From Psammoneis japonica (taxonomy: Eukaryota): DNA of 64,000 nt. The stretch is taken from positions 1 through 64,000 of the forward strand of contig QPGO01000247.1 of the NCBI GenBank assembly GCA_008632985.1. Reading direction: 5' to 3'. This document shows positions 1-64,000 of the stretch, in pieces. How positions within the stretch are numbered: the stretch's first letter is position 1; each line of letters begins with the position of its first letter. A model generated the notes under the pieces. The model ran no database searches, was not told where the DNA came from, and saw only the letters and a program-made list of their open reading frames with translations. Both the position numbers and the translations under genes were made by a program.

Positions 1-212
1 GTATCGAGATCCAACCCAGGAAAGGCATCCATAGTAGGAGGAGCCTCTTGCTGTATTTTCCTTTGTGGAACTGCAGCTGGATCACGAAAGGTTGGAAGGT
101 CGTGCTTTTTCTTTGGCCGATTTGCAGTGGCCGCAGCAACAGCGGCATCGAGATCAAAGTTCTCGAGGAAATCATCGCTTCCAAAAAACCCATCCATTTG
201 TTGCTGAGCCAT
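1..212 (-). CDS. 5' end of a host gene running off the window (MAQQQMDGFFGSDDFLENFDLDAAVAAATANRPKKKHDLP...), product unknown
   Basis: ATG at 212 opens a frame that stays open to the window edge; TpA and CpG content is normal; acidic low-complexity N-terminus. Confidence 0.7.
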   Translation of the reverse strand, partial: MAQQQMDGFFGSDDFLENFDLDAAVAAATANRPKKKHDLPTFRDPAAVPQRKIQQEAPPTMDAFPGLDLD

Positions 213-859
213 GGTGACTGAACTCCGACGTTGAATCGAAAGCGAACCAGGTAGAGGCCGTCGCTGACCCAAGCGATAAAAATGACGTAAGGAAAACGTT
301 GTTTGAAATGCTTTCAATGCCAGACAAGACGGCGTTGACAGAGAGAAATACCAGAAGAGGGTAAGAAGAATCAAAATAGCTCGTCTGTCGATAGCAATCG
401 TCTCAAGCTGATAAACACAAGGCATAAAATATCTCGTCTTTCAATAGCGGTCGTCTTAAGTTGATAACGACAAGACGCAACAACAGAGAGATGCAACACA
501 AACAAAAATGATGCCGCCGGGGCCGTCGACACCCGACACCGCCTCCGCTGTTGCGCGCTTTTTTTCTCTCTGCAATCTTTTTGGCGCGATCGAAATTTAC
601 AGTTTTTTTCTGTTTTCTCCAGTTTTTCTTTTTTCTGATGATTTTTTCGCCCGCGAAATTTTCAGTTGCACAAAAGACAGCATCTGTCTGCCCCTCTACT
701 GCCAGCTCTAGCTGCCATGCCGGTAGAGAGTCGAGAGTGGCTTAGTAGAGAGAGTGGAGATCACAAACCTCAAGACCACATGTCAACAGCCTGTTCCACC
801 GCCTTCACTCTTCCCTCCAAGCTCCAAGCACCCTCATTTTTCTGCGAAAGCCATGACAG

Positions 860-1230
860 AATCAATGTCACCAGCAACAATGACGCAGCGTGTCGGCGCA
901 CTGCTGGGAAACATTTCATCAGCAACTCCTCACAAATGCAGTGCAGTGCCATCATGGAGGAGTGTCTCGGAACCAGTCATGACTCCACGAGCAAACAACA
1001 AAAAAGAACGTTTCGTGTTGCTGCCTCAACATCCACTCATGTTTGGGCACTTGTTGCTGGTGAAATGGGGCAATTTGTCACCAGTTTGATTCTCAACAAA
1101 CTGGGGGTTGGCATCCATGATGTTGCAGTGGCTTGCATTGGTAAAATCAAAGCTCCGAAAAAGACAACAGCAGCAGTGACGATGACAAAAATCCATTCCA
1201 GACAGAAGAAAATGGACGTTGTGCAGTCAA
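860..1230 (+). mobile_element. Degenerate fragment of a DUF6729-like putative DNA transposase
   Basis: GTSHDSTSKQQKR...VWALVAGEMGQFVTSLIL...GVGI resembles the D-S-T-K-K / W-x-x-VGNExGQV block of DUF6729-type elements (recalled, not searched). Confidence 0.35.
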
Positions 1231-1439
1231 CGCAACAGTCGTGCGAGCAAGGGGCAGTTGTCGCGCACAATTTCGCAGGCAGTGCATGTGAAATTCGAGA
1301 TGATTCTGGTGCCGTGTTCAGCATGATGACAGGTTTTTGTTGTCTTCCAGGTGTGGCATCAATGCTTTCTGTGGACTGTCGGTTGGCATGCTGTCTGGAT
1401 GGGTGGGGGTCGATTGAATCGGGGTCTTTCAGTGTCTGC

Positions 1440-2560
1440 AAAGGGACAGACCTGTGCCATGTTCCCACTGCCCGAACTGTGGTGATGCTCATCCTTGCAT
1501 TGACACAGCCGCATGCTTCAGAACATGGCTTTTGCCACTTGTCTGACAGTTTTGATGCCATCTTGTGGTGCATCACCTTGGCTTCCTTGCCAAGCAGTCT
1601 GTCACATGACACAACAAAGGGTGTGAAATGACGGCATTGTTCAAGACAGTGTTTTGGACAGGCATGACTTCGCGTCTGTTTCAGGGGTTCGAACATCCGT
1701 CACCATGTCTGTCCCTTCTGTCCCAAAATCTCATGCCAAGAAGGTCTCCGAGATTGCCATTGTTGGACTTGTTGGAGTTGGTGTTTCCTGGGGAACTGTT
1801 TGGGGGGGTGCTTGAGCTTCCTGTGCTGTGAACAGCAGGGTTGATCAGAGGTTCGTCACGTGCACAGGAAGGTTTGCAAGCCGTGCCCATTGGGTCACCT
1901 GGGTTGTCACGTGCTTCATGAGATGACTGGGCCACCCTTCTTGCACTGAAGAGTGTGATTCATGGTGAATTTGCATCCACATCCATCACAGCACTCCAGG
2001 AGGTCAGGTGGAGCACTGCAATGCCATGGGAAGAGCATGTCACAGAACTCTTGGCACGAGAGTTCTGTGCCATTCAGCATCGAAGGGTGCACTGACAGCC
2101 ATGCTCCAGTCTTGGTGCTGCGCTTGACAGCTCTGGCCTGAAGGCCAGGTGGGGTCCTGAGGATCATTTTGAGGGTCTCCCTGTGTGCTTTAACTTTTCT
2201 GTTGGTTGCTTCCTGCTTCACTTCACGCGTGGTGTCCTTGTGGACTGCAGAGGAGAACTGGGAGCGGCCGTGGAGTGAGTCAATCGTGTGGGAGCACGTG
2301 AGAGCACTTGCTTCACAGTTGTGAGCTGCAGACTCAGTTGGACGAGGGTTGGGTGGTCCCAAAAATTTGATTGGGAGGGCAGATGGGGCTGATCTCTGGT
2401 CGTGGTTGGCTGAGAACTCGCCTGTCAGCACCGGCAGAAAATTGCGCTTCATCACACGTTCCACGTCGGCAAACAATTTGCCACAGTCCTTTGCCAAGCA
2501 CTGGACACAAAGCACAGTTTTGGTTCACTGTTAAGACAATTCTCTGGTGGCACTGGCAAG
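1440..2560 (-). mobile_element. 3' part of a CRE-like non-LTR retrotransposon (zinc finger + restriction-like endonuclease), degenerate
   Basis: GAWLSVHPSMLNGTELS.QEF, CDGCG.KF..H.LQCKKGG, GDLL..RFW, HFTPFVVSCD.LLGKEA, KW.KPCS..CGCVNARMSI. Confidence 0.85.
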
Positions 2561-2659
2561 TCACACTTTTGCACAGCTCAGCAACAGCAGCAGTGGAGCA
2601 AAAAGCACGGTGATTCAACCCATGAAAATGTCAATGGCTCCACCAATCATTCCAGAGTC

Positions 2660-3922
2660 TTTGTTCTCTGAGGTGTGGACGGTTCACCCAGTTGTTTGCA
2701 TTGACACCAGGTGGATCAAGAACGTGTCATTTCCAAAACTCAAAGTGGCCCCACACAACTTTGTGTCCAAGACAGAAGACTTTGATGCAGACATGCCAAT
2801 GCCTTGTGTCGAGCATGTCACCTTTGCATCAAACAATGAATTGGTCACAGTCAATGCAGTGTGGAGTGAAAACTTGGTGGTGTTGCACCCCACATTCTTG
2901 TGGGTGACAGAAACAGAAGGGCTCTCTCAGGACCTGTTCACACCTTAAAATTTTGGACAAAGTCATCAGAAAGAGCTGGTGCCAGAGATGCTTCCTCCTT
3001 TGCATTGTCAGCATCCATGACCAACCCTCATGGACAAGGAAATGCCGTCACATCCATGGCAATGTCCAGCTGTGGCTCTTTTGTGGCAACTGCAAGCAAT
3101 GATGAAAATGGCTTTCAGATGTGGCACAAGGGAAAAGCCGACAAAAGTGATGACAACGACAAAACAACATGGGTTCGTCAGCACAAGATTGCCGTTCCCA
3201 GCGGGTTTTCTAACTTTGGCACAAGCCCCAATGGCACTCCCTTTTCTTCAGATGGGTCTTCATTGGTGACAGCATTTGGACACATGGCGATGTTGTGGGA
3301 TCACACAAACACCACAATGCTGCACTCATCAAGACATTTGGATGGCAGTTTCTTTCTGTCACCAATGTGCCAAACAGAGTCAAGTCATCCTTTTAGATGT
3401 GGTGACAGGCATGCCCCGGACGACACGGCAAGAAGAAAAGTCAATGACATGGTTTCTTGACAGACATGTTCATGCAATCAGTGTCGATGCAGCAGTCCTC
3501 TGCCTGGACACCAGCATCTCCCACTGCCACAGAAGCACCCATTTTGAACAAGGCGGCACCATTGATCAACCTGCATGCATTGATGAGCAATGGAGAAATC
3601 CTTTTGCCAGAGGGGGGGGCATTCTGCCAGTGACACAAAGCTTGTTGGGAGCTTGTCCAAGAAACAACAAAGCATGTTGTCATCAACAGATGTGCAAGTG
3701 ACAAATGTCAGCAACACACAGACACTTGCAGAGATGACATCCTTGTTGCTCAATGATGACAGCACTGTCAGAGAGCAAGCCTCAAGCACATCATTTGGAA
3801 TGTTTGCAACTGAACTTGGGCCGTCATCCGCAGCTTTAGCAACAAACGATTTGCCTGCTTTGAGCACTGCTTCTGCACACAGCTTGGCAGGCAGGAAGCG
3901 TGTCCACTCCTCCAGGCAGTGA
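2660..3922 (+). pseudogene. Fragment of a WD40 gene resembling WDR75/Utp17, frameshifted and TpA-depleted
   Basis: VAPHNFVSKTE...VEHVTF...LVTV, TLKFW, MTNPHG...VTSMAMSSCGSFVATASNDE.GF..W, FSSDGSSLVTAFGH...LWD spread over several frames. Confidence 0.65.
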
Positions 3923-4399
3923 AATGGACAGAGAAAAGGACAGTGCAGACCAGCGACACCTTCTCATGGGCACTTGTGGTCAATGCGATTGTGTTTTCTT
4001 TGCACTTGCTGGGCTGCACTGCAAGAGATTTCTCCTTTCCTAAACTGTTGGAGCAATCGCAGCAAAAGACACCGAGTCTGGCACTTGTCAAAGTGCCAGC
4101 GCCAATTTGCTTGTCAGAGAAGGATGAACGTTCTCCGCACAACTGACTCTTGGGCCCAGACCATGTGAATGCCAGTTGCAAGCAAGGCTTTGGCAATGGA
4201 GAGCTTGTCACACATTGGGACATTCAGGCAAAGGTCAACACGGACAATTGAAGCCAAGATGCAACAACCATGTCATCAATGAGATTCACCACAAAGAATC
4301 AACTGAGCTCAATTTCACATTTCTGACCTGCATCCAAACCAATTCTCCCACGAGATCCATTCTTGTTTGAACTCAAGATCAGGACAAAAGGGAAGACAG

Positions 4400-5560
4400 C
4401 TCACCCATTCATGCAGTTGTTCATTGCTTCCAAGTTGTCCTTCTGCTTTGTGAGTGTTGTGCAGCCCTCCTCAGCATGCAAAGAGAGCGTTTGGGCCAAC
4501 TTGCATTTTTGGGCAACTGATGAGCTCCTGCCTTGAGAAGACCGCATGAGAGAAGCACCCACCTCTTGGCAGTGGCAGACATTGAGCCCAATGTTGCACA
4601 TCTGACATTGAGCAAGAGAAGGAAAGTCCCAAAAACACAATTGAGAGGGTGGATGGAGCTGACATTGTGTTGTCGTTGCTCAGCCAAAGTCTTGCCAATC
4701 AGCTTGGGAAGACAGCTGCATTGCATCAAAAGCTCTGCTCCTGGGAATGATTTGCAGCAGTCCTTGACTGCACATTGGGTGCGCTGCTGCTGGTGCTGTG
4801 TGGGGACTTCTTCAGACTGGTGCGGGCAGTCTGAGGGTGGCAACTCACAATCTTGGTGTGAGTCTCTGGATGCCCGAGGTCCACAACTTGGCTTTTTCTC
4901 ACCAGCCAACAGTCCCGTGTGTCTGTCTCACCAACAAAGCCATTTTTGATGGTGAACCCAAAATCTCCAAAGCATGCTTTGGCATTTTCCAGGTTGCATT
5001 CTGGGACTGCCAGAATGTTCTTGGAGTTGTTGGTGGGGCAGCATCTGTGCTTGGGGGGGGGGGGGGTGGCTCTCAAAGAGTGAAGAAAAAGTCCCAAGGG
5101 TTTCAAATTGTTGTGCTGCAGCCAAGTCATCAGTGTGCCAAGGGGTGAATGTGTGCTGGAAGAGCTCACTCATCTTGTGGACTGGTGGAAGAAGTCCCAG
5201 TCCACAAGCTGCCATGCCAAGTGGGTTGTCCTGTGTCATGCCTTCTCTGCTGAACAGCACAAAGGTGGTGCCAATGTGTCCATGGATGATCAAGATGCTC
5301 CAATGCTTGCAACAGTTCTTGAGTGTGAATCTTGTGACGGATGGCCACAGGTGTCTAATGTTGAGGGGCACTGGTGTCCTGTTCTCCTCACTGAAGTCAC
5401 TGGAGGCATCAACAAAAAGAAATCTGCAGTCATCTTCAAATTTGTGTTGCTTCCAGCACATGTTCATTGCACGAATTGTGCCTTCAATGCCCACTTCAAG
5501 TCCAGCACACCGCCAATCTATCTCACAGGCTTTGTGCACAGACAAATGCATGCAAATGAA
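4400..5560 (-). mobile_element. Reverse transcriptase region of a second CRE-like non-LTR retrotransposon, degenerate
   Basis: CAGLEVGIEG, FLFVDA, RHLWPS..RF..NCCKHW, SREGMTQDNPLGMAACG, PWHTDD (expected PWYADD). Confidence 0.85.
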
Positions 5561-5799
5561 GCATCAGTTGACAACAAGTCAAAAGATTGTCAATGTGGGG
5601 GTGCTGGTGGGGTTGGATGCTCACAAAACACACAAACACAACAAAGCGCCAATCATGTCAGTTGCCAACAACAGCCACATTGACAAAAGGAAAGGCAAGC
5701 ACAAACTTGCTTCTCTTGATCATTCCAGTGCTTTCAATGATTGTTGCAGTGCTTGTGTCAGGCTTCAACCAGCTGTGGTGTCTTTTAAAACCTCAGCAT

Positions 5800-7700
5800 G
5801 ATTGCATGATTGACCTCCCGGGGAGCTCTTGTGCAGGAATGATGAGCATTGGGCAACAGACCACCAATCCCAAGACACAGACCTTCATCCCAACTAATTT
5901 TTCACCAATGGAGAGTGACATTCGTTGGGTCTGTGGGCATGCCTGACCATCCTCCTTGATCATGGACCCACTTTTGTTGGGTGTCTCTCATTTGCTGCAT
6001 TTGGTCTCCCTGGTTGTCATGGACTCCTTGTTGTCCACAGCACTGTTGTTTCACTTGCCAGTTTCACCCAGCTCACCCTTGGATCCTTCATTCTTGGCAA
6101 TTTTCAGAGTGGCCCTCTGGACAACCCCATCTTGGTTGCCATCTGCCACACACCATTTTCTTTCCCAGGATCAGCACATTTGTTAGACTTGCTCAGCTGT
6201 TCACTGGAGAAATGGGCATCTTCAGGTGCATTTGCCACAACTTCAGTCCAAAGATTGGTCTTTCCTGGGCATGTGTCTCTTCATGTGGCTCATGATGATG
6301 ATGCTCTAACTCATTGTGCAACTTTCCCATGTTCCCGGCAGACTCTTGAGCTTGTGCTTCTTTTGGTTTTGCCATTGTGGCTGCATGCCTTGATTTTAAG
6401 ATGTGCAACACACCACCAGTCATCAACCCCAGCTGCTGGGGGCTCCCCAATGACAAGACTGCAGACTCTGACACCAAACAAAATGCAGACATTGAACTCA
6501 GAGATGACTGAAGGGCCTGTCTCCCTTGCGAGCTTTGGCCAGCCATTGCAGCACCCTGCCCAAATTGTCCACGCACAATCTTTGACATGTCCTGAGACCA
6601 TTTTGCAGGGATGGTTGTCATGTCACAGTCTGCAACAATCACTTTGTGGAGAATTGCACTGCCGCTGAAAATCTTGCACCAGTCTGATGTCTCAAGCACT
6701 GCTCATCCCATGTCCCAAGCACTGCTTGTCCCTTTTCTGCCACAGAAGCTGACATTCTCCTTTGAGCAATGTGCTCAACAGTCAATGTTGGCTGGCATTT
6801 TCCTCTCTGTGGCACAGCCAAGGGGTTGGTTGGAGTCAAACTGGGATCCAATGAACTGCCAGGACAGCACATGGCCAATTGTTTGGTGTTGTTGGCATGG
6901 GCAGGGGGGGGGTTCTTCATTGCTGCTGTCAACAGTTCTTGAAGACTGACGCAAATGCTTGGAACAGACACAGCCTCTCTCTCCACATTGGATGCCACCA
7001 ATTTGCTGCTCATGCAATTTTGATGTTTCTTTCAAGCACAACTTGATTGCCATGATGTTTTCCACAATCAAAATTTTGTTGGGTTTGACTGAGATGGGAT
7101 CACAGCCAGCAGAACCACATTGTCACAGTCTTTTTCAAGCAAGGGCAAATGACAAGGAGAAAGTTGCATTTGGGCCCACCGAAGGATGCCACAGCTGCCA
7201 AGAGAGTCCATCCTTCATTTGAATCTTTTCAATGTTGGCACCCAAATGTCATTTTGGCTCACCTTCACTTCCAGGTTTGGCGCAGCACAATCAAAACATC
7301 ACAATCATAAACCAAAAGCATCTCACAGTGCTCATGAACATCTGGACATGTTGCTGTGCAAATCCAAACATCCAGATCTGCCACCAGCCACAGACTGGAA
7401 ACCTGAGTCTCAAATGATTGAAGTGAGATGCATCCTCCAGGAACAACCAGCACTCTTCAAACCACATGCAAAGCTCACACAACAATCAGCATTTTGCCTT
7501 TGTTTTCACCACATTTGGGACCACCTTCAAACCACATCTTTTCAGCACACAGATTCAAGTGCACATTCTTCAAGTTAACAGCAGCAATGTCCACATCATT
7601 CAATGCAGCCAACAACACACAAATTCAAACATTGTCCTTTGAAACAACACTTGAACATGTGATGCCAGCTGGGCCACAAATCATGCCTTCCTCGTGAAAT
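5800..7700 (-). mobile_element. Highly decayed TE-like coding remnant, possibly a LINE 3' region
   Basis: Same TpA/CpG-depleted composition as neighbouring TEs; no diagnostic motif recovered with certainty. Confidence 0.3.
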
Positions 7701-10184
7701 CCATTTTGGTGTCAAATTCCAAGTGACATTTGATCTCTTGATGGCCAATCATGCTTGGGTTCTTGCCTTCTCTGTCTGTTGCGGGGTGTGACCATCTTCT
7801 TCATTCCATGCCACCTTGACTTCAGACATTTCATTGTTGACAGCCTTCCTCCAAAAATCAATCCCCATCTCTGTCAATTTTACAGATTTTTCTTGCCACT
7901 TTTTGGCAGTCTGATCCCAAGCCTGTGAGTGGCATGCCAACACCTTGACTTGACCTGTGAAAGCATGCGGTTTCCATTTTGTGGCACTTGAGGAATCCAC
8001 CAAGCAAAAGCCAGTTTGTCAACTGTCCAATTTGCAACCATGCACTCTGCTGACTCAACCGGATTGGATGCTTTCAATTGTTCTTTGAGTTTGATCAATT
8101 GTGTTGACCCATCCTTCCACAGTGCCAGCAGCTCCCAACCTTGAGCACTCACTTTGTGCCTTTCTTGCCCACTCTTGGTCTCAATCAAACTGTCTGAGAT
8201 GGAAATGGCCAAACCGTTGCTCCAATGGTCTTGAATCTCTTCCAAGATGGAACAACGATGCCCAGCATTGCCCACCTGCTCAAATGTGTTCTCGGCAATG
8301 ACACCGGCAGTGCACTCATCTACAGTGCCATCAGCACAGGTGATTTCACACTTGCATGTGTCAAAAACAGGATCAGAGTGCCCACAACCAATTGGCTGAC
8401 CATCCAGGCCTCATGCACACTTTGTGACAGCTCTTTTTTGCTCTGCATCAGTGCCAACATCAAAATCAAGCTCCACACCCAAAAACTTGTCAACAGCTTC
8501 TTCATCATCATCTTCCAGTCTTTCATCCAACAACAAGTTTTCGCACTCTTGATCAGTTGGTGCAAGGTTGTCATCATGTGAAACACCAGGATTCTTGTCC
8601 CCAGATGACATCATCCAACACAAAAGCAAACTGGTCCTTGAGGACAAAGTTGAAACTCATTGTCGTTCAGTCTGTTCTCAAGTTTGACATTGAAATCTTT
8701 GATCTTCTTTGTGACATTAGGGCTCACACAATCATCACAGATCACATGCTCAGCTGAAGTTTTTGAAACCAATGTCCACTCTCAGGAGTGATCAACCAAT
8801 GGCACACATCCAAGCCTGCCTTGTGAGATGCACACAACCATTGTCCCAATCAAGTTGGATCATCAGCAATGTTGGGTTTGTCGAGTTGATCCCACCACCA
8901 AACAAGATCACAGAATTAAAAACCAAGGTGTTCTCCAATTTCCAGTGTCTGTCCTGTGACCTCTTTGCAACCGGCTCTTTTGCACTTTCCATGCAACATG
9001 TGCAACAGCAACTTGGCTTTGCTTTCTTCTTTTGGTCATTTGCAGCTGCCCACCTCTTTCCAAGGAATCCCATCTCATGTTCTGCTGCATGATTTTGATT
9101 TTTCCTTCCTTGTTCAGAGACTTGCAATTTGATCATCATTTGATGTGCATGCTCAATGAAATCAGTCTGGCTGCCAGCAAACTCTCCTGCTCCATCCATT
9201 GTCAAGCATTCTTGGGCACCAACATCATGTGCAAAGTTAACAAGCAATTGACCGGCCTCGGAACAAGCACCCATCAGATGAACCTTCACAAATTTCCCTT
9301 GCACAACCACATTTGCACAAGTGTTGCCAAGAATTGATTTGACTTTTGCCAACGCAGCATCCACAAAACAAGTTCCCTTGAGTCTCAGTCTGTGCAAATC
9401 CAAGTGATCAACCCTCGTGCATCTCAACATGGGCTGAGCAGATGTCTGCACAACTCACTGAGCAGTTGCTTTCAAGGCATCTTGAGCACTTTTGAGTCCA
9501 ATGTTCCACTTTCTTGCCATCTGCTCTGCCATCACTGCAGAATGCCTCATGTTGCTGTTGAGTTCTTTTGCTTCCAATTTGTCAATGTCATTCTGAAATG
9601 CACAAGCAACTCACACCGACAAAATCATGTTGTCACAAAATGACTGCAAAGCACAAACCAGAAACAAGTGCTCTGATTCATGTTTGACTTCACTCCATTC
9701 CACTGCCTTCAACTCAGATCTCTCATGATGCAACTCAGATGTTTGGACTTGTCTCATGCCTGAAGTTAACGAATGAACAGTCTTCATGTCTCACTTTGTT
9801 TGACAGCACAACTGCCAAAGCTCAAATCAATGTTGACTGGATCCCATGTGCTGCCAGCAAGAAGAGCAACTGGCAATTTTTGTTCTTCCCATTCAGTTGG
9901 GACATGAGATTCAAAGCATGCAACTGTCCCTGTGGCATGAAAGGAGACAAAATCTTTGTCTGCCTGAGCACCAAATGCATCTCAGGGACCAAACTGATCA
10001 TCGCCAACCGGGATGTGATGCACACAAAAATGATTGTGATTTGTCAAAGAATGATCCAATGCAGCACCAAACCAGCCCACAACATTTGATCACCAACGAG
10101 CAAGTGTTCAATGCTTGAAGTCTGTCTGATCCATCCATGCAGTGCAACAATGGGCAATCAGCACTTCCTTCACTGAGTTGCACG

Positions 10185-10398
10185 AATCCAAAAATGGGCT
10201 GACCTTGCAAATCACCACATTCAAAATCTCCATCAGCTGCCAATTTGCTCCAGCAAAACAAGTGTCTGCATGGGTGTCACATTCATTGAGTTGCGCAAAT
10301 CCAAAAATGGGCTGACCTTGCAAATCACATTCAAAATCTCCATCAGCTTCCAATTTGCTCCAGCAAAACAAGTGTCTGCATGGGTGTCACATTCATTG
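10185..10398. repeat. Tandem duplication (~105-113 bp unit) covering the Copia protease active site
   Basis: aatccaaaaatgggctgaccttgcaaatc...gtcacattcattg occurs at ~10185 and ~10298. Confidence 0.9.
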
Positions 10399-10985
10399 TT
10401 TGCACAGTGACCAGATTTTGTTGAGTGTTTGCTCAAATTCACTGCAGCAATGGAACAAACAGCTCTCTTTAAGACAACAGAAATTTCTTTTTGTGCACAA
10501 AAACACTCAAAATTCTTTGGGTGGGGTTTGTGCCAACACAACCAAATAAGATGAGACATGCAAATGATCCAAAGCAAGGGTGCCATCACCAACATTGACA
10601 CCCCACACCATCAGAGGCAAGAAAAAGCTCTGTGTGACCAAAAACAGAGCCATCGCAACCACCCTTGTCACCAAGATTGCGTCCAGCAGCTGAGTCATTG
10701 GCAGGAGTCTCAGAATCATCCTTTGACTCAACTTGAGCCCCAGCTTCTTGGATGTCACATCCTCCACATCATCCTTGATGACCTCTGCCATGTCCTGGAC
10801 CTTGACCTTGCATCCTTTTGCATGCTTGGACCACATGCTCATGACCACCACCGTTAAAATGCAAATGACCCCACTCATTGGGAGAAAAATGGTGTGCATT
10901 GGATTGGAGACATCAACTCCATTGACAGCATTGGTGTGCTGATTTGAGTTAACCCTTCCAGGTCCACAACCACCTTGACCACCTC

Positions 10986-11695
10986 TGTCAAATTGTCCCC
11001 ATCTGCCATGACCACAACCAGGAGTTCTGTGAGTGACATCCAAAATCTTTCTCTTCTAAAAACAATGAGCCTCAAGCTGAGCTCCTTCATGCAACCAGGA
11101 CACTTGGGATGAGAAACAAGCATCAGCTCCTGAGAAGTCACTTGCTTGTCTCTGACTGATGGCTGCTTTGCTGGCTGCCACCTTGGCATCAGTTGTCTGA
11201 GTGCAGCACAGCAGCGCTTCAACATTCTGACATTCCGAGTGTCTCAAGTCAGGGTCTTGGTCAAGAGCAATGAGTGCCTTTGTGAGCCTTTTGGCAAGCC
11301 TTTCATCAAATGGATGTGCCCTCTCCTTCTTGAACCATTTTGTCAAATTGTCCCCATCTGCCATGACCACGACCAGGAGTTCTGTGAGCGACATCCAAAA
11401 TCTTTCTCTTCTAAAAACAATGAGCCTCAAGCTGAGCTCCTTCATGCAACCAGGACACTTGGGATGAGAAACAAGCATCAGCTCCTGAGAAGTCACTTGC
11501 TTGTCTCTGACTGATGGCTGCTTTGCTGGCTGCCACCTTGGCATCAGTTGTCTGAGTGCAACACAGCAGCGCTTCAACATTCTGACATTCCGAGTGTCTC
11601 AAGTCAGGGTCTTTGTCAAGAGCAATGAGTGCCTTTGTGAGCCTTTTGGCAAGCCTTTCATCAAATGGATGTGCCCTCTCCTTCTTGAACCATTT
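10986..11695. repeat. Tandem duplication, 2 x 355 bp, near-identical, within Copia gag
   Basis: Units 10986-11340 and 11341-11695; the translations repeat in the ORF track. Confidence 0.95.
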
Positions 11696-13449
11696 TGTTG
11701 ACACTCCCAGCCAAAGCAGTGTGCTTGCTCCATTGTGATGATCGGCCCAAGACCAAAAAGCATCATGACCATTCTCTGAAGCATCAAACTGAGAAATCCA
11801 TGCCCAACCACCAGGGGCATTGACCAGACATTCTTTGATCATGCAACACACCTGACAATTGTCTTCATCACAAGCAGATCCAACAAGTGGTGGCTGGCAC
11901 ATGCAATGCTTTTTCTTTGTTCACAAAATTGGCTGGTGCAATGTTTTTTTTGTGACAACAAGTTCAAGAATGCATTCTCATGCAAATCACAATCCTCAGG
12001 CTTGAACTTTGCCAAGTCACTGACCAAAACAGCAGTGCTCTCCCTTTCTTTCTTGACAAGCTTCATTTCACCAGCAGCAGCAGTTGCCAAAGCATTTGCA
12101 GTTGCATCAGCAGCTGCCATTGCTTGACCATGAGATGCTGCCTGTCATGAATCTGCCAAACTGGCACCTGCACACATTCAATTTTGAAAAGCTGCAAGGC
12201 ACACATGCCCTTCAACATTGGTGTGCTGAGCTGCCAAATGCTTGGCCATCTCTGTTGCATCAGCATCAGAGTCCCCAACTCCAGTGTCCTCAAGTGTCTG
12301 AAAACCTTCATTTGTGACAATCAAGCAAACATGCTGAACCAGCAAATTCACTCCACATGTCTGCAATGTGGCACCCACATCAGGTGACACAGCTGCCCTC
12401 TGTTGTGTGACAAGATCACACTCCACACAGACCCAAACAAGTGGAAATTTGTCAAAGTCATGAGAGAGAAATTTGCAGAACAATTCACATGAGTGGCAAT
12501 TCTTGGCATGTGTTCTGAACACTGCATTTCCACACAGTGAGAATGCTGCAAGAACAGAGTTGAAAAACTGACCAGCACTGTGAGCTGATCAAACTCAACG
12601 CCATTTCATCTGAGGAACAAATGGTTGTTCTGGACACAGTCCAACATGTCACTGATCTGCACCCTTGTTCATGCAGAAAACAAATGTTCATGCAAATGCA
12701 TGTGCCAGAGGCCATTCAAGTCCATGTTGCATTGAAAAATTTAGTTCTCACATTTCTGCCACCCAATGCCCATGACCTTGCTGTTGCGCTCTCTTGACAC
12801 CATTTGGCTGCTTCCAATGGACCACTTTCTCACCCATGCACTCAACACATGTCTTGGCTCTGACAAAACAAATGGCAAATTTGCCAGACTTGCCTTTCAG
12901 TGAACAAAACAAGCCCAGAAACTGGCAAAGAACAATCAACTGCAGTTGTCACGATTGCAAATTCTGAGTTGGACCACAATGAAGTGACACAAAGAACAAC
13001 CCATGACACCAACAGACACCAGACAGATCCTTTCTAAATGTGCGATTGCTGACAGACAGCCAGATTGTCACAATTTGTTCATTGGGTGTGGTGATGTCAT
13101 GGGGGTTTGCACAGGGGAGGCACAAAGCAAAGCAAGTCTGGAGTCTTTCTTGCTTTGTCACCTCCAAGATTGTGACTTGGATGATGAGATGGAGGAGCAG
13201 ATGAACTCTAGATCAATTCCTTGATCCCTTTTGCTCACTGTGCCAGGGACCCACACCTTTGCGGCCTGGAAAACTGACGGTGATCACATGAAGAACTTGA
13301 AGCAGCACTGCGCCGGTGTGCCCTGCGGACCCAACCCTGTCGGGTCTGACTGGAAATCCAACAGTTGTGCTCCTCTCCCTCGGGGTGAGTGTGAGTGAGT
13401 CATTGGTGACTTCTTTTGCATTTTTTCATTTTTAGATGCCGTTCTCTGG

Positions 13450-13792
13450 GGCGTTCCTCCTAAAGTTTTGTGGCCCAGCCAGCCAAAAGACCGTGAAGGT
13501 CGTCAGTGCCAGGTCTGTGTCGTGACGCACTTTTCCTCGAGATTGTCGTCAATGGTGCCATGGATGACCTGATTCAAATTCTTAACTTATTGACAGGAAA
13601 GTGGCGCCACAGTGAGACAATCCCATCCCCACTCAAATGACGAAGAAGTCTGGGGGAGAGAACAGGTTTTAATGTCATCATTTGAAAGGAAATTCTCACA
13701 GATTTTGACACCGTCACTCGAATCATAGGCGCACGTAGGCTCGATAGCAACAACGGCTGAAACAAGCAGGGGATGAGGTTCACAAGCTTCAT
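13450..13792 (-). pseudogene. Truncated, frameshifted paralog of the secreted oxygenase-like genes
   Basis: MKLVNLIP / SAVVAIEPTCAYDSSDGVKICENFLSNDDI...VKNLNQVIHGT aligns with 29647-30426 (MKFVNLTP...SAVVAIEPTCASDSSGGVKVFENFFSNEDI...VQNLNRVVHGT). Confidence 0.85.
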
Positions 13793-14047
13793 TGTAGCGC
13801 TACAGTAGAGGGAGTTTTTGTGTTGCGGATATTTCAATGTGCAATCCGTAGCTTTGGCAAAATTCGGTTCGGGAAGTTGACATTGATCATGTCCTAATGC
13901 TAGTTAAATAAAACGTGACACAGAGAAGATAATCCATAGATGCCATTTCTATCATGTGACTGGAGCATACGTTTTTCTCAGAGTAACAACAACGTCGTCA
14001 TTCAGACATCAATGTAGCAAAATCGTAACGTAGCTGTGCTTGTCGTA

Positions 14048-14734
14048 TCATCGCATGGCGGGCAGAGTCATCTCGAGACAAAGCTCAACATTGCACATCA
14101 ACCAATTAAGTGTCGACTTTTCAGGGCACGCATCCAGGCGGCGCGCATTAGTTCCAGCAATGTAATGAGGGTATGACGCTGTAAAGGCTCCTGCAATCTT
14201 GACAAAGCCACTGTTCACTTCCGTATGATGACGACACTTTCCGCCAGGAAACGTGACAAGAGTGCCCGCCTTGACAGGAATAGGGTTTTCGGTCCCTTCA
14301 ACAATAAAGCTAGCATCAGGATTGGTGTTCAAGAAGATGAAGGCAACGTCTTCTTCAACAGGTCTCACAACCGACCCGTCCTCCCTCATGGCACCGTCAA
14401 CATGCGATTCAGTCGATACGGCCATCGTCTTTATTGTGACATGCCTCCCCACATATTCGTCATTAGTGGTGCCATGGACAACACGATGAAACTTATGGAT
14501 ATGCTCCTTTGATAGGAAAGTAGCGCTATAGTCAGATGTTCCGAAGGACTCTTCCCACGGAGTTGTTGATTTCTGATTTGCAAAGATGGTTTCAATGTCA
14601 TCTGCTGAGAAGAAATTATCATAAACTTGAACACTGCCATGTAAATCAGAGGTGCACGTGGTTGGATTGAAGTCAACAACAACAACCGCGACGACAACCG
14701 CTAAAAGTACGAGGATGACGTGTAAGACCTCCAT
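14048..14734 (-). CDS. Secreted 2OG-Fe(II) oxygenase/cupin-like protein, 228 aa
   Basis: Intact ORF with normal Tyr and TpA; hydrophobic N-terminus; VYDNFFS.DD, HxD (SHVDG), FIFLN, GTLVTFPG..RH; clear paralog at 29647-30426. Confidence 0.8.
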   Translation of the reverse strand: MEVLHVILVLLAVVVAVVVVDFNPTTCTSDLHGSVQVYDNFFSADDIETIFANQKSTTPWEESFGTSDYSATFLSKEHIHKFHRVVHGTTNDEYVGRHVTIKTMAVSTESHVDGAMREDGSVVRPVEEDVAFIFLNTNPDASFIVEGTENPIPVKAGTLVTFPGGKCRHHTEVNSGFVKIAGAFTASYPHYIAGTNARRLDACPEKSTLNWLMCNVELCLEMTLPAMR

Positions 14735-14745
14735 TGTCAATTCAA

Positions 14746-14846
14746 CGCTCATTTTTATTTTTTTTCTGGCGATTTTTCTCACCAGTTATGCACGTCGTGT
14801 GTTTCGCGCGCACATCTATTTCTGCGTGCGATCTTCAAAAAAATTG
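14746..14846. mobile_element. Remnant related to the internal sequence of the GAC-TIR MITE family
   Basis: gtcgtgtgtttcgcgcgcacat..ttctgcgtg...aaaaaattg matches ~20932-20980. Confidence 0.55.
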
Positions 14847-15578
14847 CTTGGCGGGCAACCAACAGAATTTTGAAATGACCCGAAAAGGCATGGTTCAAAT
14901 GGCAATTGGATGTGGTTGCGTTGAGATGCTAAAAATGCCACTCCCAAGGAAGAGTTGAACACTGTGATTGCTCAGCAAGTTGGAAAAAACCCTCAAGGCA
15001 AGTTCCTCAATGAAGGGCACAAAGTGCAAGAGCAAACAATGTGGCTGTGATGCCCTGAGTGAGGAGAGACGATTCCGAGGAATGAGTGGAGTGCACAGAA
15101 GAGTCTCACACGTCATTGGACATCAGGAAGCCTGAAAAAAAGGCCAAAACAACACACACCAGTCCAGCAGTCATTGCCTGTGTGAGTGCTTCTCTGGGAA
15201 AAAAAAATTGTTCCACACACCACTTGGCGGGCAACCAACAGAATTTTGAAATGACCCGAAAAGGCATGGTTCAAATGGCAATTGGATGTGGTTGCGTTGA
15301 GATGCTAAAAATGCCACTCCCAAGGAAGAGTTGAACACTGTGATTGCTCAGCAAGTTGGAAAAAACCCTCAAGGCAAGTTCCTCAATGAAGGGCACAAAG
15401 TGCAAGAGCAAACAATGTGGCTGTGATGCCCTGAGTGAGGAGAGACGATTCCGAGGAATGAGTGGAGTGCACAGAAGAGTCTCACATGTCATTGGACATC
15501 AGGAAGCCTGAAAAAAAGGCCAAAACAACACACACCAGTCCAGCAGTCATTGCCTGTGTGAGTGCTTCTCTGGGAAAA
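14847..15578. repeat. Direct duplication of ~356 bp (period 376 bp), near-identical
   Basis: 14847-15202 and 15223-15578. Confidence 0.95.
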
Positions 15579-15899
15579 GAGAAAAACAGACCATTGCATG
15601 TGCTCCACTCGACAGCAGAAACATCGTCAACCACAAGCAATTTTGCGCGAATTCATGCAGAAATTGAGAATGAAAGAATCCGCCACCAAAACTTGGAAAA
15701 CCAAGAGTGGAATCTTCATGACCAACAGCTGCTGTGCATGGCAGCTCTCATCACCTGAATTTGAAAAACACAAAAAGATTGAGAAGACAGCACATGTGAG
15801 CAACAGCACTGCTTCTTCAAGTTGCCATGACATGACCATGGGACACAACCCAATGAGCAGTCTTGGAGTCACGCCAGACTTTGCAAGTTGAGAAATCAA

Positions 15900-18430
15900 A
15901 TGAGAAGATGCTGCTGCACACCCATGAAGAATGCAGATGCACTCTTCAATGCCAAGGTGTTTGCGCCAATGGTCAATCAAATTGAGAAATCTCATGCCAT
16001 GAACAGCCTCAATGACAGGATGAACAAAATCCTTGACTCCAACTGTCATGCTGCTAACCTCAATGATGTGAAAGCTGCGCCAACTCATCCAAGCACAGCC
16101 AGATGAGAAGAAGCAAATGAACTTCCTCCCAAAAAGGTTTGAACCTCTTTTTGATGGTTCTCCAGGCAGGTGGACTGGAAAACCAGTTGATCTCATGGCA
16201 AAATCTGGCACCAAACCATGTCATGCAAAACCTTTTCCCATTCTGCAAGCCTTGGAGGCAACCATTTGAAAGGAAGTGGAAAGGCTGTGTGAGCCAAGGG
16301 TTTTAAGAAAACCAAGCCACTCTGAATGTGCAGCTCCAACCTTTGTTCAACCACAGAAAAACAGCAGAGTTTGGTTCCTGCCCAGATTCCATGAGCTGGA
16401 CATGAGATTGACATGCACTCCATGTCCTCCACCAAACATTCAAGACATGATGCTGCAGAAACTGGGAGGTTTCATGCATGCAACCTCACTTGAATTGAAT
16501 GTGGGGTGCTGTCATGTGTTGAGTTGACACCACATGCACGTTGCTTGCACTTGGCTGTGATGCCACAGGGCAACAAGTGTGAATGCTGCAGACTCAATGT
16601 CTCAATGTGGGAATTTGTAGAGCCCCAAACATTTTTCAAGAACACACAAGCAAGCTCATGGCAGGTCCAGAGTTCATCGGGATGTGTGTTGATGACATGC
16701 TGTGCCTTGCCAAGGGAGACTTCCAAGATCATCTGAAAAAGCTCGAGAGAGCAGCATTCTTGTGGCTTGAACAAGCCAGATTGAAGGTCAATGCCAAAAA
16801 ATCCTTTTTTGCCAAGCTTGAAGCAGACTGCTTGTGCTTTCATGTCACCCAAAATGGCATCAAACCAATGCCCAAGAAAGTGAAGGTGATTCAAGCAATT
16901 GCAATCCCCACAACTTGCAAGGAATTGCAAAGTTTCATTGGCACAATCAACCAGCATCAAGACATGTGGCTTCAATGGTCTCATGTGCTTGGTGCTCTCA
17001 GCCAGACTCACCTCATCTAAAGTCAAGTGGCAATGGACAAGCACAGAACAAAAAGCCTTCAAAAATGTGAAGTGAGCTGCACAAAAAAATGTGCTGTCAT
17101 CCTGCCCAAATTTTGACAAACCCTTTGAGGCAAGTGCTGACATGAGTGAGTCTCATTTGGGTGCAGTCACAACACAAAATAACTGCCCCATTGCCTTCTG
17201 CAGCTGCAAGTTAAATGGAGCACAGATGAGCTGCACCACAGTGAAAAAAGAACTTCCATCTGTTCCAGAAACTCTCAAAGAATCCCGGACTGCACTGCAT
17301 GGCCAACAGACAAACACACACACGGATCACAAAAATCTTGCTCACACGAGAATTTCACAATGGACAGAAGAGTCATGCATTGGTGTCTGATGATGGAAGA
17401 GTGCTGCTCCAAAATGTTGCACCTTGAGGGCAAGGCCAATGTCATCACAGGTGCAATTGGCTGGCTCAGTGTAAAAAAAATGAACCAACGGAAAACCTCA
17501 GCATGGAAGATCCAGCTGAGAAAGTCACACCCAAATCCTGTGACAATGTCTTTCCATCAACACACAAAGATCTTGACACTGAACAAAAGCAGGACAAACC
17601 AGACATTCTCTCCAAATTGCCAGATGGGGCACATCATGCAAAAACTTTTAATGGGAGTGAGCAAGGCCGGTTGCTCACATTTCACAAGGACAAAATTGTC
17701 ACACCAATGACATTGCAAAAAGCGGCAAAAGACTGACATCACATGCACCTTCTGCACCCTGGCACAAACAGAGCTGAAGAGACAATTTCACAACACCTGC
17801 GGCAGTCTGTCTTGCATGAAGATGTGACAAAGTGCATGTCAAAATGTGAGACATGCCAAAAATTAAGAAAAGACAAAAGAAATGTGGGCACCCCCCCCAA
17901 GTGCACCGAATCAGTGCCATGGGGACAGCCATGTGCGGATCTCATGGGACCATGCAAGATGCATCACAAGGGAAAAAAGAAACCCCTGGTCCTGAAATGT
18001 TCAAGAATGATTGACCCAGCAACAAGATGGTTTGGTTTGAAGTTGAGGAAATTCCAAAGAAGGAATCCACAACTGTCCCTGGACCATTAGAGTGAACGTG
18101 GCTGAGCAGATGTCCTTGGTTGTCATTGCTTGCTTGTGACCATGGAATTGAGCTCATCAGACACCTGTTTAGAGCTGTGGTTGAAGACAGCAGTGGCGCC
18201 AAATGCAAGCCCACAACTGCCCAAAATCCACAAGCAAATGCCACAACTGAGCGTGCACATCAGGTGCTGGGCACGTGCCATGTGCACTTGATTTGCAAAA
18301 TGCACCCCTGGATGCAGAGGATCCTTTCACTGCATTGTCATCATCAGCAGCCTCTGCTGCACATTTGACATGTCACACCACTGTGCAAGCTGCACCCAGA
18401 CAATTGGTCCTCAACAGAGACATGACATTT
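15900..18430 (+). mobile_element. Decayed Ty3/Gypsy pol (RT, RNase H, integrase)
   Basis: SECAAPTF..P.KN, GFMHATSLELNVGCCH, CVDDML, PNFDKPF...D.S...LGAV..Q...PIAFCSCKL..AQ..CTT..KEL, HTDHKNL, HLLHPG, CETCQK, IDPATRW, NPQANA..ERAHQ; domain order RT-RH-IN. Confidence 0.92.
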
Positions 18431-20865
18431 GAGGATGGATCTGCATGCTGTGGCACAATTCAAAACAGCTTGCATTTCCCACACTTCACCGTGTCACTTT
18501 GACCTGCCTTGGAGCAACCCCAAGCACTTGTGTGTTCATCAAGTCCTTCTCACAGCAGTTGCAAGGGTGTGAAAGCTGTGCACTCAAAGCTTCAAATGCC
18601 ACTTGTTGGCCTGTGCCCTGTTGCCAGGTTGAAAAAAGAGACAAGCTGCAACTTTCTGGGAACATCTGATGAGTGGCATTTGACTGGCCACAGACATGTC
18701 TGCAGTCAACAAGGTGAAAGTTGCGCATGCTCAAAACCCAAAGGGGGTCAGCTCCTTCCACAGGAGTTGGAGCAAAAAGTCAATCTGGAGAGTCATGCCA
18801 TCAGCCTCGGCAGCAATGATGTCAGCCACAGCAGGAGCAACCGGAGGCAATGAAGGTGGGAGAGGCCCAAACATGGCGCACACAGCACTGAGTGCAGCAA
18901 GGACCAGTGACTGAGCAGTTGGTTCTTGGGGCAGATTGTTTGTTGGAGGATCCTGAGCAGATGGCTGGGGAGAACAACAGTTTTAATTGTCTGGATCTGA
19001 GCCAACAACCAGCCCTTCACTGCCTGCTCCTTGGAGTGGGTCACAGGGGCCATGGTGACAACACAAGTTGCATCAATGAATGAAAATGCAGTGTGTCAAC
19101 ATGAAGGGCAATGTGAGTTGGAGTTTTGGTGGCACAAAGTGCGCACGAGTCTGCCGTGTGTGGAAACTGCGTGTTGCACAGGCTGTCCAACAAAAACAGA
19201 GAAACACAGCAATGCCTGCATTGTCAACATGGACAAGGGGTTCAACAAATCAAGCTTGTTGCACATCAAAAACAACAACAAGGTGGTTGAGAAGAAGAGG
19301 CAACAGCAATTTCAATGATTTGGTTGCAGTCAGAGGGGCCTTGCTTCTTGCCAGGAAGTGCTGCTCACAACCTGATGATGATCCCTGCATCTGCGCAGGA
19401 ATGATGCCACATCACCAAGAAAGCCATTGTCTGTGCATTTTGTGATGTCTCAGGAGCAGACAAAGTTCAACCTGTTGCCAAAATTTTGCTTTTTGGTGGG
19501 TGAACGCACACATTTTGCATGACAAATCTGGGTCATTTTCATAAAAATTACAAGCTCCCAAAAAAAGACCTCAGCAGGTGGAACCATCGTCAATGTCCCA
19601 ACATGTCACAGATTGGAAGCTCATTCAGAGATGAAAACAAGAAAGAAAATGAATGAAAATGACACTTGAGAAAACACTTGACACATGCTCCATGCACATG
19701 CCACATGGGAGAGAAAATGTTGCTTGAGAAAGACTCTCAAAAAATGGAACAGCCCTGTGCCAGGCCTCGCATGATGACAATGGCACACGCCAGCGACACA
19801 GTGCAGATCAGACATGGAGATGTCATTGACACTGTTGACATTTGTTGGACAACTCCATTTGATGAATGACTCCAATGTGCAATCAGGGAGGCAAGTGCAG
19901 CATGTGTTGTCTCACACACATGTTTGCACCAATTGTGTGCTCCTGTCATGTGTGTCAATTGCACCACAGTCATGAACACACACAAAGAACAGATTGATCA
20001 CACAGAGTTGATCAGATGTTGAGAATTGCAAGCACAATCAATCAACAATGACAACACATGAGATGTGTTGGTGTCAATCATGCATGGACAATCTGTTGTC
20101 ATGATCAGAATCTCTGGAAGGCCTTCAGTCTGCAGAAGCAGCACTGAAGCTTTGGACCATTGAGAACCCCTTTGGAGAATCCCAAAATTGCAGAGTAAAA
20201 TCCAATCTCACAACTTCTGCTTTTTTGTTTGTTCTGCTTTCATTTGCATGTGAGACCATGAGACTGACACTCAACAGCAAGGACAATGCACAAACAAACA
20301 TTTCAAATGCATGACAACAGCCAACAATCATTCCACAAAAGTTGTTCCAGGTCATTTTGTGGAGTTCCAAGTCCAGCTCTTGTGTGCTGTCATTGTGAAG
20401 CAGCTCTTCTGTGCCCAGCCACAAGGATGAGATGTTGGGCTGCAAGATTGATGCTCAACAGCAAGGGTGCATGAACAACAATTCAAGTGCAGGACAATGG
20501 CCCACAGTTGTTCCACAAAAGTCACCCCAGCTTGTTTTGTCAAGTTCCAAGTCCAGCTCTTGTGTGCTGTCCACATGGAGTGGCTTCTGCTGAGTTCCTG
20601 GAATGATTGGCAGCACTGGTCACTGAGGACACCCCCACAGTCCACAACTCAATCCAACTCACTCATGAAGCATCAACACCTAGAATGTGACAAAACAAAT
20701 GATGGGGAGCAACACAAGGGCAGACAACAACACTTAAGACCATCAAAAACATGACACTGCACCGTGAAAAGTGCAAGTGCAACTCAACACACTGAGTTTT
20801 CTTGCCACAACAACAAAATGTGCACATGTCAGTTGTGGGGTGGGGACATGCAGTTGGTGGCACGC

Positions 20866-21263
20866 GACGCGTTCCAGCTCCAGGTGGGACCTCGCACTGC
20901 TGAACTGTGACATGGTTGTTTTTTGTCATCTGTCGTGTGTTTCGCACGCACATTTCTGCGTGTTCTGTTGTAAAAAATTGTTCCACACTGCCTGTTTTGC
21001 AAAGCCAAAGGCTTTCTGTTGTCCCCACATTTGTGACAACAAAAATGTGCTGGGCATGTTCTCCAATGTCTGAAGAACACACCCGGGCATGCTGTGAAGA
21101 GTGCACTTCAAGTGTGGAGGAGGAGACATGTTCGCAAAATTGCCTCTTTTTCTGTTGGCGATCATTCACATGTGCATTGCTCAATGATTTTACTGCAGAG
21201 CTCGCACGCAGAATTCTGCGGGCCCAATGTCACAAAAAGTCCCACCCAGGACCGGAGCCCGTC
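20866..21263 (-). mobile_element. MITE copy A (398 bp), TIR GAC(G/A)nGTTCCAGnnnnAGGTGGGAC, 4-bp TSD acgc/atgc
   Basis: Terminal inverted repeats; TSD with one CpG transition; full-length inverted similarity to copy B. Confidence 0.9.
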
Positions 21264-21640
21264 ATGCAGCAAATCATCTTTGAAATGAGCACTGCAGAGA
21301 CAAGCGCCATTTTTGCCATTGCTGATTTTTGAATTTGTGCTCTCATCATTGGAAATGCACCAAAAGCTGTGCAGCATGGAGCGATTGTGATTGACACTGA
21401 GTGGATGGGCCGCTCTGGCAAAATCCCCAGAAAGTGCAAATGAGTGTGGCACACACGCATCTGTGTGGCTTTCTGCAGGGTGTGAGACTGCCCACCAGAA
21501 AAAAATTGGAGTGTTCTTGCCCACTCTCCATCATGAGTCCACCTCATGGACTCTCAGAGAATTCAGACAGACTGTGCACCAGGATTGCATGAAGGAAATG
21601 TGCTTTGGCACTCTTGCGGATTTTGAGAATCCGGCATGTT

Positions 21641-22043
21641 GACAGGTTCCAGCCCCAGGTGGGACTTTTTGTGACATTGGGCTTGCAGAATTCTGCGTGC
21701 GAGCTCTGCAGTAAAATTGCAAAGCAATGGACATGTCAATGATCGCCAACAGAAAAAGAGGCAATTTTGCGAATGTGTCTCCTCCTCCACACTTGAAGTG
21801 CATTCTTTGCAGCATGTCCGGGTGTGTTCTTCAGACATTGCAGAACACACCCAGTGCATTTTTGTTGCCACAAACGCAGATGACAGAAAGCCTTTGGCTT
21901 TGCAAAACAGGCAGTGTGGAACAATTTTTTATGACAGAACATGCAGAAATGTGCGTGCAAAACATGCAGCGGATGACAAAAAAACAACTGTGTCACAGTT
22001 CAGTGGTGCGAGGTCCCACCTGCCGGTGGAGCTGGAACGCGTC
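21641..22043 (+). mobile_element. MITE copy B (403 bp), 4-bp TSD tgtt
   Basis: TIRs; perfect TSD at 21637-21640 and 22044-22047. Confidence 0.92.
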
Positions 22044-23107
22044 TGTTTCTGCCTTTGCAAAAAGCATTTCTGTGCAGACTTCTGCACAAAATGTGCCAGA
22101 GTGCACCGGAACACACCATCTCTCTGCATTCTCTGAGAGTCCATGACATGACCGTGTGGGGTGTGTGAAGTGCGCACCACATGTTGGTTGATGCACAGAC
22201 TCCTCACGATGGAGAGCGGTTCACTCCATTCTTGCCAGCCTGTGCACAGGCTCATCTTTTCCAGGTTTTTTGAACTGCACCACCATGCAAATTTGTTGGT
22301 GCCACCTGATGTCACCTCAATTGCAAGTCATCATGAGAACCCACAGAAAGCCAAGGGATCAACAAAGTCTGGGAGCAGCGCAAAGTTGGACAGACTGCAG
22401 ATCATTGTGTGGCATTTTGTGTTTGGGTGGTCACCACAAACACACACACAAATCTTGCTGGGACACACACTTCACACAGTTGCATGACTCCATGCATTGC
22501 TGTTCATTTCAAAGAACAAGGGCTGCAGAGTCAAAGCACACAGGTGGCATGTCAACAACAGGATGCATGTCAACAACGACAATTTTAACGGCACAACAGT
22601 GGCTGCACAAGAAGGAAAGATTGGGCTTGGAGTTGCCAGCACATCTGTTGGATTGCAGGATGCATGCACTGCTTCACTCCATCAACACCTTGCAGGAAGC
22701 CAGTTGGTTGCTTCCTTGGCATGCCACGTGGGCTTCTGACAAAGGCAACTCACCGGGAAAGGACAGATTTTTCACATCCATTCTGTTCTCAAAGCACCCT
22801 CTCAAACTTTGCTGTGACAACACACTGCATGCACTTGCCACCAGACCAGCCATGGCCCTGCTGATTGCTGCTGGCAGCATCTTCTGTGGAAACAACTCAC
22901 AATGTTTTCTTGCTTGCAGGTGCTGGTGTGTGTTTTCCATCAACAGAGCTTTCCTTTTTCTTGCCTCCATGTCTTCTGGTTTGGCCAAATGAGCTTCAAT
23001 GTGGCCAAGGTTTTCTCATGGAATTTCTTGTTGGCAAAACATGATGCTGGAAGAATGCCAGAGGCAATGTCTTCAATGAACCACCCCACATGCTGTTTGT
23101 TGGCCAG

Positions 23108-24310
23108 GGACACACGGCATTTTGTCGCCAATTGCGACATTCCCATAAATGAATTGGACGATTTGTCGTGAATGATGCCCTTTGAGACAAAATTTCAATC
23201 GTTGGCGACAAATGAGACAAAATCATCATTTAATTGGCGATGGCGTGTCCTAAACACAAACGTTGTGTCAACTGCAGTGCTTGATGATGAATTTAACTTT
23301 CGGCGAAGACTGCACTTAACAATTGGTGTTTTGGCGATTTTGTCGCACGTACGACAAATTTTGTCGGATGCGACAAATTTTGTCGGACGTACGACAAATT
23401 TTGTCGTATCCGACAAACCCCGACAAACCCCGACAAACCCTGACAAACGCCGACAACGTACAACAAACGCCGACAAGAGCCGACAAGAGCCGACAAACGC
23501 CGACAGACGGACGTTTGCGACACTGTCTCCACGAGATTCGCCTGCCGCTCGCCAGACTGGCAGAGAGCTGCCGGTGGGCCCTAGCCACCTGCTGACAAAA
23601 GGTGCAGCACAGCAATGCATGCCGGTGCACTCCGTTCCACCATGTAGAAGCGTGCGACATTGTCCCGGCATTGACGAGAGTGTGACATTCGGGGACATGG
23701 AGCGATGATGCAAAATTTCGAAATCAAAAAATTGGAGACCACCGAGAGCGGCATGATCGTCGCTTTGCATCATCGTGCAAAAGAGACACAGTGTCAACGG
23801 AGACATCAGCGGTTGGCGTGTGCGGCGGGGGGTGTGGGTGTTTCGTTCGTGAGTCGTCGTGTCATGACGTGTCGTGACGTGACGTGTCGTGACGTGTCGT
23901 GTCGTGTCGTGTCGTGTCTTGTCGTGTCGTGTCGTGTCGTGTCTTGTCATGTCGTGTCGTGTCTTGTCGTGTCTTGTCGGATGCCGACAAATTTTGTCGG
24001 ACGTCCGACAAACCGACAAAATTTGTCTCGTGCGACAAATTTTGTCGCATCCGACAAATTTTGTCGGATGAAATTTCGTCGATGACATCGATCGCCAAAT
24101 TCTGTTAATTGCCCCACTCATTGAAACGACATCGCCAAAGTGCAGGTTGGTTGTTGATGACATGGGTCATTTTGTGACTCAGTTGAACAATGTTTCTGTC
24201 CCATTTATCGCCAACCCAGACATTTTGTCGCAATTCGCGTCTTTTCGCGACAAATCATCAATTCATTTTTTAAGAAAATGTCGCCAAATGCGACAAAATG
24301 CCGTGTGTCC
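23108..24310. mobile_element. Non-autonomous TIR element, PIF/Harbinger-like, with internal palindrome arrays
   Basis: Perfect TIR GGACACACGGCATTTTGTCGC at both ends; flanking 3-bp CAG duplication; many subterminal CGACAAA/TTTGTCG motifs. Confidence 0.85.
23853..23978. repeat. (GTCGT)n pentanucleotide microsatellite with variants
   Basis: Seen directly in the sequence. Confidence 0.95.
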
Positions 24311-27300
24311 CAGAGCAGATGTGTTGTTGTTGCATTCTGTGACTCAAAAATGTGCGCAGCTCAAAGCACACAATGACCTTGTTTCAAAGCAATGTCTGTG
24401 CTTGCTGCTTCCAAAAGCATGGGAGATGTCATCTTCTCTCAGTTGCTTCCTCATGCCACCTCACACAAGCAGCAACATCTGGAGCTCACTTGCTCTGTGC
24501 CACTTGTGGGTGATTTTTATGGCTTGCACAGCATGGAGGCAATGCATGGCTGTGCATGGCACAGCTTTGGCAGGGTCAGTCTTTTTTGGCATTTTCTTGA
24601 ATGTGCACTACGTTGATTGTTTTGTTGGGAAACATTGATTTGTGATGTGCATCTGAGAGATGTTTGAAATGTTCTGCACACAATTGCACTGGGTTTCTGT
24701 GAGGGGAAATCATTGCTGACATGAAGCAAAACATCAAAAAATCCTCAAGCTCCATGGTGCTCTTTGGGTGCCATTGTTGCAAAATCTAACAGGGAGGGCA
24801 TGACCCAGTCTCATGGCCACATGAGAGCAAGAATGCCTGACAAGTGAAAATGTGCTTGAGACTGGGTCATGCTCCCCATCAGATTTTGAGATGATGGTGT
24901 CCAAAAAGCACCATGGTGCCCTGCACTTCACCATGTTGTTTCATCATCAAAAGGACAGATTTCAGACCATTTTTGCCCACAAATCATCAATCCTGACTCA
25001 GAACTCCATTGGTGGCAGGCAAGAACCCGAAAGTTTTCCTTTCAACCAAGCAAATGTGCCAACAGTCTGTTTGTCTTCTGTTTGCTGTGCTCCTTGACTT
25101 CAGTGCACAATCCCTTGAGAAAACACTCTGTCTTGCAGCTGCAGGAGCAAGACACAACCTGATGTGTCTGCAAGACAATTGATTCCCTCTGGTGCAAATT
25201 CCGCACATTTTTTTGATGCATCCCAACACTTTCCAATGGAATCAGAGCTCTTCAAAAAGAAGCAAAATGTGGTTGACCACACCCCTGCAACAAAAAACAC
25301 GTCGACTCATCACCATCACGATGAGCATCACAATCAAGTCACAGCATCCATGCACCACATCATCTTCATGTCTGGCAGATGCCCACAGCAGCATCACAAG
25401 TTTGCATGGGCATTGGATGAGTTGAGAAAGAGGGGGAAGATCTGGTGGGTCTGGCACAAATGGAGCAGGAAACTGGACCCAGGGCAGCATCATTTCTGTG
25501 TCTGGACTGGCTCCATTCACGACTCTTGTTGGGCAACAACCAACTCTAATGGAAATTGCAAATCTGGCCGTTGATCTCACAGAGGATGAAAAGGTTGACC
25601 TTGTTGACAAGCAGAAGGGAATCACCAAAAAGCCAAGGCTTCCAGACCTGCTGCAGGCTAAAAACAAGAGCTTGTTGCTCAATTTGCTGTCCATCATTCA
25701 AACTTGGAAAGCAAACCAGCACATCAAGAACATTTTTGAAAGATGCAACCACTGAGTCAGTCTGGCAGCAAGCTCTGGACGAGTTCCGTGATGGCCCCAA
25801 TGCACCTGCTTGTGGCCATTTCAAACCATTGCTCTGGCAAACTCAAAAAATGGGGTGCAAATTGATGAGTGCTTGCCGGCATTGCCAACCTGCTCTGGAT
25901 CCAAAAAAAAACACCTGCTTCCCTGATTGACAATGTCAACTCTGGATGCAATTGAAAGCAGAGTGAGAACCACAGACCATTGAACAACTGGCCAAACAGA
26001 GTGCATCCAGAACATCTCTGCTCTCCTTGGCACTGATGCTCCTTGCATGTTGAGAGACCAACCCCTCATGTTTCTGTCGGCAAGCCACTCTGGCAATTTG
26101 TGGCAGTGTCCATGGTGAAAAAGCCTTGGTTGTCTTGGCATGACACAGATCACAAGTGCAACAATGACGCAAAAGTGTTTCTTGCCTTGGAGGATGAGAA
26201 ACCTCAACCCCGCCATTGTCAAAGCATCAAAGCTGCACCTCTGTGCAGATTGAGCAGATTGGCCTGTTCACAGCAGGAAAGTTGTGATTGAGAGTCAAGT
26301 GTTGAAACACAATTGAGAAGTGCACAGAGCTTCTGTATGACAACCGCCACATGTGCTTTCGCACACATCCCCTGTTTGGAGAGAGCCCCATGCACAAAGT
26401 GCATGAAAGTGCACATGGACTGTCTCATGCAGAGGCCCACAGTTGAGCGTGGTGTAAAGCAGCAGGTGAAGCACAAAAATGAAGGGGGCCAATGGTGCAG
26501 ACAGGTGAAGAGGAGGATGGTGGCTTGTTGGGCCAAAAGGGCTGGATGGGTTGAGAGATGGTTGGAGAGCCCAAGGCTCAATGTGCACACCTGTTCAGCC
26601 AGGGGGCAGCACAGACAGAATCCATTCATGCAAGAAAAGAAGCGAGCAAGAATGACCAAAATCCAAGCTTTGGATGTCAGAAGGTCACATCATTTGAGCC
26701 ATGACTGGTGGTTTTGGGTGCAGTTGAACTCAAGTTGTCATCTGTGATGCTCGGTCATTCTGGGCCGTCCCTGTGGAGAGCATCAGAGAGGCAAGAAAAA
26801 GGGTGCAATGCACGTGTGCTCATTGGCAGCTGACCTTTTCTGTTTGTTTGTGACATTTTCATTTGGCGCTCATGCAGTTGTTGCCCCATGACCAAATCAT
26901 TTTGTGTTTTGAATCTTGGCTCAAGTGCGACAATGGCTGCAACTGTCTGGCACCGTCTTTGTTCAAATCTGTGCAAAGTCATTTGATTGTTGCCACACAC
27001 ATTTCCACTCCATGATTTTTCCAAAATGTCAATGAAAAATTTTCATTTGATGTTTTCACATTGGATGTTGACATGCTGAGTTGTCAGGGCAATGTCCAAA
27101 GCAAGGCAACCTTAAATGCCCACTTGGTCCATTGTGTGAAGTGACTTGCACTGCAATTTGTTTGGCTCTCTGTGACACTTCTGCATGAATTTTCCAGTGG
27201 TCAACTTAATCAGGCTTTGGCAAAGTCCCAGTGATGTTGAGAGAGAGCAAGTTCCTGTGAATCCTCTTGGTCCGTTGCATGAAGCAACTTCCATCAAAAT

Positions 27301-29646
27301 TTTTTGTCCTTTTTGCAAGACTTCTGTTCCAGTTTCACCCTGCTGTCAACTTTTGATTTCTTCTTTTTGACTGATTTTGAAGGGGTGAGATTTGTGTGCC
27401 CCAGAGGCATGCAGGAGAAATCTCCCAAGCATCACAACAACTCCCTTTTGACTCAGTTCAAGAATGGCAGCACAGAGGAACGAGTGCATCAGACCTCTCT
27501 TCCAGTGATTCTGAATGCTCTGCTGGTGATGAAGAAGCGGCCACTTCTTCCCACCTGTCAAAGCACAGTGCACGGAACACACAGAGTCACTTTTTGCAGC
27601 AACTCTGTTTGCGAACGATGCACAGAAGGTGAGCAGCTGCCAGACACTTCCCTTTGTGTCATCATTCACACACCATGCAGCCACAAACAAAATTTTGAAA
27701 CTTGGGGTGCAATTTTGAATCTGTGCACCACTGGTTTCAAGTCAAGAGAAAACAAAAAGAAGGGGGGGGCAGATTGCAATGGTGTGCAAAGCAGTGCTGC
27801 CATGGTGAGTGCAGGCAAACACACACGACAAAAAAAAAAGAGCAAACATTGCAGAGCTGTGGCTCAGAGACAGACCAAGAATCTGAGCAAGCAGATGGCT
27901 GATGACCAAAAGGCTGGCAGAGACATTGTGATCAAGGTGAGAGATTGTGTCAAAGAAGGAGTTTTTCTGAGCATTGCACCCACACTTGGCGCAAAACAAC
28001 TGAACAAAACAGGCACGCTGCACAAAGACAAGTTTTGCTGTAAGTTTTGCTGGGGAATTGATGTCAAGCAGGATGCAAAACTGACACCAGCAGCATTGTG
28101 GTTTCCAATGACAAATGGGTGCTGTGAAATGAGCTTGAGAGGGTTGCCGGCAAGGGGCTCATGGCAAAGGGGGCAATTGCAAAGAAGAGAAAAAGCACAA
28201 AACTGCTCCAGCACTTCATGCCAAGCAACTCAAGCCCAGCAAAGGAAGGCACAGGAGATGATGCAAGAATCAAAGAAAGAGCAATGGATGGTTGCTGAGA
28301 GCCAACAAGTTCTTCAAGGAACACAAGTCATGGAGATCAAACAATGAGACATCACAAGTGAATGACTCAGTCAATGGGAACATTTGCACAGAACAAGTGC
28401 AGCCAGCCATGGAAAGCAAACAAGGGAAGGACTTGATGATTTGGGCATCGAGGAAGGGAGTCACATGGCGAGCTGCTTCAAGATCTGAAAACTGGAGTTG
28501 ATGGTGGTTTGGCAGATGAAAACCCACAAGTGGAATTTTGCAGTTGTTCAATGCAAGGATTCCACCTCAGCACTCCATTGCAGAAGCTGCACTTTGGACG
28601 GCTGCTGTCAAATTGAACATTTTGTGAGGGTGCAAACTTTTCGAATTTCATTGTGCTGACTGGGTTGATGAGATGATCTTGGTTTGCAAACTCAGGCATT
28701 TGTTGACAAACTTGGACACTCATCTGTGTGATTTGTGACAAATCTGACTGATTCAGCCACAAATGAATTCATGTGCTCAAGCTCACACATGTTGGAGGAG
28801 ACTGGGGTCTTGTCATCTGCCAATGGGAGGATTCACATGTTTGGGCCCCTGGTGAGGTGGAGTTGCGTGTCGCTTTTTTGCCACCTCCAACCCTTGTTCA
28901 CTTTGGCTTGCATTTTTGTGTGGTCTTCACCTCTGACATGAGAGACTGGACCACCGGCAGCATCTGCTTGGGCCCATCCAGCAGCCAACGAACAAGGTGA
29001 GGCCACTGTTTTGTGTCCCCTCGCCACAGGGCGTCGTGTCTTCACCGACATGCCCAAGCTGACCTCAACACACCCACTGTTCTGACACCCACTTCTGCCA
29101 AGCAAATCACTCCATTGCAACATGGCAATTAAAGTCAAAGGACACCACTGCAACACTCGACACATGGTTCACTCTAGACGTCCGCACTGGTTGACAAATC
29201 TGTTGATCCTTTTGGCCTGCGGCCACAGTCATGATTGTCCATCCTTCTGTCCTCCAGTCACTGATGTTCAAGTCATGAATCAAAATGCCATGAATGTGCT
29301 TACTTGTGAGTCCTTAAAGTGAATGGCCATTTGGTTTATGAGCTTCACTGCATCTTTCATTGAGTGCACCGTTGGCGCCATGTGTTGTGCTGTGACAGAA
29401 GACCGCACTGTCACCCTCTAGACCCATTTGATGGCCGCATCAACTCATTTCTGAATAGATTTAGACGATTGTTAACATTCAAAGATGAAGCAACGTTCAC
29501 AATGATGCTAGAGAAGCAGTGTTTGAAGGAGAAGCAATGTTCACAACAATTGTATTTCTCTGTGGTACGTGCCTGCTTGTTCCTGTCTCACGTTATTAGA
29601 TTATTCTACTGACCATGTTTTCACCATTTTGCCACTAGTTTCTTGA

Positions 29647-30426
29647 TTATTCTTCCTTGGCAACGCCTTCATACTTCTCAGTATCGACGACATCTTCGTT
29701 CAGACCTGCACGTAGCCAACGCATGACAAACCGTGTTTTCGGATCGTCTTCGCATGGGTCTATGAGTTTGAAAAACAGCTTGGCCCGGTACACACACCAA
29801 GCAAGTGTCCCTTTTGCAGGGCAATCATCTACTAGACGGCGAGGCCCAACAAGAGAATGAGGGTACGACGTCGTGAAGGCTCCCGCAGCCTTCACGAAGC
29901 CACTGTTGACAACCATGTGATGACGGAGCTTTCCACCGGGAAACGTCACGAGACTGCCCGCCTTGACAGGAACGGGTTGCTCCGTTCCTTCAACGACAAA
30001 GCTTGCATCCGGGTTAGTGTTCAAAAACAAAAGAACATTGTCTTGGTCTTCGTCTGTGGCTACGAATGAGCCATCCTCTTGAAGCACCCCGTCGAGGTGA
30101 GGTTCGGTTCCTCCCTCGGTCATGGTCTTCACCATGACGTACCTGCCCTCGTATTCGTCGCTGGTGGTACCATGGACAACGCGGTTCAAATTCTGAACCT
30201 GATCCTTCGACAGGAAAGAAGCAGTGTAATGATCGTTCCAATCGAAAGAGGCGGTCTTGGGGGACGACTTCTGATGAGTACGAAGGGATTCAATGTCTTC
30301 GTTTGAGAAGAAATTCTCAAAGACTTTGACACCGCCACTGGAATCAGAGGCACACGTAGGCTCGATGGCAACAACGGCCGACGGGATAGCCGCGGCAAGT
30401 AGGGGGGTGAGGTTCACAAACTTCAT
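29647..30426 (-). CDS. Secreted 2OG-Fe(II) oxygenase/cupin-like protein, 259 aa
   Basis: Intact ORF; signal peptide MKFVNLTPLLAAAIPSAVVA; VFENFFS.ED, HxD (PHLDG), LLFLN, GSLVTFPG..RH; paralog of 14048-14734. Confidence 0.85.
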   Translation of the reverse strand: MKFVNLTPLLAAAIPSAVVAIEPTCASDSSGGVKVFENFFSNEDIESLRTHQKSSPKTASFDWNDHYTASFLSKDQVQNLNRVVHGTTSDEYEGRYVMVKTMTEGGTEPHLDGVLQEDGSFVATDEDQDNVLLFLNTNPDASFVVEGTEQPVPVKAGSLVTFPGGKLRHHMVVNSGFVKAAGAFTTSYPHSLVGPRRLVDDCPAKGTLAWCVYRAKLFFKLIDPCEDDPKTRFVMRWLRAGLNEDVVDTEKYEGVAKEE

Positions 30427-30511
30427 TGTACAGCTCTAAATCGTGAAGATCCTGTGTCCTGTGTACATAGGCTATTGGTACTATGCATGGGATTGTCTCT
30501 GAGATCCCTGG

Positions 30512-30773
30512 CGCTACATTTTTCAGATCACTTGTCCGTCGATTTTTTTAATTAGGGGACCTCGATGAAAAATTGAAATATTTCAATCGTAGCCCGTGGT
30601 ATCTTTTCTACGAAGGCCGGATGGGTCGAGATCAGCTGAGACAGCACCATCATCGTGCGCATCCGCCTCCGTAGAAAAGATACCACGGGCTACGATTGAA
30701 ATATTTCAATTTTTCATCGAGGTCCCTTAANAATTAAAAAAATCGACGGACAAGTGAACTGAAAAATGTAGCG
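30512..30773. repeat. Long inverted repeat (fold-back), ~112-bp arms, ~36-bp spacer
   Basis: 30512-30623 is the reverse complement of 30660-30773 with few mismatches; one N at 30731. Confidence 0.93.
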
Positions 30774-31212
30774 GAGCCCAAACAGCGTTGGCGCCATTTT
30801 TAAATAATGACATCCAGTAATTAGGAATCAATAAAAATTTTATTAAAACATAAGATTACTAATGTCTATTTTGACTTACTATTGTATTTAGAGAGTGAGC
30901 GTTGGCTGGAGTAGAACGAAACGGAAGAAGTAGCGATTACACAAAAATAAATAATAGTGTGCAAAATTTGAGGTAGAACTTTAAAGTTATTCGTAACTAC
31001 CTACATGTTAATTTCATATCACCTTAATGTACGAAGATATGATATCCTAACTATTTTTTGATGTACTGTACTGGGCATTTTTTTACCTGGTGTGGGCAAA
31101 GCTTTTTGATTAACTCGACTCGAGCGAAGCGAGAGTCAGCACGCCAAAGTAACCCGGATTTGAAAATAGACACAAAACCGCTCTCACACTTGCGTGAAGC
31201 ACCCATGTCACC

Positions 31213-34200
31213 ATGGGCGGAACCGGCAGCGGCGGCAATAGAAAGGGGTCTGGCAGGCCAGTCTCCCACATTAAAGGACAAGGAACTATGTTTGGAGCCA
31301 AGTGTGATCGAAGTGAAGAATTGGCTCGAAAGCAGACTGCTCAGCCGGCGTTGATGGTTGCAGAAGCTCGGCGCAAGCGAGAAGCCGAGCAGCAGAAAGC
31401 AGCAGAAGCGGAGCTGCAAGCAGCCAGAACAAGGGAAAGACAAGAGGCTCTGGAGCAAGAACGTCTTAACAAACAGAAGAGAGAAGAGGAAAAACAAATT
31501 CAGGCACTGGAGAGGCTCACTGCAGCGGCAGATGTTGCGAGAAATGGGTCGGCACCAGGACAGGAGGAAGGCGACGACGACGACGAGGCATGTTTTAGCG
31601 ACAACGATGAAGACTGCAATGAAGATGCTGAAGATGACATCAGTGAAGCAATGAAAAAGAAGCATGAGTCGTCTCGTCATGAGCCACCTCCGGGCTCACG
31701 GCTGTCGAATTGCTTGGAAGGAGTCAAGAATGCCATCAACAGCTCGAGCAACGCAATCGCACGAAAGAACGGTGAGCAGTGGCATCCGCCCGATTTTTCA
31801 GCTGTGTCACTTCCAACTCTTGATCCATTTAATTGGGCAAAAGAGGCTGCATGGGTGTTTCATTTTGATCCATTTGGGCACAATGGGAAATCCACAAGAT
31901 TGGCTCTGAATGAGCACAAATGCATCCACTGCGGCAAGTGTGGCACTCTTGAGTCCAATGGGTGGAGTTGTCGGCCAATGCATCTTTATTTGATCACTTC
32001 TTGGGTTCTTCATCGGAGAATTCATTGCAGAGGAGAGGACAGGAACAAACAGGGGTGTGGCAGAACGTTTGCAGAGTTCCATCCGAAGTTTGTGGCCCAG
32101 TTGCCAAATGTTGTTTCCGAGCGATTTCCGTTTCTCGTCACCGCCAGTGGCATCGGCATGCATGAGTCAATGATGCACCAGTTTCTCCACTCATGTGTGA
32201 AGGGCATGCTGTTTGGCACATGTTGCTCCAGTGTCAATGAACCGAAGCACACGCAATGTTGGAAGGACAATCTTTCACATCTCGATGTGCTTTCCGACAA
32301 GGTGGATGGTCGGGCGGCTTTGTTGTCAGCTGCTGCAGCAACTGACACATTTGTCCCCCAGCCATTCTTTCCCTGTCAGTCTGTGGGTGAATGCAATGGT
32401 GCACTGTCAAAACCACGACTTTTAAAGACGCTCTTTCTACAGGTGCGTGTCGTCTCGGTTGTCACTGTCAACTGTGTGCTGTCATTCTCACCAGCTCTTT
32501 GCATTGCATCTTGTCAGGCAATGTCTGCTCTAGAGCCACATTTTCAAATCAGCCACCAATTGCACCCTGATGAGTCAGAGAGCAGTGATCATTCGTTCAA
32601 ATTCGCGAAGATGATGTCGGCGTCGAAACGATTCGGGAAAGCGTTCCTTGCAACATGTGACTCTGTGTCTCTTAGAGGCATGGTCACCTTCAATCGTTTG
32701 ACCCATGCCAAATCCAATGATGAGTTGAGGCTGCCATTTCAACAGTGCAAAACCGTGAGAATCAACAGCGGAGCTGCCGAACTGAAAAGGGTGGAAGGCG
32801 ATGGTGGTGGTGACCGTGGGTTGTGGCCCGAGGTTTTCAAAGAGCTCCTACAGAAAGTAAGACCTTGGCGAAAGAAGTCTCACAATGGTCTCCCTCAGGC
32901 TTCTCTGGCACGAGACAAATGTGTTGTGTTCTCAACTCACACTGAGGCTCAGAACTGGGCCCTTTCTCTTGCTACAAAAGTTGCTTCTCTCGAGGGTGAG
33001 ATTGTGTGCGGCATCGACTCGGAGTGCAACCTTGATGAAACACGGTCGACAACACGGGCAATCCAGTTGTGCTTTCCGTCTGAGCTCTATGACAAAGTCG
33101 TGATTCTTGACTTGACAGAAATGGGTCTTTTTGATGCATCCGACGTGCCGCCAGCTTTGAAGCACCTTTTGGAAAATAAAAAGCTCGTCCCTGCTGCCGC
33201 GAATGTCTCATTCGACATTGCAAGATGCCAGGCTCTTGGAATCAACATGCTTCGTGCAATTGAAACAATGGAGTTAGCGAAACAGCTGGAGCCGAGTCAT
33301 CCAGAGGGATGTGGCATGCAGAAACTCTGCGCTCGACTTCTTGAGCTTTACGTTGACAAGTTTGGCCAGAACGCAGACTGGAGGGGATTGAAAGACAGTG
33401 ACAGCTTAAAGGAGTGTGCGGCATTGGATCCACATTTACATTTGCAGCTTCGTGTGATGCTGCAGTCACGGATTGCAGATGCAAGGCGGACAGGGAGCAT
33501 GTCAGCATCTGCTCTGTCGGATGGCAAGAACGTGCACCTGACATGTCGCAATCAAGTTTGTGCCACGGGTGAGCTTGTGTTTGTGGGTGGCACAGGTGGT
33601 GAGATTCGGAAGTGGGGTCAAATGACTGTTGGGAAAAACAACAGCATTGTGAAGATCAATCGTGTCATTGTGCGAAGTGTCAGACCGGCGTTCAGCCACA
33701 ATGTTGCTGCAGAGGAGCACACAGCCGGCATCACGGGTTGGAGCCATGCAGAAGTTCTGCTGCATGATGAATTTGAGAAACGCAAAACCTTGGAAGGCAT
33801 GGCAGTTGCATGGCCGACCGATCGTGTTCGTGTGCATTTAGAACCAGCGGCAACTGTCGACTCCGTTGAACCTTCAGCTCGTTCTGATGATGACATGGAT
33901 GATTCGGCAGACGGGGCACCAAGAGACGAACCAGAAGAAGTGGTGGGTGCTGGCGATGGTGGCAATGACATGAACAACATGGTGGATGATTGCTTGGGCG
34001 ATGATGCCACAGGAGAAGCAGTGAATGGCATTGACTCGGAGGCACCGACTGCTGCGGCTGATGCAAATGCGAATGAGTGGCTCTGTGATGCTGGTGACTT
34101 TGAGGACGAGAATGACACTGTTGACCTTCCGAGAACACGTCAATCAATGGATCGGTTCCACGCATTCGACGACATTCCGTCCTCGTCAAATCCCAAAACC

Positions 34201-35773
34201 AAAAATGTGTTGAAGTTGGTTCGTCGATTGGTGATTCAAGCCACCATTGAGTTTGATGCAGATGGCTGGCATGGCATGACGAGATTCCTTGCCGACCATC
34301 GTGGCATTACTTCCATGGAGGACACACTTGACCACTTCTACTTCAACCAAGAATTTTGGCACCAGCGAGTCCAGACACACCCCCCCACCACAAAGAAAGG
34401 AGCTGACAACATTCGTGCTGTCCGGGACATGGTGCAATCTAATCCTGTCCTGAAAGAGTGCTGGAGTTCCAACCTGGAACAATGCTTCGACCGGTTGGAA
34501 GAAATGCACCAGAAAGGTCAACTCGAGGAATCTCGAGATGTGGCAATGCATCAGTGGGACGGCAAGGACAAGTGTGGGTTGAATCTTTGGCTGCATCGAC
34601 GGGGATCAAATCGGTCGGAGAATTTGCATCAGAAGATGCGGGTGGCGTTTGGACCCCATGGCGTTGGTGCAAAGGTGGGGCACTTCTTGCTTCTCCTTGT
34701 CACGTGTTGATGCAATGTCAATGCTGGGGTGCGACGCAGTGGTTTCCATGACTTTGGCATGCCGCATCATGACATTGTTGATCGAGTGCAACTTCGTGTG
34801 ACAAAGTTGTTTGCATGCGATCCATTTCCCCATCACACCAACCAGTTGTTGTTTGAGCCAGCAAAGGATTTTGTTGCGGTTGGTGTGGGGCCATTAAATT
34901 GTGATGCCAAGTTTGTTGAGCACCAAGACTCACCGGATCCCAAGCTCACAGGTGACTTGAAGTTTCTTGCTGGTGAGTGGCACCGTGCATTTCTTGACAA
35001 TGTCGCTCTTGCAAATCTCACAGGAACGTTGCTCGGTCGCACTGGAACACATGAAACTGAGAGGCCCCCTGTTGCACATTAGCCATCCCAATGAAAAGCG
35101 AACACACAATGATTTTCTAAAGGATCACCCAAAACCCACGTGGAAAACGTGGGTTGATTTGGCGAGCTTGTTCAAAATGAAAGCAGACTGTGTCATGATT
35201 TTTCCCAAGCTCCCTTCCATGCTCAAAAGCTGCTGCAACAAGTGGAAAGTCACACAGGAGTTGGTGATGCTCAAGGATTCTATTGGAGTGGACTGCTGTG
35301 GACTGTCAAAACAATTTGCTCGGCCAAGTCGGGAAGAACAGAACAAAAATCCGGCTGCTGTTTTTCAGAAAAATTCCAGCAAGCCCACCTTGGAGACAGC
35401 AGCAAACGTGTTGGAGCAGACCATCACAGAGGCTGCATTTGACAATGATGGTGCCATTTCCACCAACCCAATGCCAGTGGCACCATTGGTTGCTCCCACT
35501 CAAGCCACCTGCATTGTCAGCGCCGACAAGGATGGACGCGGGGCAGACCGACGACGCTGCAGCGCCGCTCCTTTTGGATGCCCCAACCTTGCCAAGGACT
35601 GTTCATGGCGGGGATGGCAACATTGCTCATTGGTCAAACGCAAGAGTGTTCCAGTGAATGTGCCTGACTCAGAAGGGGAACGGAAAAGGTTGAAACGTGA
35701 GTGCGACAAAAAGCGGTTGTCAGAGAGAATGGCAGAACTCAGAAAGAAGAAGGGAGCAGCAAGCAACAAGTGA
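31213..35773 (+). pseudogene. Inactivated DUF6729-like putative transposase containing a DnaQ/WRN-type 3'-5' exonuclease domain; introns 32443-32517 and probably 34973-35045
   Basis: CxxC...H.R..C zinc motif, SSDHSFKFAK, exonuclease motifs CGIDSE / NVSFD / CAALD, DRFH, RGSNRSENLHQKM; in-frame TGA at 34708; GT donors with ctcac branch points. Confidence 0.7.
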
Positions 35774-36177
35774 GCAGCAACAACAACACTTCTGTCACAC
35801 CACAATGTCATCACATTTTATCCCTGCAGACCAATGTGGACTGCCCTTGCCGGCATTGGGCCATTGCTCTCATCGCACCGCAGGTCATCTTTGGACCGCC
35901 GAGTTTTTTGAGAAGCAGTTGGAAGTGCTGTGTGTGAATTGACTGATTTGACTCAAATCTCAAATGAAAATGACTCTCCTTGTGTGTGATGTAACCTGAA
36001 CCTCATGTGCGGCACAAACTGATGACTCCCAGACGTCATCAGTGCCTTGTGTGCGGCACAAATTTTATGCCGCACATGAGGACAACGCATTTAATGAATG
36101 ACCGTAAATGTCCATGGGGTCCTTGTGTGCGGCATCCCACACTGTTTGACGACCTGCCCTGTGCTGTGCTGTGCTGC

Positions 36178-36268
36178 ACTCTCCATCGTGAGTCCATGCG
36201 TCGACCGTTCTTCGCATGCACGCTCGCACGCACCCGAAGGTCGCCTCACAGACTCTCGCGGAAGCAAG
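36178..36268. repeat. Dispersed 91-bp repeat, inverted copy of 62538-62628
   Basis: Direct alignment. Confidence 0.92.
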
Positions 36269-36280
36269 GCTCTCGGTCTG

Positions 36281-37093
36281 CAGGTGAACCGAGCCGGATC
36301 GGATCGCCAGATCGACTCCTTCATGACCCATTAAAACATCAGTCCATCGAGTCAAAAAGTCGATCCGTGGCCTTCGTGGGACTGATCCGCCATCTCGGAT
36401 CGGACGGTCTTTGGAGCAAAACATTTTGCTCCGAAGACCGTCCGATCCGAAAATCCGGATCGGATGTCGGCTCGAATTTGGAAGATTCCGTGCCGTCATC
36501 ATGACAATGGCGCAACATCACACGATTGTGACACAGGGTGGCACAACATTCAGCCATGAGGGCACAGAACTTCCTTGGCATTGCAGCCTTGCTCTTCCCA
36601 TGCTTGAAATGGAGATGAAAAAGGTCGCATGGCAACAGAATGGCTTGTCAAACCGACAATGCCGTAAAGATTTGTTGGAGAAACATTGAACAAGCAAAAC
36701 AACAAGTGTTTGTCACGCAATTCGAAATTTCAATGCGAAAACATGGTGTCAGTTTCTGAGTTGCAAAAGTGATGGCTTTTTCTTCCTTGGTGTGCTGCAA
36801 ACACTGAGTGACAATGATGCTCAATGATGCGGTCAAGTGAGCATGCAAAGCAGCAACGTCAGCATGGTTCTGTCATCACATTGTCTCGTTGTGACAAGAT
36901 GTGAAGCATCACAGCCACACTCTCTCTGTTGTTCGCTGCTGCATTTCAGTGCTTTGTTGTTCTTGAGAATTTGGAATCTTGAAACTTGCGTCGTTTTGCG
37001 ACTCATCAAAATGTCGAATCCTGTCTGCGATCCGATCCGGTTCCACCTGTCGACTAACGGAATTCTGACGTGATCCGATCCGGCGATCCGATC
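36281..37093. mobile_element. Probable non-autonomous TIR element with GATCC/GGATC-rich ends; right end abuts the Ngaro-like element
   Basis: caggtgaaccgagccggatcggatcgcc at 36281 versus gatccgatccggttccacctg (~37029-37050) and gatccggcgatccgatcc (~37076-37093). Confidence 0.5.
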
Positions 37094-37348
37094 CTCCTCG
37101 CACCCAAGTTTAGATGGAGACGTGCTGTGCGACGCAAGACTCCCCAACTGACCAGACCTTGGACTCATGCCTCTTCCAGAAGCGGGCACTTCTGGACCAA
37201 GATGGCCGGTCACAGTGACCAGTCAAATCTGTCAGCTGTTTGCTTTTCACTTTTCCATCTTTGTTGAGACAGGAACCCTGATCAACGTGACTGGATCATT
37301 CCAAAGCACTGGAAAAGCTTCTTTTTGCTCCCTCTCTCGCTCTCGCTC

Positions 37349-40214
37349 ATGTCTGACTGCTTCTCTTCCGGGCTCGACGACGCCACTTTTGTCAACCTCG
37401 CTCGCACGCTCGAGATGGATGTTGTTTCTCCATTCTCGGCGCAGTCTCCTTCGTCGTCTGCTCCTCGGGCCCCGCCGTCTGCGATGGGTCATCAAGGGGG
37501 GCTGGCGGATTTGAACCCTTCCCTCGGGGGGTTAAATCTGGGTGGTGTGACCGATGACATCGGACATTCGGACATTGAGCGAGTGGAATTGGGGGAAGTC
37601 TCTTCCCCTGACCCGGGTGACGGGTTCCAGTCCCAGGTGGGACTCCGTGTGACATTGGGCCCGTAGAATTCTACGTGCGAGCTCCGTAGTACGAGAATTT
37701 AATTGATGGACACATTTGTCTTCAACATCAAATAAACTGCCAAGTTTGTGGCACAATTATGCCTCTTGCCACTCGACGTTTTTGCAAATGCGCCTGCCCT
37801 GCGCGATTCTTAAGACATTGTAGAATCGCGCTGTAACAAAAAATGTCAAAAGTTGTTGGACGGATCGCTCAATAAGTGCACCGTAAAATGACACAAAATG
37901 TCGAAAAAATCACGTAGAAATCTACGTGCGCGACATGCGACGTGATTCAAAAAACTGTCGATGTCACAGTTCAGCAGTGCGAGGTCCCACCTAGACCTGG
38001 AACGCGTCGGGTTCGGCTTTCAATGCCCTGCCATCTAGAGCAGGCGAGGGTGCGGAAGAGCGTGCACCCCGTGTTGATTTCTTCGCGCCAAAAGATGAGG
38101 GAGCACCCCGAGGTGCCTCAGGAGCGAAGGAGGAAGGTGCGTCTCCTTCGTCTGATGCACCTCGTTTTCATGTCGTTTGGATGGAGGGCACCGATGACTC
38201 TCGCTGCATGGGGGTTGTCGGAGGAGGTGCCACTTTTTGTTTCAAGAAAGCCACGGACTGCAAGGTCAAGCACAAAGGCTCCAAAAAGGTCCTCCCTTCT
38301 AGCGGCATGGTGTTGATTCTGAAGACACCAGACACAGCGTTTTGCCAACCAACGTTGGACGGATCGTTTGTGTCGGCGGATTTGTTGGTAAAATGGGAAT
38401 CCACTGCTGATGCCATGGCGGGATGGTGCCAGAAATTCCTTGTTCTGTCAAACAGCGAAACCAACTGTCCAACCGAAGACGAGTTCGGTGCCTCCTTGAA
38501 GGAGCACAAGGAAGCAGCCGCTTGCAAGACCCCAGCCAAGAGGAAAGACCCCCTTGACGAAAGTTTCCCGGGCCCATCGTTGGCCCGATTCTTGCCTCAT
38601 AAGCCAGTGATCTCCACCACCCCATCCCAGTTCCTTGCAGCGAACAAGAGCCCGGCTGCCTTGGCTCGCGTGGTCCAATCCCTTGAGCGGAGCATGATGG
38701 AGACGGGCGAGATGGTCACTGACTTGGGATGCAAGGCCTGCGGTCGGTTCAAGGAGACGGACTCACTTGTCAACGTGCTGAGCAGAAAGCTGGAGCAGCT
38801 TGATGCTTCCCTCGGTTCACCTCCACCTGAATTTGACCAGCGCGTGGAGGCTCCGACAATTTGGGGTGCACTCGCCAACCTGACAACCGTCGATGTTTCA
38901 AGTCGACACTCCTGGGACTTCTCGTCCGAGTTGTCGTGCATGGAGAGCAGCATTCGGGCTGGTTCCAACACACTGGCATCGAACGTTAACGCCACAGTTC
39001 AGGGTTTATGAGCCCAAATGTCTGGGCTGGCTGCGAAGCGGGACATGGACTCTCTAAGAGCCGGGGTGTTGAGAGTGTGCAATCAGCTCGTGGTTAGAGT
39101 CCAAAACCTGGAGAACTCCGGAGTTCCTGGCACGACAGGCCTGGGTGGGGCCTTGGGGACTGGAAACTCTGGATCACTTGAAGACCAGGTTCGAGACCTC
39201 GGCCAAGCTGTGAATGAGTTGAAGTCTGAGTCTGACTCATCGGCAATCAAGTTCTCGGGAGTCGGAGCATCGTCCTTTGGGGAGTGCCAGGCCTGGATGG
39301 TCCAGCACTTCTCGTCAAGAGTGCATGGTTGTCTCACGGACGCCAACCTGCTCTTGGACCAGATTGTGGGCACCGAGCCCGCAGCACTCCACCATTTTTT
39401 GGCAGGCTTGTCAAAGCGCATGGATTTGAAGATTGGCACAGAAGAGGACGCGAGAACTCTGGCAAGCTTCCAGTGCAGCATGCCGAGGATCCTCGATTCG
39501 GGCTCGGCGAAAGGTGCCCAGTCGCCTGGTCTGCATCCTTCATTCCTGGACAAGGTCCCGACGCACGACCACTGGACGACTGGGTCAATGGGGACCAAAC
39601 ACTTCATCATGGAGAAGATTGGCACAATCGAGACGAACACGTTGAGTGACATTGCTCAGAGAATCCCAGGCGGATCGTTCGAGGGACAGGTGGTTCAAGA
39701 TGCGCTGTCTAAGTTGGTGGCCTTCGTTCGCGGATTGATCCAATTTATGGACGAAACACACGAAAACTTAGTCCAGCTGAGCAAGTTCTCACACAAGCAG
39801 GCGTGGTCTTTGTCATCAAAGCTGGTCCACCGTATTTTCGACGACCTCAACCAGGTTCGGTCTGGGGTTTTTACTTCAATCACGGGCACGGATCCGGACG
39901 CAGTGTGCAGCCAAATCCTTTGGGTGGTTTTTCGAGTGCAGGATGTGATGGCGGAGCACACGGCCCCAAACTTTAGGGACCACCCATCGATGGCCTCAGA
40001 GCATGTCAAATTCCTTGCAACAAATTCCGGATTCGAAGCAGCAACGGCACTTCAAGCTGCAGTGGCTATGTTGACCGACAAGGCAAAGAACGCGGGGACG
40101 GAGGCAAAGTCGGCGCAGGCACGAGTGGATGCGGCCCATCAGGAGGTCAACAAGTTAAAGACGGAGCTGAAGGAGGTGAACAGGCGTCTCAAGGCGTTAG
40201 AAACCAAGAAATGA
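37349..40214 (+). pseudogene. ORF1 (gag-like) of the YR retroelement, interrupted by MITE C and by an in-frame TGA at 39009
   Basis: Removing 37619-38012 fuses frames 37349 and 38181; Cys/His cluster C...C....C...H; coiled-coil C-terminus. Confidence 0.8.
37619..38008 (+). mobile_element. MITE copy C (390 bp; same TIRs, different interior), 4-bp TSD gggt, TpA retained
   Basis: TIRs; TSD at 37615-37618 and 38009-38012; excision restores the gag frame. Confidence 0.95.
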
Positions 40215-42663
40215 AACCCAATGGGGGAGGAGTCACCACCGGAGGAAAAGACAGGGCTTGTCATTCGCGGTCGCAAAGCATTTTCTTTCCACGGATCTTG
40301 CCTGATTACATCTGCCAGTCCCCCCACTTGGCTTCTGGCCCTGAGGTGCTCCGAATGGCCTCGTGTTGTCTTGTGTTGCGGTGATGATCCACCATCCCCG
40401 TTGACCAGAGTTCTAAAACTAGTGACGTCGTGTTCATCTCTGGAGACCCTGGATTTTTGGAAAGGATCTCACGGTTGGAATGCAAATCTCCGATGTGCTT
40501 GGTTCCGGTCGGACAGTTTTCAAGACGTAGCTTGAAGGGACTGCACCACTTGTCTCATGCCACCTTCACCCATGCGGGAGTTGGAGGTGTTGCGACATTT
40601 CACACGTCCTTTTTGAGCATTGGTGCATCGCTCCCGGACTCGACTCGAGGGTTAGACCGAACCATCGGCCACATTGTCGACTGCAAGTTGGAGGGACTCC
40701 CGACTTCCCCGGATCCCTCGGGTTTGGTCTATGAGGAGAACGACCGGTTGAGTCCTCAGAACACTGGACGACCCGTCTTGTGCCAATCGCATCGTTCATC
40801 AACGGGGTGGGTCCTGCGGAAATTGAGCGGGGATGATCTCCTTGCCGCGTGGGATTTTCCTCTTCGATTTCGGACCCAGGATCTGTTGGATTTGACATCT
40901 GGTGACAGCTTGAGATTGCCAGTGCCTCTCAATCTTCTCACCACTGTCACGGACCATTTTATTGCACTGCGCTCAAAGGGCATGTCCCACGCCTCACTTC
41001 CGGTCCCTGGGCCCACATCAAGCATGGTCTTTGCCCCGGCAACTGCCACATGGTTGCCTGGTTTGGGGCAACACCTGTCGCATGACTGGGCAGATCTGAC
41101 TCTCATTGCGGCCAAGGCGGCGAAAGGGGATTCCGCCCTCCCGCCATTTCGGCTGTGGGACAAGCGTGTCACCCTCTTGTTCCCAATGTTTGGACCGGTG
41201 CTTCCAGCTCTTTGGGTGCCAGCCCTGCGGTGGTGGCGTCGGCAGCTCACGCACTTGTTCTTGGCACATTTGCGGAGGTGTCATGGCCCTGGATGGGCAC
41301 TTCGCCCAGCAAACTGGCGCCTCCAGTTTGGGGACTCATTGTTGAGTCATCGGGGGGGGCCATGTCGAGACCCACCGCTCCCTCCCTTGTTGTTGGACGG
41401 CAACCTCGGCGCGGATGTTCTCACTCAAACCCTGGCATGTTCGTGGTGGAACTGGGGCCAGGGGTCTTCCCTTTTCTTTTGGCGCTGGCCCTCGTCCGAA
41501 CAACGTCGGGCCGCTCGGGATGGGCTCCCCATCTTCGTACGAGGAACCCTCCCCAGGAATCGCCAGCGGCAATGCATCCGGGGCTCAACCAGCGAAGTTC
41601 AGCGGATGGCAACCAAAATTCAGAAGGTCCGGGACCATGGGTGCATCAAGGTTGGTCCAGTGACAAGTCTTGCCGACCATTTCTGGGCACCTGAGGTGGT
41701 GTCTCTGATCCCAGGTCCCGACGGGAGGATGGAGGAGGTCGTGGAAGACATCAGGATGGTGTGCAACGGCACCTCGTCTGTGCTCAATGACGCCCTCTGG
41801 GCCCCTTCCTTTTTCCTTCCTGCTGCGGCATCGGTGTTGGGGTGCATGACCGACGCAACCTTTTCCATTGATTTGGACCTTGGGGACATGTTCCCAAACT
41901 TTTTCATGGACCCTCGAATTCGCCCATACGCCGGAATTGACCTGTTGCTGTTGCGCACTCATCTCCCCCGTCCGGTGTCTAATGAACCTCCAATCGGCGT
42001 GGAGCGTTGGAACCGTCTCTTTATGGGGATGAAACCTGGCCCTTGCAACGTGGTGCGGTCCCATCACTGGGCGGACGAGGTGGCTCGGGGAGACCCCAGC
42101 TGCCCGGGAAACCCAATGGGGTTTGACAAAGTGTTGCTCAACCTGCCAGGGGATCCTGACTGCAAGGTCCAGGACCCTCATGTCATCAAGTGGAACTCAA
42201 CCTTGGGGATCATTGCCGGAGACATTAAGACCTTTGTTGATGACTTGAGAGGCATGGGTGCCAGTGAAGAACAAGCCTGGCAGGTGGGCCATCAAATGGC
42301 GTCCAGGCTCCAGTGCTTCGGCCTCCAGAATGCTCCTCGAAAGGTCCACCCCCCATCGCAGTGAGAGACGGGTGCCTGGGCGGGGGCAATTTTTCGCGTG
42401 CTTGGTGCAGAAGTCATGCAATCACTCTCACAGGCCAAGTGGGACAAGGCCAAGGGCATGATCGAGACTCTTTTGAGTCACTTTGACGGGATGGACGAGC
42501 TCGCCACCCCTGACTTCGACTTCAAGGATCTCGAGAGGAAACGGGGATTTCTGGTTCATGCAGCCATGACTTGCCCTTTCCCAACCCCCTTTCTTAAAGG
42601 GATTCACCTGACTTTGGACAGTTGGCATCCGAACCGCAAGGCAGATGGATGGGCCATGTCGGG

Positions 42664-42940
42664 TGACAGGATTTGAACAGGATTTAGGTGCGCGCGAAGC
42701 ATCGCGCGCTGTTTAGTTTACCGCGCACAGTTTTGTGTGCTTTAGTTCCGCGCGTTCACGCGCGATGTAGTTTGCTTTCGAGCCACAAGGCTCACAAGAA
42801 CAACAACAGTAGCCCGATTGTGCCGACTCACACGTCTTTCGGCTCCTGTGACGGTCTCTGAGCGGAGACTCATCTGCTGTTTAGACAGCAGCAAGGAGTT
42901 GTTGTTTGAATTCTTGCCATTTGCCTTCATTTTTCTGTCA
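42664..42940 (+). repeat. 5' LTR
   Basis: Matches 49494-49770 with 10 mismatches, all transitions. Confidence 0.97.
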
Positions 42941-43880
42941 GATTAACAGTCTTGCTCATTGTCAACCCATTGAGCAACCGCCATCGTCGTCGTTGATTTA
43001 CCAACGATGCCATTTTTAATTCTGCGTGGACCTCCGTACACATTCTACATACATCGGCAAGTCTACGCGCATTCAATGCCAGGGCATCGGCAGGAAGTTA
43101 ACGTCACCGTCAAGTCTCCTTACCGCTGGATGTCTGGATTGATCATGCCACCTTTGATCACTGAAGACATGCATTCAACGGTCATGTCCAAGTCTGTCCT
43201 TGATCCTCATCCCTTGATGCACCTGTTCATCGGTTGACGGTCAAGAACCCTGCACATTCAAGGATCTTCGTCTCTGACGACATGTGCACACACACATGTC
43301 TTCACGGCCAAGAACCTGTGCCCACTCTTCGGACTGCGGTTTTGCTGCCACTCTACAAGCACACCGAGTCCATTGCACCTGATCTGCCCCGGACTGCTGG
43401 TGCTCTACAGTTCTGCTGGGTCCACGAGGACAACTGTGAGAGCAAGCAGCCGTGATCACAGCCTGCGTTGGGGCGAGGGTGCTTTCCCGCGTTTGTTCGT
43501 TCGTCCACAGCGCCCAACGCCTACGTCAACTGGCCAGCCTGATCGGGAAATCCAACCGACATAAAATGAGAACGGTTCGGGGGTCTTGTCCACCTCTGGT
43601 CAGCTTGCCTGCAGGGGTTTACAACCCGCTACTCCGCTCGTAAGCAACCCAAAGCGCCACCAGCTGCGGGTTCGGACGTGCCGGCACAACTCTACGGACC
43701 GGACAGGAAGTTTAGCACTCAACAACGAACGGGATAACAAAGCCCGGCGACTTCTGATTTTAAGACAGTTCAAGATTTCAAGTCAAGTCCATTTCAAGTC
43801 AAGTCTGTTCTCACCCAAGTTTCGAGTCTACCTTCGCTTCCCAACCAGAATTGATTGTCCTGACACCATTTTTGTCTGCC

Positions 43881-46800
43881 ATGGTTCTCACTCGTCAGCA
43901 ACAAACCGATGGTTTCGAGCACGTGGTTGGAACCGTGCTTGCCCAAGGTGCTGGGAGTCCTCTTCGTTTGGCTTTGGCCCAAGACGGCACGGACTCACAT
44001 CAGGAACTGTTCACGTTCATGCCATCCCAAATCGACTCGCTTGAGCACGACAACGGCACTAATGTGATCCCTTTGCCCCGTGGTTATAAGAACATGTTAG
44101 CAGCACCAGTCAGTCTGTACATTGTTAAAGCACACAAAGGTCTTGACGTTGCCAACGACTCCTCTTTGTTCACGCATGACGAGTTCCTTGCCTGCCGCCT
44201 CAGCCCCGACTGCATGTCTTCTGTGTCCATCGGCAGCTCACCCCTTGCACCTCCACATGTCACCAACCCGACCAAGGCACGCGACCCGGTGCGGGACTTC
44301 AAGCGAGGCATCAAGCGTGATCCCACCGCTTTCACGGCTCTCAAATCCGACAAGCAGTGGCACACTTGGCACACCTCACTTGTGGCACAAGCCCGTGCCC
44401 AAGACGTCGAGTGCATTCTAGACTCGTCGTACAAACCGACCAGCCCCGAAGACAAACTGCTCTTTGCTGAACAGCAAAAGCACATGTTCGCCGTCTTCGA
44501 ATGCATCCTTCTCACCGACAAGGGCAAGGCTCTCATTCGCGAAAATGTGGGGTCTTCTGATGCACAGACCGTCTGCCGCTCCTTGTCTGAGTGCGCGCTT
44601 GCCTCCACCCGCGCATCTGTCGAGTCCTCCACCCTGCTCACGTACCTCACCACCGCGCGTCTTGGTGATGGCACTTGGAAAGGTCCGACCCACGGGTTCA
44701 TCCTTCATTGGCAAGATCAGTTGCGCAAGTGCGAGGCACTCATCCCGGCCAATGACCACTTCTCTGAAGGACAGAAGCGCGTCATGCTCGAGAATGCCGT
44801 GCACCCTGTCGAGGAACTCCGTGCTGTCAAGAGCCAAGCTGATCAGCATCGTACGCAGAGTGGCAAGAGCCTCACATGTGATCAATGCTGTGGCTTGCTC
44901 CTCTCCGCGGCAGCTCAGTGCGACAGCACGTTTCAACCCAAGACGACACCTCGAGCTCCCCGACGCGCCACACACGCACCCGATGTCTGCTCCGAGGAAC
45001 CGTCCGACGATGTGTTCTACGACATTGACAGCGACGTTGACGTCCTTCAAGCCAATGCTGCCTGCACCCGCGGTCCCAGCCTCACCGGTGTCCAATGGAG
45101 ACGTCTCCCTCCCGACCACCAACGGCTCTGGGATTCGTTGCCCGATTCCTCCAAGGCGATCATCCTTGAGCATTCTCGTCCACCTCCCCGCAACCCGCGA
45201 GCCAGCAACTGCCATGAGTCTGTTACGGCCAACCTTCACGACCAACGCCTTGGGAGTGACGGTGATGTCCACTTCTCCAACATGACTCCTGCTGACTCTG
45301 GTGACTCCGCCCCACATGTGGACGCCACTTCGGACAATCCCATCCTGGCGCACCTCACCAAGCGCAAGCCACTGCCACCCGGTGATCTGCAACGTCTGTT
45401 GTCTCCTAACCAAGCCCCCAATGCCAGTCGACCGGGGCCATCCGCCGCTTCCTCTACCCCGCCAGCTTCTGCAGATAACATGGAACTTAACGGCCGCACT
45501 TGCCGCCGCGTTGACAACCACAATGTCATTTGCTCTGCCTCTGCTCATCGATCCACACGCACTGGCGCTCCAGTCGATCGTGGGGCCAACGGCGGCATTG
45601 CTGGCGACGACGTTCGCGTCATTGCACGCACCTCTCGCCAAGTCGACGTTCAGGGCATTGACGATCATCAATTGGTGGACATCCCCATTGTCACCGCTGG
45701 TGCCGTTGTTGAGACCCAGCGTGGTCCTGTCATCGCCATCCTCCATCAGTGCGCATGCACGGGAAAGGGCAAGACCATCCATTCCTGCGGCCAGCTCGAA
45801 TGGTGCAAACAGGATGTCAACGATCGCTCTGTCAAGGTGCCCAACGGCTTGCAACGTGTTGCCACTCCTGATGGCTATGTCATCCCCATTGACATCAAGG
45901 CTGGCCTGCCTTATGTTGCCATGCGACCTTACACTGACGCCGAATGGGACACCCTGCCCCATGTCATCCTCACCGGTGATGACACATGGGACCCTTCCGT
46001 CCTCGATCACTCTGTCACTGACGACGACCAGTGGCACGACGCGATCTCTGACCCACAGGACGATCCCACTGCCAACCTGTTTGACGAATGCGGCAACTGC
46101 CGTCATCGTGTCGTTGTCAATGAGACCATCTTGTCCGCTTCCTTGTCTGCCGATCACGCGTCCGCCCTCGATGATCACCTCATTCCGAACGACGACGTGT
46201 TCTACGAGTGTCATCTGCATGCGATTGCCCCCCAGGGCGATGACGTTCCACCTCCGGAGCGCACTGTACAGCCCAAGGACCCCCCCTTCGAGTCTCTTCG
46301 GCCTTGCTTTGGCTTCCTGCCTGCCGATACGGTCCGCCGTGCTTTTGACTGCACCACGCAGTGCGCCCGCATGCCCGCCGGCACACACCTTCGCAAGGCC
46401 TACAAATCACCCAACCCCGCCCTTAATGTGCACCGCCGCAACGAGCCCATCGCCACTGACACCGTTTGTGCCAACACCCCGGCCGTCGACTCTGGTTGCA
46501 CCAGCGCCCAACTGTTTGTTGGCACCGAGTCTACCGTCACTGACGTCTACGGCACTAAGACGGACAAAGAGTTTGTCAACACACTCGAGGATCAGATCCG
46601 TGCATGTGGTGCCCCATCCAAACTCATTAGCGACCGTGCTCAAGTTGAGATCAGCAACAAAGTGCTCAGGATCCTGCGCGCCCTCTTCATCTCTAGCTGG
46701 CAAAGTGAGCCTCACCAGCAACACCAAAACTTTGCCGAGCGTCGACACCAGACCGTGAAGCGCATGGCGAACACTGTCATGGATCGTTTTGGTTCGCCCG

Positions 46801-49546
46801 CCCACACATGGCTGCTGGCGCTCATGTGCGTGTGCTTCACACTCAACCACCAGCGTCCCCACGTCTCCACTGGCGCATGCCCCTCGAGACTCTCACTGGC
46901 TCCACCCCGGACATCAGCCCATTGCTTCGCTTTCACTGGTGGGAACCCGTGTACTTCCACCTCGATGACTCTGATTGGCCGTCTGAATCCCGTGAGTTGC
47001 GTGGACGCTTCGTTGGCATTGCTGAGCACGTCGGCCACCAGATGACCTTCAAGATTCTATCTGACGAGACTCAGAAGATCCTCTGCCGGTCCAACGTCCG
47101 CTCCGCTGCCCCCGATCCTGCCGTTCGAAACCTGCGTCTTGATCCTCCTGATGGGGAGCCACCTGAACCCATCATCAATCTCGCCATGACGACAACCCCG
47201 TCGACTCTCCTGATGGGGAGATCAGGACACCCAAGATGCCAGTTTTCGATCCGCAAGACATCATTGGACGTACCTTCCTCATGCAGCCACAAGAGGACGG
47301 ACAACGCCACAGAGCTCGCATCGTCAAGGCCGTCGAAGACCACGAATGGAAAGTGAACGGCAATCCCGAGCTCACTAAGTTCGTCTGCTCTGTCAACAAT
47401 GACGAATACGAGGAAGTCCTTGCCCACAATGACATCATGAATCACATTGAGCAAGAAGACGAAGACACCACTGTTTGGAAATTTCGATGCATCGTGTCAC
47501 ACGAAGGACCTCTGAAGCCTCACGACCCAACCTGGAAAGGCTCCAGCTACAACATCATGCTTGAATGGGAAAGTGGGGAGATCACGTCCGAGCCTCTTGC
47601 CATCATCGCCAAGGACGACCCCGTCACCTGTGCCATCTATGCACGAGAGAACGGACTCCTCGACACGGATGGCTGGAAGCGGTTCCGCACCATCGCGAGG
47701 CGCCAAAAGAAGCATTTCGCATGGCCAACCAAGCCAAGCTTCACTCCTTCCGCACTGCACCCCGCCACAAGCATGGATGCGAAGTTCCCCGCAACTACAA
47801 ACACGCCATGTCACTAGACGAACGCAACGGCAACCGCAAGTGGGGAGACGCAACCAATCTCGAGATGGACCAACTCGACGAATACGAAGTCTTCCATGAC
47901 TGCGGGCCCTTCAAGTCTTCCACTCCTCCTGCGGGACACAAGAAGATCCGAGTGCACCTGGTGCACGATGTGAAACACGACGGTCGCCACAAGGCACGAC
48001 TCGTAGCCGACGGGCACCTCACGGACGTACCTATCGACAGTGTCTACTCCGGAGCAGTCTCCCTCCGTGGCCTTCGGCTGATGATTTTCCTGGCCGAACT
48101 CAACGAGTTGGAGACATGGGCCACCGACATTGGCAATGCCACCTTGAAGCCACCACCAAGGAGAAGCTTTACATTGTAGCTGGACCCGAGTTCGGCAAAC
48201 TCGAAGGACACATCCTTGTCATCCACAAGGCACTGCATGGACTGCGCAGCTCCGGTCTCCGCTGGCACGAGCGCTTCGCCGACTGCCTGCGAGCTGAAGG
48301 CTTCTTCCCCTGCCGCGCCGAACCCGACATTTGGATGCGCAGGAACGGCGACCACTGTGAATGCATTGCCGTTTATGTGGATGACCTCGCCATTGCCATG
48401 AAGGACCCTCAATCTTTCGTCGACACTCTCACGGAAAAGCACAAGTTCAAGCTCAAGGGTGCGGGACCCATTGAGTTCCATCTGGGTTGCGACTTTTCCC
48501 GGGAACCCGACGGAACCTTGTGCCTGTCTCCGCGCAAGTACATCGAGCGCATGGTCGACAGCCATGCCCGACTGTTTGGGGAGAAACCTGCCACCAACGC
48601 CCTGTCACCTCTAGAGAAGGGTGACCACCCCGAACTGGACACTTCCGAACTGCTGGGACCCGATGGCATTCACAAGTTCCAGTCTCTTGTTGGTTCACTC
48701 CAATGGGCAGTGTCTCTTGGTCGAATTGACATTGCCACGGCCGTCATGTCACTCTCTAGCTTCCGAGCTGCGCCCCGTCAAGGCCACTTGGATCGTGCCA
48801 AACGCGTCTGTGGGCACCTCTCCAAGATGCGACACGGTGCTCTCCGCGTTCGTACGGAAGAGCCCGACCATTCGGATCTCCCTGCTCCGGCCTATGAATG
48901 GATGCATTCCGTGTGTGGTGAAGCAGAAGAGATGATCCCGAAGGACGCTCCACCGCCCCTTGGCAAGTTCGTCACTGCCACCCACTACGTCGATGCAAAC
49001 TTGCACCATTGCATGCTCACCGGACGCTCTGTCATGGGAATGCTCCACTTCCTCAACAAATTCCCGGCTGATTGGTTCTCTAAGAAACAAGCCACCGTGG
49101 AGACTGCGACCTACGGGTCTGAATTTGTTGCCGCAAGGACTTGTGTTGAGCAGATTGTCGACCTGCGCATCACCCTGCGCCACCTTGGCGTCCCGATCCG
49201 CAACGTTAGTTACATGTTCGGTGACAACAAGTCGGTTGTAGACAGTGCCACCATCCCGCACTCCAAGTTACACAAGCGACACACCGCACTGTCGTTCCAC
49301 CGTGTGCGTGAGGCAATTGCCTCTGGTTGCCTTGAGTTCCACTTCATCGAAGGCTCCCGCAACCCTGCTGACATTCTCAGCAAGCATTGGGGTTGCTCCC
49401 AAATCTGGGACCTTCTCCGCCCCCTCATGTTCTGGAACTTCATTCCATCCGAAGTCGAATCTGTTTCTGTGGCTCCTCAAGCAAACTGGGGAGTGACAGG
49501 ATTTGAACAGGATTTGGGTGCGCGCGAAGCATCGCGCGCTGTTTAG
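43881..49546 (+). pseudogene. Copia gag-pol with frameshifts near 46850, 47190, 47710 and 48140
   Basis: DFKRGIKRD gag; VDRGANGG protease; ISDRAQVE...SEPHQQHQNFAERR integrase; KARLVADGH, YVDD RT; DNKSVV, NPADILSK RNase H. Confidence 0.93.
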
Positions 49547-49770
49547 TTTACCATGCACAGTTTTGTGTGCTTTAGTTCCGCGCGTTCACGCGCGATGCAG
49601 TTTGCTTTCGAGCCACAAGGCTCACAAGAATAACAACAGTAGCCCGATTGTGCCAACTTACACGTCTTTCGGCTCCTGCAACGGTCTCTGAGCGGAGACT
49701 CATCTGCTGTTTAGACAGCAGTAAGGAGTTGTTGTTTGAATTCTTGCCATTTGCCTTCATTTTTCTGTCA
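49494..49770 (+). repeat. 3' LTR
   Basis: Preceded by the PPT and followed by the TSD. Confidence 0.97.
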
Positions 49771-50929
49771 TCGGGTGAGGAACACGCATCGTGGATTCAT
49801 CATGAGGCGGACAAGTTTGGCATCGACCCATGTGAGCTCGCTGATGCTCTTCGACACGGCAAACACCCCGAGTCGGTTCGAGCTGTGCCTCGTTTGTTGG
49901 GGGACTTGAAAGCACTGCAACGAATCCTGGAGCCCGACAAACCAACGGCCAGGGTCATCCGATCGTCTAAAGTGGCAGTGGTTCTGTGCGGATTTGCCGA
50001 TGCATCTGGAAAAGGTCTAGGATCCTCGGTTCAGACCAAGGACGGCGCAATTGTGTTTCGGATTGGCGTCTGGGGCAGTGACGACCAGTCCAATTCTTCG
50101 AACTGGAAGGAGCTGTCAAACACGATCGACTCCATTCATGAGCTGGCTGAGGCCGGCGAGCTTGATGGGGCCACTCTCTACTTTTTTATGGACAACTCCG
50201 TTTCGGAAATCGCCGTGCATGAGGGGACCTCATCTAACCCGAGGCTCCTGGAACAGGTGATTCGGTTAAGAGCGCTCGAGGCCTGGTGCGGCTTCACACT
50301 GCACCTCACACATGTCTCGGGAAAACGGATGATCGCCCAGGGCACAGATGGGGCATCACGTGGTGTCCTGACCAAAGGGGTCATGAACAGGGCTAGAATG
50401 CTTTCTTTTGTTCCCCTGCATCTTGCCGCGACGGAGCGAGCCCCCCCTTTTTGAGTGGATACACTCCTGGGCGGGGTCGCCTCCAGCAGAGCTGTTGTCT
50501 CCGCTGGACTGGTTCCAGAAGGGGCATGACATCTCAGGTTGGGACCACCCTCCTTTCGAAGCAGTCGAGATGCCCTTGTTTTGGTCTGGAACTTGGATTT
50601 GGGCACCCCCCCCAGCTGCGGCCAGAGCGGCCCTCGAGGAACTGCGGATTGCACGTCTCAAGCACCAGGAATCGTTTCACATTTTCGTGTGTCCTCGACT
50701 CATGACACCCGAGTGGCAAAAGCAATTGCGTGAAGCTGCGGACCTTGTGTTTTTGGTGCCGGCCGGAGCCGGGCCGTTTTGGCCCGTCGAGATGTTTGAA
50801 CCCCTTCTCATCGGCCTTGTTTTTCCGTTTGTCTCTCACAGCCCTTGGCAGCTCCGAGGAACCCCAAAGATGCACTCAATGGACCGGACACTGCGAAGAG
50901 TGTGGGAGGATGCTAAAGTGGACGCGAGG

Positions 50930-52409
50930 GACATTTTGTGCAAATTTTGTTCACAATGTCGGGGACTGGCCCGCGTGCCGCAAGGCGTGGTGTCCAGGGT
51001 GCCATGCTTCGAGCGCAAGCACAACGTTCCATCTGGGTGGAGTCCTTCAACCCGACCAACAAAGCGACGATGGAGCGCAGCTCGGCAAGGATGCCGCTCG
51101 ACTTGAGGGCAACGCATGGTTTCGGAAGCCCCAGGACAAACACAAGTTCACCCGAGCACACATGGGAGACCATCTCATGGTGGCCTTTGAGTGCGACTCT
51201 TGCATGTTTCACAAGCTGCATCACAGGGACCCGGGGACCTCCTCTCCACGAGACAAGATGGCGCCAGTGTGCATCAGGCGAGTGAATCTGGACGCACTTT
51301 GGAGCAGGGAGACCACTGCGGTGGAAAACAACGCCTCCAAGGTGGCTCGGGGATTGGCCCCATCGGAGCGGCTTGGGCTCAATGGCCCTCATCTGGAGCC
51401 AGGGCCTCTTCCGTCTTATGACCATTGTGGCCATGAGGTTGCGATGCAGATTGTCCTGGCCTCGACCTCCCCGGGACGCTGCTCAGAGTCTTACACTCAA
51501 TTTGACACCATCAGGAAGCTTCGCACCGCGCACTCCAATCAGGCAAGGGCATCAGCCTCAGCCAATTCACGAGCCCTTGCTTTAGCGGATCTTGAAGGGA
51601 AGCAATGCCTTCGGATTTGTGAAGACCCCTGCACCTCCTTGTGGTTCCAAAGGTTCATGACAGGATGCAAGCGACGAATGGGCCAGGACTGGAGACCTGA
51701 CAGGGCCATTTCGGTCCAGGTCATGCAACACCTTCTTCCCAGGCTCGAAGAGAAGTTCCTTTGGGCCACGACTGCTGGGGATCGGTTCAGGTGCTTGATT
51801 GGGGGCTTCTGTTTCTCCGCGAGTTTCACATTGTCCCTTCGGGGCCCAGAAGGATTGCTCATCGACTTGGGAGCTTTGAGGGAGCACCTCCCCCTCCATG
51901 AGTCGCGCGCAGTGATCCCGCTGCTCGGTCGGGTCAAGGGAGAACATGGGGAGCGGCAGCACCTTCTTCCAAGTGTGAATGTCACTGGATCCGGAATCCG
52001 GTTGCGACAATGGGCCCAAGCGGTGGCAGCCTTACAGGCCTCGAGAGGACGGACCCTGGGCCCCGCCATGTCCGATGCGGGAGGCAAGGTTGTCCCCACT
52101 CGGGACTTGAACTCCCTCCTTCATTTCGCATTGTCAGAGCTGTTGGACGACCACCCAGCCCTCTTTGCCGCTGACATTGCCTCCCACACTGACATCGAGG
52201 ACAAGCATGATGTGAGCAGGTCGTTCCGGCGGGGGTCGGATTCCCAAGCCATCGCCTGGAAGGTCTCAGAAGATGACATCGACATTGTGAATCGATGGAA
52301 GAAGAAGGAACGGGCAGGAGCAGCGAGGCCCACACACAAGATGAGGCAGCATTGTGCTGACATCTCACTCCTTCTTCCGTCTTTTTTGAGATGCACACAG
52401 GAAATGTGA
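50930..52409 (+). pseudogene. Tyrosine recombinase of the YR retroelement; the expected catalytic Tyr position reads Cys
   Basis: SLRGPEG (R), GRVKGE (K), RSFRRG, NRW, MRQHCAD (expected HYAD); start approximate. Confidence 0.85.
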
Positions 52410-53318
52410 GTCACGTTCCTCGACTTGTCTCGACTGTTCATTCCTCGAGATTTTTCCTTTCAGGTGGCCACTGCCCGGGAGTTCTCATCGGGGGGGATTT
52501 GAGCTCAGCTTTGCTGGTGCGACCACGGGAGTCTCCTGGTGAAGTCTAGAAGGTTTCCTCCTACGATCCACTCTCAACGACGCGCTCCTGCGGAGTCACA
52601 ACAATTGCGTCTGGCATTGCCTTCGACTCCGGTTCGAGACTCACCTCTTGCGGGGCACCGACGTCGCGCAATGCCAAAGGCACCCCGCACTGGGCTCAGC
52701 CGGAAGCGCCCGGAGCAGTTCCCAGTGGGTTCCATTCATGAGCCCTCGAGCTAGACTCGAGACCCTGCGGAGGGCATGGGTGTCACCCAACCCCCCTTGT
52801 GCGGAGCAGAGTGTCACCGAAAGCTCTGCTCTGTGAGTCTCCTGAGTGTTCTAACACCAAGTTGCTTCTCAGTGGTTCTTGGCTCGGCAGTCTAAGTCTG
52901 GCCCAGATTGGAGTCGGTGCCGCACTGTTTCAAATCCTCCTCACACCCAAGTTTAGATGGAGACGTGCCGTGCGATGCAAGACTCCCCAACTGACTAGAC
53001 CTCAGACTTGTGCCTCTTCCAGAAGCGGGCACTTCTGGACCAAGATGGCCGGTCATGGTGACCGGTCAAATCTGTCGGCCATTTGCTTTTCACTTTTCCA
53101 TCTTTGTTGAGACAGGAACCCTGATCAATGTGACTGGATCATTCCAAAGCACTGGAAAAGCTTCTTTTTGCAACCCACCCACCACTCCCTGGATTTGAGC
53201 TCAGCTTTGCTGGTGCGACCACGGGAATCTCCTGGCAAAGTCCAGAAGGTTTCCTCCTGCGATCTGCTCTCGACAACGCGCTCCTGCGGAGTCACAACAA
53301 CTGCGTCTGGCGTTGCCT

Positions 53319-53742
53319 TCGAGGGCTCGTGAATGGAACCTGCCAGGAACTGCTCCGGGCGCTTCCGGCTGAGCGCAGCGCGGGGTGCCTTCGGCATTGC
53401 GTGACGTTGGCACCCCGCAAGAGGCAAGTCTCGAACCGGAATCAAAGGCAATGCCAGACGCCATTGTTGTGACTCCGCAGGAGCGCGTCGTCAAGAGCAG
53501 ATCGCAGGAGGAAACCTTCCAGACTTTGCCAGGAGAGACTCCCGTGGTCGCACCAGTGAAGCTGAGCTCAAATCCAGGGAGTGGTGGGTGGGTTGCAAAA
53601 AGAAGCTTTTCCAGTGCTTTGGAATGATCCAGTCACGTTGATCAGGGTTCCTGTCTCAACAAAGATGGAAAAGTGAAAAGCAAACAGCCGACAGATTTGA
53701 CCGGTCACTGTGACCGGCCATCTTGGTCCAGAAGTGCCCGCT
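53319..53742 (-). repeat. Inverted copy of the A/B terminal repeats of the YR element, forming a fold-back
   Basis: Reverse complement of ~53021-53322 plus further B1 sequence (~52623-52749). Confidence 0.9.
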
Positions 53743-55274
53743 GTAGACCGAGCCTAAGGGTGGTCGGTTGCCACTTTTTTAGCTCGAATTCGGCCGAACA
53801 GCTCGTGTTTTGCATGATTTTTCCTGAATTTCACCGTGCTTCACCGTGGTGAAAACAACAAGCCATAAGTCTGTGACGGAGGTGGTCCGTCTACCAACTC
53901 TCATTTATTTTATGTTTGTCATGTAACAAAGATTGTACACACATGAAAAGTTGGTAGACGGCAAACTACGTTTTTGAGAAACATCGATGATTGTCATCAT
54001 CGTCGTGCTTCGGTCGCGGTGCTGATGGTTCTCGTTTTCGTGCGCGATCGGGTGTGACTGTGAATAATTCTTGTATTCAAAAATAAACACTATAAAAAAC
54101 CTTATTCAAATGCAACGGTAATTTTAGGATAAACGCGGGGATGACCCCCCCTAAGACGGACGGTGGCTCAAAATTTGCTCTACAGAGCTTTCTACACAAA
54201 ACATGCCAGAAAATGTGCCGTTCCGACGATGATCGATTTCATCGGCGCATCGACCACTGTGCCTTACACCGTTCAGTGGTTGTTCAGATGCTCGCTGTTG
54301 AAGCGCACCATGGTGTTAGAACGGAGAAAATTGGCAAACATTTGATTGATTTATCCCCGAGACTGACCAAGTGCAAAATCGTCACTTTTTCGGCAGGTGC
54401 TGACATGTGTCGTTGATTGTCGTCGCATGTTCCGCTCCGTTGCGCCCTGTAAGTTATGACATGGAAACTTGTGCATGTTTTCGTTGTTGCCTTGCAATGG
54501 CATTGTCTTTCTTGTGGCACAACCATTGTTTCTGTCGTTCGTAACAAATGGCTTTGCATTTTTTGCCAGAAATGTGCTCACTCACGGATTGGGCTCTTCC
54601 TCGTTGTCACGCAGGTTCTCAGTCCATGTGATGCCTTGGTGTTGTTTGTTGGTGTCTGTGTGAGACGTGGTTTGACCACAGCTCTGAGATTCGAGGCAAA
54701 GACAGTCTGGGGTCTCATTTTTGGTTGGGCGTCGCTGTTTTGTGACATTTTTGGAGATTTTTGGACGGTTGTGTCGATTTCTTACCGCTTGGGTAGATTT
54801 GAGTGCATTGGCTGTGCTCATTTAGTGACACTGAGTCAAGGAGGTGAGCTCATGTGACAACATTGTCAACTGTTGGCATTCAAACTCACTCAATGGGGCT
54901 TGCACTTCGCGCAGGATTTCATCAGTTCGCGACAGTGTGGGTGCCTCTAGACTTGGGATGCAACAACACACTGTGTAGGATGGAGAGTTCAGGACTCTCT
55001 TGAGGTTGTGCAATGCAACAGAGGATGACAAGAAGTGGTTTTGGGACAATGAGACATGCCAAAGACACGAATTGTGAGAAGATCTCACGAGGGATTGGAG
55101 ATGACATTGTGACCCAACGGTCATGTGTGTCACTCCGATTGCTGTCGCTAGAAGACTCAATGGACATTTCTTCCGGAAGAAGAGATCCATGACCGGAAGC
55201 GTCATCCGTGAATCAGACTCGGTTGTTGACTCGTGACTCTCCCTCTCAACCGAAAAGAGAAGGAGAACTGTCAG

Positions 55275-58200
55275 TCACCAGCCCATGAGGGCTTTGCGAC
55301 CAGTGCGGAAGAGATCAACAGTCAATCCTTCAGCAAACTGGTCAGCAAGCTGTGCAGCTGAGCTCACAGGCTCAATTTTGATCTCCAAAGCCTCAACTTT
55401 AGTGTGAAGCCAATGGTGGGGAATGCCGATGTGCTTGGTTCGTGGGGACAATTTTGGCACACGGGCGAGTTGGAGGCAGGCAGCATTGTCTTCATACACA
55501 ACGGATGCTGGGAGGTTAGCAGAGTCAATGGGAGAATCCTCAGTTCCGTCGTTGGCGTGTCGGAAAGCCTTCGAATGTGTCGAAATATCGGTCTGTCTGT
55601 CCGGCTGTCCGAAAACGAGCGCGTTGATTTCCTTCACGATCTCGCGAAGGGGGATGAGATCACGCATCGCTTGGGAGAGGGCGACATGCTCGGCTTCCAT
55701 GGTGGAGAGTGCGACGAGGGTCTGCAACTTGGACACCCAGACAATCGGACATCCTGCACAACAAATGACACATCCCGCACGTGACTGAACAGACGTGGGA
55801 TCTTGTCCATCTTCAACACTGAAGAGTCCCGCGAAATCAGCATCAACATGGCAGTCGAGTCGTTGATCGGCGGTTGGAGTTGGGATGAGTCCTTTGTCGG
55901 CCGCATCCTTCAGGTGACGAAGAATGCGCTTGATGGCCACAGCGTGGGAGGCCTTGGGTGCGCAGGAGAACCGTGCGACTTGATGGGTCACGCAAGCAAT
56001 GTCCGGGCGGCTGTTGGACGCTAGACACATCAGCATGCCGACCACGGAACGGCAGTCATGAGGCTCATCGAACGGTGGCCCGTCGGCATCGCTGCCAGCT
56101 GGAGCAGGCAAGGCAGGAGTGGGTGCGCCGTTGCACTCAGTCATCTGTGCGGTGCGGAGAACTTTCTCAATTAGGCCGGGTTGGGTCAGGAGGAATTGGC
56201 TGTCTTCGAGCTTTTGAATCTTGATGCCTGGAAAGTTGCCGACTTCGCCTTCATCACGTAGATCAAAGACATGGCGTTGCTCATCATCAGAAACACCCAA
56301 CTTGGCAATCTCTGCTTCCAAGGCTTGGGCCGATGCGCCGGCGAACACGGTGTCATCAACATGTGCCACACATGACACACCCTTTTTGAAATAAAGACAA
56401 GGGTCAATGGCGGATTGAATCCATCCTCTTTCGAGCAATCCGTCCCTCAGCTTTTCATGGAAGCACTTGGGAGACTGGCGTAGGCCGCACAGGCCTTTCA
56501 ACAATTTTGGCACCAGATCGGCGCCCGATTTTGGCTGGAAACCCTTGGGAGGCTCTACATGGACCTTCTCCTTGATGTCAGCTTGGCAGAAGGCTGCAGT
56601 GCAGTCCACTTGACGTGCAGTCCAACCTTCCTTGAGCACCGTGGTGAGGAGAAGGCGCATGGACGACCATTGCACTGCCGGCGCGCAGGTCTCGAAAAAA
56701 TCGATCCCGTGTTTCTGCAAATCGCCGCGAACGCAATGTCGTGCCTTGCACTTCAAGGGCGCACCATCCGGGAGTCGTTTGAGTTTGAAAGCCCATGTGC
56801 TGGGTGGCACATTCACATCTGCCGTTCTTGGCACCATTTCCCATGCACGTCGGTGGAGCAGCGCGTTGGCTTCAATTTTCACAGCCTTGACCCACTCTTC
56901 GGATTCATCACTGCGCATGGCCTCGTGTGAAGAAGGCATGTCGGGATCTTTTTGCTTTTTAGCAGTTGCATGTACCCTGGGATCGTTGACATTGTAGGTT
57001 TCCGTCTCNNNNNNNNNNNNNNNNNNNNNNNNNNNNNNNNNNNNNNNNNNNNNNNNNNNNNNNNNNNNNNNNNNNNNNNNNNNNNNNNNNNNNNNNNNNN
57101 NNNNNNNNNNNNNNNNNNNNNNNNNNNNNNNNNNNNNNNNNNNNNNNNNNNNNNNNNNNNNNNNNNNNNNNNNNNNNNNNNNNNNNNNNNNNNNNNNNNN
57201 NNNNNNNNNNNNNNNNNNNNNNNNNNNNNNNNNNNNNNNNNNNNNNNNNNNNNNNNNNNNNNNNNNNNNNNNNNNNNNNNNNNNNNNNNNNNNNNNNNNN
57301 NNNNNNNNNNNNNNNNNNNNNNNNNNNNNNNNNNNNNNNNNNNNNNNNNNNNNNNNNNNNNNNNNNNNNNNNNNNNNNNNNNNNNNNNNNNNNNNNNNNN
57401 NNNNNNNNNNNNNNNNNNNNNNNNNNNNNNNNNNNNNNNNNNNNNNNNNNNNNNNNNNNNNNNNNNNNNNNNNNNNNNNNNNNNNNNNNNNNNNNNNNNN
57501 NNNNNNNNNNNNNNNNNNNNNNNNNNNNNNNNNNNNNNNNNNNNNNNNNNNNNNNNNNNNNNNNNNNNNNNNNNNNNNNNNNNNNNNNNNNNNNNNNNNN
57601 NNNNNNNNNNNNNNNNNNNNNNNNNNNNNNNNNNNNNNNNNNNNNNNNNNNNNNNNNNNNNNNNNNNNNNNNNNNNNNNNNNNNNNNNNNNNNNNNNNNN
57701 NNNNNNNNNNNNNNNNNNNNNNNNNNNNNNNNNNNNNNNNNNNNNNNNNNNNNNNNNNNNNNNNNNNNNNNNNNNNNNNNNNNNNNNNNNNNNNNNNNNN
57801 NNNNNNNNNNNNNNNNNNNNNNNNNNNNNNNNNNNNNNNNNNNNNNNNNNNNNNNNNNNNNNNNNNNNNNNNNNNNNNNNNNNNNNNNNNNNTGCCCCCC
57901 TTCCAACGGATGGATGCGTGGAGAAGCATCGCTCTCGCCATGTTGGAGACGGAGCGAATGCCGCGTTCTGTGACGCCGTTCTGATGGTGGGCATTGGTTC
58001 CGCAAAAACGTAGACGTTGTTCGTGCTGTCGCATGTGTTGCACAAAAGCATTGGCCTTGAAAGCGCCAGAATCGGCAAGAAATTCTTGGATGATGACGCC
58101 GTGGTCCATCGCGTGCTTTTCAAACGCTTGCTTCGCTCGCACCGTTTCCACAGCAGAGAAACCAAGTTGGTGTTCAACATGCAGGTAACCGGAGGCATGA

Positions 58201-61200
58201 TCCACAAAAATGCAGCCTCCTTTGCATTGCTGGGACGAGGCCTTCCCGCAGGAGTCGCAGGTTCGGCCGAGGAGACGGGATTCGAAGTGATCCACGCTGA
58301 CGGCTTGGCCTGGGCGTAGATGCTCGGTGCATGGCACGCCATCGTCTTGACGACGAGCTCAGAGCCGTCCTCGTTGTGGAAAACCCAGGAGACGGGTCCG
58401 ATGCCGGCGATGGTTGAGCCATTTGCTAGACCCCCAAGCTTCAATGGGCCACCAGGGATCGTCAGAGGTCGGACAAAGTCGTTTTCATTGCAAGCAATGG
58501 CCAAGGATGCGCCAGCATCGCATGTGATGGTGTGGCGCTCATGTGCCAGGCTCAGCAAAGCTTGCGGGTTGGCGGCGAGTTGTGCTAAAGAACGTTGGCC
58601 TGTCAATGCCTGCACAGAGGCATGAGTGGGACAGGCTTCGGTTCCATCAGTAGCTGCCTGGAGAAGCTTCACAGGGTCTTGCCATGGAGTGGTGTCCACG
58701 AAACCAAACTTGGTGGACAGCTCGTCGAAACGAAAATAGTCCGGAGAGAGCTCCTCAACCGCATCAAAGCAGTGGCTCGGCTCGGTCGGGAGCGGGCCGA
58801 GGGCTTCCTCTGAATCACAGGTGTCGAAGCAGGACTCGGGGTCTTCTAGAGCTGGAGGGACACAGCGGCCTGGGGAAGAGCATGCGTCGTTCTCCCAGAG
58901 CTGCGTGAATTTCTTGCTCAGACAATGGTCCGGATCGAGCTCCACAAATTCGGTGAGCACTTGTTGCGCCTTGATCTTGTTGTGTTCCACCAAACTGCCC
59001 GGATCTGACACTGTCTCATCGTCCAGTTCTTCAATGATCGAGTGGACCTGAGAGCCAGCTTTGGAGAAGCGAGAGGGGACATTGGAGAATGGATGCGTGG
59101 GAAGCTGACCGTTGAAAACAGACGCCCAGACCATGACAGCTCCAGTCAGCACCATCCAGGTAGAGGGGAAACCGTGAATGGTTGGGATGAATGCCTTGCG
59201 GCGTGTACGACGAGGTAAGACAGGAATCGGCGCACAGCAAATGTGCAGTGCCATTTCCCAGAACATGGCAAACAGCCAGAAAACTCGGAGCTTCAAGAAG
59301 TTCCAGAAGAGCTCAAGACGAGAGCTCGGCGTTGCCTCCTCGACGCCACAATCAACATCTTGGGGTTCGGGATCGTAAAATTCGAAACCGCGACACTGGG
59401 TGCTTGGAGGTAAGTGCTCGTAGCTGTCTTCGAAAGGTGGGATGCTTGCCCCGGAAACGAGATCATCTGACACGTCGTCAGACAGACCTTCCACGTGAGT
59501 TGCGATCGTGTCATAAAACACGTCCGGATTTTGAATCTCATGCACAGCACAGGCCGGAAATGGCTCGACAGCTGACGGCAGGGAGTCAAAAGAGGAGTGA
59601 GCGTCGGAGTGCTCGGAGCAATCGTCAGCGTCTTCGGGGTCAACCGTTTCAACCAAGATGGGAGCGGGTTTGGCCACGGCAGTCTCCCTCTCGGCCGATG
59701 GAGCAGGAGTGAACGTGACGGTCGTAGTCACTGGAGTCGAACTCAAAGAGTCGTCCACAGGTGCACACCACATGCCGCAACAAACCAGCTTGTTAGGGTC
59801 AGAGGGTTCATCTGTAGGCGGAGACGTCGTCTGCTCGGGAGGACCAAAAGGAATGCCCGAAGAGGGGTCCGACACAGCAGATAAATTTGCCGCAGCGGTG
59901 GTTTCGGTTTTGACAGACGGTTTCCCGGTGTGTTGAGCGGAGGAGTGGCCTTGACACATGCCCTTCTTGCCCGTTTCCTTGTTCACACACTTGTCGCACC
60001 AGTGCCAGGTCGTGCCTTTCTCGTCAGTGACAGTGGCACCTTTGTGAACGAAACGCCAGGCCGGCTTGGGTGGTTTCTTGGAAGGGTTGGTCTTCCGGAC
60101 ATCCGGAGGGTCATCCTTGGACTTGTCCGCCGTGCCCTTTTTGTCCTTCTTGCATTGCTCCTTGCAGGTGGGACACGTGCGTTTGGTGCACCCAACCTTG
60201 CCACAGCCGTGGCAATGCTTTTCCGAGTTGTCCTTGGCGAGGTTGGATTCCGGGAGCTTGGCTGCTGAGGCAGGCCAATCTTCATCGCTAATGAGTTCGC
60301 CATGGGTCTTGGTGATCCAGCCAATGAGGCCAACAGGTCCAAGATCCGCACAGTCGGCATCCTTGGGGACTTCTGCCGGGTCACGCAAGCAACATTTGCG
60401 CTCCAAGCGCTTGACGGAGTCGAGCTTGGCAAAAACTTGACGATTGAAAAACTCGGAGGATGTCTTTGATGCCTTAGATAAAATGGTGGACCCAGTTTCA
60501 ACTGGCAACGCATGGTCCGTCTGCATGATCTTGAGCGGGCGCAGAGCTTCGGTTGCAAGCTCGGTGCAGCCCTCGCCAGGGCAGGTGTCCAGAGTTAAGT
60601 CGTTCAACTTTTCCTTGGCGGCCTTGACGTCAACCAGAGCACTGGCATTGCAGGCATCCAGAGCCATCATAAATGAGACAGACCCCGCAAGATCCTTGTA
60701 GTTCTTCAAGTGATTAAACTTGGCTTCAATCTTTTCACGGAAGGTTTCGGTGATGCGCGACTTGACGATGAGTTGTGATGAGCCGATGTCATCGATTTCA
60801 TGCTGATCGTAGCCTTCGTCACCTGTGGCCGCCACACGGGTCTCACATTCCTTCTCAAGGTCTTTGACAGTGAAGGCATGAAGATGATCAAAAAGGCACA
60901 TGACCTTGCCGTCGACTTTCTTGAGATGGTAGAAAGTTTCTTGTCCGTGCGACTCGATTAAGTCCTGAATGGTCTTGACGAAGTGGTCTTTGTCCAGTTC
61001 AGTGCTGGAACCGTTGGATGGCTCAATCTGGCCGTTGAACTTGGATGTGGTTGCCGAAGCGAGTTGATCTCGGAGAGATCGCTCGATAGAGTCGACAGCT
61101 TTCGGATGGCGACGTTGCGAGGCAAAATGGCAGGTGCGGGTGTCGGTCTGCTCGCACTTGTTGTTCAGAGCCGAACCACCCAGATGCACTCCATGAGAGT

Positions 61201-61309
61201 GGTGGATGCCGCCGCGAAGCGGCGTGGGGATCGCAGGAGGGTTGGTCGAGGTTTGCATCTTGGCGAAGGCCTCAGCAAACATCTTGACGGTGTCAGGATC
61301 CATGGACAT
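55275..61309 (-). pseudogene. Copia gag-pol; frame change and probable deletion between protease and integrase (~58330)
   Basis: Zn knuckle CHGCGKVG; CDAGAS protease; VSVDHF, FVDHAS, ADSGAF, HHQNGVTER integrase; WAFKLKR, HVDD RT; HVDADFAG, YEDN, QLADQF RNase H. Confidence 0.93.
57009..57892. other. Assembly gap (884 N)
   Basis: Run of N. Confidence 1.
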
Positions 61310-62537
61310 GGTTGTGGATGATTCGACACAGAGGATCGATTAGCAGGTGGGGATTGCGACATAGATGATCGCCGTTGGATTGCGACATAGAAGATCGCCG
61401 TTGGATGGGATGTCGTCTGTAACGAGACGAACGAGTGGCAGCAACTCCGTTACGAGTTGATGCCGGTGCGTGGATTGGGGTCGTAACCACTTGGGATGCA
61501 ACAATGCACTGTGTAGGATGGAGAGTTCAGGACTCTCTTGAGGTTGTACAATGCAACAGAGGATGACAAGAAGTGGTTTTGGGACAATGAGATGCGCCAA
61601 AGATGCGAACTGTGAGAAGATCTCACGAGGGATTGGAGATGACATTGTGACCCAACGGTCGTGTGTGTCACTCCGATTGCCATCGCCAGAAGACTCAACG
61701 GACATTTCTTCCGGAAGAAGAGATCCATGACCGGAAGCGTCATCCGTGAATCAGACTCGGTTGTTGACTCGTGACTTCTGGCAATGGCATGAGACAAACA
61801 CCGTCACAGCGACAAGCACGTGCACACAGGAGACACAAAAGAATGTGTGCAAAGGTTAATTGGCAAGTCGGTGTTGCAATTTTGCTCATAATTTGCTTCT
61901 GTGACTCAACAATTGCAGTTTTTGTTTTCGCCTCTAGCAAGATCTCCCACTTTAAGACGCAGCGCGGATCGAAAACACAGGCTGATCAGTGGGCTTGGTG
62001 GGGATTCAGCAGCATTCTTTGGTGCACCTCTCGGTGCTCAGTGGCACTGTCGTGTCTCTTCCTTGGCGTTAATTGCCGGTGAGAATATTTCTATTTTTTG
62101 CATTGATGTTTCCAATTTTGTTGCCTCTCTTGAATCCTGTGTCACGGATGTTCTCACTTCTTGCACCCTCCCTTCTCTTTTTGGCCTCCCATCATGCGGC
62201 AACTGCTGGTGGACGACTGCCAGCTCAATGACCTGGCGTGATAGTTCATAGGTCGTGGTTCGATGTGTGGCTAGCGCGATCGAGCCGAGAGAAAAGGATC
62301 GACACATCCGATTGTGAATGATGGAATGAGGAGCTGTGTGGCAGTTGCGCAACTACAGGGCTTTGTCATGGCAACTCGAAACATCCCAATGCCACAAAAG
62401 ATTCATTCTACAGTGCTAGATAGCCTTGGGAGTCGTCGTTCATGCCGATAACAGCAATGAGACGATGCGCTTGCGGCATGTCCGGAAAAACGGCACCGTA
62501 ACAAACGGCCTACATACGACCCTGGTACATCGTCCGT

Positions 62538-62628
62538 CTTACTTCCGCGAGAGTCTATGAGGAGACCTTCGGGTGCGTGCGAGCGCGCGCGCGAAGAACG
62601 GTCGACGCATAGACTCACGATGGAGAGT
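62538..62628. repeat. TpA-retaining copy of the 91-bp repeat at 36178-36268
   Basis: Direct alignment. Confidence 0.92.
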
Positions 62629-62899
62629 GACTGTACTGTGTAGTCGTGTAAACAAACTTCCGGAAAAATTGAACTTTCGCTCACAGGTAACTGTACTGTA
62701 CAGTACGCACATGTCACAAAGCCAACTGCCAACTGGCCATCATCTTTTCCACAACATGCTCATGGCGAACGAACGGCATACAGTACCACAGCGCAGCTAC
62801 TCTCTACTCTAGTAGAGAGCGGCTACCGGTAGTTTTCGCATAAGTCACCTCACTTGGCAAATTGAAAAGTTTTTGGAAAGAGCGTCTCGTTTGGCTATC

Positions 62900-63608
62900 A
62901 TGTCACTGTCACTGATGATTCCAAAGATCGTCGCTCATTCGGCTTGCGTCACCGCCTCGAGTAGCAACTTGGCAGCGCCCTTTGCCACGTCCATATTGGT
63001 ACTGCGCGGTGGAAACAGCAGACTGGGAACCTATAAAGACTTTGACTCCAGTGGTTTTGATTCCATCTATTCTGAGTTTCACAAATTGCCCGAACCCTTT
63101 CGCTACGTGGTGGCCGCGTTTATTGGCAGCGTTGCCTTTTTCTTGATTGATCGAAGCATGTATAAGTACTTGCAATCGAAGCAAGAGATTTTACCAGATC
63201 TTTTACAGAAACATCTTGCCAGTACAGCCTACACGATGTCTTACATGATTGAAATCATTCTTCAACATTGGCTGAATGCTTTTTGTTGGTCCGGTCTCGA
63301 GACAATCTCGACTCGGAAAAAGTATTTTACAACCTTGGCTGAAACATATTCGACGTGAGTACTCCATAAGAGTGAATTGTTATCCTTTATGACATGGCTT
63401 TGTTCTTCTCAAGATTCGTTCCGCCAACCTTTTTCTTTGTAACTTTTACAGATACTTTCTTTCAATCGTATTGTCGGTTGGTCTCAACATGGTCCTTATT
63501 CAGAGTGGCATTCACAAGGATGTCGCGTTTGTCTGTACGCTCGCTGGACTCTCAATTGTAAATTATGTTGTCCTCAAGTGGATACTGATCCCTGATAAAA
63601 CAAAGTAG
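62900..63608 (+). CDS. Two-exon multi-pass membrane protein, GtrA-like; intron 63355-63451
   Basis: GTGAGT donor and ttttacAG acceptor; splicing gives an open exon 2 (YFLSIVLSVGLNMVL...VNYVVLKWILIPDKTK*); four hydrophobic segments; LRGG motif; normal Tyr content. Confidence 0.85.
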
Positions 63609-64000
63609 CAAAGGAGAGTACTCCGTGGAGTTTTGTTGGAGATGAGCACGTCATTTTGATAAAGTAGGGACGAGATTACAAGAGGGCGCGGCCTTTTGCC
63701 CGGAGAAGTCAGCGATGCTTTCCATCTTCACAGTTTTTCAAGTGACAAGTGCAACGGGCAAGGTACAAGCGAAAAACTGCACGAACCAGATAGATCGTAA
63801 CGGAGAATCTTGCCCCCCCTCGCGCTTTTCTGAAATGCAATTGTAATGACTTTGTCGGTGACTGAAGAGACTGTACTTTCTAAAGACTCTGTCTCGTCAA
63901 AATAATGCTTAGGCGAGCACAAAGTGACTGCTTGTGTCTGTCAGCCTCGTCTATCCGTTCTGCCCAGAGCCAGTGGCAGATTCTGTTCATTTTTTTGGAC

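Follow-up and report, generated by a model that had tools for sequence, protein, structure and literature searches.

Fungal RIP requires duplicated sequence and a sexual cycle. The TpA loss described here resembles it in having the marks of a mutational genome defence, with one transition class confined to one dinucleotide context in integrated repeats and genes spared. TadA and ADAT2-ADAT3 deaminate an A that follows U or T, tRNA position 34 itself following U33; the native substrate of TadA is U-A-C, natural TadA/ADAT enzymes act on tRNA, and the DNA activity of TadA comes from laboratory evolution (base editors). The closest described system is that of Bigelowiella natans, where, according to the main text of a 2026 preprint (10.64898/2026.01.13.699255), 230 of 231 mutations arising in two integrated viral regions of mutation-accumulation lines are A>G or T>C, all of these at TpA. 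The rate given there is ~6e-7 per site per generation in the viral regions vs 3.5e-10 elsewhere, and the genome holds 124 TpA-poor, CpA+TpG-rich clusters, with TpA-poor coding sequences enriched in RT and DDE domains. An ADAT2 homologue is proposed as a candidate enzyme in that species (Mettrop et al., 10.64898/2026.01.13.699255). The discussion of the same preprint describes RIP as a C-to-T process that acts mainly at CpA, so that RIP creates the TpA that the process considered here removes; RIP also needs duplication, whereas the main B. natans target is described as single-copy (10.64898/2026.01.13.699255).

The window, the whole 64-kb stretch of DNA that was analysed, has observed/expected ratios of 0.16 for TA, 1.56 for CA, 1.54 for TG and 0.63 for CG. 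Within its ~54 kb of transposon-derived DNA TpA is almost erased, while four host-like segments keep it at ordinary levels. The features are listed below, with strand where one applies; TA and CG values of blocks are observed/expected ratios from segmentation.

212-847: ordinary-TA segment; TA in the four such segments is about 0.43-0.63
848-13519: TA-poor block 1, TA 0.039, CG 0.21; saturated, with 34 TpA in 12.7 kb
2870-3457, plus strand: weak WD40/WDR75-like fragment in block 1
5126-5140, minus strand: WHTDD string in block 1 (motif search)
10986-11698: 358-bp tandem duplication in block 1
13520-14873, minus strand: host-like segment, TpA 0.51, covered by contigs of run X2
14051-14785, minus strand: host-like ORF, 2.0% Tyr
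14874-23166, plus strand: TA-poor block 2, TA 0.044, CG 0.22, with Gypsy pol remnants at 16477-18087 (Pfam, motifs)
16477, 16504, 16575, 16685 and 17193, plus strand: Gypsy motifs HATS, GCCH, KCEC, CVDD and AFCS, respectively
16583-18087, plus strand: Gypsy RT/RNase H/integrase (Pfam)
20866-22043: inverted-arm element of very high copy number, arms 20866-21264 and 21640-22043, 86.7% identical
23541-29186: TA-poor block 3, TA 0.044, CG 0.37; domain searches gave no recognisable domain
29187-31317, minus strand: host-like segment, TpA about 0.63
29650-30435, minus strand: host-like ORF, paralogue of 14051-14785 (55% identity)
31198-35752, plus strand: exonuclease-bearing element, TpA 0.09, CpG nearly intact at 0.74
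31318-37539: TA-poor block, TA 0.093, CG 0.74
33415, plus strand: exonuclease motif CAALD, YAALD in both homologues
38035-62258: range holding five TA-poor blocks, TA 0.13-0.18, CG 0.71-0.95
38035-42662: older TA-poor DNA, TpA 0.13, insertion site of Copia A, resuming at 49771-53741
42664-49770, plus strand: Copia A, a complete LTR retrotransposon, RVT_2 at 47565-49543 (Pfam)
49771-53741: TA-poor DNA right of Copia A, TpA 0.16
52934-53171: 238-bp direct repeat matching 37091-37328 at 93.7%
53024-53742: palindrome
54951-61776, minus strand: Copia B, LTR retrotransposon; its LTRs, 54951-55238 and 61489-61776, are 95.1% identical
55278-57008, minus strand: Copia B RT/RNase H ORF, RVT_2 (Pfam)
55833 and 56352, minus strand: Copia B motifs HVDADF and HVDD, respectively
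57009-57892: assembly gap in Copia B
62259-64000: host-like segment, TpA 0.62

Segmentation and counts agree with the preliminary description that TpA is near-absent from transposon sequence and normal in host genes, and within the window the loss is restricted to transposon-derived DNA, host ORFs being normal. The blocks within 848-29186 hold 76 TpA in 26,613 bp, where 1,837 are expected from base composition or 1,121 from host-segment density; the corresponding figures are 35 in 6,222 bp against 378 or 262 for 31318-37539, and 163 in 21,257 bp against 953 or 895 for the blocks of 38035-62258. The transition between normal and depleted TpA spans roughly 100-300 bp. In 848-13519 the TA frequency falls from ~0.045 to 0.003 and that of CG from ~0.05 to 0.012, and TG+CA rises from ~0.144 to 0.227, a gain equal to the summed loss of TA and CG. 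Since CpG is strongly depleted in the oldest blocks as well (0.21-0.37 within 848-29186), a point missing from the preliminary description, ordinary CpG decay accounts for some of their surplus of TpG/CpA; in 31318-37539 the loss is in TA only, with TG+CA at 0.19. When the cluster thresholds of the B. natans preprint, as computed in this analysis, are applied to 63 one-kb windows, 30 pass and form four clusters. Depletion is weaker at 38-62 kb, where CA+TG enrichment falls under the preprint's threshold (29 windows pass the TpA criterion only), and GC-rich elements may owe some of this depletion to inherited base composition.

Conserved Tyr columns bear on the direction of change. Every motif string quoted in the preliminary description is present at its site; the WHTDD string is among them, but its assignment to a LINE is not borne out, as no RT homology was detected around it in Pfam (E<=0.5) or PDB (E<=5). 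Among the Gypsy remnants, in which CVDD is the RT catalytic box and AFCS an RNase H motif, the three Pfam-supported ORFs contain no Tyr at all, and CVDD aligns to YVDD in a foamy-virus RT of solved structure (chain 7o0h), with the Ty3 RT 4ol8 also among the matches. The change of Copia YVDD to HVDD holds for Copia B but not for Copia A, which has an intact YVDD at 48374. Compared with its 120 closest homologues, all of which keep Tyr (median 3.4%, minimum 2.26%), Copia B reads His at 7, Cys at 6 and Trp at 1 of 14 Tyr columns, and retains 243 of 291 conserved non-Tyr columns; against 150 representatives, nine Tyr columns give Cys 5 and His 4. The exonuclease element encodes a protein of >1,170 aa with a DEDDy-type 3'-5' exonuclease domain (Pfam, in 31198-34707), and at the 12 Tyr columns shared by its two homologues (3.3% Tyr) it has His 5, Cys 5, Arg 1 and a single Tyr kept. 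Pooling both comparisons, the 26 columns now read His 12, Cys 11, Trp 1, Arg 1 and Tyr 1, so that both strands are mutated about equally, while conserved Cys and His columns have changed to Tyr in 0 of 11 and 0 of 16 cases. The homologues thus carry the ancestral Tyr that had been assumed, and the alignments show a change that ran from TA to TG or CA, as first proposed. Three database Copia proteins (P0132, P0119 and P0055) are also without Tyr, P0132 having one in 2,061 aa, and their differing choices of Cys or His at the same columns are independent outcomes. Of seven metagenomic relatives of the exonuclease element, six have TA of 0.59-0.85 in their matched parts, and the seventh (L007) has 0.29 over a length of only 138 nt.

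The change is specific to TpA, again as claimed. Across 689 conserved columns, A>G at codon position 2 occurs in 11 of 26 TAY codons vs 4 of 185 CAY/CAR/AAY/AAR/GAY/GAR codons (p 1e-8), and T>C at position 1 in 12 of 26 TAY codons vs 3 of 91 elsewhere (p 4e-7). First-position A>G replacements follow a T in 14 of 19 cases vs a background of 143/545 (p 2e-5), whereas only one of 104 unchanged A-first codons is preceded by T; eight of ten second-position T>C replacements lie in NCA. In ApA context A is spared (K to R 1/34, N to S 1/20). Polymerase eta-type error-prone repair in methylated chromatin had been offered as one possible source; in the form weighed here it is recruited to methylated or damaged repeat chromatin and miscopies T at WA motifs. 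In immunoglobulin hypermutation this polymerase gives A:T>G:C at WA with TA the hottest, and the CpG decay that these blocks also show hints at methylated chromatin in which T:G mismatches are often repaired. The sparing of ApA nonetheless makes it a poor fit, transversions are almost lacking (0 in the LTR pairs), and at 31318-37539 TpA is heavily lost although CpG is almost unaffected (TA 0.09 and CG 0.74), so that the loss is independent of CpG decay, leaving this explanation very improbable.

The sequence around the target offers a further constraint. TpA survivors in the saturated blocks are mostly TTAA (24), CTAA (24), GTAA (10), ATAA (8), CTAC (4) and CTAG (4), with ATAG (1), ATAC (1), GTAC (0) and ATAT (0) the rarest; this concentration in Y-TA-R contexts points to a per-strand T-A-Y target. 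Resolved codon junctions are T|AC to T|GC in 8 cases, T|AT to T|GT in 4 and T|AA to T|GA in 1. Together these counts, small and set against a 5.9-kb host baseline, imply a per-strand T-A-Y preference with TAC best and TAA worst, and the U-A-C substrate of TadA matches the preferred T-A-C. A different chemistry would begin with thymine: where DNA is silenced, a TET/JBP-type dioxygenase would oxidise the T of TpA to 5-hydroxymethyl- or 5-formyl-uracil, and occasional pairing of that base with G would give T>C on either strand as a by-product of the silencing mark. 5-Formyluracil mispairs with G, and dinoflagellate 5hmU favours T before A. As TA to CA on one strand is TA to TG on the other, the thymine and adenine routes have identical outcomes and the specificity counts suit both equally. 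There is also a precedent in dinoflagellates, where 5hmU made by a dedicated enzyme is reported to silence transposons (PMC11572971). Near-total TpA loss would, however, require a very mutagenic mark, and the observed context (A converted eight times before C and once before A) fits the TadA anticodon-loop context better; thymine oxidation is accordingly a minor and unlikely candidate.

The two Copia elements place the mutation in time. The LTRs of Copia A (~42663-42940 and 49493-49770) are 96.4% identical, with a 5-bp target duplication, TCGGG, on both sides. The Copia A and Copia B pairs show 19 difference events, comprising five TG<->CA doubles, seven TA<->TG/CA differences to which two copies give no polarity, six CG<->TG/CA changes and one other transition, with 0 transversions and 0 indels. 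Eighteen of the 19 (0.947) fall in the TpA/CpG<->TpG/CpA classes, vs a maximum of 0.857 in 5,000 random-transition simulations, which also never gave more than two doubles. Mutated lineage-sites number 17/36 for TpA, or 7/26 without the doubles, whose origin could be CpG as well as TpA, and 6/70 for CpG; outside these classes there is one change among all 1,132 lineage-sites. TpA therefore mutates several-fold faster than CpG decays and hundreds-fold faster than other sites change. Decay of 5-methylcytosine at CpG likewise yields TpG/CpA in the same blocks and accounts for six of the 19 events, but it is slower and can neither remove TpA nor turn Tyr into Cys or His, in keeping with the original contention that the pattern is the opposite of fungal RIP and lies beyond 5mC decay. 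Depletion grows with element age, from Copia A (LTRs 0.43-0.46, internal part 0.26) to Copia B (LTRs 0.10-0.11, internal part 0.18) to the old blocks.

As LTRs are identical at integration and now differ at TpA, the mutation acts on both strands of integrated DNA, a point against RNA editing. An ADAR-like enzyme could convert A to I in double-stranded retroelement RNA, with reverse transcription then making the change permanent; this reading had in its favour the preference of ADARs for U 5' of the edited A (10.64898/2026.01.13.699255, discussion) and the prevalence of retrotransposons among the recognisable elements. Post-integration LTR differences and antisense changes (Cys 11 and His 12 being equal sense and antisense outcomes) already contradict it; non-retro sequence is also a target, namely unannotated DNA and the elements with the exonuclease and the inverted repeat, and the B. 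natans mutations are reported from viral DNA that is integrated, silent and present in a single copy (10.64898/2026.01.13.699255). The chance that this explanation holds is therefore slight in the extreme. ADAR and APOBEC systems share with the present case deaminase-based restriction and clustered transitions in integrated copies, but ADAR works on RNA, on one strand and before integration, APOBEC converts C to U, and neither fits the LTR-pair, strand and specificity data.

Support from reads, a check asked for beforehand, comes from Logan contigs of run X1 (unitig depth ~60), which reproduce the TA-poor stretches 15549-16798, 17547-18613, 21993-23132 and 25335-28315 with 0-2 differences each. 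X1 is possibly the assembly's own data, so these matches exclude an error of assembly, though not one introduced systematically by sequencing; we know of no sequencing artefact with such a TpA-loss signature. A history with no mutator at all, in which the elements are natively TpA-free by selection (a TA-cutting nuclease, UA-sensitive RNA decay) or the pattern stems from faulty assembly or sequencing, could appeal to the low TpA of most genomes, to host segments at about 0.43-0.63 and to the moderate depletion of the GC-rich elements of 38-62 kb. It is contradicted, and hardly credible, given lost catalytic residues (YVDD to CVDD/HVDD, exonuclease Tyr to Cys), Tyr retained in 120/120 closest Copia homologues, distant relatives at ordinary TpA, LTR pairs diverging at exactly TpA/CpG-type sites and ~60x read-derived contigs that reproduce the sequence.

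Direction, specificity and LTR pairs all support the targeted A:T to G:C mutator class first suggested, and a host process mutating A:T to G:C at TpA in integrated transposon DNA is the best explanation and a likely one. Such a process would attack either strand, so that TA becomes TG or CA, and would continue until nearly no TpA remains. Codons that contain TA, those for Tyr (to Cys or His) among them, would be destroyed, thereby killing the elements, and host genes a few hundred bases off would be spared. Targeting would be guided by chromatin that is silent or methylated and not by duplication of sequence, and the process may serve genome defence. As to chemistry, the odds are about even that a TadA/ADAT-like enzyme deaminates DNA adenine to inosine. 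Natural TadA/ADAT enzymes differ in acting on tRNA, and a scan of ORFs >=90 aa with Pfam found no deaminase or other candidate enzyme in the window, as anticipated, the matches being RT, RNase H, integrase, exonuclease, WD40 and one weak lipid-transfer match.

By its mutational signature, the process may well be the one measured in B. natans. Going by the main text of the preprint, the two share a spectrum of nearly only A>G/T>C at TpA, giving TpG/CpA, and a restriction to foreign integrated DNA, with normal mutation in the rest of the genome; both leave behind clusters poor in TpA and rich in CpA+TpG, as well as ORFs that are short of TpA and carry RT and DDE domains. The class of process is thus already known, and the statement in the preliminary description that no such system had been characterised is outdated. 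The targets reported there are giant-virus and virophage inserts in which TpA still makes up 3.3% and 9.2% of dinucleotides, whereas here they are LTR retrotransposons and other repeats in which loss is saturated, at 0.3%, with CpG decay alongside it in the oldest blocks. Mutation was measured live in B. natans; here all inference is drawn from one assembly and a historical record, no mutation having been observed as it happened. The T-A-Y context and the LTR-pair test, with its evidence that mutation follows integration, are absent from the preprint's main text and are added here.

The inverted-arm element has a read depth of 23,000-53,000 vs ~60, and its arms differ by 10 TG<->CA double changes; some TA losses may be common by descent among copies of this family. 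The TpA of the host-like segments (about 0.43-0.63) is itself low, TpA being under-represented in most genomes.

Over the whole 64-kb window, the observed/expected ratio of TpA is 0.16, CpA and TpG are in excess at 1.56 and 1.54, and CpG stands at 0.63. Segmentation on TpA density, from which the block borders are taken, resolves the window into TA-poor blocks and four host-like segments with ordinary TpA.

Segments of the window with their observed/expected ratios
212-847, 13520-14873, 29187-31317 and 62259-64000: four host-like segments, TpA 0.43-0.62, CpG about 1
848-13519: TA-poor block, TpA 0.039, CpG 0.21
14874-23166: TA-poor block, TpA 0.044, CpG 0.22
23541-29186: TA-poor block, TpA 0.044, CpG 0.37
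31318-37539: TA-poor block, TpA 0.093, CpG 0.74
Between 38035 and 62258: five TA-poor blocks of 54-59% GC, TpA 0.13-0.18, CpG 0.71-0.95

In the first three TA-poor blocks, termed saturated, 76 TpA remain in 26,613 bp, against 1,837 expected from base composition and 1,121 if TpA were as dense as in the host-like segments. At the borders, TpA passes from ordinary to depleted over roughly 100-300 bp, and within TA-poor DNA both TG and CA rise to observed/expected ratios of 1.5-2.0. Across 848-13519, the losses of TA (about 0.042) and CG (about 0.038) match the rise of TG+CA from 0.144 to 0.227; in 31318-37539 the loss is limited to TA, and TG+CA is up to 0.19. Throughout the 64-kb window, TpA depletion is confined to mobile DNA and the flanking host-like DNA is normal. 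The elements concerned were identified by self-comparison and by a Pfam scan of 267 stop-free ORFs of at least 90 aa.

Elements and domains of the window
2870-3457 (+): WD40 / WDR75-like fragment (Pfam E 4.5e-6, just under the curated cut-off)
16583-18087 (+): Gypsy reverse transcriptase (RT), RNase H and integrase zinc domain (Pfam)
20866-22043: inverted-arm element of very high copy (contig depth 23,000-53,000 against about 60 for unique DNA)
31198-34707 (+): 3'-5' exonuclease domain in a 1,170-aa ORF (Pfam)
42664-49770 (+): Copia A, LTR retrotransposon, LTRs 96.4% identical, 5-bp target duplication TCGGG (self-comparison)
47565-49543 (+): Copia RVT_2 (Pfam)
54951-61776 (-): Copia B, LTR retrotransposon, LTRs 95.1% identical (self-comparison)
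55278-57008 (-): Copia RVT_2 (Pfam)

Copia A entered DNA that was TA-poor beforehand. Two direct repeats of 238 bp (37091-37328 and 52934-53171, 15.8 kb apart, 93.7% identical) may be the LTRs of an older element interrupted by Copia A, and a 719-bp palindrome with arms matching at 86% lies at 53024-53742. The exonuclease element (31198-35752, +) encodes a protein of more than 1,170 aa in which a DEDDy 3'-5' exonuclease is the sole recognisable domain. As relatives it has only two proteins in the databases, at 45-58% identity, and seven loci in metagenomes, at 26-50%; contig depth suggests a copy number of about 10. The high-copy element has no recognised coding potential and may belong to a MITE-like or satellite family. 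The WD40 / WDR75-like fragment sits within TA-poor DNA and has no tyrosine; it could be a captured or duplicated piece of a host gene that was mutated together with the repeats. A region reading WHTDD had been ascribed to a LINE in the preliminary description; its ORFs are without RT similarity (Pfam at E<=0.5, PDB at E<=5), and that identity is not confirmed. The Gypsy RNase H ORF has no PDB match, the 1,139-aa ORF upstream of the Copia B RT has no database match, and Rfam and tRNA scans of the window returned no match.

Two ORFs of the host-like segments, 14051-14785 (-) and 29650-30435 (-), are paralogues with 55% identity and hydrophobic N-termini; their tyrosine content is 2.0-2.3% and their TpA ratio 0.51-0.63. 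Within 12-32 kb, long pieces from read run X2, which comes from the same sample, cover just these two ORFs. Short joints between 14.3-14.5 kb and 29.9-30.2 kb are matches of 21-35 nt among paralogues and were not taken as splicing. For the ORF at 29650-30435, no relative appeared among 842 candidates in a search of the protein collection.

In TA-poor DNA, TAA and TAG are nearly gone and TGA is almost the sole stop. Many long ORFs arise for this reason, including overlapping frames of 500-1,100 aa on both strands such as 43764-47042 (+) and 44421-46406 (-), and most of them are without a family match. The scarcity of TAA/TAG stops and tyrosine codons thus leads to long false ORFs, over-calling of genes and confused domain searches.

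In Copia A, which retains YVDD, tyrosine makes up 1.0-1.5% of residues. The ORF upstream of the Copia B RT has 0.8%, and the ORFs of the Copia B RT, the Gypsy element and the exonuclease have 0-0.5%. The preliminary description had listed motifs in which conserved tyrosine reads cysteine or histidine, and all of these strings are present where implied. Compared with its two database homologues, each with 3.3% Tyr, the exonuclease ORF reads His at five, Cys at five, Arg at one and Tyr at one of 12 shared Tyr columns, and 97-100% of Gly, His and Trp columns are retained. At nine Tyr columns defined by 150 representatives, Copia B has five Cys and four His. Against its 120 closest homologues (42-60% identical, Tyr at least 2.26%), 14 Tyr columns have become His (7), Cys (6) and Trp (1), and 243 of 291 other conserved columns are retained. 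Pooled over 26 Tyr columns, the outcome is His at 12, Cys at 11 and others at three, and the reverse changes are absent (Cys to Tyr 0/11, His to Tyr 0/16). For the Gypsy element, CVDD aligns with YVDD of the solved foamy-virus RT, and Ty3 RT was also matched. Since the relatives carry Tyr where the window copy carries His or Cys, tyrosine was lost by the window copy; a family consensus that already read Cys or His is not what the relatives show, as they keep Tyr.

The excess of A>G is specific to TpA when measured over 689 pooled conserved columns. At codon position 2, A>G affects 11 of 26 TAY codons, compared with 4 of 185 where the A follows C, A or G (p 1e-8); at codon position 1, T>C affects 12/26 as opposed to 3/91 (p 4e-7). 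The bias extends across codon borders: a T lies before 14 of the 19 A>G replacements at the first position, against an expectation of 26% (p 2e-5), and before just one of 104 unchanged A-first codons. Likewise, eight of the ten second-position T>C replacements are in NCA codons. Both strands are affected equally, with 11 tyrosines turned to Cys and 12 to His.

The timing of these changes can be read from the LTRs, since the two LTRs of one element are copied from one template and are identical at integration. The two LTR pairs differ by 19 events: five adjacent TG<->CA doubles, seven TA<->TG/CA, six CG<->TG/CA and one other transition, with no transversions and no indels. When random transitions were simulated 5,000 times on these sequences, the first three classes together made up at most 0.857 of the events (observed 0.947), and there were at most two doubles (observed five). 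A TG<->CA double has the look of a single ancestral TA (or CG) that was hit twice independently, and one LTR site reconstructs as an original ATACG, now ACATG in the first copy and ATGCG in its partner. At TpA, 17 of 36 lineage-sites are mutated (7 of 26 once doubles are set aside), and at CpG 6 of 70; the full set of 1,132 lineage-sites shows a single change of any other class. The rate at TpA is thus several-fold that at CpG and hundreds-fold that of other sites. Similarly, the 238-bp direct repeats are separated by 11 events, every one of them in the TA/CG<->TG/CA classes, and ten TG<->CA doubles distinguish the two arms of the high-copy element. TpA loss fits the order of element age, from the LTRs of Copia A (0.43-0.46) through those of Copia B (0.10-0.11) to the old blocks (0.04), where CpG has decayed too. 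Divergence between LTRs places the mutation after integration, and the data together demonstrate a DNA-level, TpA-specific A:T>G:C process confined to mobile DNA. Comparison of the window copy with other genomic copies, at the 40 places with the best support out of 76, gives 34 events, 21 of them in the TA/CG<->TG/CA classes and 13 outside; these variants are compatible with the TpA process, if not cleanly so.

These observations bear on two other sources of A>G change. ADAR editing of retroelement RNA predicts A>G on the transcribed strand only and fixation before integration. It is contradicted by the equality of sense and antisense changes and by the divergence of LTRs after integration, and DNA other than retroelements is affected too. 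Repair of the polymerase-eta type, with its preference for WA, was an option of the preliminary description that fits poorly: A after A is spared (K to R 1/34 and N to S 1/20 as opposed to Y to C 11/26), and the LTR pairs contain no transversion.

An artefact or a native composition was also considered as a source of the TpA deficit. Independently assembled contigs of the public read run X1, at a depth of about 60, reproduce TA-poor stretches of 0.8-1.25 kb with 0-2 differences in each, in support of the substitutions, with the reservation that X1 may itself be the source of the assembly. Relatives of the exonuclease element from metagenomes were used for composition, being too distant at 26-50% protein identity for nucleotide polarisation; six of seven have TpA at 0.59-0.85 in the matched parts, and the seventh match covers 138 nt only. 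Selection for a native TA-free state is excluded because catalytic residues are destroyed and the LTRs are diverging. Artefact and native composition are thus contradicted by the X1 contigs, the TpA of relatives, the lost catalytic residues and the LTR divergence. At two positions the window has TA and all covering X1 contigs have CA, namely 18984 (TTA>TCA, depth 57) and 28041 (GTA>GCA, depth 609, 8 contigs). They could mean that TpA mutation is still under way and separates the assembled culture from the sequenced one, that copies differ at these sites, or that one reading is in error.

A process of this kind is described in a preprint on Bigelowiella natans (Mettrop et al., bioRxiv 10.64898/2026.01.13.699255). 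In 15 mutation-accumulation lines, 231 of 302 nuclear mutations lay in an integrated giant-virus region and a virophage region; 230 of those 231 were A>G or T>C, all of them at TpA. The rate is about 6e-7 per site per generation, compared with 3.5e-10 elsewhere, and was seen in some lines only. The B. natans genome holds 124 clusters of TpA-poor, CpA+TpG-rich 1-kb windows and, among its CDS, 324 that are TpA-poor (mean TpA frequency 0.0018), in which RT, endonuclease-RT and DDE domains are over-represented. The preprint proposes an ADAT2 homologue as a candidate enzyme and names retrotransposons just as potential targets (10.64898/2026.01.13.699255). When the preprint's thresholds are applied to the window, with Rho computed as the usual observed/expected ratio, 30 of 63 one-kb windows pass in four clusters (1001-13000, 15001-23000, 24001-29000 and 32001-37000) and another 29 pass the TpA criterion only. 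The host-like segments have frequencies of about 0.042 for TA and 0.146 for CA+TG, close to the reported B. natans CDS means of 0.041 and 0.137, a likeness that is not diagnostic (10.64898/2026.01.13.699255). The transposons of the window find their nearest relatives among environmental proteins, at no more than 60% identity and with no self-hit. An origin of the window in B. natans or a close relative of it has about an even chance.

The two cases share changes that are almost exclusively A>G/T>C, restriction to TpA, action on both strands and confinement to foreign or mobile DNA; in B. natans, the process also has a de novo rate of about 1e-7 to 1e-6 per site per generation in a subset of lines. 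The window signature is the long-term footprint of the B. natans kind of process, here on retrotransposons. Among the literature retrieved by our search, the B. natans preprint holds the only other description of a TpA process, the remaining sources dealing with RIP or unrelated matters. What the preliminary description observed is confirmed, and its reading was right in kind; its statement that no such system had been characterised does not stand beside the preprint. The window contributes a new case, and an unusually clean one, of a process reported very recently.

To our knowledge, fungal RIP is the sole well-established mutational genome defence of such depth, and it runs from C to T. RIP changes C>T at CpA in duplicated DNA and creates TpA, whereas the window shows the opposite direction, with TpA destroyed. 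Erasure of TpA by A:T-to-G:C change in integrated mobile DNA is thus a second and mechanistically opposite kind, one that has so far been supported by a single 2026 preprint on viral inserts. The window offers independent support from sequence only; it brings LTR retrotransposons and other repeats within the reach of the process and shows that saturation can be attained. To the existing description it adds timing based on LTRs, a comparison with CpG decay, the state of saturation and a candidate T-A-Y target.

This candidate target derives from the bases that surround TpA. Survivors in the saturated blocks are mostly TTAA (24), CTAA (24), GTAA (10) and ATAA (8), followed by CTAC and CTAG (4 each), and the rarest are ATAG and ATAC (1 each) and GTAC and ATAT (0 each). 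Where a pyrimidine precedes TA on both strands the site resists, and where a purine does so on both strands no site is left. When junctions are resolved by strand, T|AC became T|GC eight times, T|AT became T|GT four times and T|AA became T|GA once. At T|AA, an excess of C before A suggests that the other strand was hit instead. The simplest reading of these small counts is a per-strand target of T-A-Y, with TAC as the best candidate; such a target would narrow the search for the enzyme. When the tyrosine outcomes are split by preceding base, they form no clear pattern, and T-A-Y and R-T-A are not separated.

With regard to chemistry, adenine deamination in DNA by a TadA/ADAT-like enzyme acting at T-A-Y is the favored possibility, to which we would give about an even chance. 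It is favored because T-A-C is the native context of the TadA/ADAT family. The sequence context alone is compatible with a deaminase of this kind, and no deaminase domain was found by Pfam among the scanned window ORFs of at least 90 aa. The strongest competitor is a TET/JBP-type enzyme that would oxidise T at TpA mutagenically, with a result that looks identical in the sequence; in dinoflagellates, 5hmU is reported to silence transposons (PMC11572971). The process may be targeted by silent chromatin, as we infer because CpG has decayed in the same blocks, stretches now at single-copy depth are depleted too, and the main B. natans target is single-copy and silent (10.64898/2026.01.13.699255). 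Should the enzyme be a natural DNA adenine deaminase, it would be relevant to both genome-defence biology and base-editing technology.

Three Copia polyproteins from public libraries (P0132, P0119 and P0055), 34-37% identical to the product of 55278-57008, are likewise without tyrosine, P0132 having one Tyr in 2,061 aa. DNA encoding these proteins was not found in viral_contigs scans. At conserved Tyr columns they have Cys or His in a choice that differs from that of the window; the same process has therefore struck further Copia families, whether in this genome or elsewhere. A broader proposal would be that, in the window lineage, other than B. natans, a chromatin-guided natural DNA adenine deaminase acts at T-A-Y on either strand as a general transposon defence, and that this defence exists in more than one protist lineage; we consider this rather unlikely. 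If true, the adenine base editors made in the laboratory would have an equivalent in nature and RIP its mirror image, and the three proteins would mark further genomes with a T-A-Y deaminase defence.

Two smaller features lie in or between the saturated blocks. Tandem duplications at 10986-11698 and 14847-15578, in saturated TA-poor DNA, consist of 356-358 bp units that are 98.9% and 99.7% identical; they differ by CpG changes, one other transition and one transversion, and none of the differences is at TpA because almost no TpA is left. Amid TA-poor and CpG-poor repeat DNA, a 374-bp patch at 23167-23540 has a CpG ratio of 1.74 and partly ordinary TpA, and so resembles either a CpG island or an insert of younger age.

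Follow-up and report, generated by a model that had tools for sequence, protein, structure and literature searches.

The window, by which we mean the whole 64,000-nucleotide stretch of DNA analysed here, holds two copies of a 92-nt repeat that have fared very differently. The copy in its interior has no TpA, and the copy near a predicted gene has kept all three of its own. The question that this locus raises is thus what decides which DNA is mutated: where a copy lies, the fact that it is repeated, or how long it and its source have been exposed.

An inverted repeat pair differing at TpA and CpG

The pair and its immediate surroundings consist of the following features.

36177..36268, + strand: copy A of the 92-nt repeat, which forms the 5' end of a dispersed high-copy family; 0 TpA, CpA at 36195, 36249 and 36265, decayed CpG at 36216, 36217 and 36220
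62538..62629, - strand: copy B of the 92-nt repeat, fragment of the same high-copy family; TpA at 62540, 62556 and 62610, 14 CpG
62551..62616, + strand: hairpin in copy B with perfect 9-bp arms GAGTCTATG (62551-62559) and CATAGACTC (62608-62616), holding two of the three TpA
62900..63608, + strand: predicted conserved gene beside copy B; exon 1 62900-63354, GT..AG intron 63355-63451, exon 2 63452-63608

The two copies form an inverted pair, identical at 85 of 92 positions (92%, blastn E 4.5e-33); homology is confined to these 92 nt, and the flanks of either copy do not align. Seven positions differ. At 36195, 36249 and 36265, a C in copy A stands for the T of a TpA in copy B; at 36216, 36217 and 36220, copy A reads CA/TG where copy B has CpG; and at 36243 the copies are separated by a G/T transversion. 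The initial annotation had described the loss of three TpA from the interior copy (at gtcTatg, ctcaTag and aagTaag) together with CpG decay, and both are found, the former at exactly these three sites. By count, copy B contains three TpA and 14 CpG, against no TpA and 12 CpG in copy A. The six TpA positions account for three of the seven differences (hypergeometric P = 0.005), and all three TpA-site changes in copy A lie on one strand, an outcome with a chance of 1 in 4. Outside the pyrimidine-purine (YR) dinucleotides, that is TA, CA, TG and CG, there is not a single difference at 42 positions; the pair thus has no power to date the copies and does not give their relative age. Degenerate patterns of the repeat core found just two copies in the window and no locus in either metagenome or viral contigs.

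The ATG at 62900 follows the end of copy B by 271 bp, in agreement with the distance of about 270 bp from a host gene that had been proposed. Among 1.84 billion representatives, 152 are homologues of the first exon of this gene at E <= 0.001, and judged by its sequence it is a real conserved gene; Pfam has no family for it, nor for eight of its homologues. A further suggestion, that ctgtactg motifs near copy B correspond to ctgtgctg near copy A, does not stand as homology. CTGTACTG (at 62631 and 62691) and CTGTGCTG (at 36159, 36164 and 36169) are both on the + strand; with the repeat copies inverted, the motifs face opposite ways relative to the repeat, in flanks that share no alignment. CTGTGC is moreover abundant in the window, with 40+40 occurrences.

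Some long-read base callers can err at modified T and C, and the contrast between the copies could then be an artefact of assembly or of base calling at modified bases. We consider this extremely unlikely. A k-mer-based contig of a public run (depth 52.9) agrees with 35900-36152 at every position, and 67% of the sampled words of 58000-64000 are present in run X1; the public run, which may be from the same sample as the assembly, is independent of the assembler only.

The TpA and CpG landscape of the window

The two copies lie in very different surroundings, and the window is divided by sharp boundaries into domains of contrasting composition.

1001..29200: deeply mutated domain; TpA o/e 0.01-0.09, CpG o/e mostly 0.06-0.3, CA/TG o/e 1.5-2.35
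13400..14800, - strand: TpA-normal patch with a 245-aa ORF (14048-14785) paralogous to the 262-aa ORF below
29300..31250, - strand: TpA-normal patch with an intact 262-aa ORF (29647-30435) and a TpA-rich upstream region
31300..37550: domain with copy A; TpA 5.6/kb, o/e ~0.1 over 32-37 kb, CpG partly depleted (o/e 0.5-0.9)
38-62 kb: TpA o/e ~0.2, largely two Copia elements
62400..64000: TpA-normal domain; ~45 TpA/kb, TpA/ApT 0.82, TpA o/e ~0.6, beginning ~140 bp before copy B

In the deepest domain, every window over 1001-13000 and 15001-23000 has a TpA o/e of at most 0.09, with CA and TG o/e of 1.5-2.35; the exceptions inside 1001-29200 are the gene patch at 13400-14800 and CpG-rich tandem repeats at 23-24 kb. 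At ~62400, TpA steps from at most 4 to ~10 per 200 bp, and it is normal throughout 62400-64000, including the intron and the stretch between copy B and the gene. The mutator is thus clearly not uniform across the window: the flanks of copy A carry 4-10 TpA/kb and those of copy B, which are non-coding, 30-50/kb. Regional targeting is supported by the step at ~62400 and by the coincidence of TpA-normal patches with the intact ORFs 14048-14785 and 29647-30435 and the gene at 62900.

This landscape bears directly on the idea that mutation pressure was equal at the two copies and that selection made the difference, copy B being an exapted promoter or 5' element whose hairpin is held by purifying selection. 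Its place 271 bp upstream of an ATG would suit such a role, and so would its folding: copy B folds better than shuffled sequences (z -3.66 on the + strand, with 0 of 200 shuffles as good), and an inverted repeat of at least 9 bp, as in its perfect stem, is matched by 19 of 2000 shuffles. However, the whole of 62400-64000 is TpA-normal, so that constraint on 92 nt does not explain the domain, and an Rfam search with the repeat gave no family match. Selection on the hairpin is thus an improbable account of the contrast.

Loss of TpA has reshaped the coding appearance of the mutated DNA. In 1001-29200, TAA occurs at 2.1 per kb against 11.0 in normal DNA, and TAG at 0.5 against 11.7. TGA persists there (26.5 per kb), and many frames show long open stretches, most of which are probably not genes. 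The TpA that remain in this domain favour TTAA (27 of 82, against 14 of 243 in normal DNA, taken as 62400-64000 plus the gene patches), and ATAN and NTAT contexts are almost absent among them. They are mostly TTAA plus YTAA/TTAR, and those of normal DNA are led by GTAC, GTAG and ATAA. Such a context bias suggests either a flanking-base preference of the mutator or the regeneration of TpA in these contexts. Runs tests for strand clustering of CA versus TG changes in five domains gave z of -1.1 to +2.5, that is, no clustering.

Several further features of the window were recorded. The ORFs at 14048-14785 (-) and 29647-30435 (-), both located in TpA-normal patches within the mutated domain, are intact paralogues of 245 and 262 aa that share 68% identity in a DNA alignment of 578 bp and have starts that resemble signal peptides. 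Neither has a Pfam match, and a word-based search of the protein collection returned no homologue; their Atlas features resemble those of viral 2OG-Fe(II) oxygenase-like clusters (score 0.91, a weak match). Just upstream of the 245-aa ORF there is a 356-bp tandem duplicate (14847-15202 and 15223-15578) that is 99.7% identical, its sole difference being at a CpG. An element at 23107-24311 has 43-nt inverted-repeat ends and 10- and 15-nt tandem repeats of ACAAACCCCG and GTCGTG type, with a CpG o/e of 1.32 amid the CpG-poor domain. On the + strand, 31198-34710 is an open frame of 1170 aa with a 3'-5' exonuclease domain (DNA_pol_A_exo1, E 4.4e-10), along which TpA o/e declines from 0.35 to 0.07; it may be a mobile-element gene, part of it open merely through erased stop codons. 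Finally, the stretch between the end of the second Copia LTR and the TpA-normal domain (61777-62400) is intermediate, with 11 TpA in 620 bp, and could reflect spreading of the mutator past the element or an older fragment.

Mutation after integration of Copia elements

Two retrotransposons, identified as Copia by RVT_2 domains together with LTR pairs, occupy much of the region between the two repeat copies.

42663..49770, + strand: Copia element 1; LTRs 42663-42940 and 49493-49770, with 10 LTR differences, all in TA/CG/CA/TG dinucleotides
54951..61776, - strand: Copia element 2, with an N gap at 57009-57892; LTRs 54951-55238 and 61489-61776, with 14 LTR differences, 13 in YR dinucleotides, including four CA<->TG swaps

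The closest named matches to their reverse transcriptase are only from the diatom Fragilaria crotonensis, at 56-59%. The two LTRs of an element are identical at integration, and those of both elements now differ with the spectrum of the mutator, which establishes that the process acts on DNA after integration. All 24 differences of the two LTR pairs combined are transitions, and 23 of the 24 lie in TA/CG/CA/TG dinucleotides. They include seven sites with TA against CA/TG, six of CpG type and five CA<->TG swaps, each of them one ancestral dinucleotide that was changed on opposite strands in the two LTRs. Outside YR dinucleotides, there is a single difference in 288 positions. The loss of TpA per LTR copy amounts to 25-32% in element 1 and 33-71% in element 2, the range depending on how the swaps are assigned, against a loss of CpG of 7-11%. 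Judged by the LTR pairs, TpA sites outpace the background in mutation by about two orders of magnitude.

A high-copy family and the direction of change

Contigs of the public run, which are k-mer based, were compared over 35900-36600, where the exact single-copy contig has a depth of ~50. Against this value, summed contig depth reaches 5,500-11,600 over 36164-36211 and ~2,000 over 36212-36380. Contigs with unlike flanks have loose ends at 36175-36177, and the left boundary of the family falls at 36176/36177. The pile-up of depth and the loose ends together indicate that the 92 nt are the 5' end of a high-copy dispersed element. In most copies this element runs past 36268 and is longer than 92 nt, and copy B is thus a shortened fragment of it.

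At the three decayed CpG sites, the state of copy B is carried by 1044, 1103 and 1425 of a contig depth of 1542. The A-like state is common to ~30% of the depth at 36216/36217 and to ~8% at 36220, and CpG is the family majority in the read contigs at 36216-36220 and at 36309. Around copy A, 40 variant rows are listed, of which 35 represent transitions within YR dinucleotides; in 15 of the 40, other copies have TpA against CA/TG in the window, none shows the reverse, and adjacent rows may represent swaps.

That TpA was lost in the interior copy is well supported as a direction, and at the three sites themselves we infer the polarity from several lines. First of all, the two stem TpA of copy B complete a perfect 9-bp inverted repeat that is broken in copy A, where TG on the hairpin strand at both sites gives G.T wobbles. 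Second, most of the contig depth carries the state of copy B at the three CpG sites. Third, a TpA o/e of 0.01-0.09 with CA/TG at 1.5-2.35, as in the deepest domain, arises solely by TpA loss. Finally, the count of 15 against 0 among the variant rows listed points the same way. In the opposite polarity, CpA would be ancestral and copy B would have acquired its three TpA by C->T changes, whether RIP-like or through ordinary GC->AT bias. Among the variant rows listed, none has a T at the three sites, as a family with a CpA majority would predict if such absence were informative; none is in fact listed at 36195, 36249, 36265 or 36243, and because the listing leaves out nine rows as well as variants less than 31 nt from a contig end, this is uninformative either way. 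Two changes would, on the other hand, have to build a perfect hairpin by chance, and none of the 14 CpG of copy B has undergone a C->T change, the three informative ones being in the majority state. RIP indices are furthermore the inverse of those of RIP everywhere in the window. An ancestral CpA at these sites is thus very unlikely.

Two observations concern the DNA beside copy A. Over 35900-36073, the public run has a further contig (depth 41, against 53 for the exact one) with differences at 13 of 174 positions; of the eight differences listed, six show TpA against CA/TG in the window. This contig represents either the other allele, in which case mutation would be recent or ongoing, or a paralogue that has been mutated less. 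At 36384-36461 there is a 78-nt near-perfect palindrome, for which miRNA-precursor models stayed below threshold (best 42.6 bits against a threshold of 100) and which is probably a plain hairpin of the repeat.

Location, repetition or age

We put at about an even chance the reading that the contrast between copies A and B is due to location, with the domain or its chromatin state, and neither repetition nor sequence, as the target. A region-restricted mutator acting at the DNA level would turn TpA into CpA or TpG, with decay of CpG to TpG/CpA going along with the loss of TpA. It would work on the transposon-rich part of the window and halt within 100-200 bp of genes. Copy A, as a high-copy member inside the mutated regime, would in this way have lost all three TpA and three CpG, and copy B, a piece of that family situated 140 bp within the TpA-normal domain of a conserved gene, would have lost none. 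We infer that the changes were made in place and that the targeting has a basis in chromatin.

Two observations would fit independence from repetition. Copy B belongs to a family with a depth above 5,000 and is nevertheless unmutated, and the stretch beside copy A at 35900-36043 is TpA-poor although its summed contig depth is low (94-186, against ~50 per contig). The initial annotation had suggested that position or chromatin, not repetition as such, directs the mutator, and had named a difference in age as the alternative. The landscape of the window supports a regional effect, but the pair alone cannot separate position from age: it has just three TpA sites, and if TpA were lost to the extent of the younger LTR pair (25-32% per copy), a young copy B would retain its full set in roughly one case out of three wherever it lay.

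Age or lineage is a real contender, though we hold it to be the somewhat less probable account. Copy A would be old, or copied from a mutated master, and copy B a recent fragment, or one derived from an unmutated master, that was never exposed. The divergence of the pair outside YR dinucleotides (0 of 42 positions) gives no power against this. A second repeat in the window speaks for it.

37618..38012, strand not assigned: repeat copy rich in TpA (38/kb, against 2-6/kb in the flanks); the paralogues 20862-21264 and 21640-22043 read CA/TG at its TpA sites

This copy is TpA-rich inside depleted flanks, the opposite of a pure position effect, and at seven of the seven sites where it has TpA, both arms at 20.9-22.0 kb are in the derived state, which implies that mutated states can be inherited from a source copy. 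Copy A may likewise have inherited its CpA from an already mutated source, and since its state at 36216/36217 is found in ~30% of contig depth, some of its states may be those of a subfamily. On the other hand, the flanks of copy B are TpA-normal non-coding DNA; intergenic DNA of the host has the age of the genome itself, and the mutator thus does not act there whatever the age of copy B. Copy B is also a shortened 92-nt piece of a longer element, which resembles a remnant rather than a fresh insertion, and the state of copy A at 36220 occurs in only ~8% of the depth, which suggests a private change made in place. There are thus two informative repeat contrasts, one of which (A and B) tracks its flanks while the other (37.6 kb against 21 kb) does not. 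Location is the reading that we favour for copies A and B, and residence time or lineage also shapes TpA content.

Relation to known mutational systems

The signature in the window matches, by analogy, the kind of TpA hypermutation recently described in Bigelowiella natans (Mettrop et al., bioRxiv 10.64898/2026.01.13.699255), with CpG decay added; this preprint was the only report of TpA-directed hypermutation found in the literature, and a term search of Maumus et al. 2009 (PMC2806351) returned no relevant passage on such hypermutation. On the evidence of mutation-accumulation lines in the preprint, hypermutation is almost exclusively A:T->G:C, with those changes all on TpA, and affects two integrated viral regions at ~1000 times background, the NCLDV region being single-copy. 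The preprint also describes clusters of 1-kb windows that are poor in TpA and rich in CpA+TpG, and an excess of reverse transcriptase and transposase domains among coding sequences low in TpA. An ADAT2-like deaminase, perhaps guided by RNA or by epigenetic state, is proposed there; the chemistry in the window would, on that proposal, be adenine-deaminase-like.

The two systems share several features. TpA is converted to CpA/TpG by transitions (three of the three TpA of copy B, with seven TA against CA/TG sites and five swaps in the LTR pairs, whose 24 differences are all transitions); the action is regional, with large rate contrasts and with the loss of TpA coupled to a gain of CpA+TpG; and mobile DNA is targeted (Copia here) with genes spared, as in the TpA-normal patches at intact ORFs. 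That the target need not be repeated may hold here too, the stretch at 35900-36043 with its depth of 94-186 being TpA-poor. There are also differences from what is described there. First, mutation in B. natans is almost exclusively at TpA, while here there is a CpG component (three of the seven pair differences, six LTR sites, and CpG o/e down to 0.06-0.3). Second, depletion is far deeper here, at ~3 TpA/kb against 3.3% among the dinucleotides of the NCLDV region. Third, the targets here are Copia elements and an unclassified repeat, and there NCLDV and virophage DNA. The source is also probably another organism than that strain: for three intact ORFs of the window, the protein collection holds nothing identical, and the best named match to the Copia reverse transcriptase is that of Fragilaria crotonensis, at 59%. 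Finally, the rate in B. natans comes from mutation-accumulation lines, and here it is indirect, through the loss of 25-71% of TpA per LTR copy against one difference in 288 non-YR positions.

Repeat-induced point mutation (RIP), known from Neurospora and other fungi, resembles the process in being a defence-like mutagenesis by dinucleotide-specific transitions, with degraded transposons and a scar in composition as its outcome. It makes TpA from CpA, however, the opposite of the direction here. As given in PMC7296669, RIP is called at TpA/ApT above 2 and (CpA+TpG)/(ApC+GpT) below 0.7, and the mutated domains have values of 0.04-0.22 and 1.37-1.95. RIP furthermore needs a duplicated sequence, of at least 100 bp by the same source, and mutates both copies, whereas only 92 nt are shared here and copy B is unmutated. 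For its opposite direction and the shortness of the match against that 100-bp length, we rejected RIP as the comparison. The contrast that the initial annotation drew with pairing-triggered RIP is thus weak, as the direction is reversed and the shared 92 nt are too short by that measure.

The transposons of diatoms are CpG-methylated. Decay by deamination of methylated CpG produces CpG->TpG/CpA changes like those in the same domains of the window, where CpG o/e falls to 0.06-0.3 in the oldest part. Such decay explains the CpG half only, and the loss of TpA is the faster of the two (25-71% against 7-11% per LTR copy).

Editing by ADAR or APOBEC provides a further likeness, in the hypermutation scars left on retroelements and in the preference of ADAR for a U on the 5' side of the A that it edits (a point cited in 10.64898/2026.01.13.699255). 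Edits made on RNA or during reverse transcription, however, leave the two LTRs identical, while here the LTRs differ and either strand is changed; DNA other than retroelements is affected here as well. RNA editing before integration was considered and rejected, since it cannot explain the 10 and 14 LTR-LTR differences, which have the same spectrum.

Implications

TpA-directed hypermutation of invading DNA is known from one preprint of 2026 and one chlorarachniophyte. The window presents the same signature at saturation on Copia elements, with gene boundaries sharp enough to be mapped, a repeat family with members on both sides of a domain boundary, and LTR pairs that serve as an internal clock of TpA mutation. 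For annotation, the removal of TAA and TAG creates long false ORFs that gene finders will call.

We tentatively propose, with somewhat less than even confidence, that the window comes from a second eukaryotic lineage, one whose Copia elements are most like those of diatoms, in which a DNA-level defence erases TpA and CpG almost completely from silenced domains. Such a defence would prefer RTAY-like contexts and leave TTAA, would stop within 100-200 bp of genes, and would spare the promoter member of a family of more than 100 copies. If this is true, its targets would be chosen by chromatin state rather than by homology or copy number.

Follow-up and report, generated by a model that had tools for sequence, protein, structure and literature searches.

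Across the window, the 64,000-nucleotide stretch of Psammoneis japonica DNA that was analysed here, the dinucleotide TpA occurs at an observed/expected ratio (o/e) of 0.16, and CpA and TpG stand at about 1.5. Within this DNA lie three copies of a short inverted-repeat element, referred to as A, B and C, and copy C reads TA where A and B read CA or TG. The original prediction regarded C as a MITE inserted late into a TpA-depleted gag gene, which has not been converted and can serve as an internal control for a cumulative or episodic process, perhaps one tied to the sexual cycle. The question raised by this locus is what the retained TpA of C records: the time of its arrival, or something in its sequence, its surroundings or its assembly.

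Structure of copy C and of the DNA that it interrupts

Copy C was confirmed as a MITE insertion with the limits first proposed, which are set exactly by 25-nt inverted ends and a GGGT target-site duplication. The features at this site are as follows.

37619..38008, + strand: MITE copy C, length 390 bp; open frames of 53 codons at most; 15 TpA retained (o/e 0.55) and a CpG o/e of 1.30
37619..37643, + strand: 5' terminal inverted repeat of C, 25 nt; CA at 37636-37637, where the matching step of the 3' arm is TA
37984..38008, + strand: 3' terminal inverted repeat of C, 25 nt; TA at 37992
37615..37618, no strand: target-site duplication GGGT, left copy
38009..38012, no strand: target-site duplication GGGT, right copy
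37659..37678, no strand: subterminal palindrome of C with TAGAATTCTA; a second, imperfect copy lies at 37911-37929
37349..39011, + strand: host open reading frame (ORF) split by C; TpA o/e about 0.1; no known family
37091..37328, + strand: repeat of 238 nt immediately upstream of the host ORF, found again at 52934-53171 (+) and, in part, at 53595-53742 (-)

The two 25-nt arms are 84% complementary and lie at the exact termini of the element. A and B have these ends too, and a target duplication of a constant 4 bp flanks three of three copies (GGGT, TGTT, and GCGT/GCAT with one CpG change). In its small size, inverted ends, target duplication, lack of coding capacity and very high copy number, C resembles known MITEs, from which its family differs in having a 4-bp duplication without a TTAA target. 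Such a duplication is unusual; Sola, Ginger and Academ elements make duplications of 3-5 bp. No transposase domain was found in the ORFs scanned within the window, and no autonomous partner of the MITE was seen. Scans of metagenomes with the two conserved MITE ends returned 0 and 4 loci, and those 4 are chance matches with a likeness of pattern only.

Contigs from one sample of one study (4 runs) were aligned to the locus at 80% likeness or more. Contig depth summed to 1.4-3.3e5 over C, as against about 50 in unique flanking DNA, a figure that is a sum of depths and not a copy number, and loose contig ends with unlike flanks start at 37618/37619; together these indicate that the family is very abundant and confirm the left boundary of C. 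Among the contigs of this one sample none bridges either junction of C by 31 nt, the deepest reach into C being 28 nt, and the empty-site joint of 37618 to 38013 was not seen. One contig joins 37616 to 38094 (477 skipped, side 25, depth 28.8) and may come from a host paralogue.

Removal of C together with one copy of its target duplication (394 nt) leaves a single open frame of 422 codons in the host ORF, and the other two downstream frames contain 8 and 15 stops. Since paralogous contigs cover the host ORF at several times unique depth, it is itself part of a repeated element. The name gag has no support: a Pfam search of the part from 37995 to 39011, taken up to E = 10, came back empty, 5832 candidates included no homologue and the atlas no match, and neither a Gag or zinc-knuckle domain nor Gag homology was recognised in the host ORF. 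The sole reverse transcriptase domain (RVT_2) belongs to a nested copia element at 42664-49770, and the domains of the other ORFs of the repeat region are limited to RVT_2 and a 3'-5' exonuclease. We considered the 238-nt repeats as the LTRs of an outer LTR retrotransposon and rejected this, as they have no TG..CA ends and no flanking duplication. A gene-like ORF elsewhere in the window has atlas matches only to viral 2OG-oxygenase-like clusters (0.91).

Comparison with copies A and B

The two related copies lie near each other in the left half of the window.

20866..21263, - strand: MITE copy A, TA-erased, 2 TpA (o/e 0.08); flanking 4-mers GCGT (20862-20865) and GCAT (21264-21267)
21641..22043, + strand: MITE copy B, TA-erased, 2 TpA (o/e 0.07); target duplication TGTT (21637-21640 and 22044-22047)

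As A and B each carry their own 4-bp duplication (the two 4-mers of A differ by one CpG-to-CpA change), they are separate insertions, 377 bp apart, and the 375-nt spacer between them has 0 TpA. They are 86.7% identical to each other. Good alignment of C to them is confined to roughly 75-100 nt at either terminus (85% identity); between these, the sequences have diverged so far that they hardly align, and C is thus a member of a different subfamily rather than a later copy of the same element, as had been supposed. This leaves only six columns in which TA can safely be compared with CA or TG (columns 76, 84/85, 99, 346, 354/355 and 430). All six read TA in C and CA or TG in both A and B. The expected strings are present: the TA steps of C at 37664, 37672 and 37687 correspond to CA, TG and CA in A (reverse strand) and B, and at aligned columns the palindrome reads TAGAATTCTA in C and CAGAATTCTG in A and B.

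Graded loss of TpA across nested DNA

Copy C contains 15 TpA where 27.3 are expected (o/e 0.55). Its 1-kb flanks contain 4 and 6 (o/e 0.07 and 0.12; together 10 against 108.4 expected), a difference with a conditional binomial p of 1.5e-5, and a search for TpA clusters made blind to the element returned an island at 37664-38036 that coincides with C. The TpA-depleted setting of C was therefore as described in the original prediction. This contrast supports the conclusion that TA loss is set by history and not by a regional rule of composition, and the conversion of A and B likewise supports the conclusion that the element family is not immune. In the TpA-depleted DNA the o/e of CpA+TpG is 1.7-2.1; at 1-13 kb, 15-23 kb and 24-29 kb it is near 1.9, with TpA o/e at 0.01-0.09 and CpG o/e at 0.06-0.45.

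The third nested feature of use here is a retrotransposon.

42664..49770, + strand: nested Ty1/copia element; TG..CA LTRs of 277 bp (pair at 42664/49493), 96.4% alike; 5-bp duplication TCGGG (42659-42663 and 49771-49775); RVT_2 domain

When the DNA classes of the window are set side by side, TpA and CpG content run as follows.

Old DNA: TpA o/e 0.03-0.04; CpG o/e 0.15-0.19
A and B: TpA o/e 0.07-0.08; CpG o/e 0.52-0.59
Host of C: TpA o/e 0.13-0.14; CpG o/e 0.71-0.72
Third LTR element: TpA o/e 0.17; CpG o/e 0.87
Nested copia: TpA o/e 0.28; CpG o/e 0.93
Copy C: TpA o/e 0.55; CpG o/e 1.30
Gene-like islands: TpA o/e 0.57-0.68; CpG o/e 1.03-1.07

The copia element and C, both of them proven nested insertions, are richer in TpA than their hosts, and nesting supplies the relative order of events here as it does in known transposon nests. 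TA loss is a multi-step process and not all-or-none, and its gradation over nested insertions fits the cumulative or repeated process that had been suggested. Copies A and B have a higher CpG content than their own flanks and an equally low TpA content, which indicates that TpA is lost faster than CpG decays.

Direction of the change

The differences between A and B comprise 11 double differences of CA against TG, 8 of CG against CA or TG, and 15 others. A CA/TG pair is one step per copy away from a YpR ancestor and two steps from each other, so A and B must have been converted independently after they split; for these double differences an ancestral CG is possible besides TA. In three pairs of direct repeats (two LTR pairs and the 238-nt repeat, all of whose differences are at YpR steps), 29 of the 30 differences lie at YpR steps: 8 are TA against CA or TG, 9 are CA against TG, 12 are CG against CA or TG, and 1 is of another kind. 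The copia LTR pair keeps 5 TpA in both copies and 5 in one copy only, and reads CA against TG at 1 site. The LTRs of one element are identical at integration, so it was at this locus, 5 kb from C, that these 5 TA-versus-converted sites and the 1 double site came about.

That the change ran from TA to CA or TG, and not the reverse, is supported by the 11 double changes between A and B together with the TA found at the palindrome in the commonest form of the family. CA and TG counts are balanced at the kb scale nearly everywhere in the window, which means that both strands are targeted. Editing of one strand only, at an RNA or cDNA stage, was dropped as an explanation on account of this balance.

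Partial conversion of copy C

The claim that C has not been converted did not hold. At 8 of the 11 best-supported variant places in C (221 further places lie beyond these 11), C reads CA or TG at a step for which 28-75% of the family depth carries the TA-making letter: 37705, 37711, 37713, 37718, 37752, 37801, 37900 and 37937. At a chance rate of 0.14 this has p = 1.9e-5. In three small runs, whose assembly can yield the commonest form of the family and no other, the contigs covering 37705-37752 and 37937 all carry the TA-making letters, as does most of the depth at 37801 and 37900. At the TA sites of the palindrome these contigs do not differ from C, so that TA is the common state of the family there. 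A further loss is seen within C itself, independently of the contig data, in the CA of its 5' inverted end opposite the TA retained in the 3' end.

Copy C is thus already partly converted, having lost at least 8-9 of about 23-24 TpA, or about one third, which is close to the estimate of loss per copy that the copia LTRs give (about 0.37). The CA or TG states of C are shared by 25-72% of the family depth, and may therefore stem from a source copy that was partly converted or from loss at this site. The idea of an internal control stands insofar as C is less converted than its flanks, and fails insofar as about one third of its TpA is already gone; C is best explained as a less-exposed marker and not as an untouched control. 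Taken together, we put a probability of about 0.6 on the reading that C inserted fairly recently, as a copy of a very abundant inverted-repeat element of 390 bp (MITE), and is late yet already partly converted. On this reading its relative youth would account for the TpA that it retains.

Sequence context

Of the 59 TpA that survive in the oldest DNA, 42 are followed on both strands by a purine at +1 (TTAA, CTAA/TTAG, CTAG), compared with 35 of 224 in the TA-rich islands (p = 7e-16); in the repeats at 32-62 kb the count is 73 of 186. Where the ancestral TA is known and the strands differ at +1, a pyrimidine comes after the converted A in 15 of the 16 informative cases. Five palindrome sites are common to A and B and may represent one inherited event; with these counted once, strand choice follows the rule at 10 of 11 sites (p = 0.012). 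These palindromes had a part in suggesting the rule, and the test on survivors is independent of them. By the +1-pyrimidine preference GTAG becomes GCAG and its complement CTAC becomes CTGC, so that a palindrome remains a palindrome without any selection or cruciform. As 12 of the 15 TpA kept in C sit in the sensitive TAY context, local sequence fails to explain their survival.

Alternative explanations for the retained TpA

A guide- or homology-directed process that converts tracts, aimed at certain elements much as repeat-induced point mutation (RIP) is at duplicated segments, in which the host element was targeted and the embedded MITE was not, regardless of age, would account for the sharp edges between TA-rich and TA-poor DNA that coincide with the ends of C. 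The copia element is also patchy, with TpA o/e from 0.10 to 0.51 per 500 bp, and with its LTRs and 5' part at 0.5-0.9 and its interior at 0.10-0.26; tract limits that are independent of age do therefore exist, and an explanation by tracts stays alive. We nevertheless think it rather unlikely, because the MITE is among the most repeated sequences and a repeat sensor should find it, because A and B were converted along with their non-homologous flanks and a spacer of 0 TpA, and because C is itself partly converted. Shielding of an old C by its sequence, its structure or its chromatin state would be in keeping with its CpG o/e of 1.30 and its palindromes, but A and B have the same ends and palindromes and are fully converted, and the TpA kept in C are mostly of the sensitive kind. 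Furthermore, C departs from the commonest form of the family almost only at TA sites and so looks young by ordinary substitution, which makes such protection a doubtful explanation.

It could also be that C was drawn towards the consensus of thousands of copies, by assembly, polishing or ectopic gene conversion, and that its converted state is thereby hidden. The copy number is indeed very high, contigs break at the ends of the element, and all contigs come from one sample. Against this, C is not the commonest form of its family, from which it differs at no fewer than 9 places (at one of these, 37738, another letter makes up 91% of the family depth); A and B have not been homogenised; and a contig at unique depth (50) that spans 37299 to 37646 agrees with the locus but for one difference. 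An artefact or gene conversion of this sort is improbable. The preferred reading remains that C is a late insertion and already partly converted.

A possible mechanism

The most likely mechanism would be that A is deaminated within 5'-TA(Y), on one DNA strand or the other. Such an A would be read as G, giving TG on the strand that was struck and CA on the other, and once the step is TG or CA it would no longer be a target, so that the process would stop there. On the preferred reading, C inserted into a repeated element, within its coding frame, after conversion to TpG or CpA had already cost that element about 85-90% of its TpA. The activity would be directed at repeat or silent DNA, return repeatedly and spare the gene islands, with a slower decay of CpG going on alongside in the same DNA. 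TadA/ADAT and ADAR enzymes prefer a 5' U or T before the edited A, and bacterial TadA edits the A in U-A-C. This natural target resembles the TAY preference found here, which makes such an enzyme a candidate whose action on nuclear DNA we infer; the chemistry would then be A-to-I deamination of DNA by a TadA/ADAT-like enzyme. Judged from the sequence, a T-to-C chemistry on the opposite strand, instead of deamination of A, is possible as well.

Relation to known mutators

The closest precedent is in Bigelowiella natans, where TpA-restricted hypermutation affects integrated giant-virus and virophage DNA (Mettrop et al., bioRxiv 10.64898/2026.01.13.699255). As in the present window, TpA changes there to TpG or CpA according to strand, A:T to G:C, and the changes are confined to foreign or repeat DNA and leave a clustered long-term footprint in which TpA is scarce and CpA+TpG abundant (10.64898/2026.01.13.699255). 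In the window, changes at TpA give TpG or CpA in the repeat pairs, between A and B, between C and A/B, and between C and its family, with CpG changes beside them; the direction is A:T to G:C, the commonest form having TA where C, A and B have CA or TG; and genes are spared, the islands having a TpA o/e of 0.57-0.68 and a CpG o/e of about 1.0, compared with a TpA o/e of 0.03-0.28 in repeats. The two systems differ in that the Bigelowiella process was measured through mutations newly arisen in mutation-accumulation lines and on viral integrants (TpA Rho 0.45), whereas ours is deduced from repeats, in another organism, where tens of kb of transposon-like DNA have lost nearly all TpA (o/e 0.03) and CpG decays too. 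An indirect hint of a comparably raised rate in the window may be seen in the single repeat-pair difference, out of 30, that falls outside YpR steps. In Bigelowiella the mutations arise de novo in only some mutation-accumulation lines, at a rate about 1000-fold above background, and are thus not constitutive; the preprint proposes an ADAT2-like enzyme, with TadA/ADAT and ADAR as candidates, and the passages of it drawn on here mention no +1 context preference (10.64898/2026.01.13.699255).

The literature searched yielded no account of TpA being erased in diatoms or other stramenopiles, the 2026 Bigelowiella preprint being the only description. The present analysis adds the partial conversion of the supposed control copy, the nesting series and the +1 rule.

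RIP changes C to T at CpA, which generates TpA, and it is premeiotic and senses duplications. The present process differs from it in that TpA is destroyed and not created: the window is depleted of TpA and shows an excess of CpA/TpG. The two are alike in placing dense transitions in repeated DNA with a dinucleotide preference, in building up over rounds, in degrading transposons, and in being recorded by LTR and copy pairs. Neurospora and other ascomycetes are the hosts in which RIP is described (PMC7296669).

Decay of CpG through deamination of 5-methylcytosine in methylated transposons (for diatom transposons, PMC9998398) matches the differences of CG against CA or TG between LTRs and between A and B, as well as the low CpG o/e of the oldest DNA (0.15-0.19). 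It covers the loss of CpG only, however, and A and B have a TpA o/e of 0.07-0.08 with CpG still at 0.52-0.59.

Implications

It is possible, although we hold this tentatively, that an adenine deaminase acting on DNA, with a TadA-like preference for 5'-TAY, is a standing genome defence in this alga, one that returns to silent DNA and makes each transposon insertion a clock of TA loss. If this is true, nested MITEs such as C would date rounds of the mutator, and these rounds might coincide with rare events, sexual reproduction among them. The +1-pyrimidine rule narrows the search for the enzyme and explains the symmetric palindromes. A warning also follows from C, since a copy taken as a young, unconverted control may already be one third converted. 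A transposon mutator that erases TpA would be the mirror image of fungal RIP, otherwise found only in the 2026 preprint on an unrelated alga; the grading of the loss with insertion order implies that it is cumulative, and the high-copy MITE would provide thousands of dated probes of it.

Surviving TpA and repeats in converted DNA

In the converted parts of positions 1001-29000, 59 TpA dinucleotides survive, 21 of them in TTAA and 20 in CTAA/TTAG. The process that converts TpA to TpG/CpA favours an A followed by a pyrimidine (5'-TAY), and the predominance of these contexts among the survivors is a trace left by that preference. Two tandem duplications lie within the most converted DNA, and the copies of each are 99-100% identical:

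14847-15146 and 15223-15522, tandem duplication
10986-11343 and 11341-11698, tandem duplication

Both are old sequence that was duplicated very recently. The same region holds a 1.2-kb element:

23107-24311, 43-nt inverted repeats at both ends, interior of 10-nt satellite arrays

Its observed-over-expected (o/e) ratio is 1.49 for CpG, against 0.15-0.19 in the surrounding DNA, and 0.18 for TpA. The element looks like a further later insertion, in which TpA has gone ahead of CpG.

The 238-nt repeat, which lies directly upstream of the ORF split by MITE copy C, has three copies in the window:

37091-37328
52934-53171
53595-53742, minus strand

Every difference between these copies was found to be a CA/TG double or a CG change, and contig depth suggests that the genome holds tens of copies. 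The third LTR element contains an assembly gap of 884 N (57009-57892); a lone N is present at position 30731.

Open reading frames in repeat DNA and TA-rich islands

Two long open frames were found in repeat DNA:

31198-34710, plus strand, 1170 codons, in TA-poor DNA, 3'-5' exonuclease domain
43764-47045, plus strand, 1093 codons, upstream of the reverse transcriptase in the nested copia element

The former matched DNA_pol_A_exo1 (E 4.4e-10). For the copia frame, where an integrase and a protease are expected, a Pfam scan at E up to 10 returned zero families; TA conversion may have obscured its domain signal.

Two paralogous ORFs occupy TA-rich, CpG-normal islands:

14048-14785, minus strand, 245 aa
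29647-30435, minus strand, 262 aa

Their DNA likeness is 68-78%. A Pfam search of both gave no match, and the closest atlas clusters were viral 2OG-Fe(II)-oxygenase-like proteins (0.91). These ORFs are probably real genes that the TpA-erasing process left alone.

Follow-up and report, generated by a model that had tools for sequence, protein, structure and literature searches.

Differences between the LTRs of a Ty1/copia element point to conversion of TpA to CpA or TpG after integration

The two long terminal repeats (LTRs) of a Ty1/copia retrotransposon at positions 42664-49770 of the window, the whole stretch of 64,000 nucleotides that was analysed, differ at 10 of 277 positions with no gaps, and all ten differences are transitions. 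The explanation proposed here, considered probable when taken jointly with the identity of the element, is that the LTRs were identical at integration and that two context-specific transition processes then acted on the resident double-stranded DNA. The main process would change TpA to CpA or TpG by one transition per site, on either strand and with an independent choice at each site. It would account for seven of the ten differing bases, comprising five sites with TA in one LTR and CA or TG in the other and a TG/CA doublet at 42849-50, where one original TA would have been converted differently in each LTR. At insertion the LTR is estimated to have carried about 11 TAs (rho about 0.7), of which each LTR would since have lost roughly one third by conversion. 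Ordinary CpG decay to TpG or CpA would be the second process and would account for the other three bases, all of them in the 3′ LTR.

The repeat search and alignment returned a direct repeat pair, 42664-42940 and 49494-49770, with 277 bp in each copy and 96.4% identity. The LTRs of the Ty1/copia element that spans 42664-49770 have TG..CA ends, and the target site TCGGG is duplicated on either side of them (5 bp). RVT_2, the Ty1/copia reverse transcriptase domain of Pfam, lies in the internal part within 47900-49546 (58.7 bits, cut-off 31.6), so that LTR pair is the right name for the repeats; a weak N-terminal RVT_2 piece lies in 47565-48179. The gag-pol reading in 42941-49493 is broken across five overlapping frames. 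The features of the element are as follows.

42659..42663, plus strand: left copy of the target site duplication TCGGG; five identical bases flank both LTRs
42664..42940, plus strand: 5′ LTR, 277 bp, TG..CA, with 7 TA and 21 CG dinucleotides
42941..49493, plus strand: internal part between the LTRs, rho(TA) 0.26 and rho(CG) 0.91
43764..47045, plus strand: longest open frame, 1093 amino acids, putative gag to integrase part; aligns by tblastn to the upstream parts of related loci
47900..49546, plus strand: frame of 548 amino acids with the reverse transcriptase and the part downstream of it (RNase H side), RVT_2 E = 8.6e-16
49479..49493, plus strand: purine-rich run, polypurine-tract-like, abutting the 3′ LTR, read from the sequence
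49494..49770, plus strand: 3′ LTR, 277 bp, with 8 TA dinucleotides
49771..49775, plus strand: right copy of the target site duplication TCGGG

The frame at 43764-47045 matched no Pfam family at E <= 0.01. The upstream frames align by tblastn to the upstream parts of related loci, with 5729 window positions covered, and an integrase-like D..D..E stretch was seen, by eye only, in the translation. Reading of the sequence after 42940 revealed no tRNA-complementary primer site. In the read data the same kind of purine run is joined to the LTR start in other copies of the family. In read depth the family exceeds the flank 300- to 2800-fold; no further copies lie within the window, and an exact search with 24 bases from the 3′ end of the LTR found no match in metagenome_contigs or in viral_contigs. 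The reverse transcriptase frame has 2458 homologues, the best of which are 66-70% identical, and the named ones among the best come from Cylindrotheca, a diatom genus. CoDi, the diatom Copia-like elements, have short LTRs, terminal inverted dinucleotides and a 5-bp duplication as well, according to the accessible part of Maumus et al. 2009 (PMC2806351), a text in which dinucleotide-specific decay is not mentioned. The likeness to CoDi is based on these LTR features and on the best named reverse transcriptase homologues being diatom proteins. The element is probably a single decayed member of an abundant Ty1/copia (CoDi-like) family with its closest named relatives in diatoms.

The mismatches occupy the following positions.

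42686, 42723, 42724, 42768, 42801, 42825, 42829, 42849, 42850 and 42892: mismatching positions in the left LTR; the right LTR counterpart lies 6830 further on in each case

At 42686, 42768, 42801, 42829 and 42892 TA stands against CA or TG, with the TA in the left LTR at two of the five sites and in the right LTR at three. The left LTR has CpG and the right LTR CA or TG at 42723, 42724 and 42825, and the doublet at 42849-50 reads TG on the left and CA on the right. The alignment therefore confirms the ten transitions and their division into five TA sites, three CpG sites and one doublet, as an earlier note on this DNA had counted them. Pyrimidines followed by C or T make up 133 of the 275 classifiable sites, though none of the ten changes falls there; the probability that all ten fall in the other two site classes is 0.0013. 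The 11 TAs taken to be original comprise 22 bases and include seven of the changed ones (binomial P = 2e-6), and the 213 remaining LTR positions, which are of neither TA nor CG type, show no difference at all. A common 5-bp target duplication implies one insertion, so the LTR differences are younger than reverse transcription, and the timing after insertion that had been claimed is upheld. The raw difference of 3.6% lies wholly at hypermutable sites; since the differences are confined to TA- and CG-type sites it overstates the age of the insertion, in agreement with the earlier warning that LTR dating would come out too old.

The LTR pair by itself fits either direction of change. Cytosine deamination at CpA (CA to TA) and at CpG, RIP-like or driven by methylation, would make the TA-bearing LTR the mutated one, in which case the CpA cytosines, 44 of 277 positions, would have taken five of the ten changes. 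Cytosine deamination does occur in the element, as CA stands at 43160, 43997 and 44024 against CG in 92-98% of family depth. Among the 38 of 528 variable places for which read-based family states are listed, 42829 is the only mismatching LTR site, and the direction at the other nine follows by inference rather than from other copies. At 42829 the family has T, and hence TA, in 146651 of 192206 of the summed depth (76%), so that the CA of the left LTR is derived there. For six listed CA-versus-TG doublets the family has no fewer T at the first base than G at the second in all six, and more in five, from which the third state there is TA and not CG. Runs X1-X4, which supplied the reads, share a single sample, possibly the one from which the window itself was assembled, and they do not confirm the letters independently.

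Comparison with related coding sequences gives the same direction. Tyrosine columns conserved in 120 homologues are kept at only 5 of 18 places in the reverse transcriptase frame 47900-49546, seven having become His, four Cys and two Phe, as against 269 of 323 conserved non-tyrosine columns (Fisher P = 9e-7). Among 49 related loci, positions with a TA share of 60% or more across 15 or more loci still have TA in the element in 11 of 34 cases and otherwise read CA (10), TG (9), TT (3) or AC (1); for the remaining 15 dinucleotides the element retains 796 of 981 positions (P = 2e-9). Conversely, none of the 147 positions with majority CA (66) or TG (81) is now TA in the element. The rho(TA) of the reverse transcriptase segment is 0.24, compared with 0.51-1.12 (median 0.72) in the 28 of 49 loci with long matches. 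These results bear out the direction from TA to CA or TG that had been proposed, and the near balance of His and Cys, together with the division of the TA sites between left and right LTR, supports the statement that both LTRs and both strands are affected. The reverse pattern is found at 43017 and 43523, where the element has TA although CA or TG makes up 97% and 100% of family depth, and at 43736, where the family share of CA or TG is 50%; these are probably founder effects of source copies that were already converted, though back-changes may be involved. A wider drift from A:T to G:C is also visible in the coding comparison, where 13 of 78 AT positions have become AC and 12 of 81 TG positions CG; the GC content of the element is 56.5% against a median of 48% in its relatives. 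Given this drift, part of the TA loss before insertion could be compositional.

Depletion of TpA extends across the window. The median rho(TA) in 500-bp bins is 0.09, against 0.51-1.12 in the relatives of the element, and old non-coding DNA is TA-free throughout. Symmetrised dinucleotides in 2001-28000 are abnormal only for TA (0.07), CG (0.29) and CA/TG (1.79), with GA/TC at 1.02, and rho(CG) is 0.13-0.56 across 4-28 kb. The ratio CA/(CA+TG) lies at 0.43-0.57 in each 2-kb bin. The stop codons TAA and TAG are 7-8 times rarer than TGA, and the loss of TA, if biological, would account for the many long false open reading frames in window DNA. Across 63 1-kb bins rho(TA) and rho(CG) are correlated (Spearman 0.82), which suggests that TA loss is tied to time or silencing. 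Fungal RIP changes C:G to T:A, mainly at CpA, according to the accessible text of PMC2621366, and its index thresholds are given in the available part of PMC7884421 as TpA/ApT of at least 0.89 together with a (CpA+TpG)/(ApC+GpT) of at most 1.03. All 4-kb bins of the window lie on the opposite side of both, at 0.04-0.46 and 1.27-2.07. With TpA depleted and not enriched, no majority CA or TG turned into TA, tyrosines lost to His and Cys rather than gained, and T in most of the family at 42829, change from CA to TA is extremely improbable.

A second Ty1/copia element on the minus strand, unrelated to the first, serves as a replicate; its reverse transcriptase is only 23% identical to that of the element at 42664-49770.

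54951..61776, minus strand: second Ty1/copia element, with LTRs of 288 bp at 54951-55238 and 61489-61776
55278..57008, minus strand: RVT_2 of the second element; an N gap lies at 57009-57892

Its LTRs differ by 14 transitions, which form four CA/TG doublets, two TA singles, three CpG singles and one other. Tyrosine retention in this element (0 of 19, with five His and three Cys) is unreliable, as only 104 of 333 conserved non-tyrosine columns are kept. Ten repeat pairs in the window contain 33 CA/TG doublets, 15 TA singles, 42 CG singles, 17 other transitions and 22 transversions. About three doublets in total would be expected from a CpG origin, so the 33 observed represent about a tenfold excess. 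The same doublets occur in repeats that are not LTRs, namely inverted repeats (20866-22043, 53024-53742) and dispersed copies (37091, 52934). Repeats of these different types are all affected, both strands equally, and TA to CA or TG is the fastest change, with 33 doublets and 15 TA singles set against the 17 other transitions. Elsewhere in the window, a 3′-5′ exonuclease frame at 31198-34710 has six homologues only, two of them with a Ulp1-type peptidase domain, so that it is probably another mobile element.

Editing before integration could take the form of ADAR-like A-to-I change on the transcript or of a deaminase acting on single-stranded minus-strand cDNA. In the cDNA version the deaminase would act after plus-strand strong-stop synthesis, and such late editing could make the LTRs differ. 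Some conversions are indeed common to both LTRs and to subfamilies; for example, 42700-1 reads CA in both LTRs and TG in 49-57% of family depth. Source copies thus passed conversions of this kind into new insertions. ADAR prefers a 5′ U and produces A-to-G changes. It would leave sense-only A-to-G changes, clustered and the same in both LTRs, and none of these features is found. Sense T-to-C changes are about as frequent as A-to-G changes, both among the lost tyrosines and among the majority-TA positions, where CA and TG are nearly equal. Editing of single strands is expected to cluster by strand, yet there are no runs of a single orientation: neighbouring CA/TG sites share their orientation with a probability of 0.47-0.52 at every distance, like controls, which argues for site-independent conversion at the DNA level. 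The inverted and dispersed repeats were not made by reverse transcription and carry the doublets all the same, and the old non-coding DNA of the window has lost its TA as well. Editing before integration is therefore very improbable, and the view that resident DNA rather than RNA was changed is sustained.

It might also be argued that a true TA was written as CA or TG, either through misreading of a modified TpA base or in repeats left unpolished after long-read assembly. The window contains N gaps, which mark it as a scaffolded assembly, and all runs come from the one sample. At four places 24-39% of family depth has one letter more than the element, perhaps through assembly indels, and a TG/CA doublet separates the window from a contig of run X1 at 42157-8 in the low-copy flank. 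However, that contig (4371 letters) matches 692 bases of TA-poor flank with only four other letters. Tandem duplications at 10986-11698 and 14847-15578, in TA-free DNA, are 99-99.7% identical and contain no doublet, where random CA or TG calls would differ between copies; the changes are thus heritable through later duplication and not misread. A strand-dependent artefact should orient the sites within one k-mer alike, but no such runs were found. TA loss also tracks CpG loss and copy divergence, which fits age rather than chemistry. Artefact is on these grounds clearly unlikely.

The remaining alternative invokes no special mutation, only ectopic gene conversion within an abundant family, GC-biased gene conversion or selection against TpA. 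The read depth of the family, its polymorphism at 42829 and the general A:T to G:C drift relative to other loci are compatible with it. In contrast to a single conversion tract, the ten LTR differences are spread across 207 bp. Only two dinucleotides are involved, but under GC-biased conversion AA, AT and TT in LTR pairs would be expected to become richer in GC as well; in the two LTR pairs together a single one of 24 differing bases lies outside TA- and CG-type sites. Dead nested repeats could not be selected down to a rho of 0.04. This alternative is unlikely, and it is rejected on the evidence given, as are RIP, editing of RNA or cDNA, and artefact.

Post-integration change at TpA and CpG is thus the preferred reading, and the four points raised earlier, on timing, direction, DNA level and dating, are supported. 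From the repeat pairs of the window, TA is lost 5-15 times faster than CG and about 100 times or more faster than other sites, ratios that come from a simple two-copy model with small counts and repeat pairs of different ages. Such fast loss would bring old repeats to a rho(TA) of about 0.04-0.07 with CA/TG at about 1.8. Purine-TA-pyrimidine sites appear to be favoured, and the process would prefer silenced or inserted copies. Two chemistries may be considered. The adenine of TpA could be deaminated in duplex DNA to hypoxanthine, which is read as G. Alternatively, the thymine of TpA could carry a modification that makes it mispair with G. No spontaneous chemistry is known to render TpA as hypermutable as it is here.

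The TpA process has partial likenesses in known systems. Like RIP, it consists of dinucleotide-specific transitions on both strands of repeated or mobile DNA, with a strong signature and inflated divergence between copies. Unlike RIP, its target and direction are mirrored, since TA is destroyed and CA or TG created while the DNA becomes richer in GC; RIP is also fungal, whereas the closest relatives of the element are from diatoms. Methylation-driven CpG decay offers a closer parallel, being a clock-like loss of a self-complementary dinucleotide to CA or TG in inserted copies, with TG/CA doublets arising from independent hits in sister copies, and the two co-occur here, as their correlation attests. 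CpG decay differs in that TpA is the target here, the change is A:T to G:C and the loss is several times faster in the same repeat pairs. Change of CG to CA or TG at sites where the family majority is CG has the signature of methylation-type decay, with methylation itself presumed. ADAR hyper-editing and APOBEC3 disable retroelements by enzymatic deamination with a preference for certain neighbours. They act on RNA or single-stranded cDNA, and their changes are strand-biased, clustered and fixed before integration, unlike the present changes, which affect both strands at independent sites, make LTRs differ and reach repeats that were not reverse transcribed. APOBEC moreover causes G-to-A changes, the opposite of TA loss. 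In dinoflagellate DNA 5-hydroxymethyluracil prefers TA and TC and lies mostly on repeats and transposable elements, according to the accessible part of PMC11572971, a text that reports no mutational consequence of the base. Such a base could conceivably give rise to T-to-C mispairing at TpA in silenced repeats; its pattern would include TC, in contrast to the window, where TC is not depleted. The openly accessible literature that was covered contained no description of TA to CA or TG hypermutation of repeats.

The known forms of context-specific repeat hypermutation, CpG decay and fungal RIP, are both cytosine deamination and both enrich DNA in AT. A hypermutable TpA with a GC-richer product needs a different chemistry, on A or T. 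It is possible, though doubtful for now, that the process is a dedicated defence linked to silencing and the chemical mirror of RIP, in which an enzyme of duplex DNA would act at TpA (purine-TA-pyrimidine) and convert A:T to G:C in inserted elements. Candidates would be an adenine deaminase or a thymine modifier with a product that pairs with G. If so, tyrosine codons and TAA and TAG stops would be erased and repeats would become GC-richer, while active source copies and genes would stay normal in TA. If the pattern is biological, it indicates a DNA-modifying or deaminating activity that has not been described so far, and the interest of such a natural editor of A:T to G:C in duplex DNA would be plain. 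The LTR pair is an internal clock that places the change after integration. Age estimates of transposons in this lineage would, if the pattern is biological, need revising, and the loss of TpA would provide a new signature separating silenced from active DNA.

The Ty1/copia LTR retrotransposon at 42664-49770, here called element A, contains the only direct repeat pair that a repeat search finds in 41.5-51 kb. Its boundaries are as follows.

42664-42940: left LTR, 277 bp, TG start and CA end (repeat search and alignment with flanks)
49494-49770: right LTR, 277 bp, TG start and CA end (repeat search and alignment with flanks)
42659-42663 and 49771-49775: TCGGG, five identical bases flanking the two LTRs (alignment with flanks)

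Frames in the 6.55-kb region between the LTRs encode a Ty1/copia reverse transcriptase (RT), with Pfam RVT_2 at 47900-49546 (E = 8.6e-16) and a weak N-terminal piece in the adjoining frame. The 548-aa RT frame has 2458 homologues, the top ones 66-70% identical, and among the best 120 of these the named ones come from the diatom genus Cylindrotheca only. By the 277-bp LTRs, the TCGGG flanks, RVT_2 and the diatom homologues, this is one insertion of a copia-type (CoDi-like) element. Its gag-pol is broken across five overlapping frames with four switches (near 46850, 47176, 47713 and 48139). At these, 24-39% of the family depth in sequencing run X1 carries one extra letter relative to element A, which makes it either a degraded copy or one mis-assembled by single letters. 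The 64-kb window contains no further copies of the family.

Aligned without gaps, the two LTRs show exactly 10 mismatches in 277 positions, every one a transition. At five of them (42686, 42768, 42801, 42829 and 42892) one LTR reads TA where its partner reads CA or TG; the TA copy is the left LTR at two and the right LTR at three. Seen on the plus strand, four of these five mismatches are of the C/T kind and the fifth is A/G. At 42723, 42724 and 42825 a CpG in the left LTR faces CA or TG in the right, and 42849-50 is a doublet, TG in one copy versus CA in its sister. The mismatch count and contexts of the earlier note are correct in every detail. Pyrimidines that precede a C or T (133 of 275 classifiable sites) show no changes, with P = 0.0013 for all ten changes missing them. 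All ten differences fall at hypermutable sites and none in the remaining 213 positions, which bears out the claim that LTR divergence would overestimate the age of the insertion.

Extreme TpA poverty extends across the window, so the live question is whether TA or CA/TG is the older state where the two differ. In 4-kb bins rho is 0.04-0.42 for TA and 1.27-1.91 for CA/TG; in 127 bins of 500 bp rho(TA) has a median of 0.09, and certain 2-kb bins hold 4-6 TA dinucleotides against 200-260 CA and 200-260 TG. At 2001-28000 only three of the ten symmetrised dinucleotides have abnormal values, TA at 0.07, CG at 0.29 and CA/TG at 1.79, the others lying at 0.87-1.20. Element A overall has rho(TA) 0.28 and rho(CG) 0.93. 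Across 63 1-kb bins the two measures are correlated (Spearman 0.82), so TA loss accompanies age or silencing. The triplet TGA (1425 plus, 1486 minus) is 7-8 times as frequent as TAA (207 and 200) or TAG (170 and 158); long open frames are thus expected by chance on both strands, among them the minus-strand frame at 44418-46406, antisense to gag-pol, and a long ORF here cannot be taken as a sign of a gene. Near-normal TA (rho 0.53-0.84) is found only at 30501-31500 and 62501-64000, where CpG is at least at expectation, and these segments are either the youngest DNA of the window or protected DNA. The stretch 29796-30357 resembles 14101-14659 (68% similarity). The 1170-aa open frame at 31198-34710, in which TA is near normal at the start and drops to very low further along, has a 3'-5' exonuclease domain (DNA_pol_A_exo1, E = 4e-10) and six homologues; since two of these also have a Ulp1-type peptidase C48 domain, the frame is probably a piece of another mobile element.

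Outgroups give the direction of change. The RT frame was aligned with 120 homologues, and columns with Tyr in at least 70% were taken as Tyr columns. At 18 such columns element A retains 5 Tyr and has 7 replaced by His, 4 by Cys and 2 by Phe, whereas it keeps 269 of 323 conserved non-Tyr columns (Fisher P = 9e-7). Replacement of Tyr (TAY) by His (CAY) or Cys (TGY) is precisely TA to CA or TG. At the DNA level, codons of 49 related loci from metagenomes were projected on the window by tblastn. Where TA is the majority state (34 positions, each with 15 or more loci of which 60% or more read TA) the window has TA at 11, CA at 10, TG at 9, TT at 3 and AC at 1, whereas for the other 15 dinucleotides it retains the majority state at 796 of 981 positions (P = 2e-9). 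At majority-CA (0/66) and majority-TG (0/81) positions the window never has TA. In the homologous RT segment, compared over the 28 of 49 loci with long matches, rho(TA) is 0.51-1.12 in the loci (median 0.72) versus 0.24 in the window, and GC is 48% (median) versus 56.5%. Against the same 49 loci, element A at 43764-49546 also displays a wider A:T to G:C shift beyond TA loss (AT to AC at 13/78, TG to CG at 12/81, AA to AG at 9/73), with few reverse changes.

Family states were read from X1 contigs placed on element A at 80% likeness, as summed word depth and not copy number. This depth is 46,000-424,000 over element A versus about 150 in two flank bins, which shows that the family is very abundant; its copies differ at 439 transition and 85 transversion places. 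A family state of CA or TG at the TA-type LTR sites would run against the reading of the earlier note. At 42829, the sole LTR site of the ten among the 38 places listed, T makes up 146651 of 192206 depth (76%), so TA is the common state and the CA of the left LTR is derived; at the remaining LTR sites we infer the direction from element A's coding sequence, from its family and from the window at large. The family majority is TA where element A has CA or TG at 43144 (96%), 43149 (62%), 43186 (62%) and 43219 (60%). Contrary sites, with TA in element A versus CA or TG in the family, are 43017 (97%), 43523 (100%) and 43736 (50%), and may be read as founder effects of already-converted source copies. 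At six of the places listed element A has CA and many or most other copies TG; first-base T depth is at least equal to second-base G depth at all six and higher at five, so the third state is TA and not CG.

A TG/CA doublet between sister copies requires two changes within one dinucleotide. Ten repeat pairs of the window were classified (two LTR, two tandem, two inverted and four dispersed). They hold 33 doublets, 15 TA singles (one base differing), 42 CG singles, 17 other transitions and 22 transversions, 14 of the latter in one gapped palindrome, with 11 TA and 99 CG common to both copies. An origin of the doublets from CpG, by one change per copy at the rate given for each pair by CG singles to shared CG, predicts 0.06-1.1 per pair and about 3 in total versus 33 observed. 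Near-saturation of change at TA would explain them; the pair 52495-52749 / 53319-53575 has 8 doublets, 2 TA singles and no shared TA. Ten CA/TG doublets separate the arms of the inverted repeat 20866-21264 / 21640-22043, and the dispersed copies at 37091, 52934 and 53595 have a like pattern. The 20866-21264 arm (reverse complement) has CA at most of its doublets. Inverted or palindromic repeats with 86-88% identity lie at 20866-22043, 30512-30773 and 53024-53742, and the pair at 20866-22043 may represent DNA transposon ends. A further LTR pair belongs to another element.

54951-61776, minus strand: second, unrelated Ty1/copia element, RVT_2 at 55278-57008 (E = 1e-33), 288-bp LTRs

Its RT shares only 23% identity with element A's, and an 884-N gap (57009-57892) lies inside it. 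Its LTRs differ by 14 transitions, 8 in four doublets, 2 TA, 3 CpG and 1 other, so that over both LTR pairs 1 of 24 differing bases lies beyond TA/CG-type sites. The LTRs of element A have 5 shared TA, 5 TA singles and 1 doublet; a simple model gives each TA a chance of about 1/3 of conversion in each LTR, puts the original number of TAs at about 11, and leads one to expect 0.6 doublets via TA versus 0.06 via CpG. As about 11 TA is roughly normal (16.4 expected by base composition), the original LTR suggests a transposing lineage much less affected than inserted copies. In a simple two-copy model the rate of TA loss is 5-15 times that of CG loss, and about 100 times, or more, the rate of change at other sites.

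Both products are about equally frequent, with CA/(CA+TG) at 0.43-0.57 in every 2-kb bin. The orientation of neighbouring CA/TG is uncorrelated (P(same) 0.47-0.52 at distances of 2-300 bp; control loci alike), so the changes are single, independent and on either strand. One-strand editing of RNA or cDNA is contradicted by this and by the parity of CA and TG. The view that the LTR changes followed insertion at the DNA level, and the argument against RNA editing, are upheld by changes on both strands, independent orientation and the like behaviour of non-LTR repeats. Sequence context has some influence on TA loss. In the repeat pairs purine-TA-pyrimidine is converted 15 to 1 and pyrimidine-TA-purine 15 to 13 (Fisher P = 0.007). 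Tetranucleotides surviving least in the window are ATAC, ATAT and GTAC and those surviving best TTAA, also CTAA/TTAG, which hints at a palindromic four-base preference.

A modified base at TpA, misread as CA from one strand and as TG from the other, would imitate much of this pattern. The four runs X1-X4 all derive from a single sample, possibly that used for assembly, and at 42157-42158 in the low-copy flank the window has TG versus CA in the only covering X1 contig, which could reflect allelic variation or a technical cause. Such misreading is nevertheless very improbable on four grounds, the first being two tandem duplications.

10986-11698 and 14847-15578: tandem duplications, 356-358-bp units, 98.9% and 99.7% identical

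These lie inside TA-free DNA and, at 99-99.7% identity, contain no doublets, so the CA/TG letters were copied as such. Near-identical units in almost TA-free DNA also mean that duplication must post-date TA loss. Runs of equal orientation at k-mer distance are absent, a 4371-letter X1 contig, matched to 692 bases of TA-poor flank, departs from them at only 4 letters, and TA loss follows independent age markers. The results show a mutational process that is post-insertion, DNA-level, strand-symmetric and TpA-specific, turning A:T into G:C, with ordinary CpG decay alongside.

The TA process works like RIP and CpG decay, but with opposite chemistry. The RIP thresholds stated in a passage of PMC7884421 are 0.89 or more for TpA/ApT and 1.03 or less for (CpA+TpG)/(ApC+GpT); in the window these indices are inverted, at 0.04-0.46 and 1.27-2.07. 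The adenine of TpA might be deaminated in duplex DNA, or a modified thymine at TpA might pair with G, and in either case silenced repeats would be the target. A further idea for the mechanism is that of toxin-derived deaminases, as in protists. A mechanistic lead, by analogy, may be 5-hydroxymethyluracil in dinoflagellates, described in a passage of PMC11572971 as preferring TA and TC and lying mostly on transposable elements. However, TC is not depleted in the window (rho 1.02), and the host need not be a dinoflagellate. The passages searched of the CoDi paper (PMC2806351) do not mention TA to CA/TG hypermutation, and full-text searches of open-access papers found no account of it in repeats. 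Apparently undescribed, this hypermutation is a far larger phenomenon, for which the LTR pair of element A is a small, clean clock.

Follow-up and report, generated by a model that had tools for sequence, protein, structure and literature searches.

The element at 54946-61781 of the window (the whole 64-kb stretch of DNA that was analysed), both of its LTRs and the surrounding DNA have probably been subjected to a near-saturating T:A to C:G hypermutation that was targeted to TpA and took place after integration. TA has been lost, not gained; the losses are symmetrical with respect to strand, approach saturation, and are found in the LTRs, in the coding region and in the flanks. Such a pattern suggests a rare mutation process directed at TA, for which a single alga is the only case reported to date.

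Structure and boundaries of the element

Judged from its sequence, the element is a dead Ty1/copia LTR retrotransposon located on the minus strand. A repeat search returned one direct repeat of 288 nt (54951-55238 and 61489-61776; 95% identical, 6538 nt apart), and a Pfam match to RVT_2 (PF07727) is present within the element on the minus strand (E = 1e-33, 117 bits against a cut-off of 31.6). The features of the element are as follows:

54946-54950, no strand: left copy of the target-site duplication (TSD), TCTAG, with TA intact; delimited by an X2 contig
54951-55238, minus strand: 3' LTR (the left LTR), 288 nt; delimited by four X1 contigs
55239-55247, minus strand: polypurine tract, GAGAGGGAG on the minus strand, immediately upstream of the 3' LTR; read from the sequence
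55275-57008, minus strand: open frame for reverse transcriptase and RNase H, assigned by RVT_2, with zero conserved Tyr remaining
57009-57892, no strand: assembly gap within the element, a run of 884 N
57893-58358, minus strand: integrase-like fragment upstream of the gap, assigned by alignment to N-terminal parts of longer homologues
58359-61339, minus strand: upstream open frame, in which the gag and protease region would be expected
61471-61488, minus strand: putative primer-binding-site-like stretch, which on the minus strand opens with TGGTTACGACC when the last T of the LTR is included
61489-61776, minus strand: 5' LTR (the right LTR), 288 nt; from the direct repeat, compared base by base
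61777-61781, no strand: right copy of the TSD, TCTGG, with TA changed to TG; from comparison with the left copy and with the X2 contig

The 5-bp TSD, read in the first-pass annotation as tcTAg on the left and tcTGg on the right, is indeed found at 54946-54950 and 61777-61781; the two copies are identical at 4/5 positions, and a 4-of-5 match between two random pentamers has a probability of ~0.016 (hand arithmetic). The insertion junction is independently confirmed, with four X1 contigs losing similarity just before 54951 and one X2 contig aligning through 54950 and then directly into the sequence that follows 61781. In the X1 contigs, the summed depth of the left LTR (54951-55238) is above that of its flank. 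TG...CA termini, which are common among LTRs though not universal, are absent at this contig-confirmed boundary, where the plus strand of the LTR reads AC...CT and the minus strand AG...GT.

Within the reverse transcriptase/RNase H frame (55275-57008), the observed/expected ratio is 0.14 for TA and 0.84 for CG. The fragment at 57893-58358 is similar, for example, to homologue P0012 (72% over 106 aa), and the longer homologues run on into RVT_2. Pfam and PDB sequence searches returned neither an integrase (rve) match for the element, in which the 884-N gap interrupts the region, nor a recognised domain in the upstream frame (58359-61339). The primer-binding-site-like stretch is TGG-initiated, 18-19 nt in length and adjoins the 5' LTR (read from the sequence); the window was found to hold no tRNA gene against which it could be compared.

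Differences between the two LTRs and their ancestral state

Both LTRs of a new retroelement copy are synthesised from one template and are identical at the start; therefore, the differences between the two LTRs arose after integration. For polarisation of these and other sites, 778 contigs of the public run X1 were aligned to the window, and of the 40 differences listed out of 328, the 33 in which the other letter accounts for at least 50% of the depth (majority differences) were used; the X1-only differences among those listed all have a share of ~66% or more. The percentages given below for the family (the other copies represented by these contigs) reflect one sample, perhaps the one behind the window assembly, and a depth that is the sum across copies rather than their number.

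Base-by-base comparison of the left and right LTR revealed 14/288 differing sites, all of them transitions, exactly as the first-pass annotation had counted; the four reciprocal CA/TG doublets were likewise recovered in the very contexts quoted there. The differences are (left/right LTR):

54967-54968 / 61505-61506: doublet 1, CA/TG, 17 nt from the LTR edge; no family difference among the 40 of 328 listed
55055-55057 / 61593-61595: doublet 2, CA/TG with an adjacent T/C, giving CAT on the left and TGC on the right; family T at 55055 (98%) and C at 55057 (93%), indicating TAC
55066-55067 / 61604-61605: doublet 3, CA/TG; family T at 55066 (87%), indicating TA
55143-55144 / 61681-61682: doublet 4, TG/CA; no family difference among the 40 of 328 listed
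55010: single difference, G/A (TG versus TA); family A (80%)
55057: single difference, T/C (TG versus CG), beside doublet 2; family CG
55072: single difference, T/C (TT versus CT)
55123: single difference, A/G (CA versus CG); family CG
55149: single difference, T/C (TA versus CA)
55161: single difference, T/C (TG versus CG); family CG

Chance is unlikely to account for these differences. Five adjacent pairs are observed among the 14 differing sites, whereas in 200,000 simulations that scattered 14 sites at random over 288 positions at least four such pairs arose with a frequency of 0.002 and at least five with 1e-4. YpR dinucleotides hold 13/14 differences while making up 46.5% of LTR positions (binomial P = 4e-4). 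Since three of the six single differences (55057, 55123 and 55161) are CpG decay, two processes act on this LTR pair. One TA, at 54975, is common to both LTRs and still intact, and 11 CpG remain common to both; at 55115 both LTRs read CA where the family has T (74%), which makes this site a candidate hidden double hit.

In the first-pass annotation the doublets had been explained by independent, opposite-strand hits on a palindromic dinucleotide, either TA or CG, and this is supported by the family T at doublets 2 and 3, where C at the first base accounts for only 2% and 13% of family depth, respectively. Considering that no majority G is found among the listed differences at the second base of these doublets (55056 and 55067), CG is excluded there and TA indicated. 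We infer that all four doublets began as TA, with direct support for doublets 2 and 3. As doublet 4 is not represented among the listed differences, the family may there read mainly TG, the state of the left LTR, which would need a two-step change in the right LTR. On the LTR counts alone, the likelihood of all four doublets having arisen from TA exceeds that of all having arisen from CG by 136:1.

Across the 33 majority differences, the family reads TA where the window reads CA/TG at 11 sites, all transitions (6 CA and 5 TG in the window), the reverse being found at 2; family CG is opposed to window CA/TG at 6 sites, with the reverse at 1, and 7 of the 33 are transitions outside YpR. The CG-type and non-YpR majority differences may represent a second process or differences between subfamilies.

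The empty insertion site, proposed earlier as a check, was also looked for, and an empty-site-like X2 contig was found which aligns through TCTAG (left TSD), not TCTGG, straight into the right flank. Its TSD letters are deduced from the alignment end point, and the contig, which differs from the window at several positions and has a 72-nt gap close by, represents a diverged copy rather than a proven allele. At two positions where the flank in the window reads CA, this contig has TA. The earlier claim that flanking DNA was hit too is borne out by the X2 contigs, which have TA against window CA/TG at two positions in the 30 nt on each side of the site. In the left-flank comparison, two A>G changes fall outside TpA, and these, with the 7 non-YpR majority differences, imply that either the process or the past of these copies is not a matter of TpA alone.

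Loss of TA in the coding region and across the window

The element was aligned with 60 of the 120 listed homologues (P0001-P0060), and columns in which Tyr is conserved at 70% or more were taken as Tyr columns. The element kept Tyr in 0/15 of these, having instead 7 His, 6 Cys, 1 Trp and 1 Ile (codons CAT x5, CAC x2, TGC x4, TGT x2, TGG and ATT). The near-saturation of target sites that had been proposed from the LTRs is upheld by this complete loss, with 13/15 former Tyr columns now being CAY or TGY, and its strand symmetry is seen in the near-equal numbers of His (7, with CA on the coding strand) and Cys (6, with TG). A likelihood model gave an estimate for TA loss of 0.81 per copy, in agreement with the bound of at least 0.82 obtained from 0/15 Tyr. 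Other conserved residues were retained (Pro 20/20, Asp 21/22, Arg 17/18). The 18 conserved Arg columns hold 14 CGN, 3 AGR and 1 CAC codons, and 14/15 conserved CGN Arg codons were kept, which together with the 11 CpG shared by the LTRs places CpG far from saturation. Mobilisation of the copy in trans would, in principle, allow the Tyr losses to be older than the insertion.

The observed/expected ratio of TA is 0.16 for the whole window, with CA/TG at ~1.5, and 0.14-0.20 inside the element, where CG is at 0.84-0.91. Depletion is strongest in non-coding DNA without recognisable foreign origin (TA 0.01-0.06); coding islands alone retain TA in the window (0.35-0.73), and CG is at 0.06-0.3 in old non-coding DNA. 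TA loss affects all unselected DNA of the 64-kb window and not just recognisable foreign DNA. Compared with the non-YpR background of 1 difference in ~154 positions between the LTRs, a TA loss of ~0.81 per copy suggests that TA is lost ~100- to 1000-fold faster than other sites, a figure which derives from that single non-YpR difference.

Proposed mechanism, alternatives and known systems

In the sequence of events proposed here, a Ty1/copia-type element would have inserted on the minus strand and generated a TCTAG target-site duplication, after which the element, its LTRs and the surrounding DNA would have been mutated in place, at the DNA level, by T:A to C:G changes confined almost entirely to the palindrome TpA. 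Depending on the strand that was hit, the result would be TG or CA. If the process were near saturation (at least ~0.8 per TA site and copy), the majority of the TA sites that existed when the element inserted would have been hit independently in both LTRs; half of these double hits would be visible as reciprocal CA/TG doublets, and the other half would be invisible, both copies reading CA or both TG. A slower decay of CpG to TpG/CpA would yield three of the single differences. By analogy with the proposal made for Bigelowiella natans, the leading candidate for the enzyme would be a TpA-directed DNA adenine deaminase; an alternative would be a thymine modification in TpA which mispairs with G, and which the palindrome cannot separate from an adenine deaminase.

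As described in the main text of a preprint, B. natans exhibits, in mutation-accumulation lines, TpA to TpG/CpA hypermutation of integrated sequences from giant viruses and virophages (Mettrop et al., bioRxiv 10.64898/2026.01.13.699255, 2026). According to that text, changes are almost only A>G and T>C, all on TpA and giving TpG or CpA by strand, with long-term TpA depletion and CpA/TpG enrichment, as in the present case; its TpA-poor coding sequences are enriched for reverse transcriptase and DDE endonuclease domains, and it is a reverse transcriptase element that is affected here. In contrast to B. natans, the present evidence consists of an LTR pair, a TSD and flanks instead of mutation-accumulation lines; depletion is much deeper (0.01-0.06 for non-coding DNA, 0.14-0.20 for the element, versus a Rho of 0.45 given there for the NCLDV region); all unselected DNA of the 64-kb window is covered, not only recognisable foreign DNA; and CpG is co-depleted. 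TpA is the main target in the window, alongside 6 CG-type and 7 non-YpR transitions in the 33 majority differences and, between the LTRs, 3 CpG singles and 1 other difference, which may represent a second process or differences between subfamilies. The terms LTR, retrotransposon, copia and CpG are absent from the main text of bioRxiv 10.64898/2026.01.13.699255.

It is unlikely that some doublets represent two changes in one lineage, with CA reaching TG by way of a transient TA or CG, or with a deaminase acting on both C and A turning CpA into TpG in one event, although ADAT2 enzymes are reported to act on A and C in DNA (cited in the text of bioRxiv 10.64898/2026.01.13.699255). No majority difference is listed for doublets 1 and 4, where the left LTR state may be that of the family, and doublets are common elsewhere, as in the D5 pair (4 of 15 differing sites pair up) and in the window flank, which shows one TG/CA doublet against the family majority at 54629-30. 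However, a control tandem pair (10974/11329) in TA-exhausted, CA/TG-rich DNA has 9 differences and zero doublets, family TA accounts for doublets 2 and 3, and there is just 1 non-YpR transition between the LTRs, so that new TA from ordinary C>T should be rare.

Deamination of methylated CpG on opposite strands in the two LTRs, converting CG to TG in one and to CA in the other, is a very improbable origin of the doublets. Such decay, which like the TpA process acts on either strand, is seen in the three singles with CG on the right and in the family and TG or CA on the left, and it is present as a slower second process (3 LTR singles, 6/33 family-polarised sites); the first LTR pair of the window has CGCG opposite CATG, 6 CpG singles in the D5 pair predict ~1 CpG doublet, and CG is low in old non-coding DNA. 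Nevertheless, CpG is unsaturated and its 3 singles predict just 0.06-0.32 reciprocal CpG doublets versus 4 observed, which together with the scarcity of first-base C at doublets 2 and 3 and the likelihood ratio speaks against it; CpG decay fails to explain the number of doublets, the family T at doublets 2 and 3, and the loss of Tyr codons.

A sequencing or assembly artefact, in which a modified T in TpA would be misread as C and the consensus would pick CA or TG randomly at each site, is highly unlikely. It would likewise produce approximately equal CA and TG as well as reciprocal doublets between repeats, and only 0.55 of sampled 31-letter words of the window are present in run X1. However, X1 itself reads TA at high depth in other family copies, 217 aligned X1 contigs are at least 99% alike to the window, TA depletion follows real CpG depletion across the window with coding islands keeping TA, and conflicts every few tens of bases would probably make a 64-kb scaffold hard to assemble. 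To our knowledge, there is no polymerase misreading of such completeness. Dinoflagellates do carry a thymine modification, 5-hydroxymethyluracil, which according to sections of PMC11572971 and PMC11071213 is enriched on repeats and transposons including Copia LTRs; in those sections, a TA and TC preference in Crypthecodinium cohnii is attributed to older cited work, no motif was recovered in Breviolum minutum, and a mutagenic outcome is not among the reported results. The dinoflagellate spliced-leader motif is absent from the window.

Editing prior to integration, either ADAR-like RNA editing or cDNA deamination as in antiretroviral editing, is extremely improbable. Retroelements are known to be targeted. 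APOBEC/ADAR editing of retroelements shares with the present case deaminase-type transitions with a neighbour-base preference, and ADAR prefers U before the edited A (text of bioRxiv 10.64898/2026.01.13.699255). However, such editing precedes integration and can therefore account neither for differences between LTRs nor for the changes seen in the TSD and both flanks, and the strands were hit about equally (7 His versus 6 Cys).

A RIP-like C-to-T process at CpA, as in fungi, with TA as product instead of substrate, can be given almost no weight: although all differences are transitions in repeats, with TA against CA/TG in 3 differences of the pair 54951/61489 (TSD included) and in 5 of the first LTR pair, TA is depleted in the window and not enriched, conserved Tyr codons are lost, and family TA faces window CA/TG far more often than the reverse (11 versus 2). 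Fungal RIP resembles the present process in that repeats and foreign sequences, LTR elements among them, are degraded in situ by transitions confined to a dinucleotide context. In RIP the change is C>T, chiefly at CpA, and TpA becomes enriched. RIP is also given as C to T in the text of bioRxiv 10.64898/2026.01.13.699255. Here, in contrast, TpA is destroyed by A:T>G:C changes and GC content rises.

The LTR pair of the copia element

The element analyzed in our work is a Ty1/copia retrotransposon whose long open frames are located on the minus strand, and which is delimited by one pair of 288-nt direct repeats being 95% identical. Its features are as follows:

54951-55238, minus strand, left LTR (3' LTR of the element)
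55275-57008, minus strand, reverse transcriptase-RNase H frame with a copia-type reverse transcriptase domain (RVT_2, E = 1e-33)
57009-57892, assembly gap of 884 N inside the element
61489-61776, minus strand, right LTR (5' LTR of the element)

The fragment of the element before the gap aligns with the N-terminal parts of longer homologues which run on into RVT_2; an integrase domain was not confirmed by Pfam or PDB sequence searches, and the nearest homologues of the element proteins in a collection of 5.8 billion proteins are at most 60% identical. As read on the minus strand, a stretch starting with TGG follows the 5' LTR and GAGAGGGAG immediately precedes the 3' LTR. Searches of the window for Rfam families and for tRNA genes returned none, and it lacks the dinoflagellate spliced-leader motif.

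Considering that the two LTRs of a retrotransposon are identical at insertion, the pair serves as a built-in clock and control in which all differences arose in place and after insertion. A base-by-base comparison revealed 14 differences, all of which are transitions. Eight of these form four adjacent pairs (doublets 1 to 4, at left-LTR positions 54967-8, 55055-6, 55066-7 and 55143-4), the one LTR having CA and the other TG. The six single differences are of three types: TA against TG or CA (n=2; 55010 and 55149), TG or CA in the left LTR where the right LTR has CG (n=3; 55057, 55123 and 55161), and T/C before T (n=1; 55072). The pentamers flanking the repeats, representing the target-site duplication (TSD), read TCTAG on the left and TCTGG on the right. 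This recount agrees with the first-pass annotation, which had reported 14 transitions in 288 positions, four reciprocal doublets and a mutated TSD, and the sequence contexts quoted there match. If 14 sites are placed randomly on 288 positions, at least four adjacent pairs are expected with a probability of 0.002 and at least five with 1e-4, five being observed; furthermore, YpR dinucleotides contain 13 of the 14 differences vs 46.5% of the positions (P = 4e-4). The pattern is thus confirmed as real, chance not being the explanation.

Self-BLAST of the window retrieved the two copies of the LTR alone, and a degenerate LTR pattern gave 0 matches in metagenomes. The LTR pair of the other copia-type element of the window (the "first element") was rejected as an outgroup, the sequences being unrelated.

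Direction and extent of the changes

Contigs from three public sequencing runs (X1, X2 and X3) were aligned on 54300-57008 at 80% likeness, yielding 778 contigs from X1, a public sample containing the stretch (0.55 of sampled words), 14 from X2 and none from X3. Coverage by X2 is restricted to the left flank and LTR edge (8 of 30 bins), with none within the element, which is not evidence of absence. Summed contig depth amounts to 5456-8763 over the LTR bins vs 1288-2203 in the left flank, and both are repeated families. Among the 40 positions listed of 328, a letter other than that of the window accounts for at least half of the X1 depth at 33, distributed as shown below; where positions were listed from X1 alone, this share is always at least about 66%.

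Majority letters of other family copies compared to the window (33 positions)
TA in the family, CA or TG in the window (via transition): 11 sites
TA in the window, CA or TG in the family: 2 sites
CG in the family, CA or TG in the window: 6 sites
CG in the window, CA in the family: 1 site
Transitions outside YpR: 7 positions
Transversions: 4 positions
TG/CA doublet at 54629-30: 2 positions

Window letter > family letter within the left LTR (family share)
55010: G>A (80%)
55055: C>T (98%)
55057: T>C (93%)
55066: C>T (87%)
55115: C>T (74%)
55123: A>G (86%)
55161: T>C (84%)

The 40 listed positions do not include 55056, 55067, 54949 or doublets 1 and 4, and absence was taken solely to indicate that no other letter has a strong majority; the distance of doublet 1 from the LTR edge, where repeat-derived contigs stop, is 17 nt. 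The coherent reading of these letters is that the family carries TAC at 55055-7 and TA at 55066-7, the left LTR having undergone TA>CA at doublets 2 and 3, in addition to CG>TG at 55057, and the right LTR TA>TG at both. CG is excluded as the original state of these two doublets since C represents only 2% and 13% of family depth at their first base. Position 55115, where both LTRs read CA and the family reads TA, looks like a double hit in the same direction.

A second measure of direction was obtained from the coding sequence, by alignment of the reverse transcriptase-RNase H frame with 60 of the 120 homologues listed, restricted to columns that had 40 or more residues and an agreement of 70% or higher. 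The element retains none of 15 conserved Tyr columns, these being occupied by His (7), Cys (6), Trp (1) and Ile (1), encoded by CAT (5), CAC (2), TGC (4), TGT (2), TGG and ATT, while other conserved residues persist (Pro 20/20, Asp 21/22, Cys 6/6, Arg 17/18), and the 18 Arg columns are encoded by CGN (14), AGR (3) and CAC (1). Tyr makes up 0.5% of the element frame vs 3.3% in homologues, with His and Cys being raised. These codons indicate an essentially complete conversion of TAY to CAY or TGY in approximately equal numbers, the CpG-containing Arg codons being nearly intact; observed/expected ratios within the element are 0.14-0.20 for TA and 0.84-0.91 for CG. The residues replaced include the catalytic-site Tyr of the polymerase motif, and therefore most changes must have arisen after this copy had transposed, unless its mobilisation took place in trans. 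No clear preference beyond the TA core was discerned among 24 polarised sites, in which the Tyr sites bias the 3' base. The first element (47900-49543) diverges too far from these homologues for a clean version of the same test; 4 of 12 Tyr columns were retained, general retention also being low.

The LTR site counts were then described by a model in which each site is hit with probability p per copy, so that shared sites are proportional to (1-p)^2, singles to 2p(1-p) and reciprocal doublets to p^2/2. With one shared and two single TA sites, and 11 shared and three single CG sites, p is estimated at 0.81 for TA and 0.11 for CG, and the LTR counts alone give a likelihood of 136:1 for all four doublets having been TA as compared to all having been CG. 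The three CpG singles predict 0.06-0.32 CpG doublets, the two TA singles 2.3-4.5 doublets at p 0.82-0.9; these CpG singles belong to a second, slower process, CpG decay. By our own arithmetic, 0 of 15 Tyr corresponds to a retention below 0.18 at 95%, an independent bound with which p = 0.81 agrees, and the proposal that target sites are near saturation is upheld by both values. The first-pass annotation had left open whether the palindrome hit on opposite strands was TA or CG: as judged from the family letters, two or more of the four doublets were ancestrally TA, and the counts make this probable for the full set of four.

Insertion site and surrounding DNA

Similarity breaks off just ahead of 54951 in four X1 contigs, which thereby mark the family boundary at this position. 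One X2 contig aligns to 54950 and continues for 223 further letters, the first 30 of which equal the window sequence after 61781, save for TA at two places where the window has CA. This contig represents an unoccupied copy of the insertion site and, as it is diverged, could be paralogous rather than allelic; since its similarity extends through 54950 instead of stopping ahead of the A at 54949, it most likely reads TCTAG and not TCTGG. Other X2 left-flank contigs have TA, TA and CG in place of the CA, TG and TG of the window, differ by A>G at two positions lying outside TpA, and do not contain 72 nt (54845-54916). Changes on both sides of the element thus bear out the earlier suggestion that flanking DNA was also mutated, and the TSD probably began as TCTAG, its left copy being the unmutated one. 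The DNA hosting the element (54300-54950) is itself a repeat family with many differing copies, and the doublet at 54629-30 separates the window from the family majority.

The following further features of the window were considered:

42664-49770, plus strand, first element, copia-type and unrelated, with RVT_2 in 47900-49543
37091-37328, 52934-53322 and 53434-53860 (reverse), three copies of repeat family D5
14051-14785 and 29650-30435, minus strand, paralogous open frames with 5-6 Tyr each, in islands 13-15 kb and 29-32 kb
31198-34707, plus strand, transposable element-like frame of 1170 residues including only 4 Tyr, 3'-5' exonuclease domain (PF01612)
2870-3457, weak WD-repeat frame, 0 Tyr

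The LTRs of the first element (42663/49493) are of the TG...CA type, and its TCGGG duplication is perfect. These LTRs exhibit 10 differences in 278 sites, all transitions, namely five TA singles, CGCG vs CATG, one CG/CA and one doublet (three CG-type changes); this element has been mutated less than the second one, because five TA are still common to its LTRs and its reverse transcriptase retains YVDD. The D5 copies, two of them arranged as an inverted pair near 53.0-53.8 kb, show 15 differences between 37091 and 52934, all transitions, including four CA/TG doublets, six CG singles and one TA single; the doublets stay unpolarised because the copies relate as (B,(A,C)), and the two A-specific changes that were polarised are both CG>CA. 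A tandem pair (10974-11628; period 355, copies 97% identical) situated in TA-exhausted DNA differs at nine positions between 10974 and 11329, four being transversions and none forming doublets. All three pairs are consistent with the count model. A tandem duplication at 14847-15522 has a period of 376 and copies 100% identical over 300 nt.

Across the window, the observed/expected ratio is 0.16 for TA, 0.63 for CG and approximately 1.5 for CA and TG. Non-coding DNA in 1-kb bins (1-13 kb and 15-29 kb) reaches 0.01-0.09 for TA, 0.06-0.5 for CG and 1.7-2.0 for CA+TG, with an exceptional bin at 23-24 kb (TA 0.18, CG 1.32), and is interrupted by sharp islands (1-1000, 13-15 kb, 29-32 kb and 62-64 kb) with TA of 0.34-0.73 and CG near 1. 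All DNA of the window without visible selection has lost TA, more completely where it looks older by CpG loss. The two paralogous frames, approximately 15.7 kb apart on the same strand and with normal Tyr content, gave no Pfam family and no detected homologue, and look like live tandem genes amid TA-free DNA.

Relation to a known TpA-directed process

In Bigelowiella natans mutation-accumulation lines, two integrated viral regions acquired 231 mutations, of which 230 were A>G or T>C, all of these at TpA and yielding TpG or CpA by strand, at approximately 1000x the genomic background; TpA-poor coding sequences were enriched for reverse transcriptase and DDE domains, and an ADAT2-like adenine deaminase was proposed as the enzyme, according to a 2026 preprint (bioRxiv 10.64898/2026.01.13.699255). 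The main text of that preprint does not mention LTRs, retrotransposons, copia or CpG (bioRxiv 10.64898/2026.01.13.699255), and our literature search found no further report of TpA-directed A:T>G:C hypermutation of genomic DNA, what a Foraminifera paper (PMC11980380) says on dinucleotides having no bearing on it. The pattern of the window is the same in kind, and differs in degree, in the accompanying CpG decay and in the type of evidence; it covers all unselected DNA and not just recognisable foreign DNA.

The observation made in the first-pass annotation is confirmed and its interpretation supported, the element being a new, unusually clean instance of this very recently described mutational process. 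It shows the process acting on retrotransposons at the DNA level, on both strands equally, reaching the TSD and flanks and saturating while ordinary sites barely changed; the surrounding window suggests that the process is not limited to foreign DNA. We consider it possible, though somewhat doubtful, that a eukaryote, probably not B. natans, edits A:T to G:C at TpA in all unselected DNA rather than only in viral inserts, erasing TA from a new retrotransposon while ordinary sites diverge by well below 1%, and, together with CpG decay, turning nearly every YpR of neutral DNA into CA or TG. If true, this would be a second, much stronger case of a newly described genome defence or mutational regime, and confirmation in a second organism would render the enzyme and its targeting rule experimentally approachable.

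As TpA is palindromic, modification of A and modification of T are not separable by these data, and the chemistry could be thymine modification rather than adenine deamination. One hypothetical alternative is hydroxylation of thymine to 5hmU, for which this base would need to be mutagenic and present in the host. In dinoflagellates, 5hmU is concentrated on repeats, Copia LTRs among them, and an older report described a preference for TA and TC (PMC11572971 and PMC11071213). A strand-specific misreading artefact is unlikely, because other copies in the same run X1 have TA at high depth and because the loss of TA goes hand in hand with genuine CpG loss. Pre-integration editing of RNA or cDNA does not fit, as it could neither make the LTRs differ nor touch the flanks, and neither does RIP, which runs in the opposite direction.

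The TpA-directed process also explains the very long spurious open frames of such regions, TAA and TAG being gone, as well as their Tyr-free proteins. The window contains 109 stop-to-stop frames of at least 130 aa in 64 kb, most without a domain, an excess that is expected as TAA and TAG have nearly vanished and which could mislead gene callers. The frame at 31198-34707 has protein-atlas neighbours carrying DUF6729, a lead which suggests a transposon gene.
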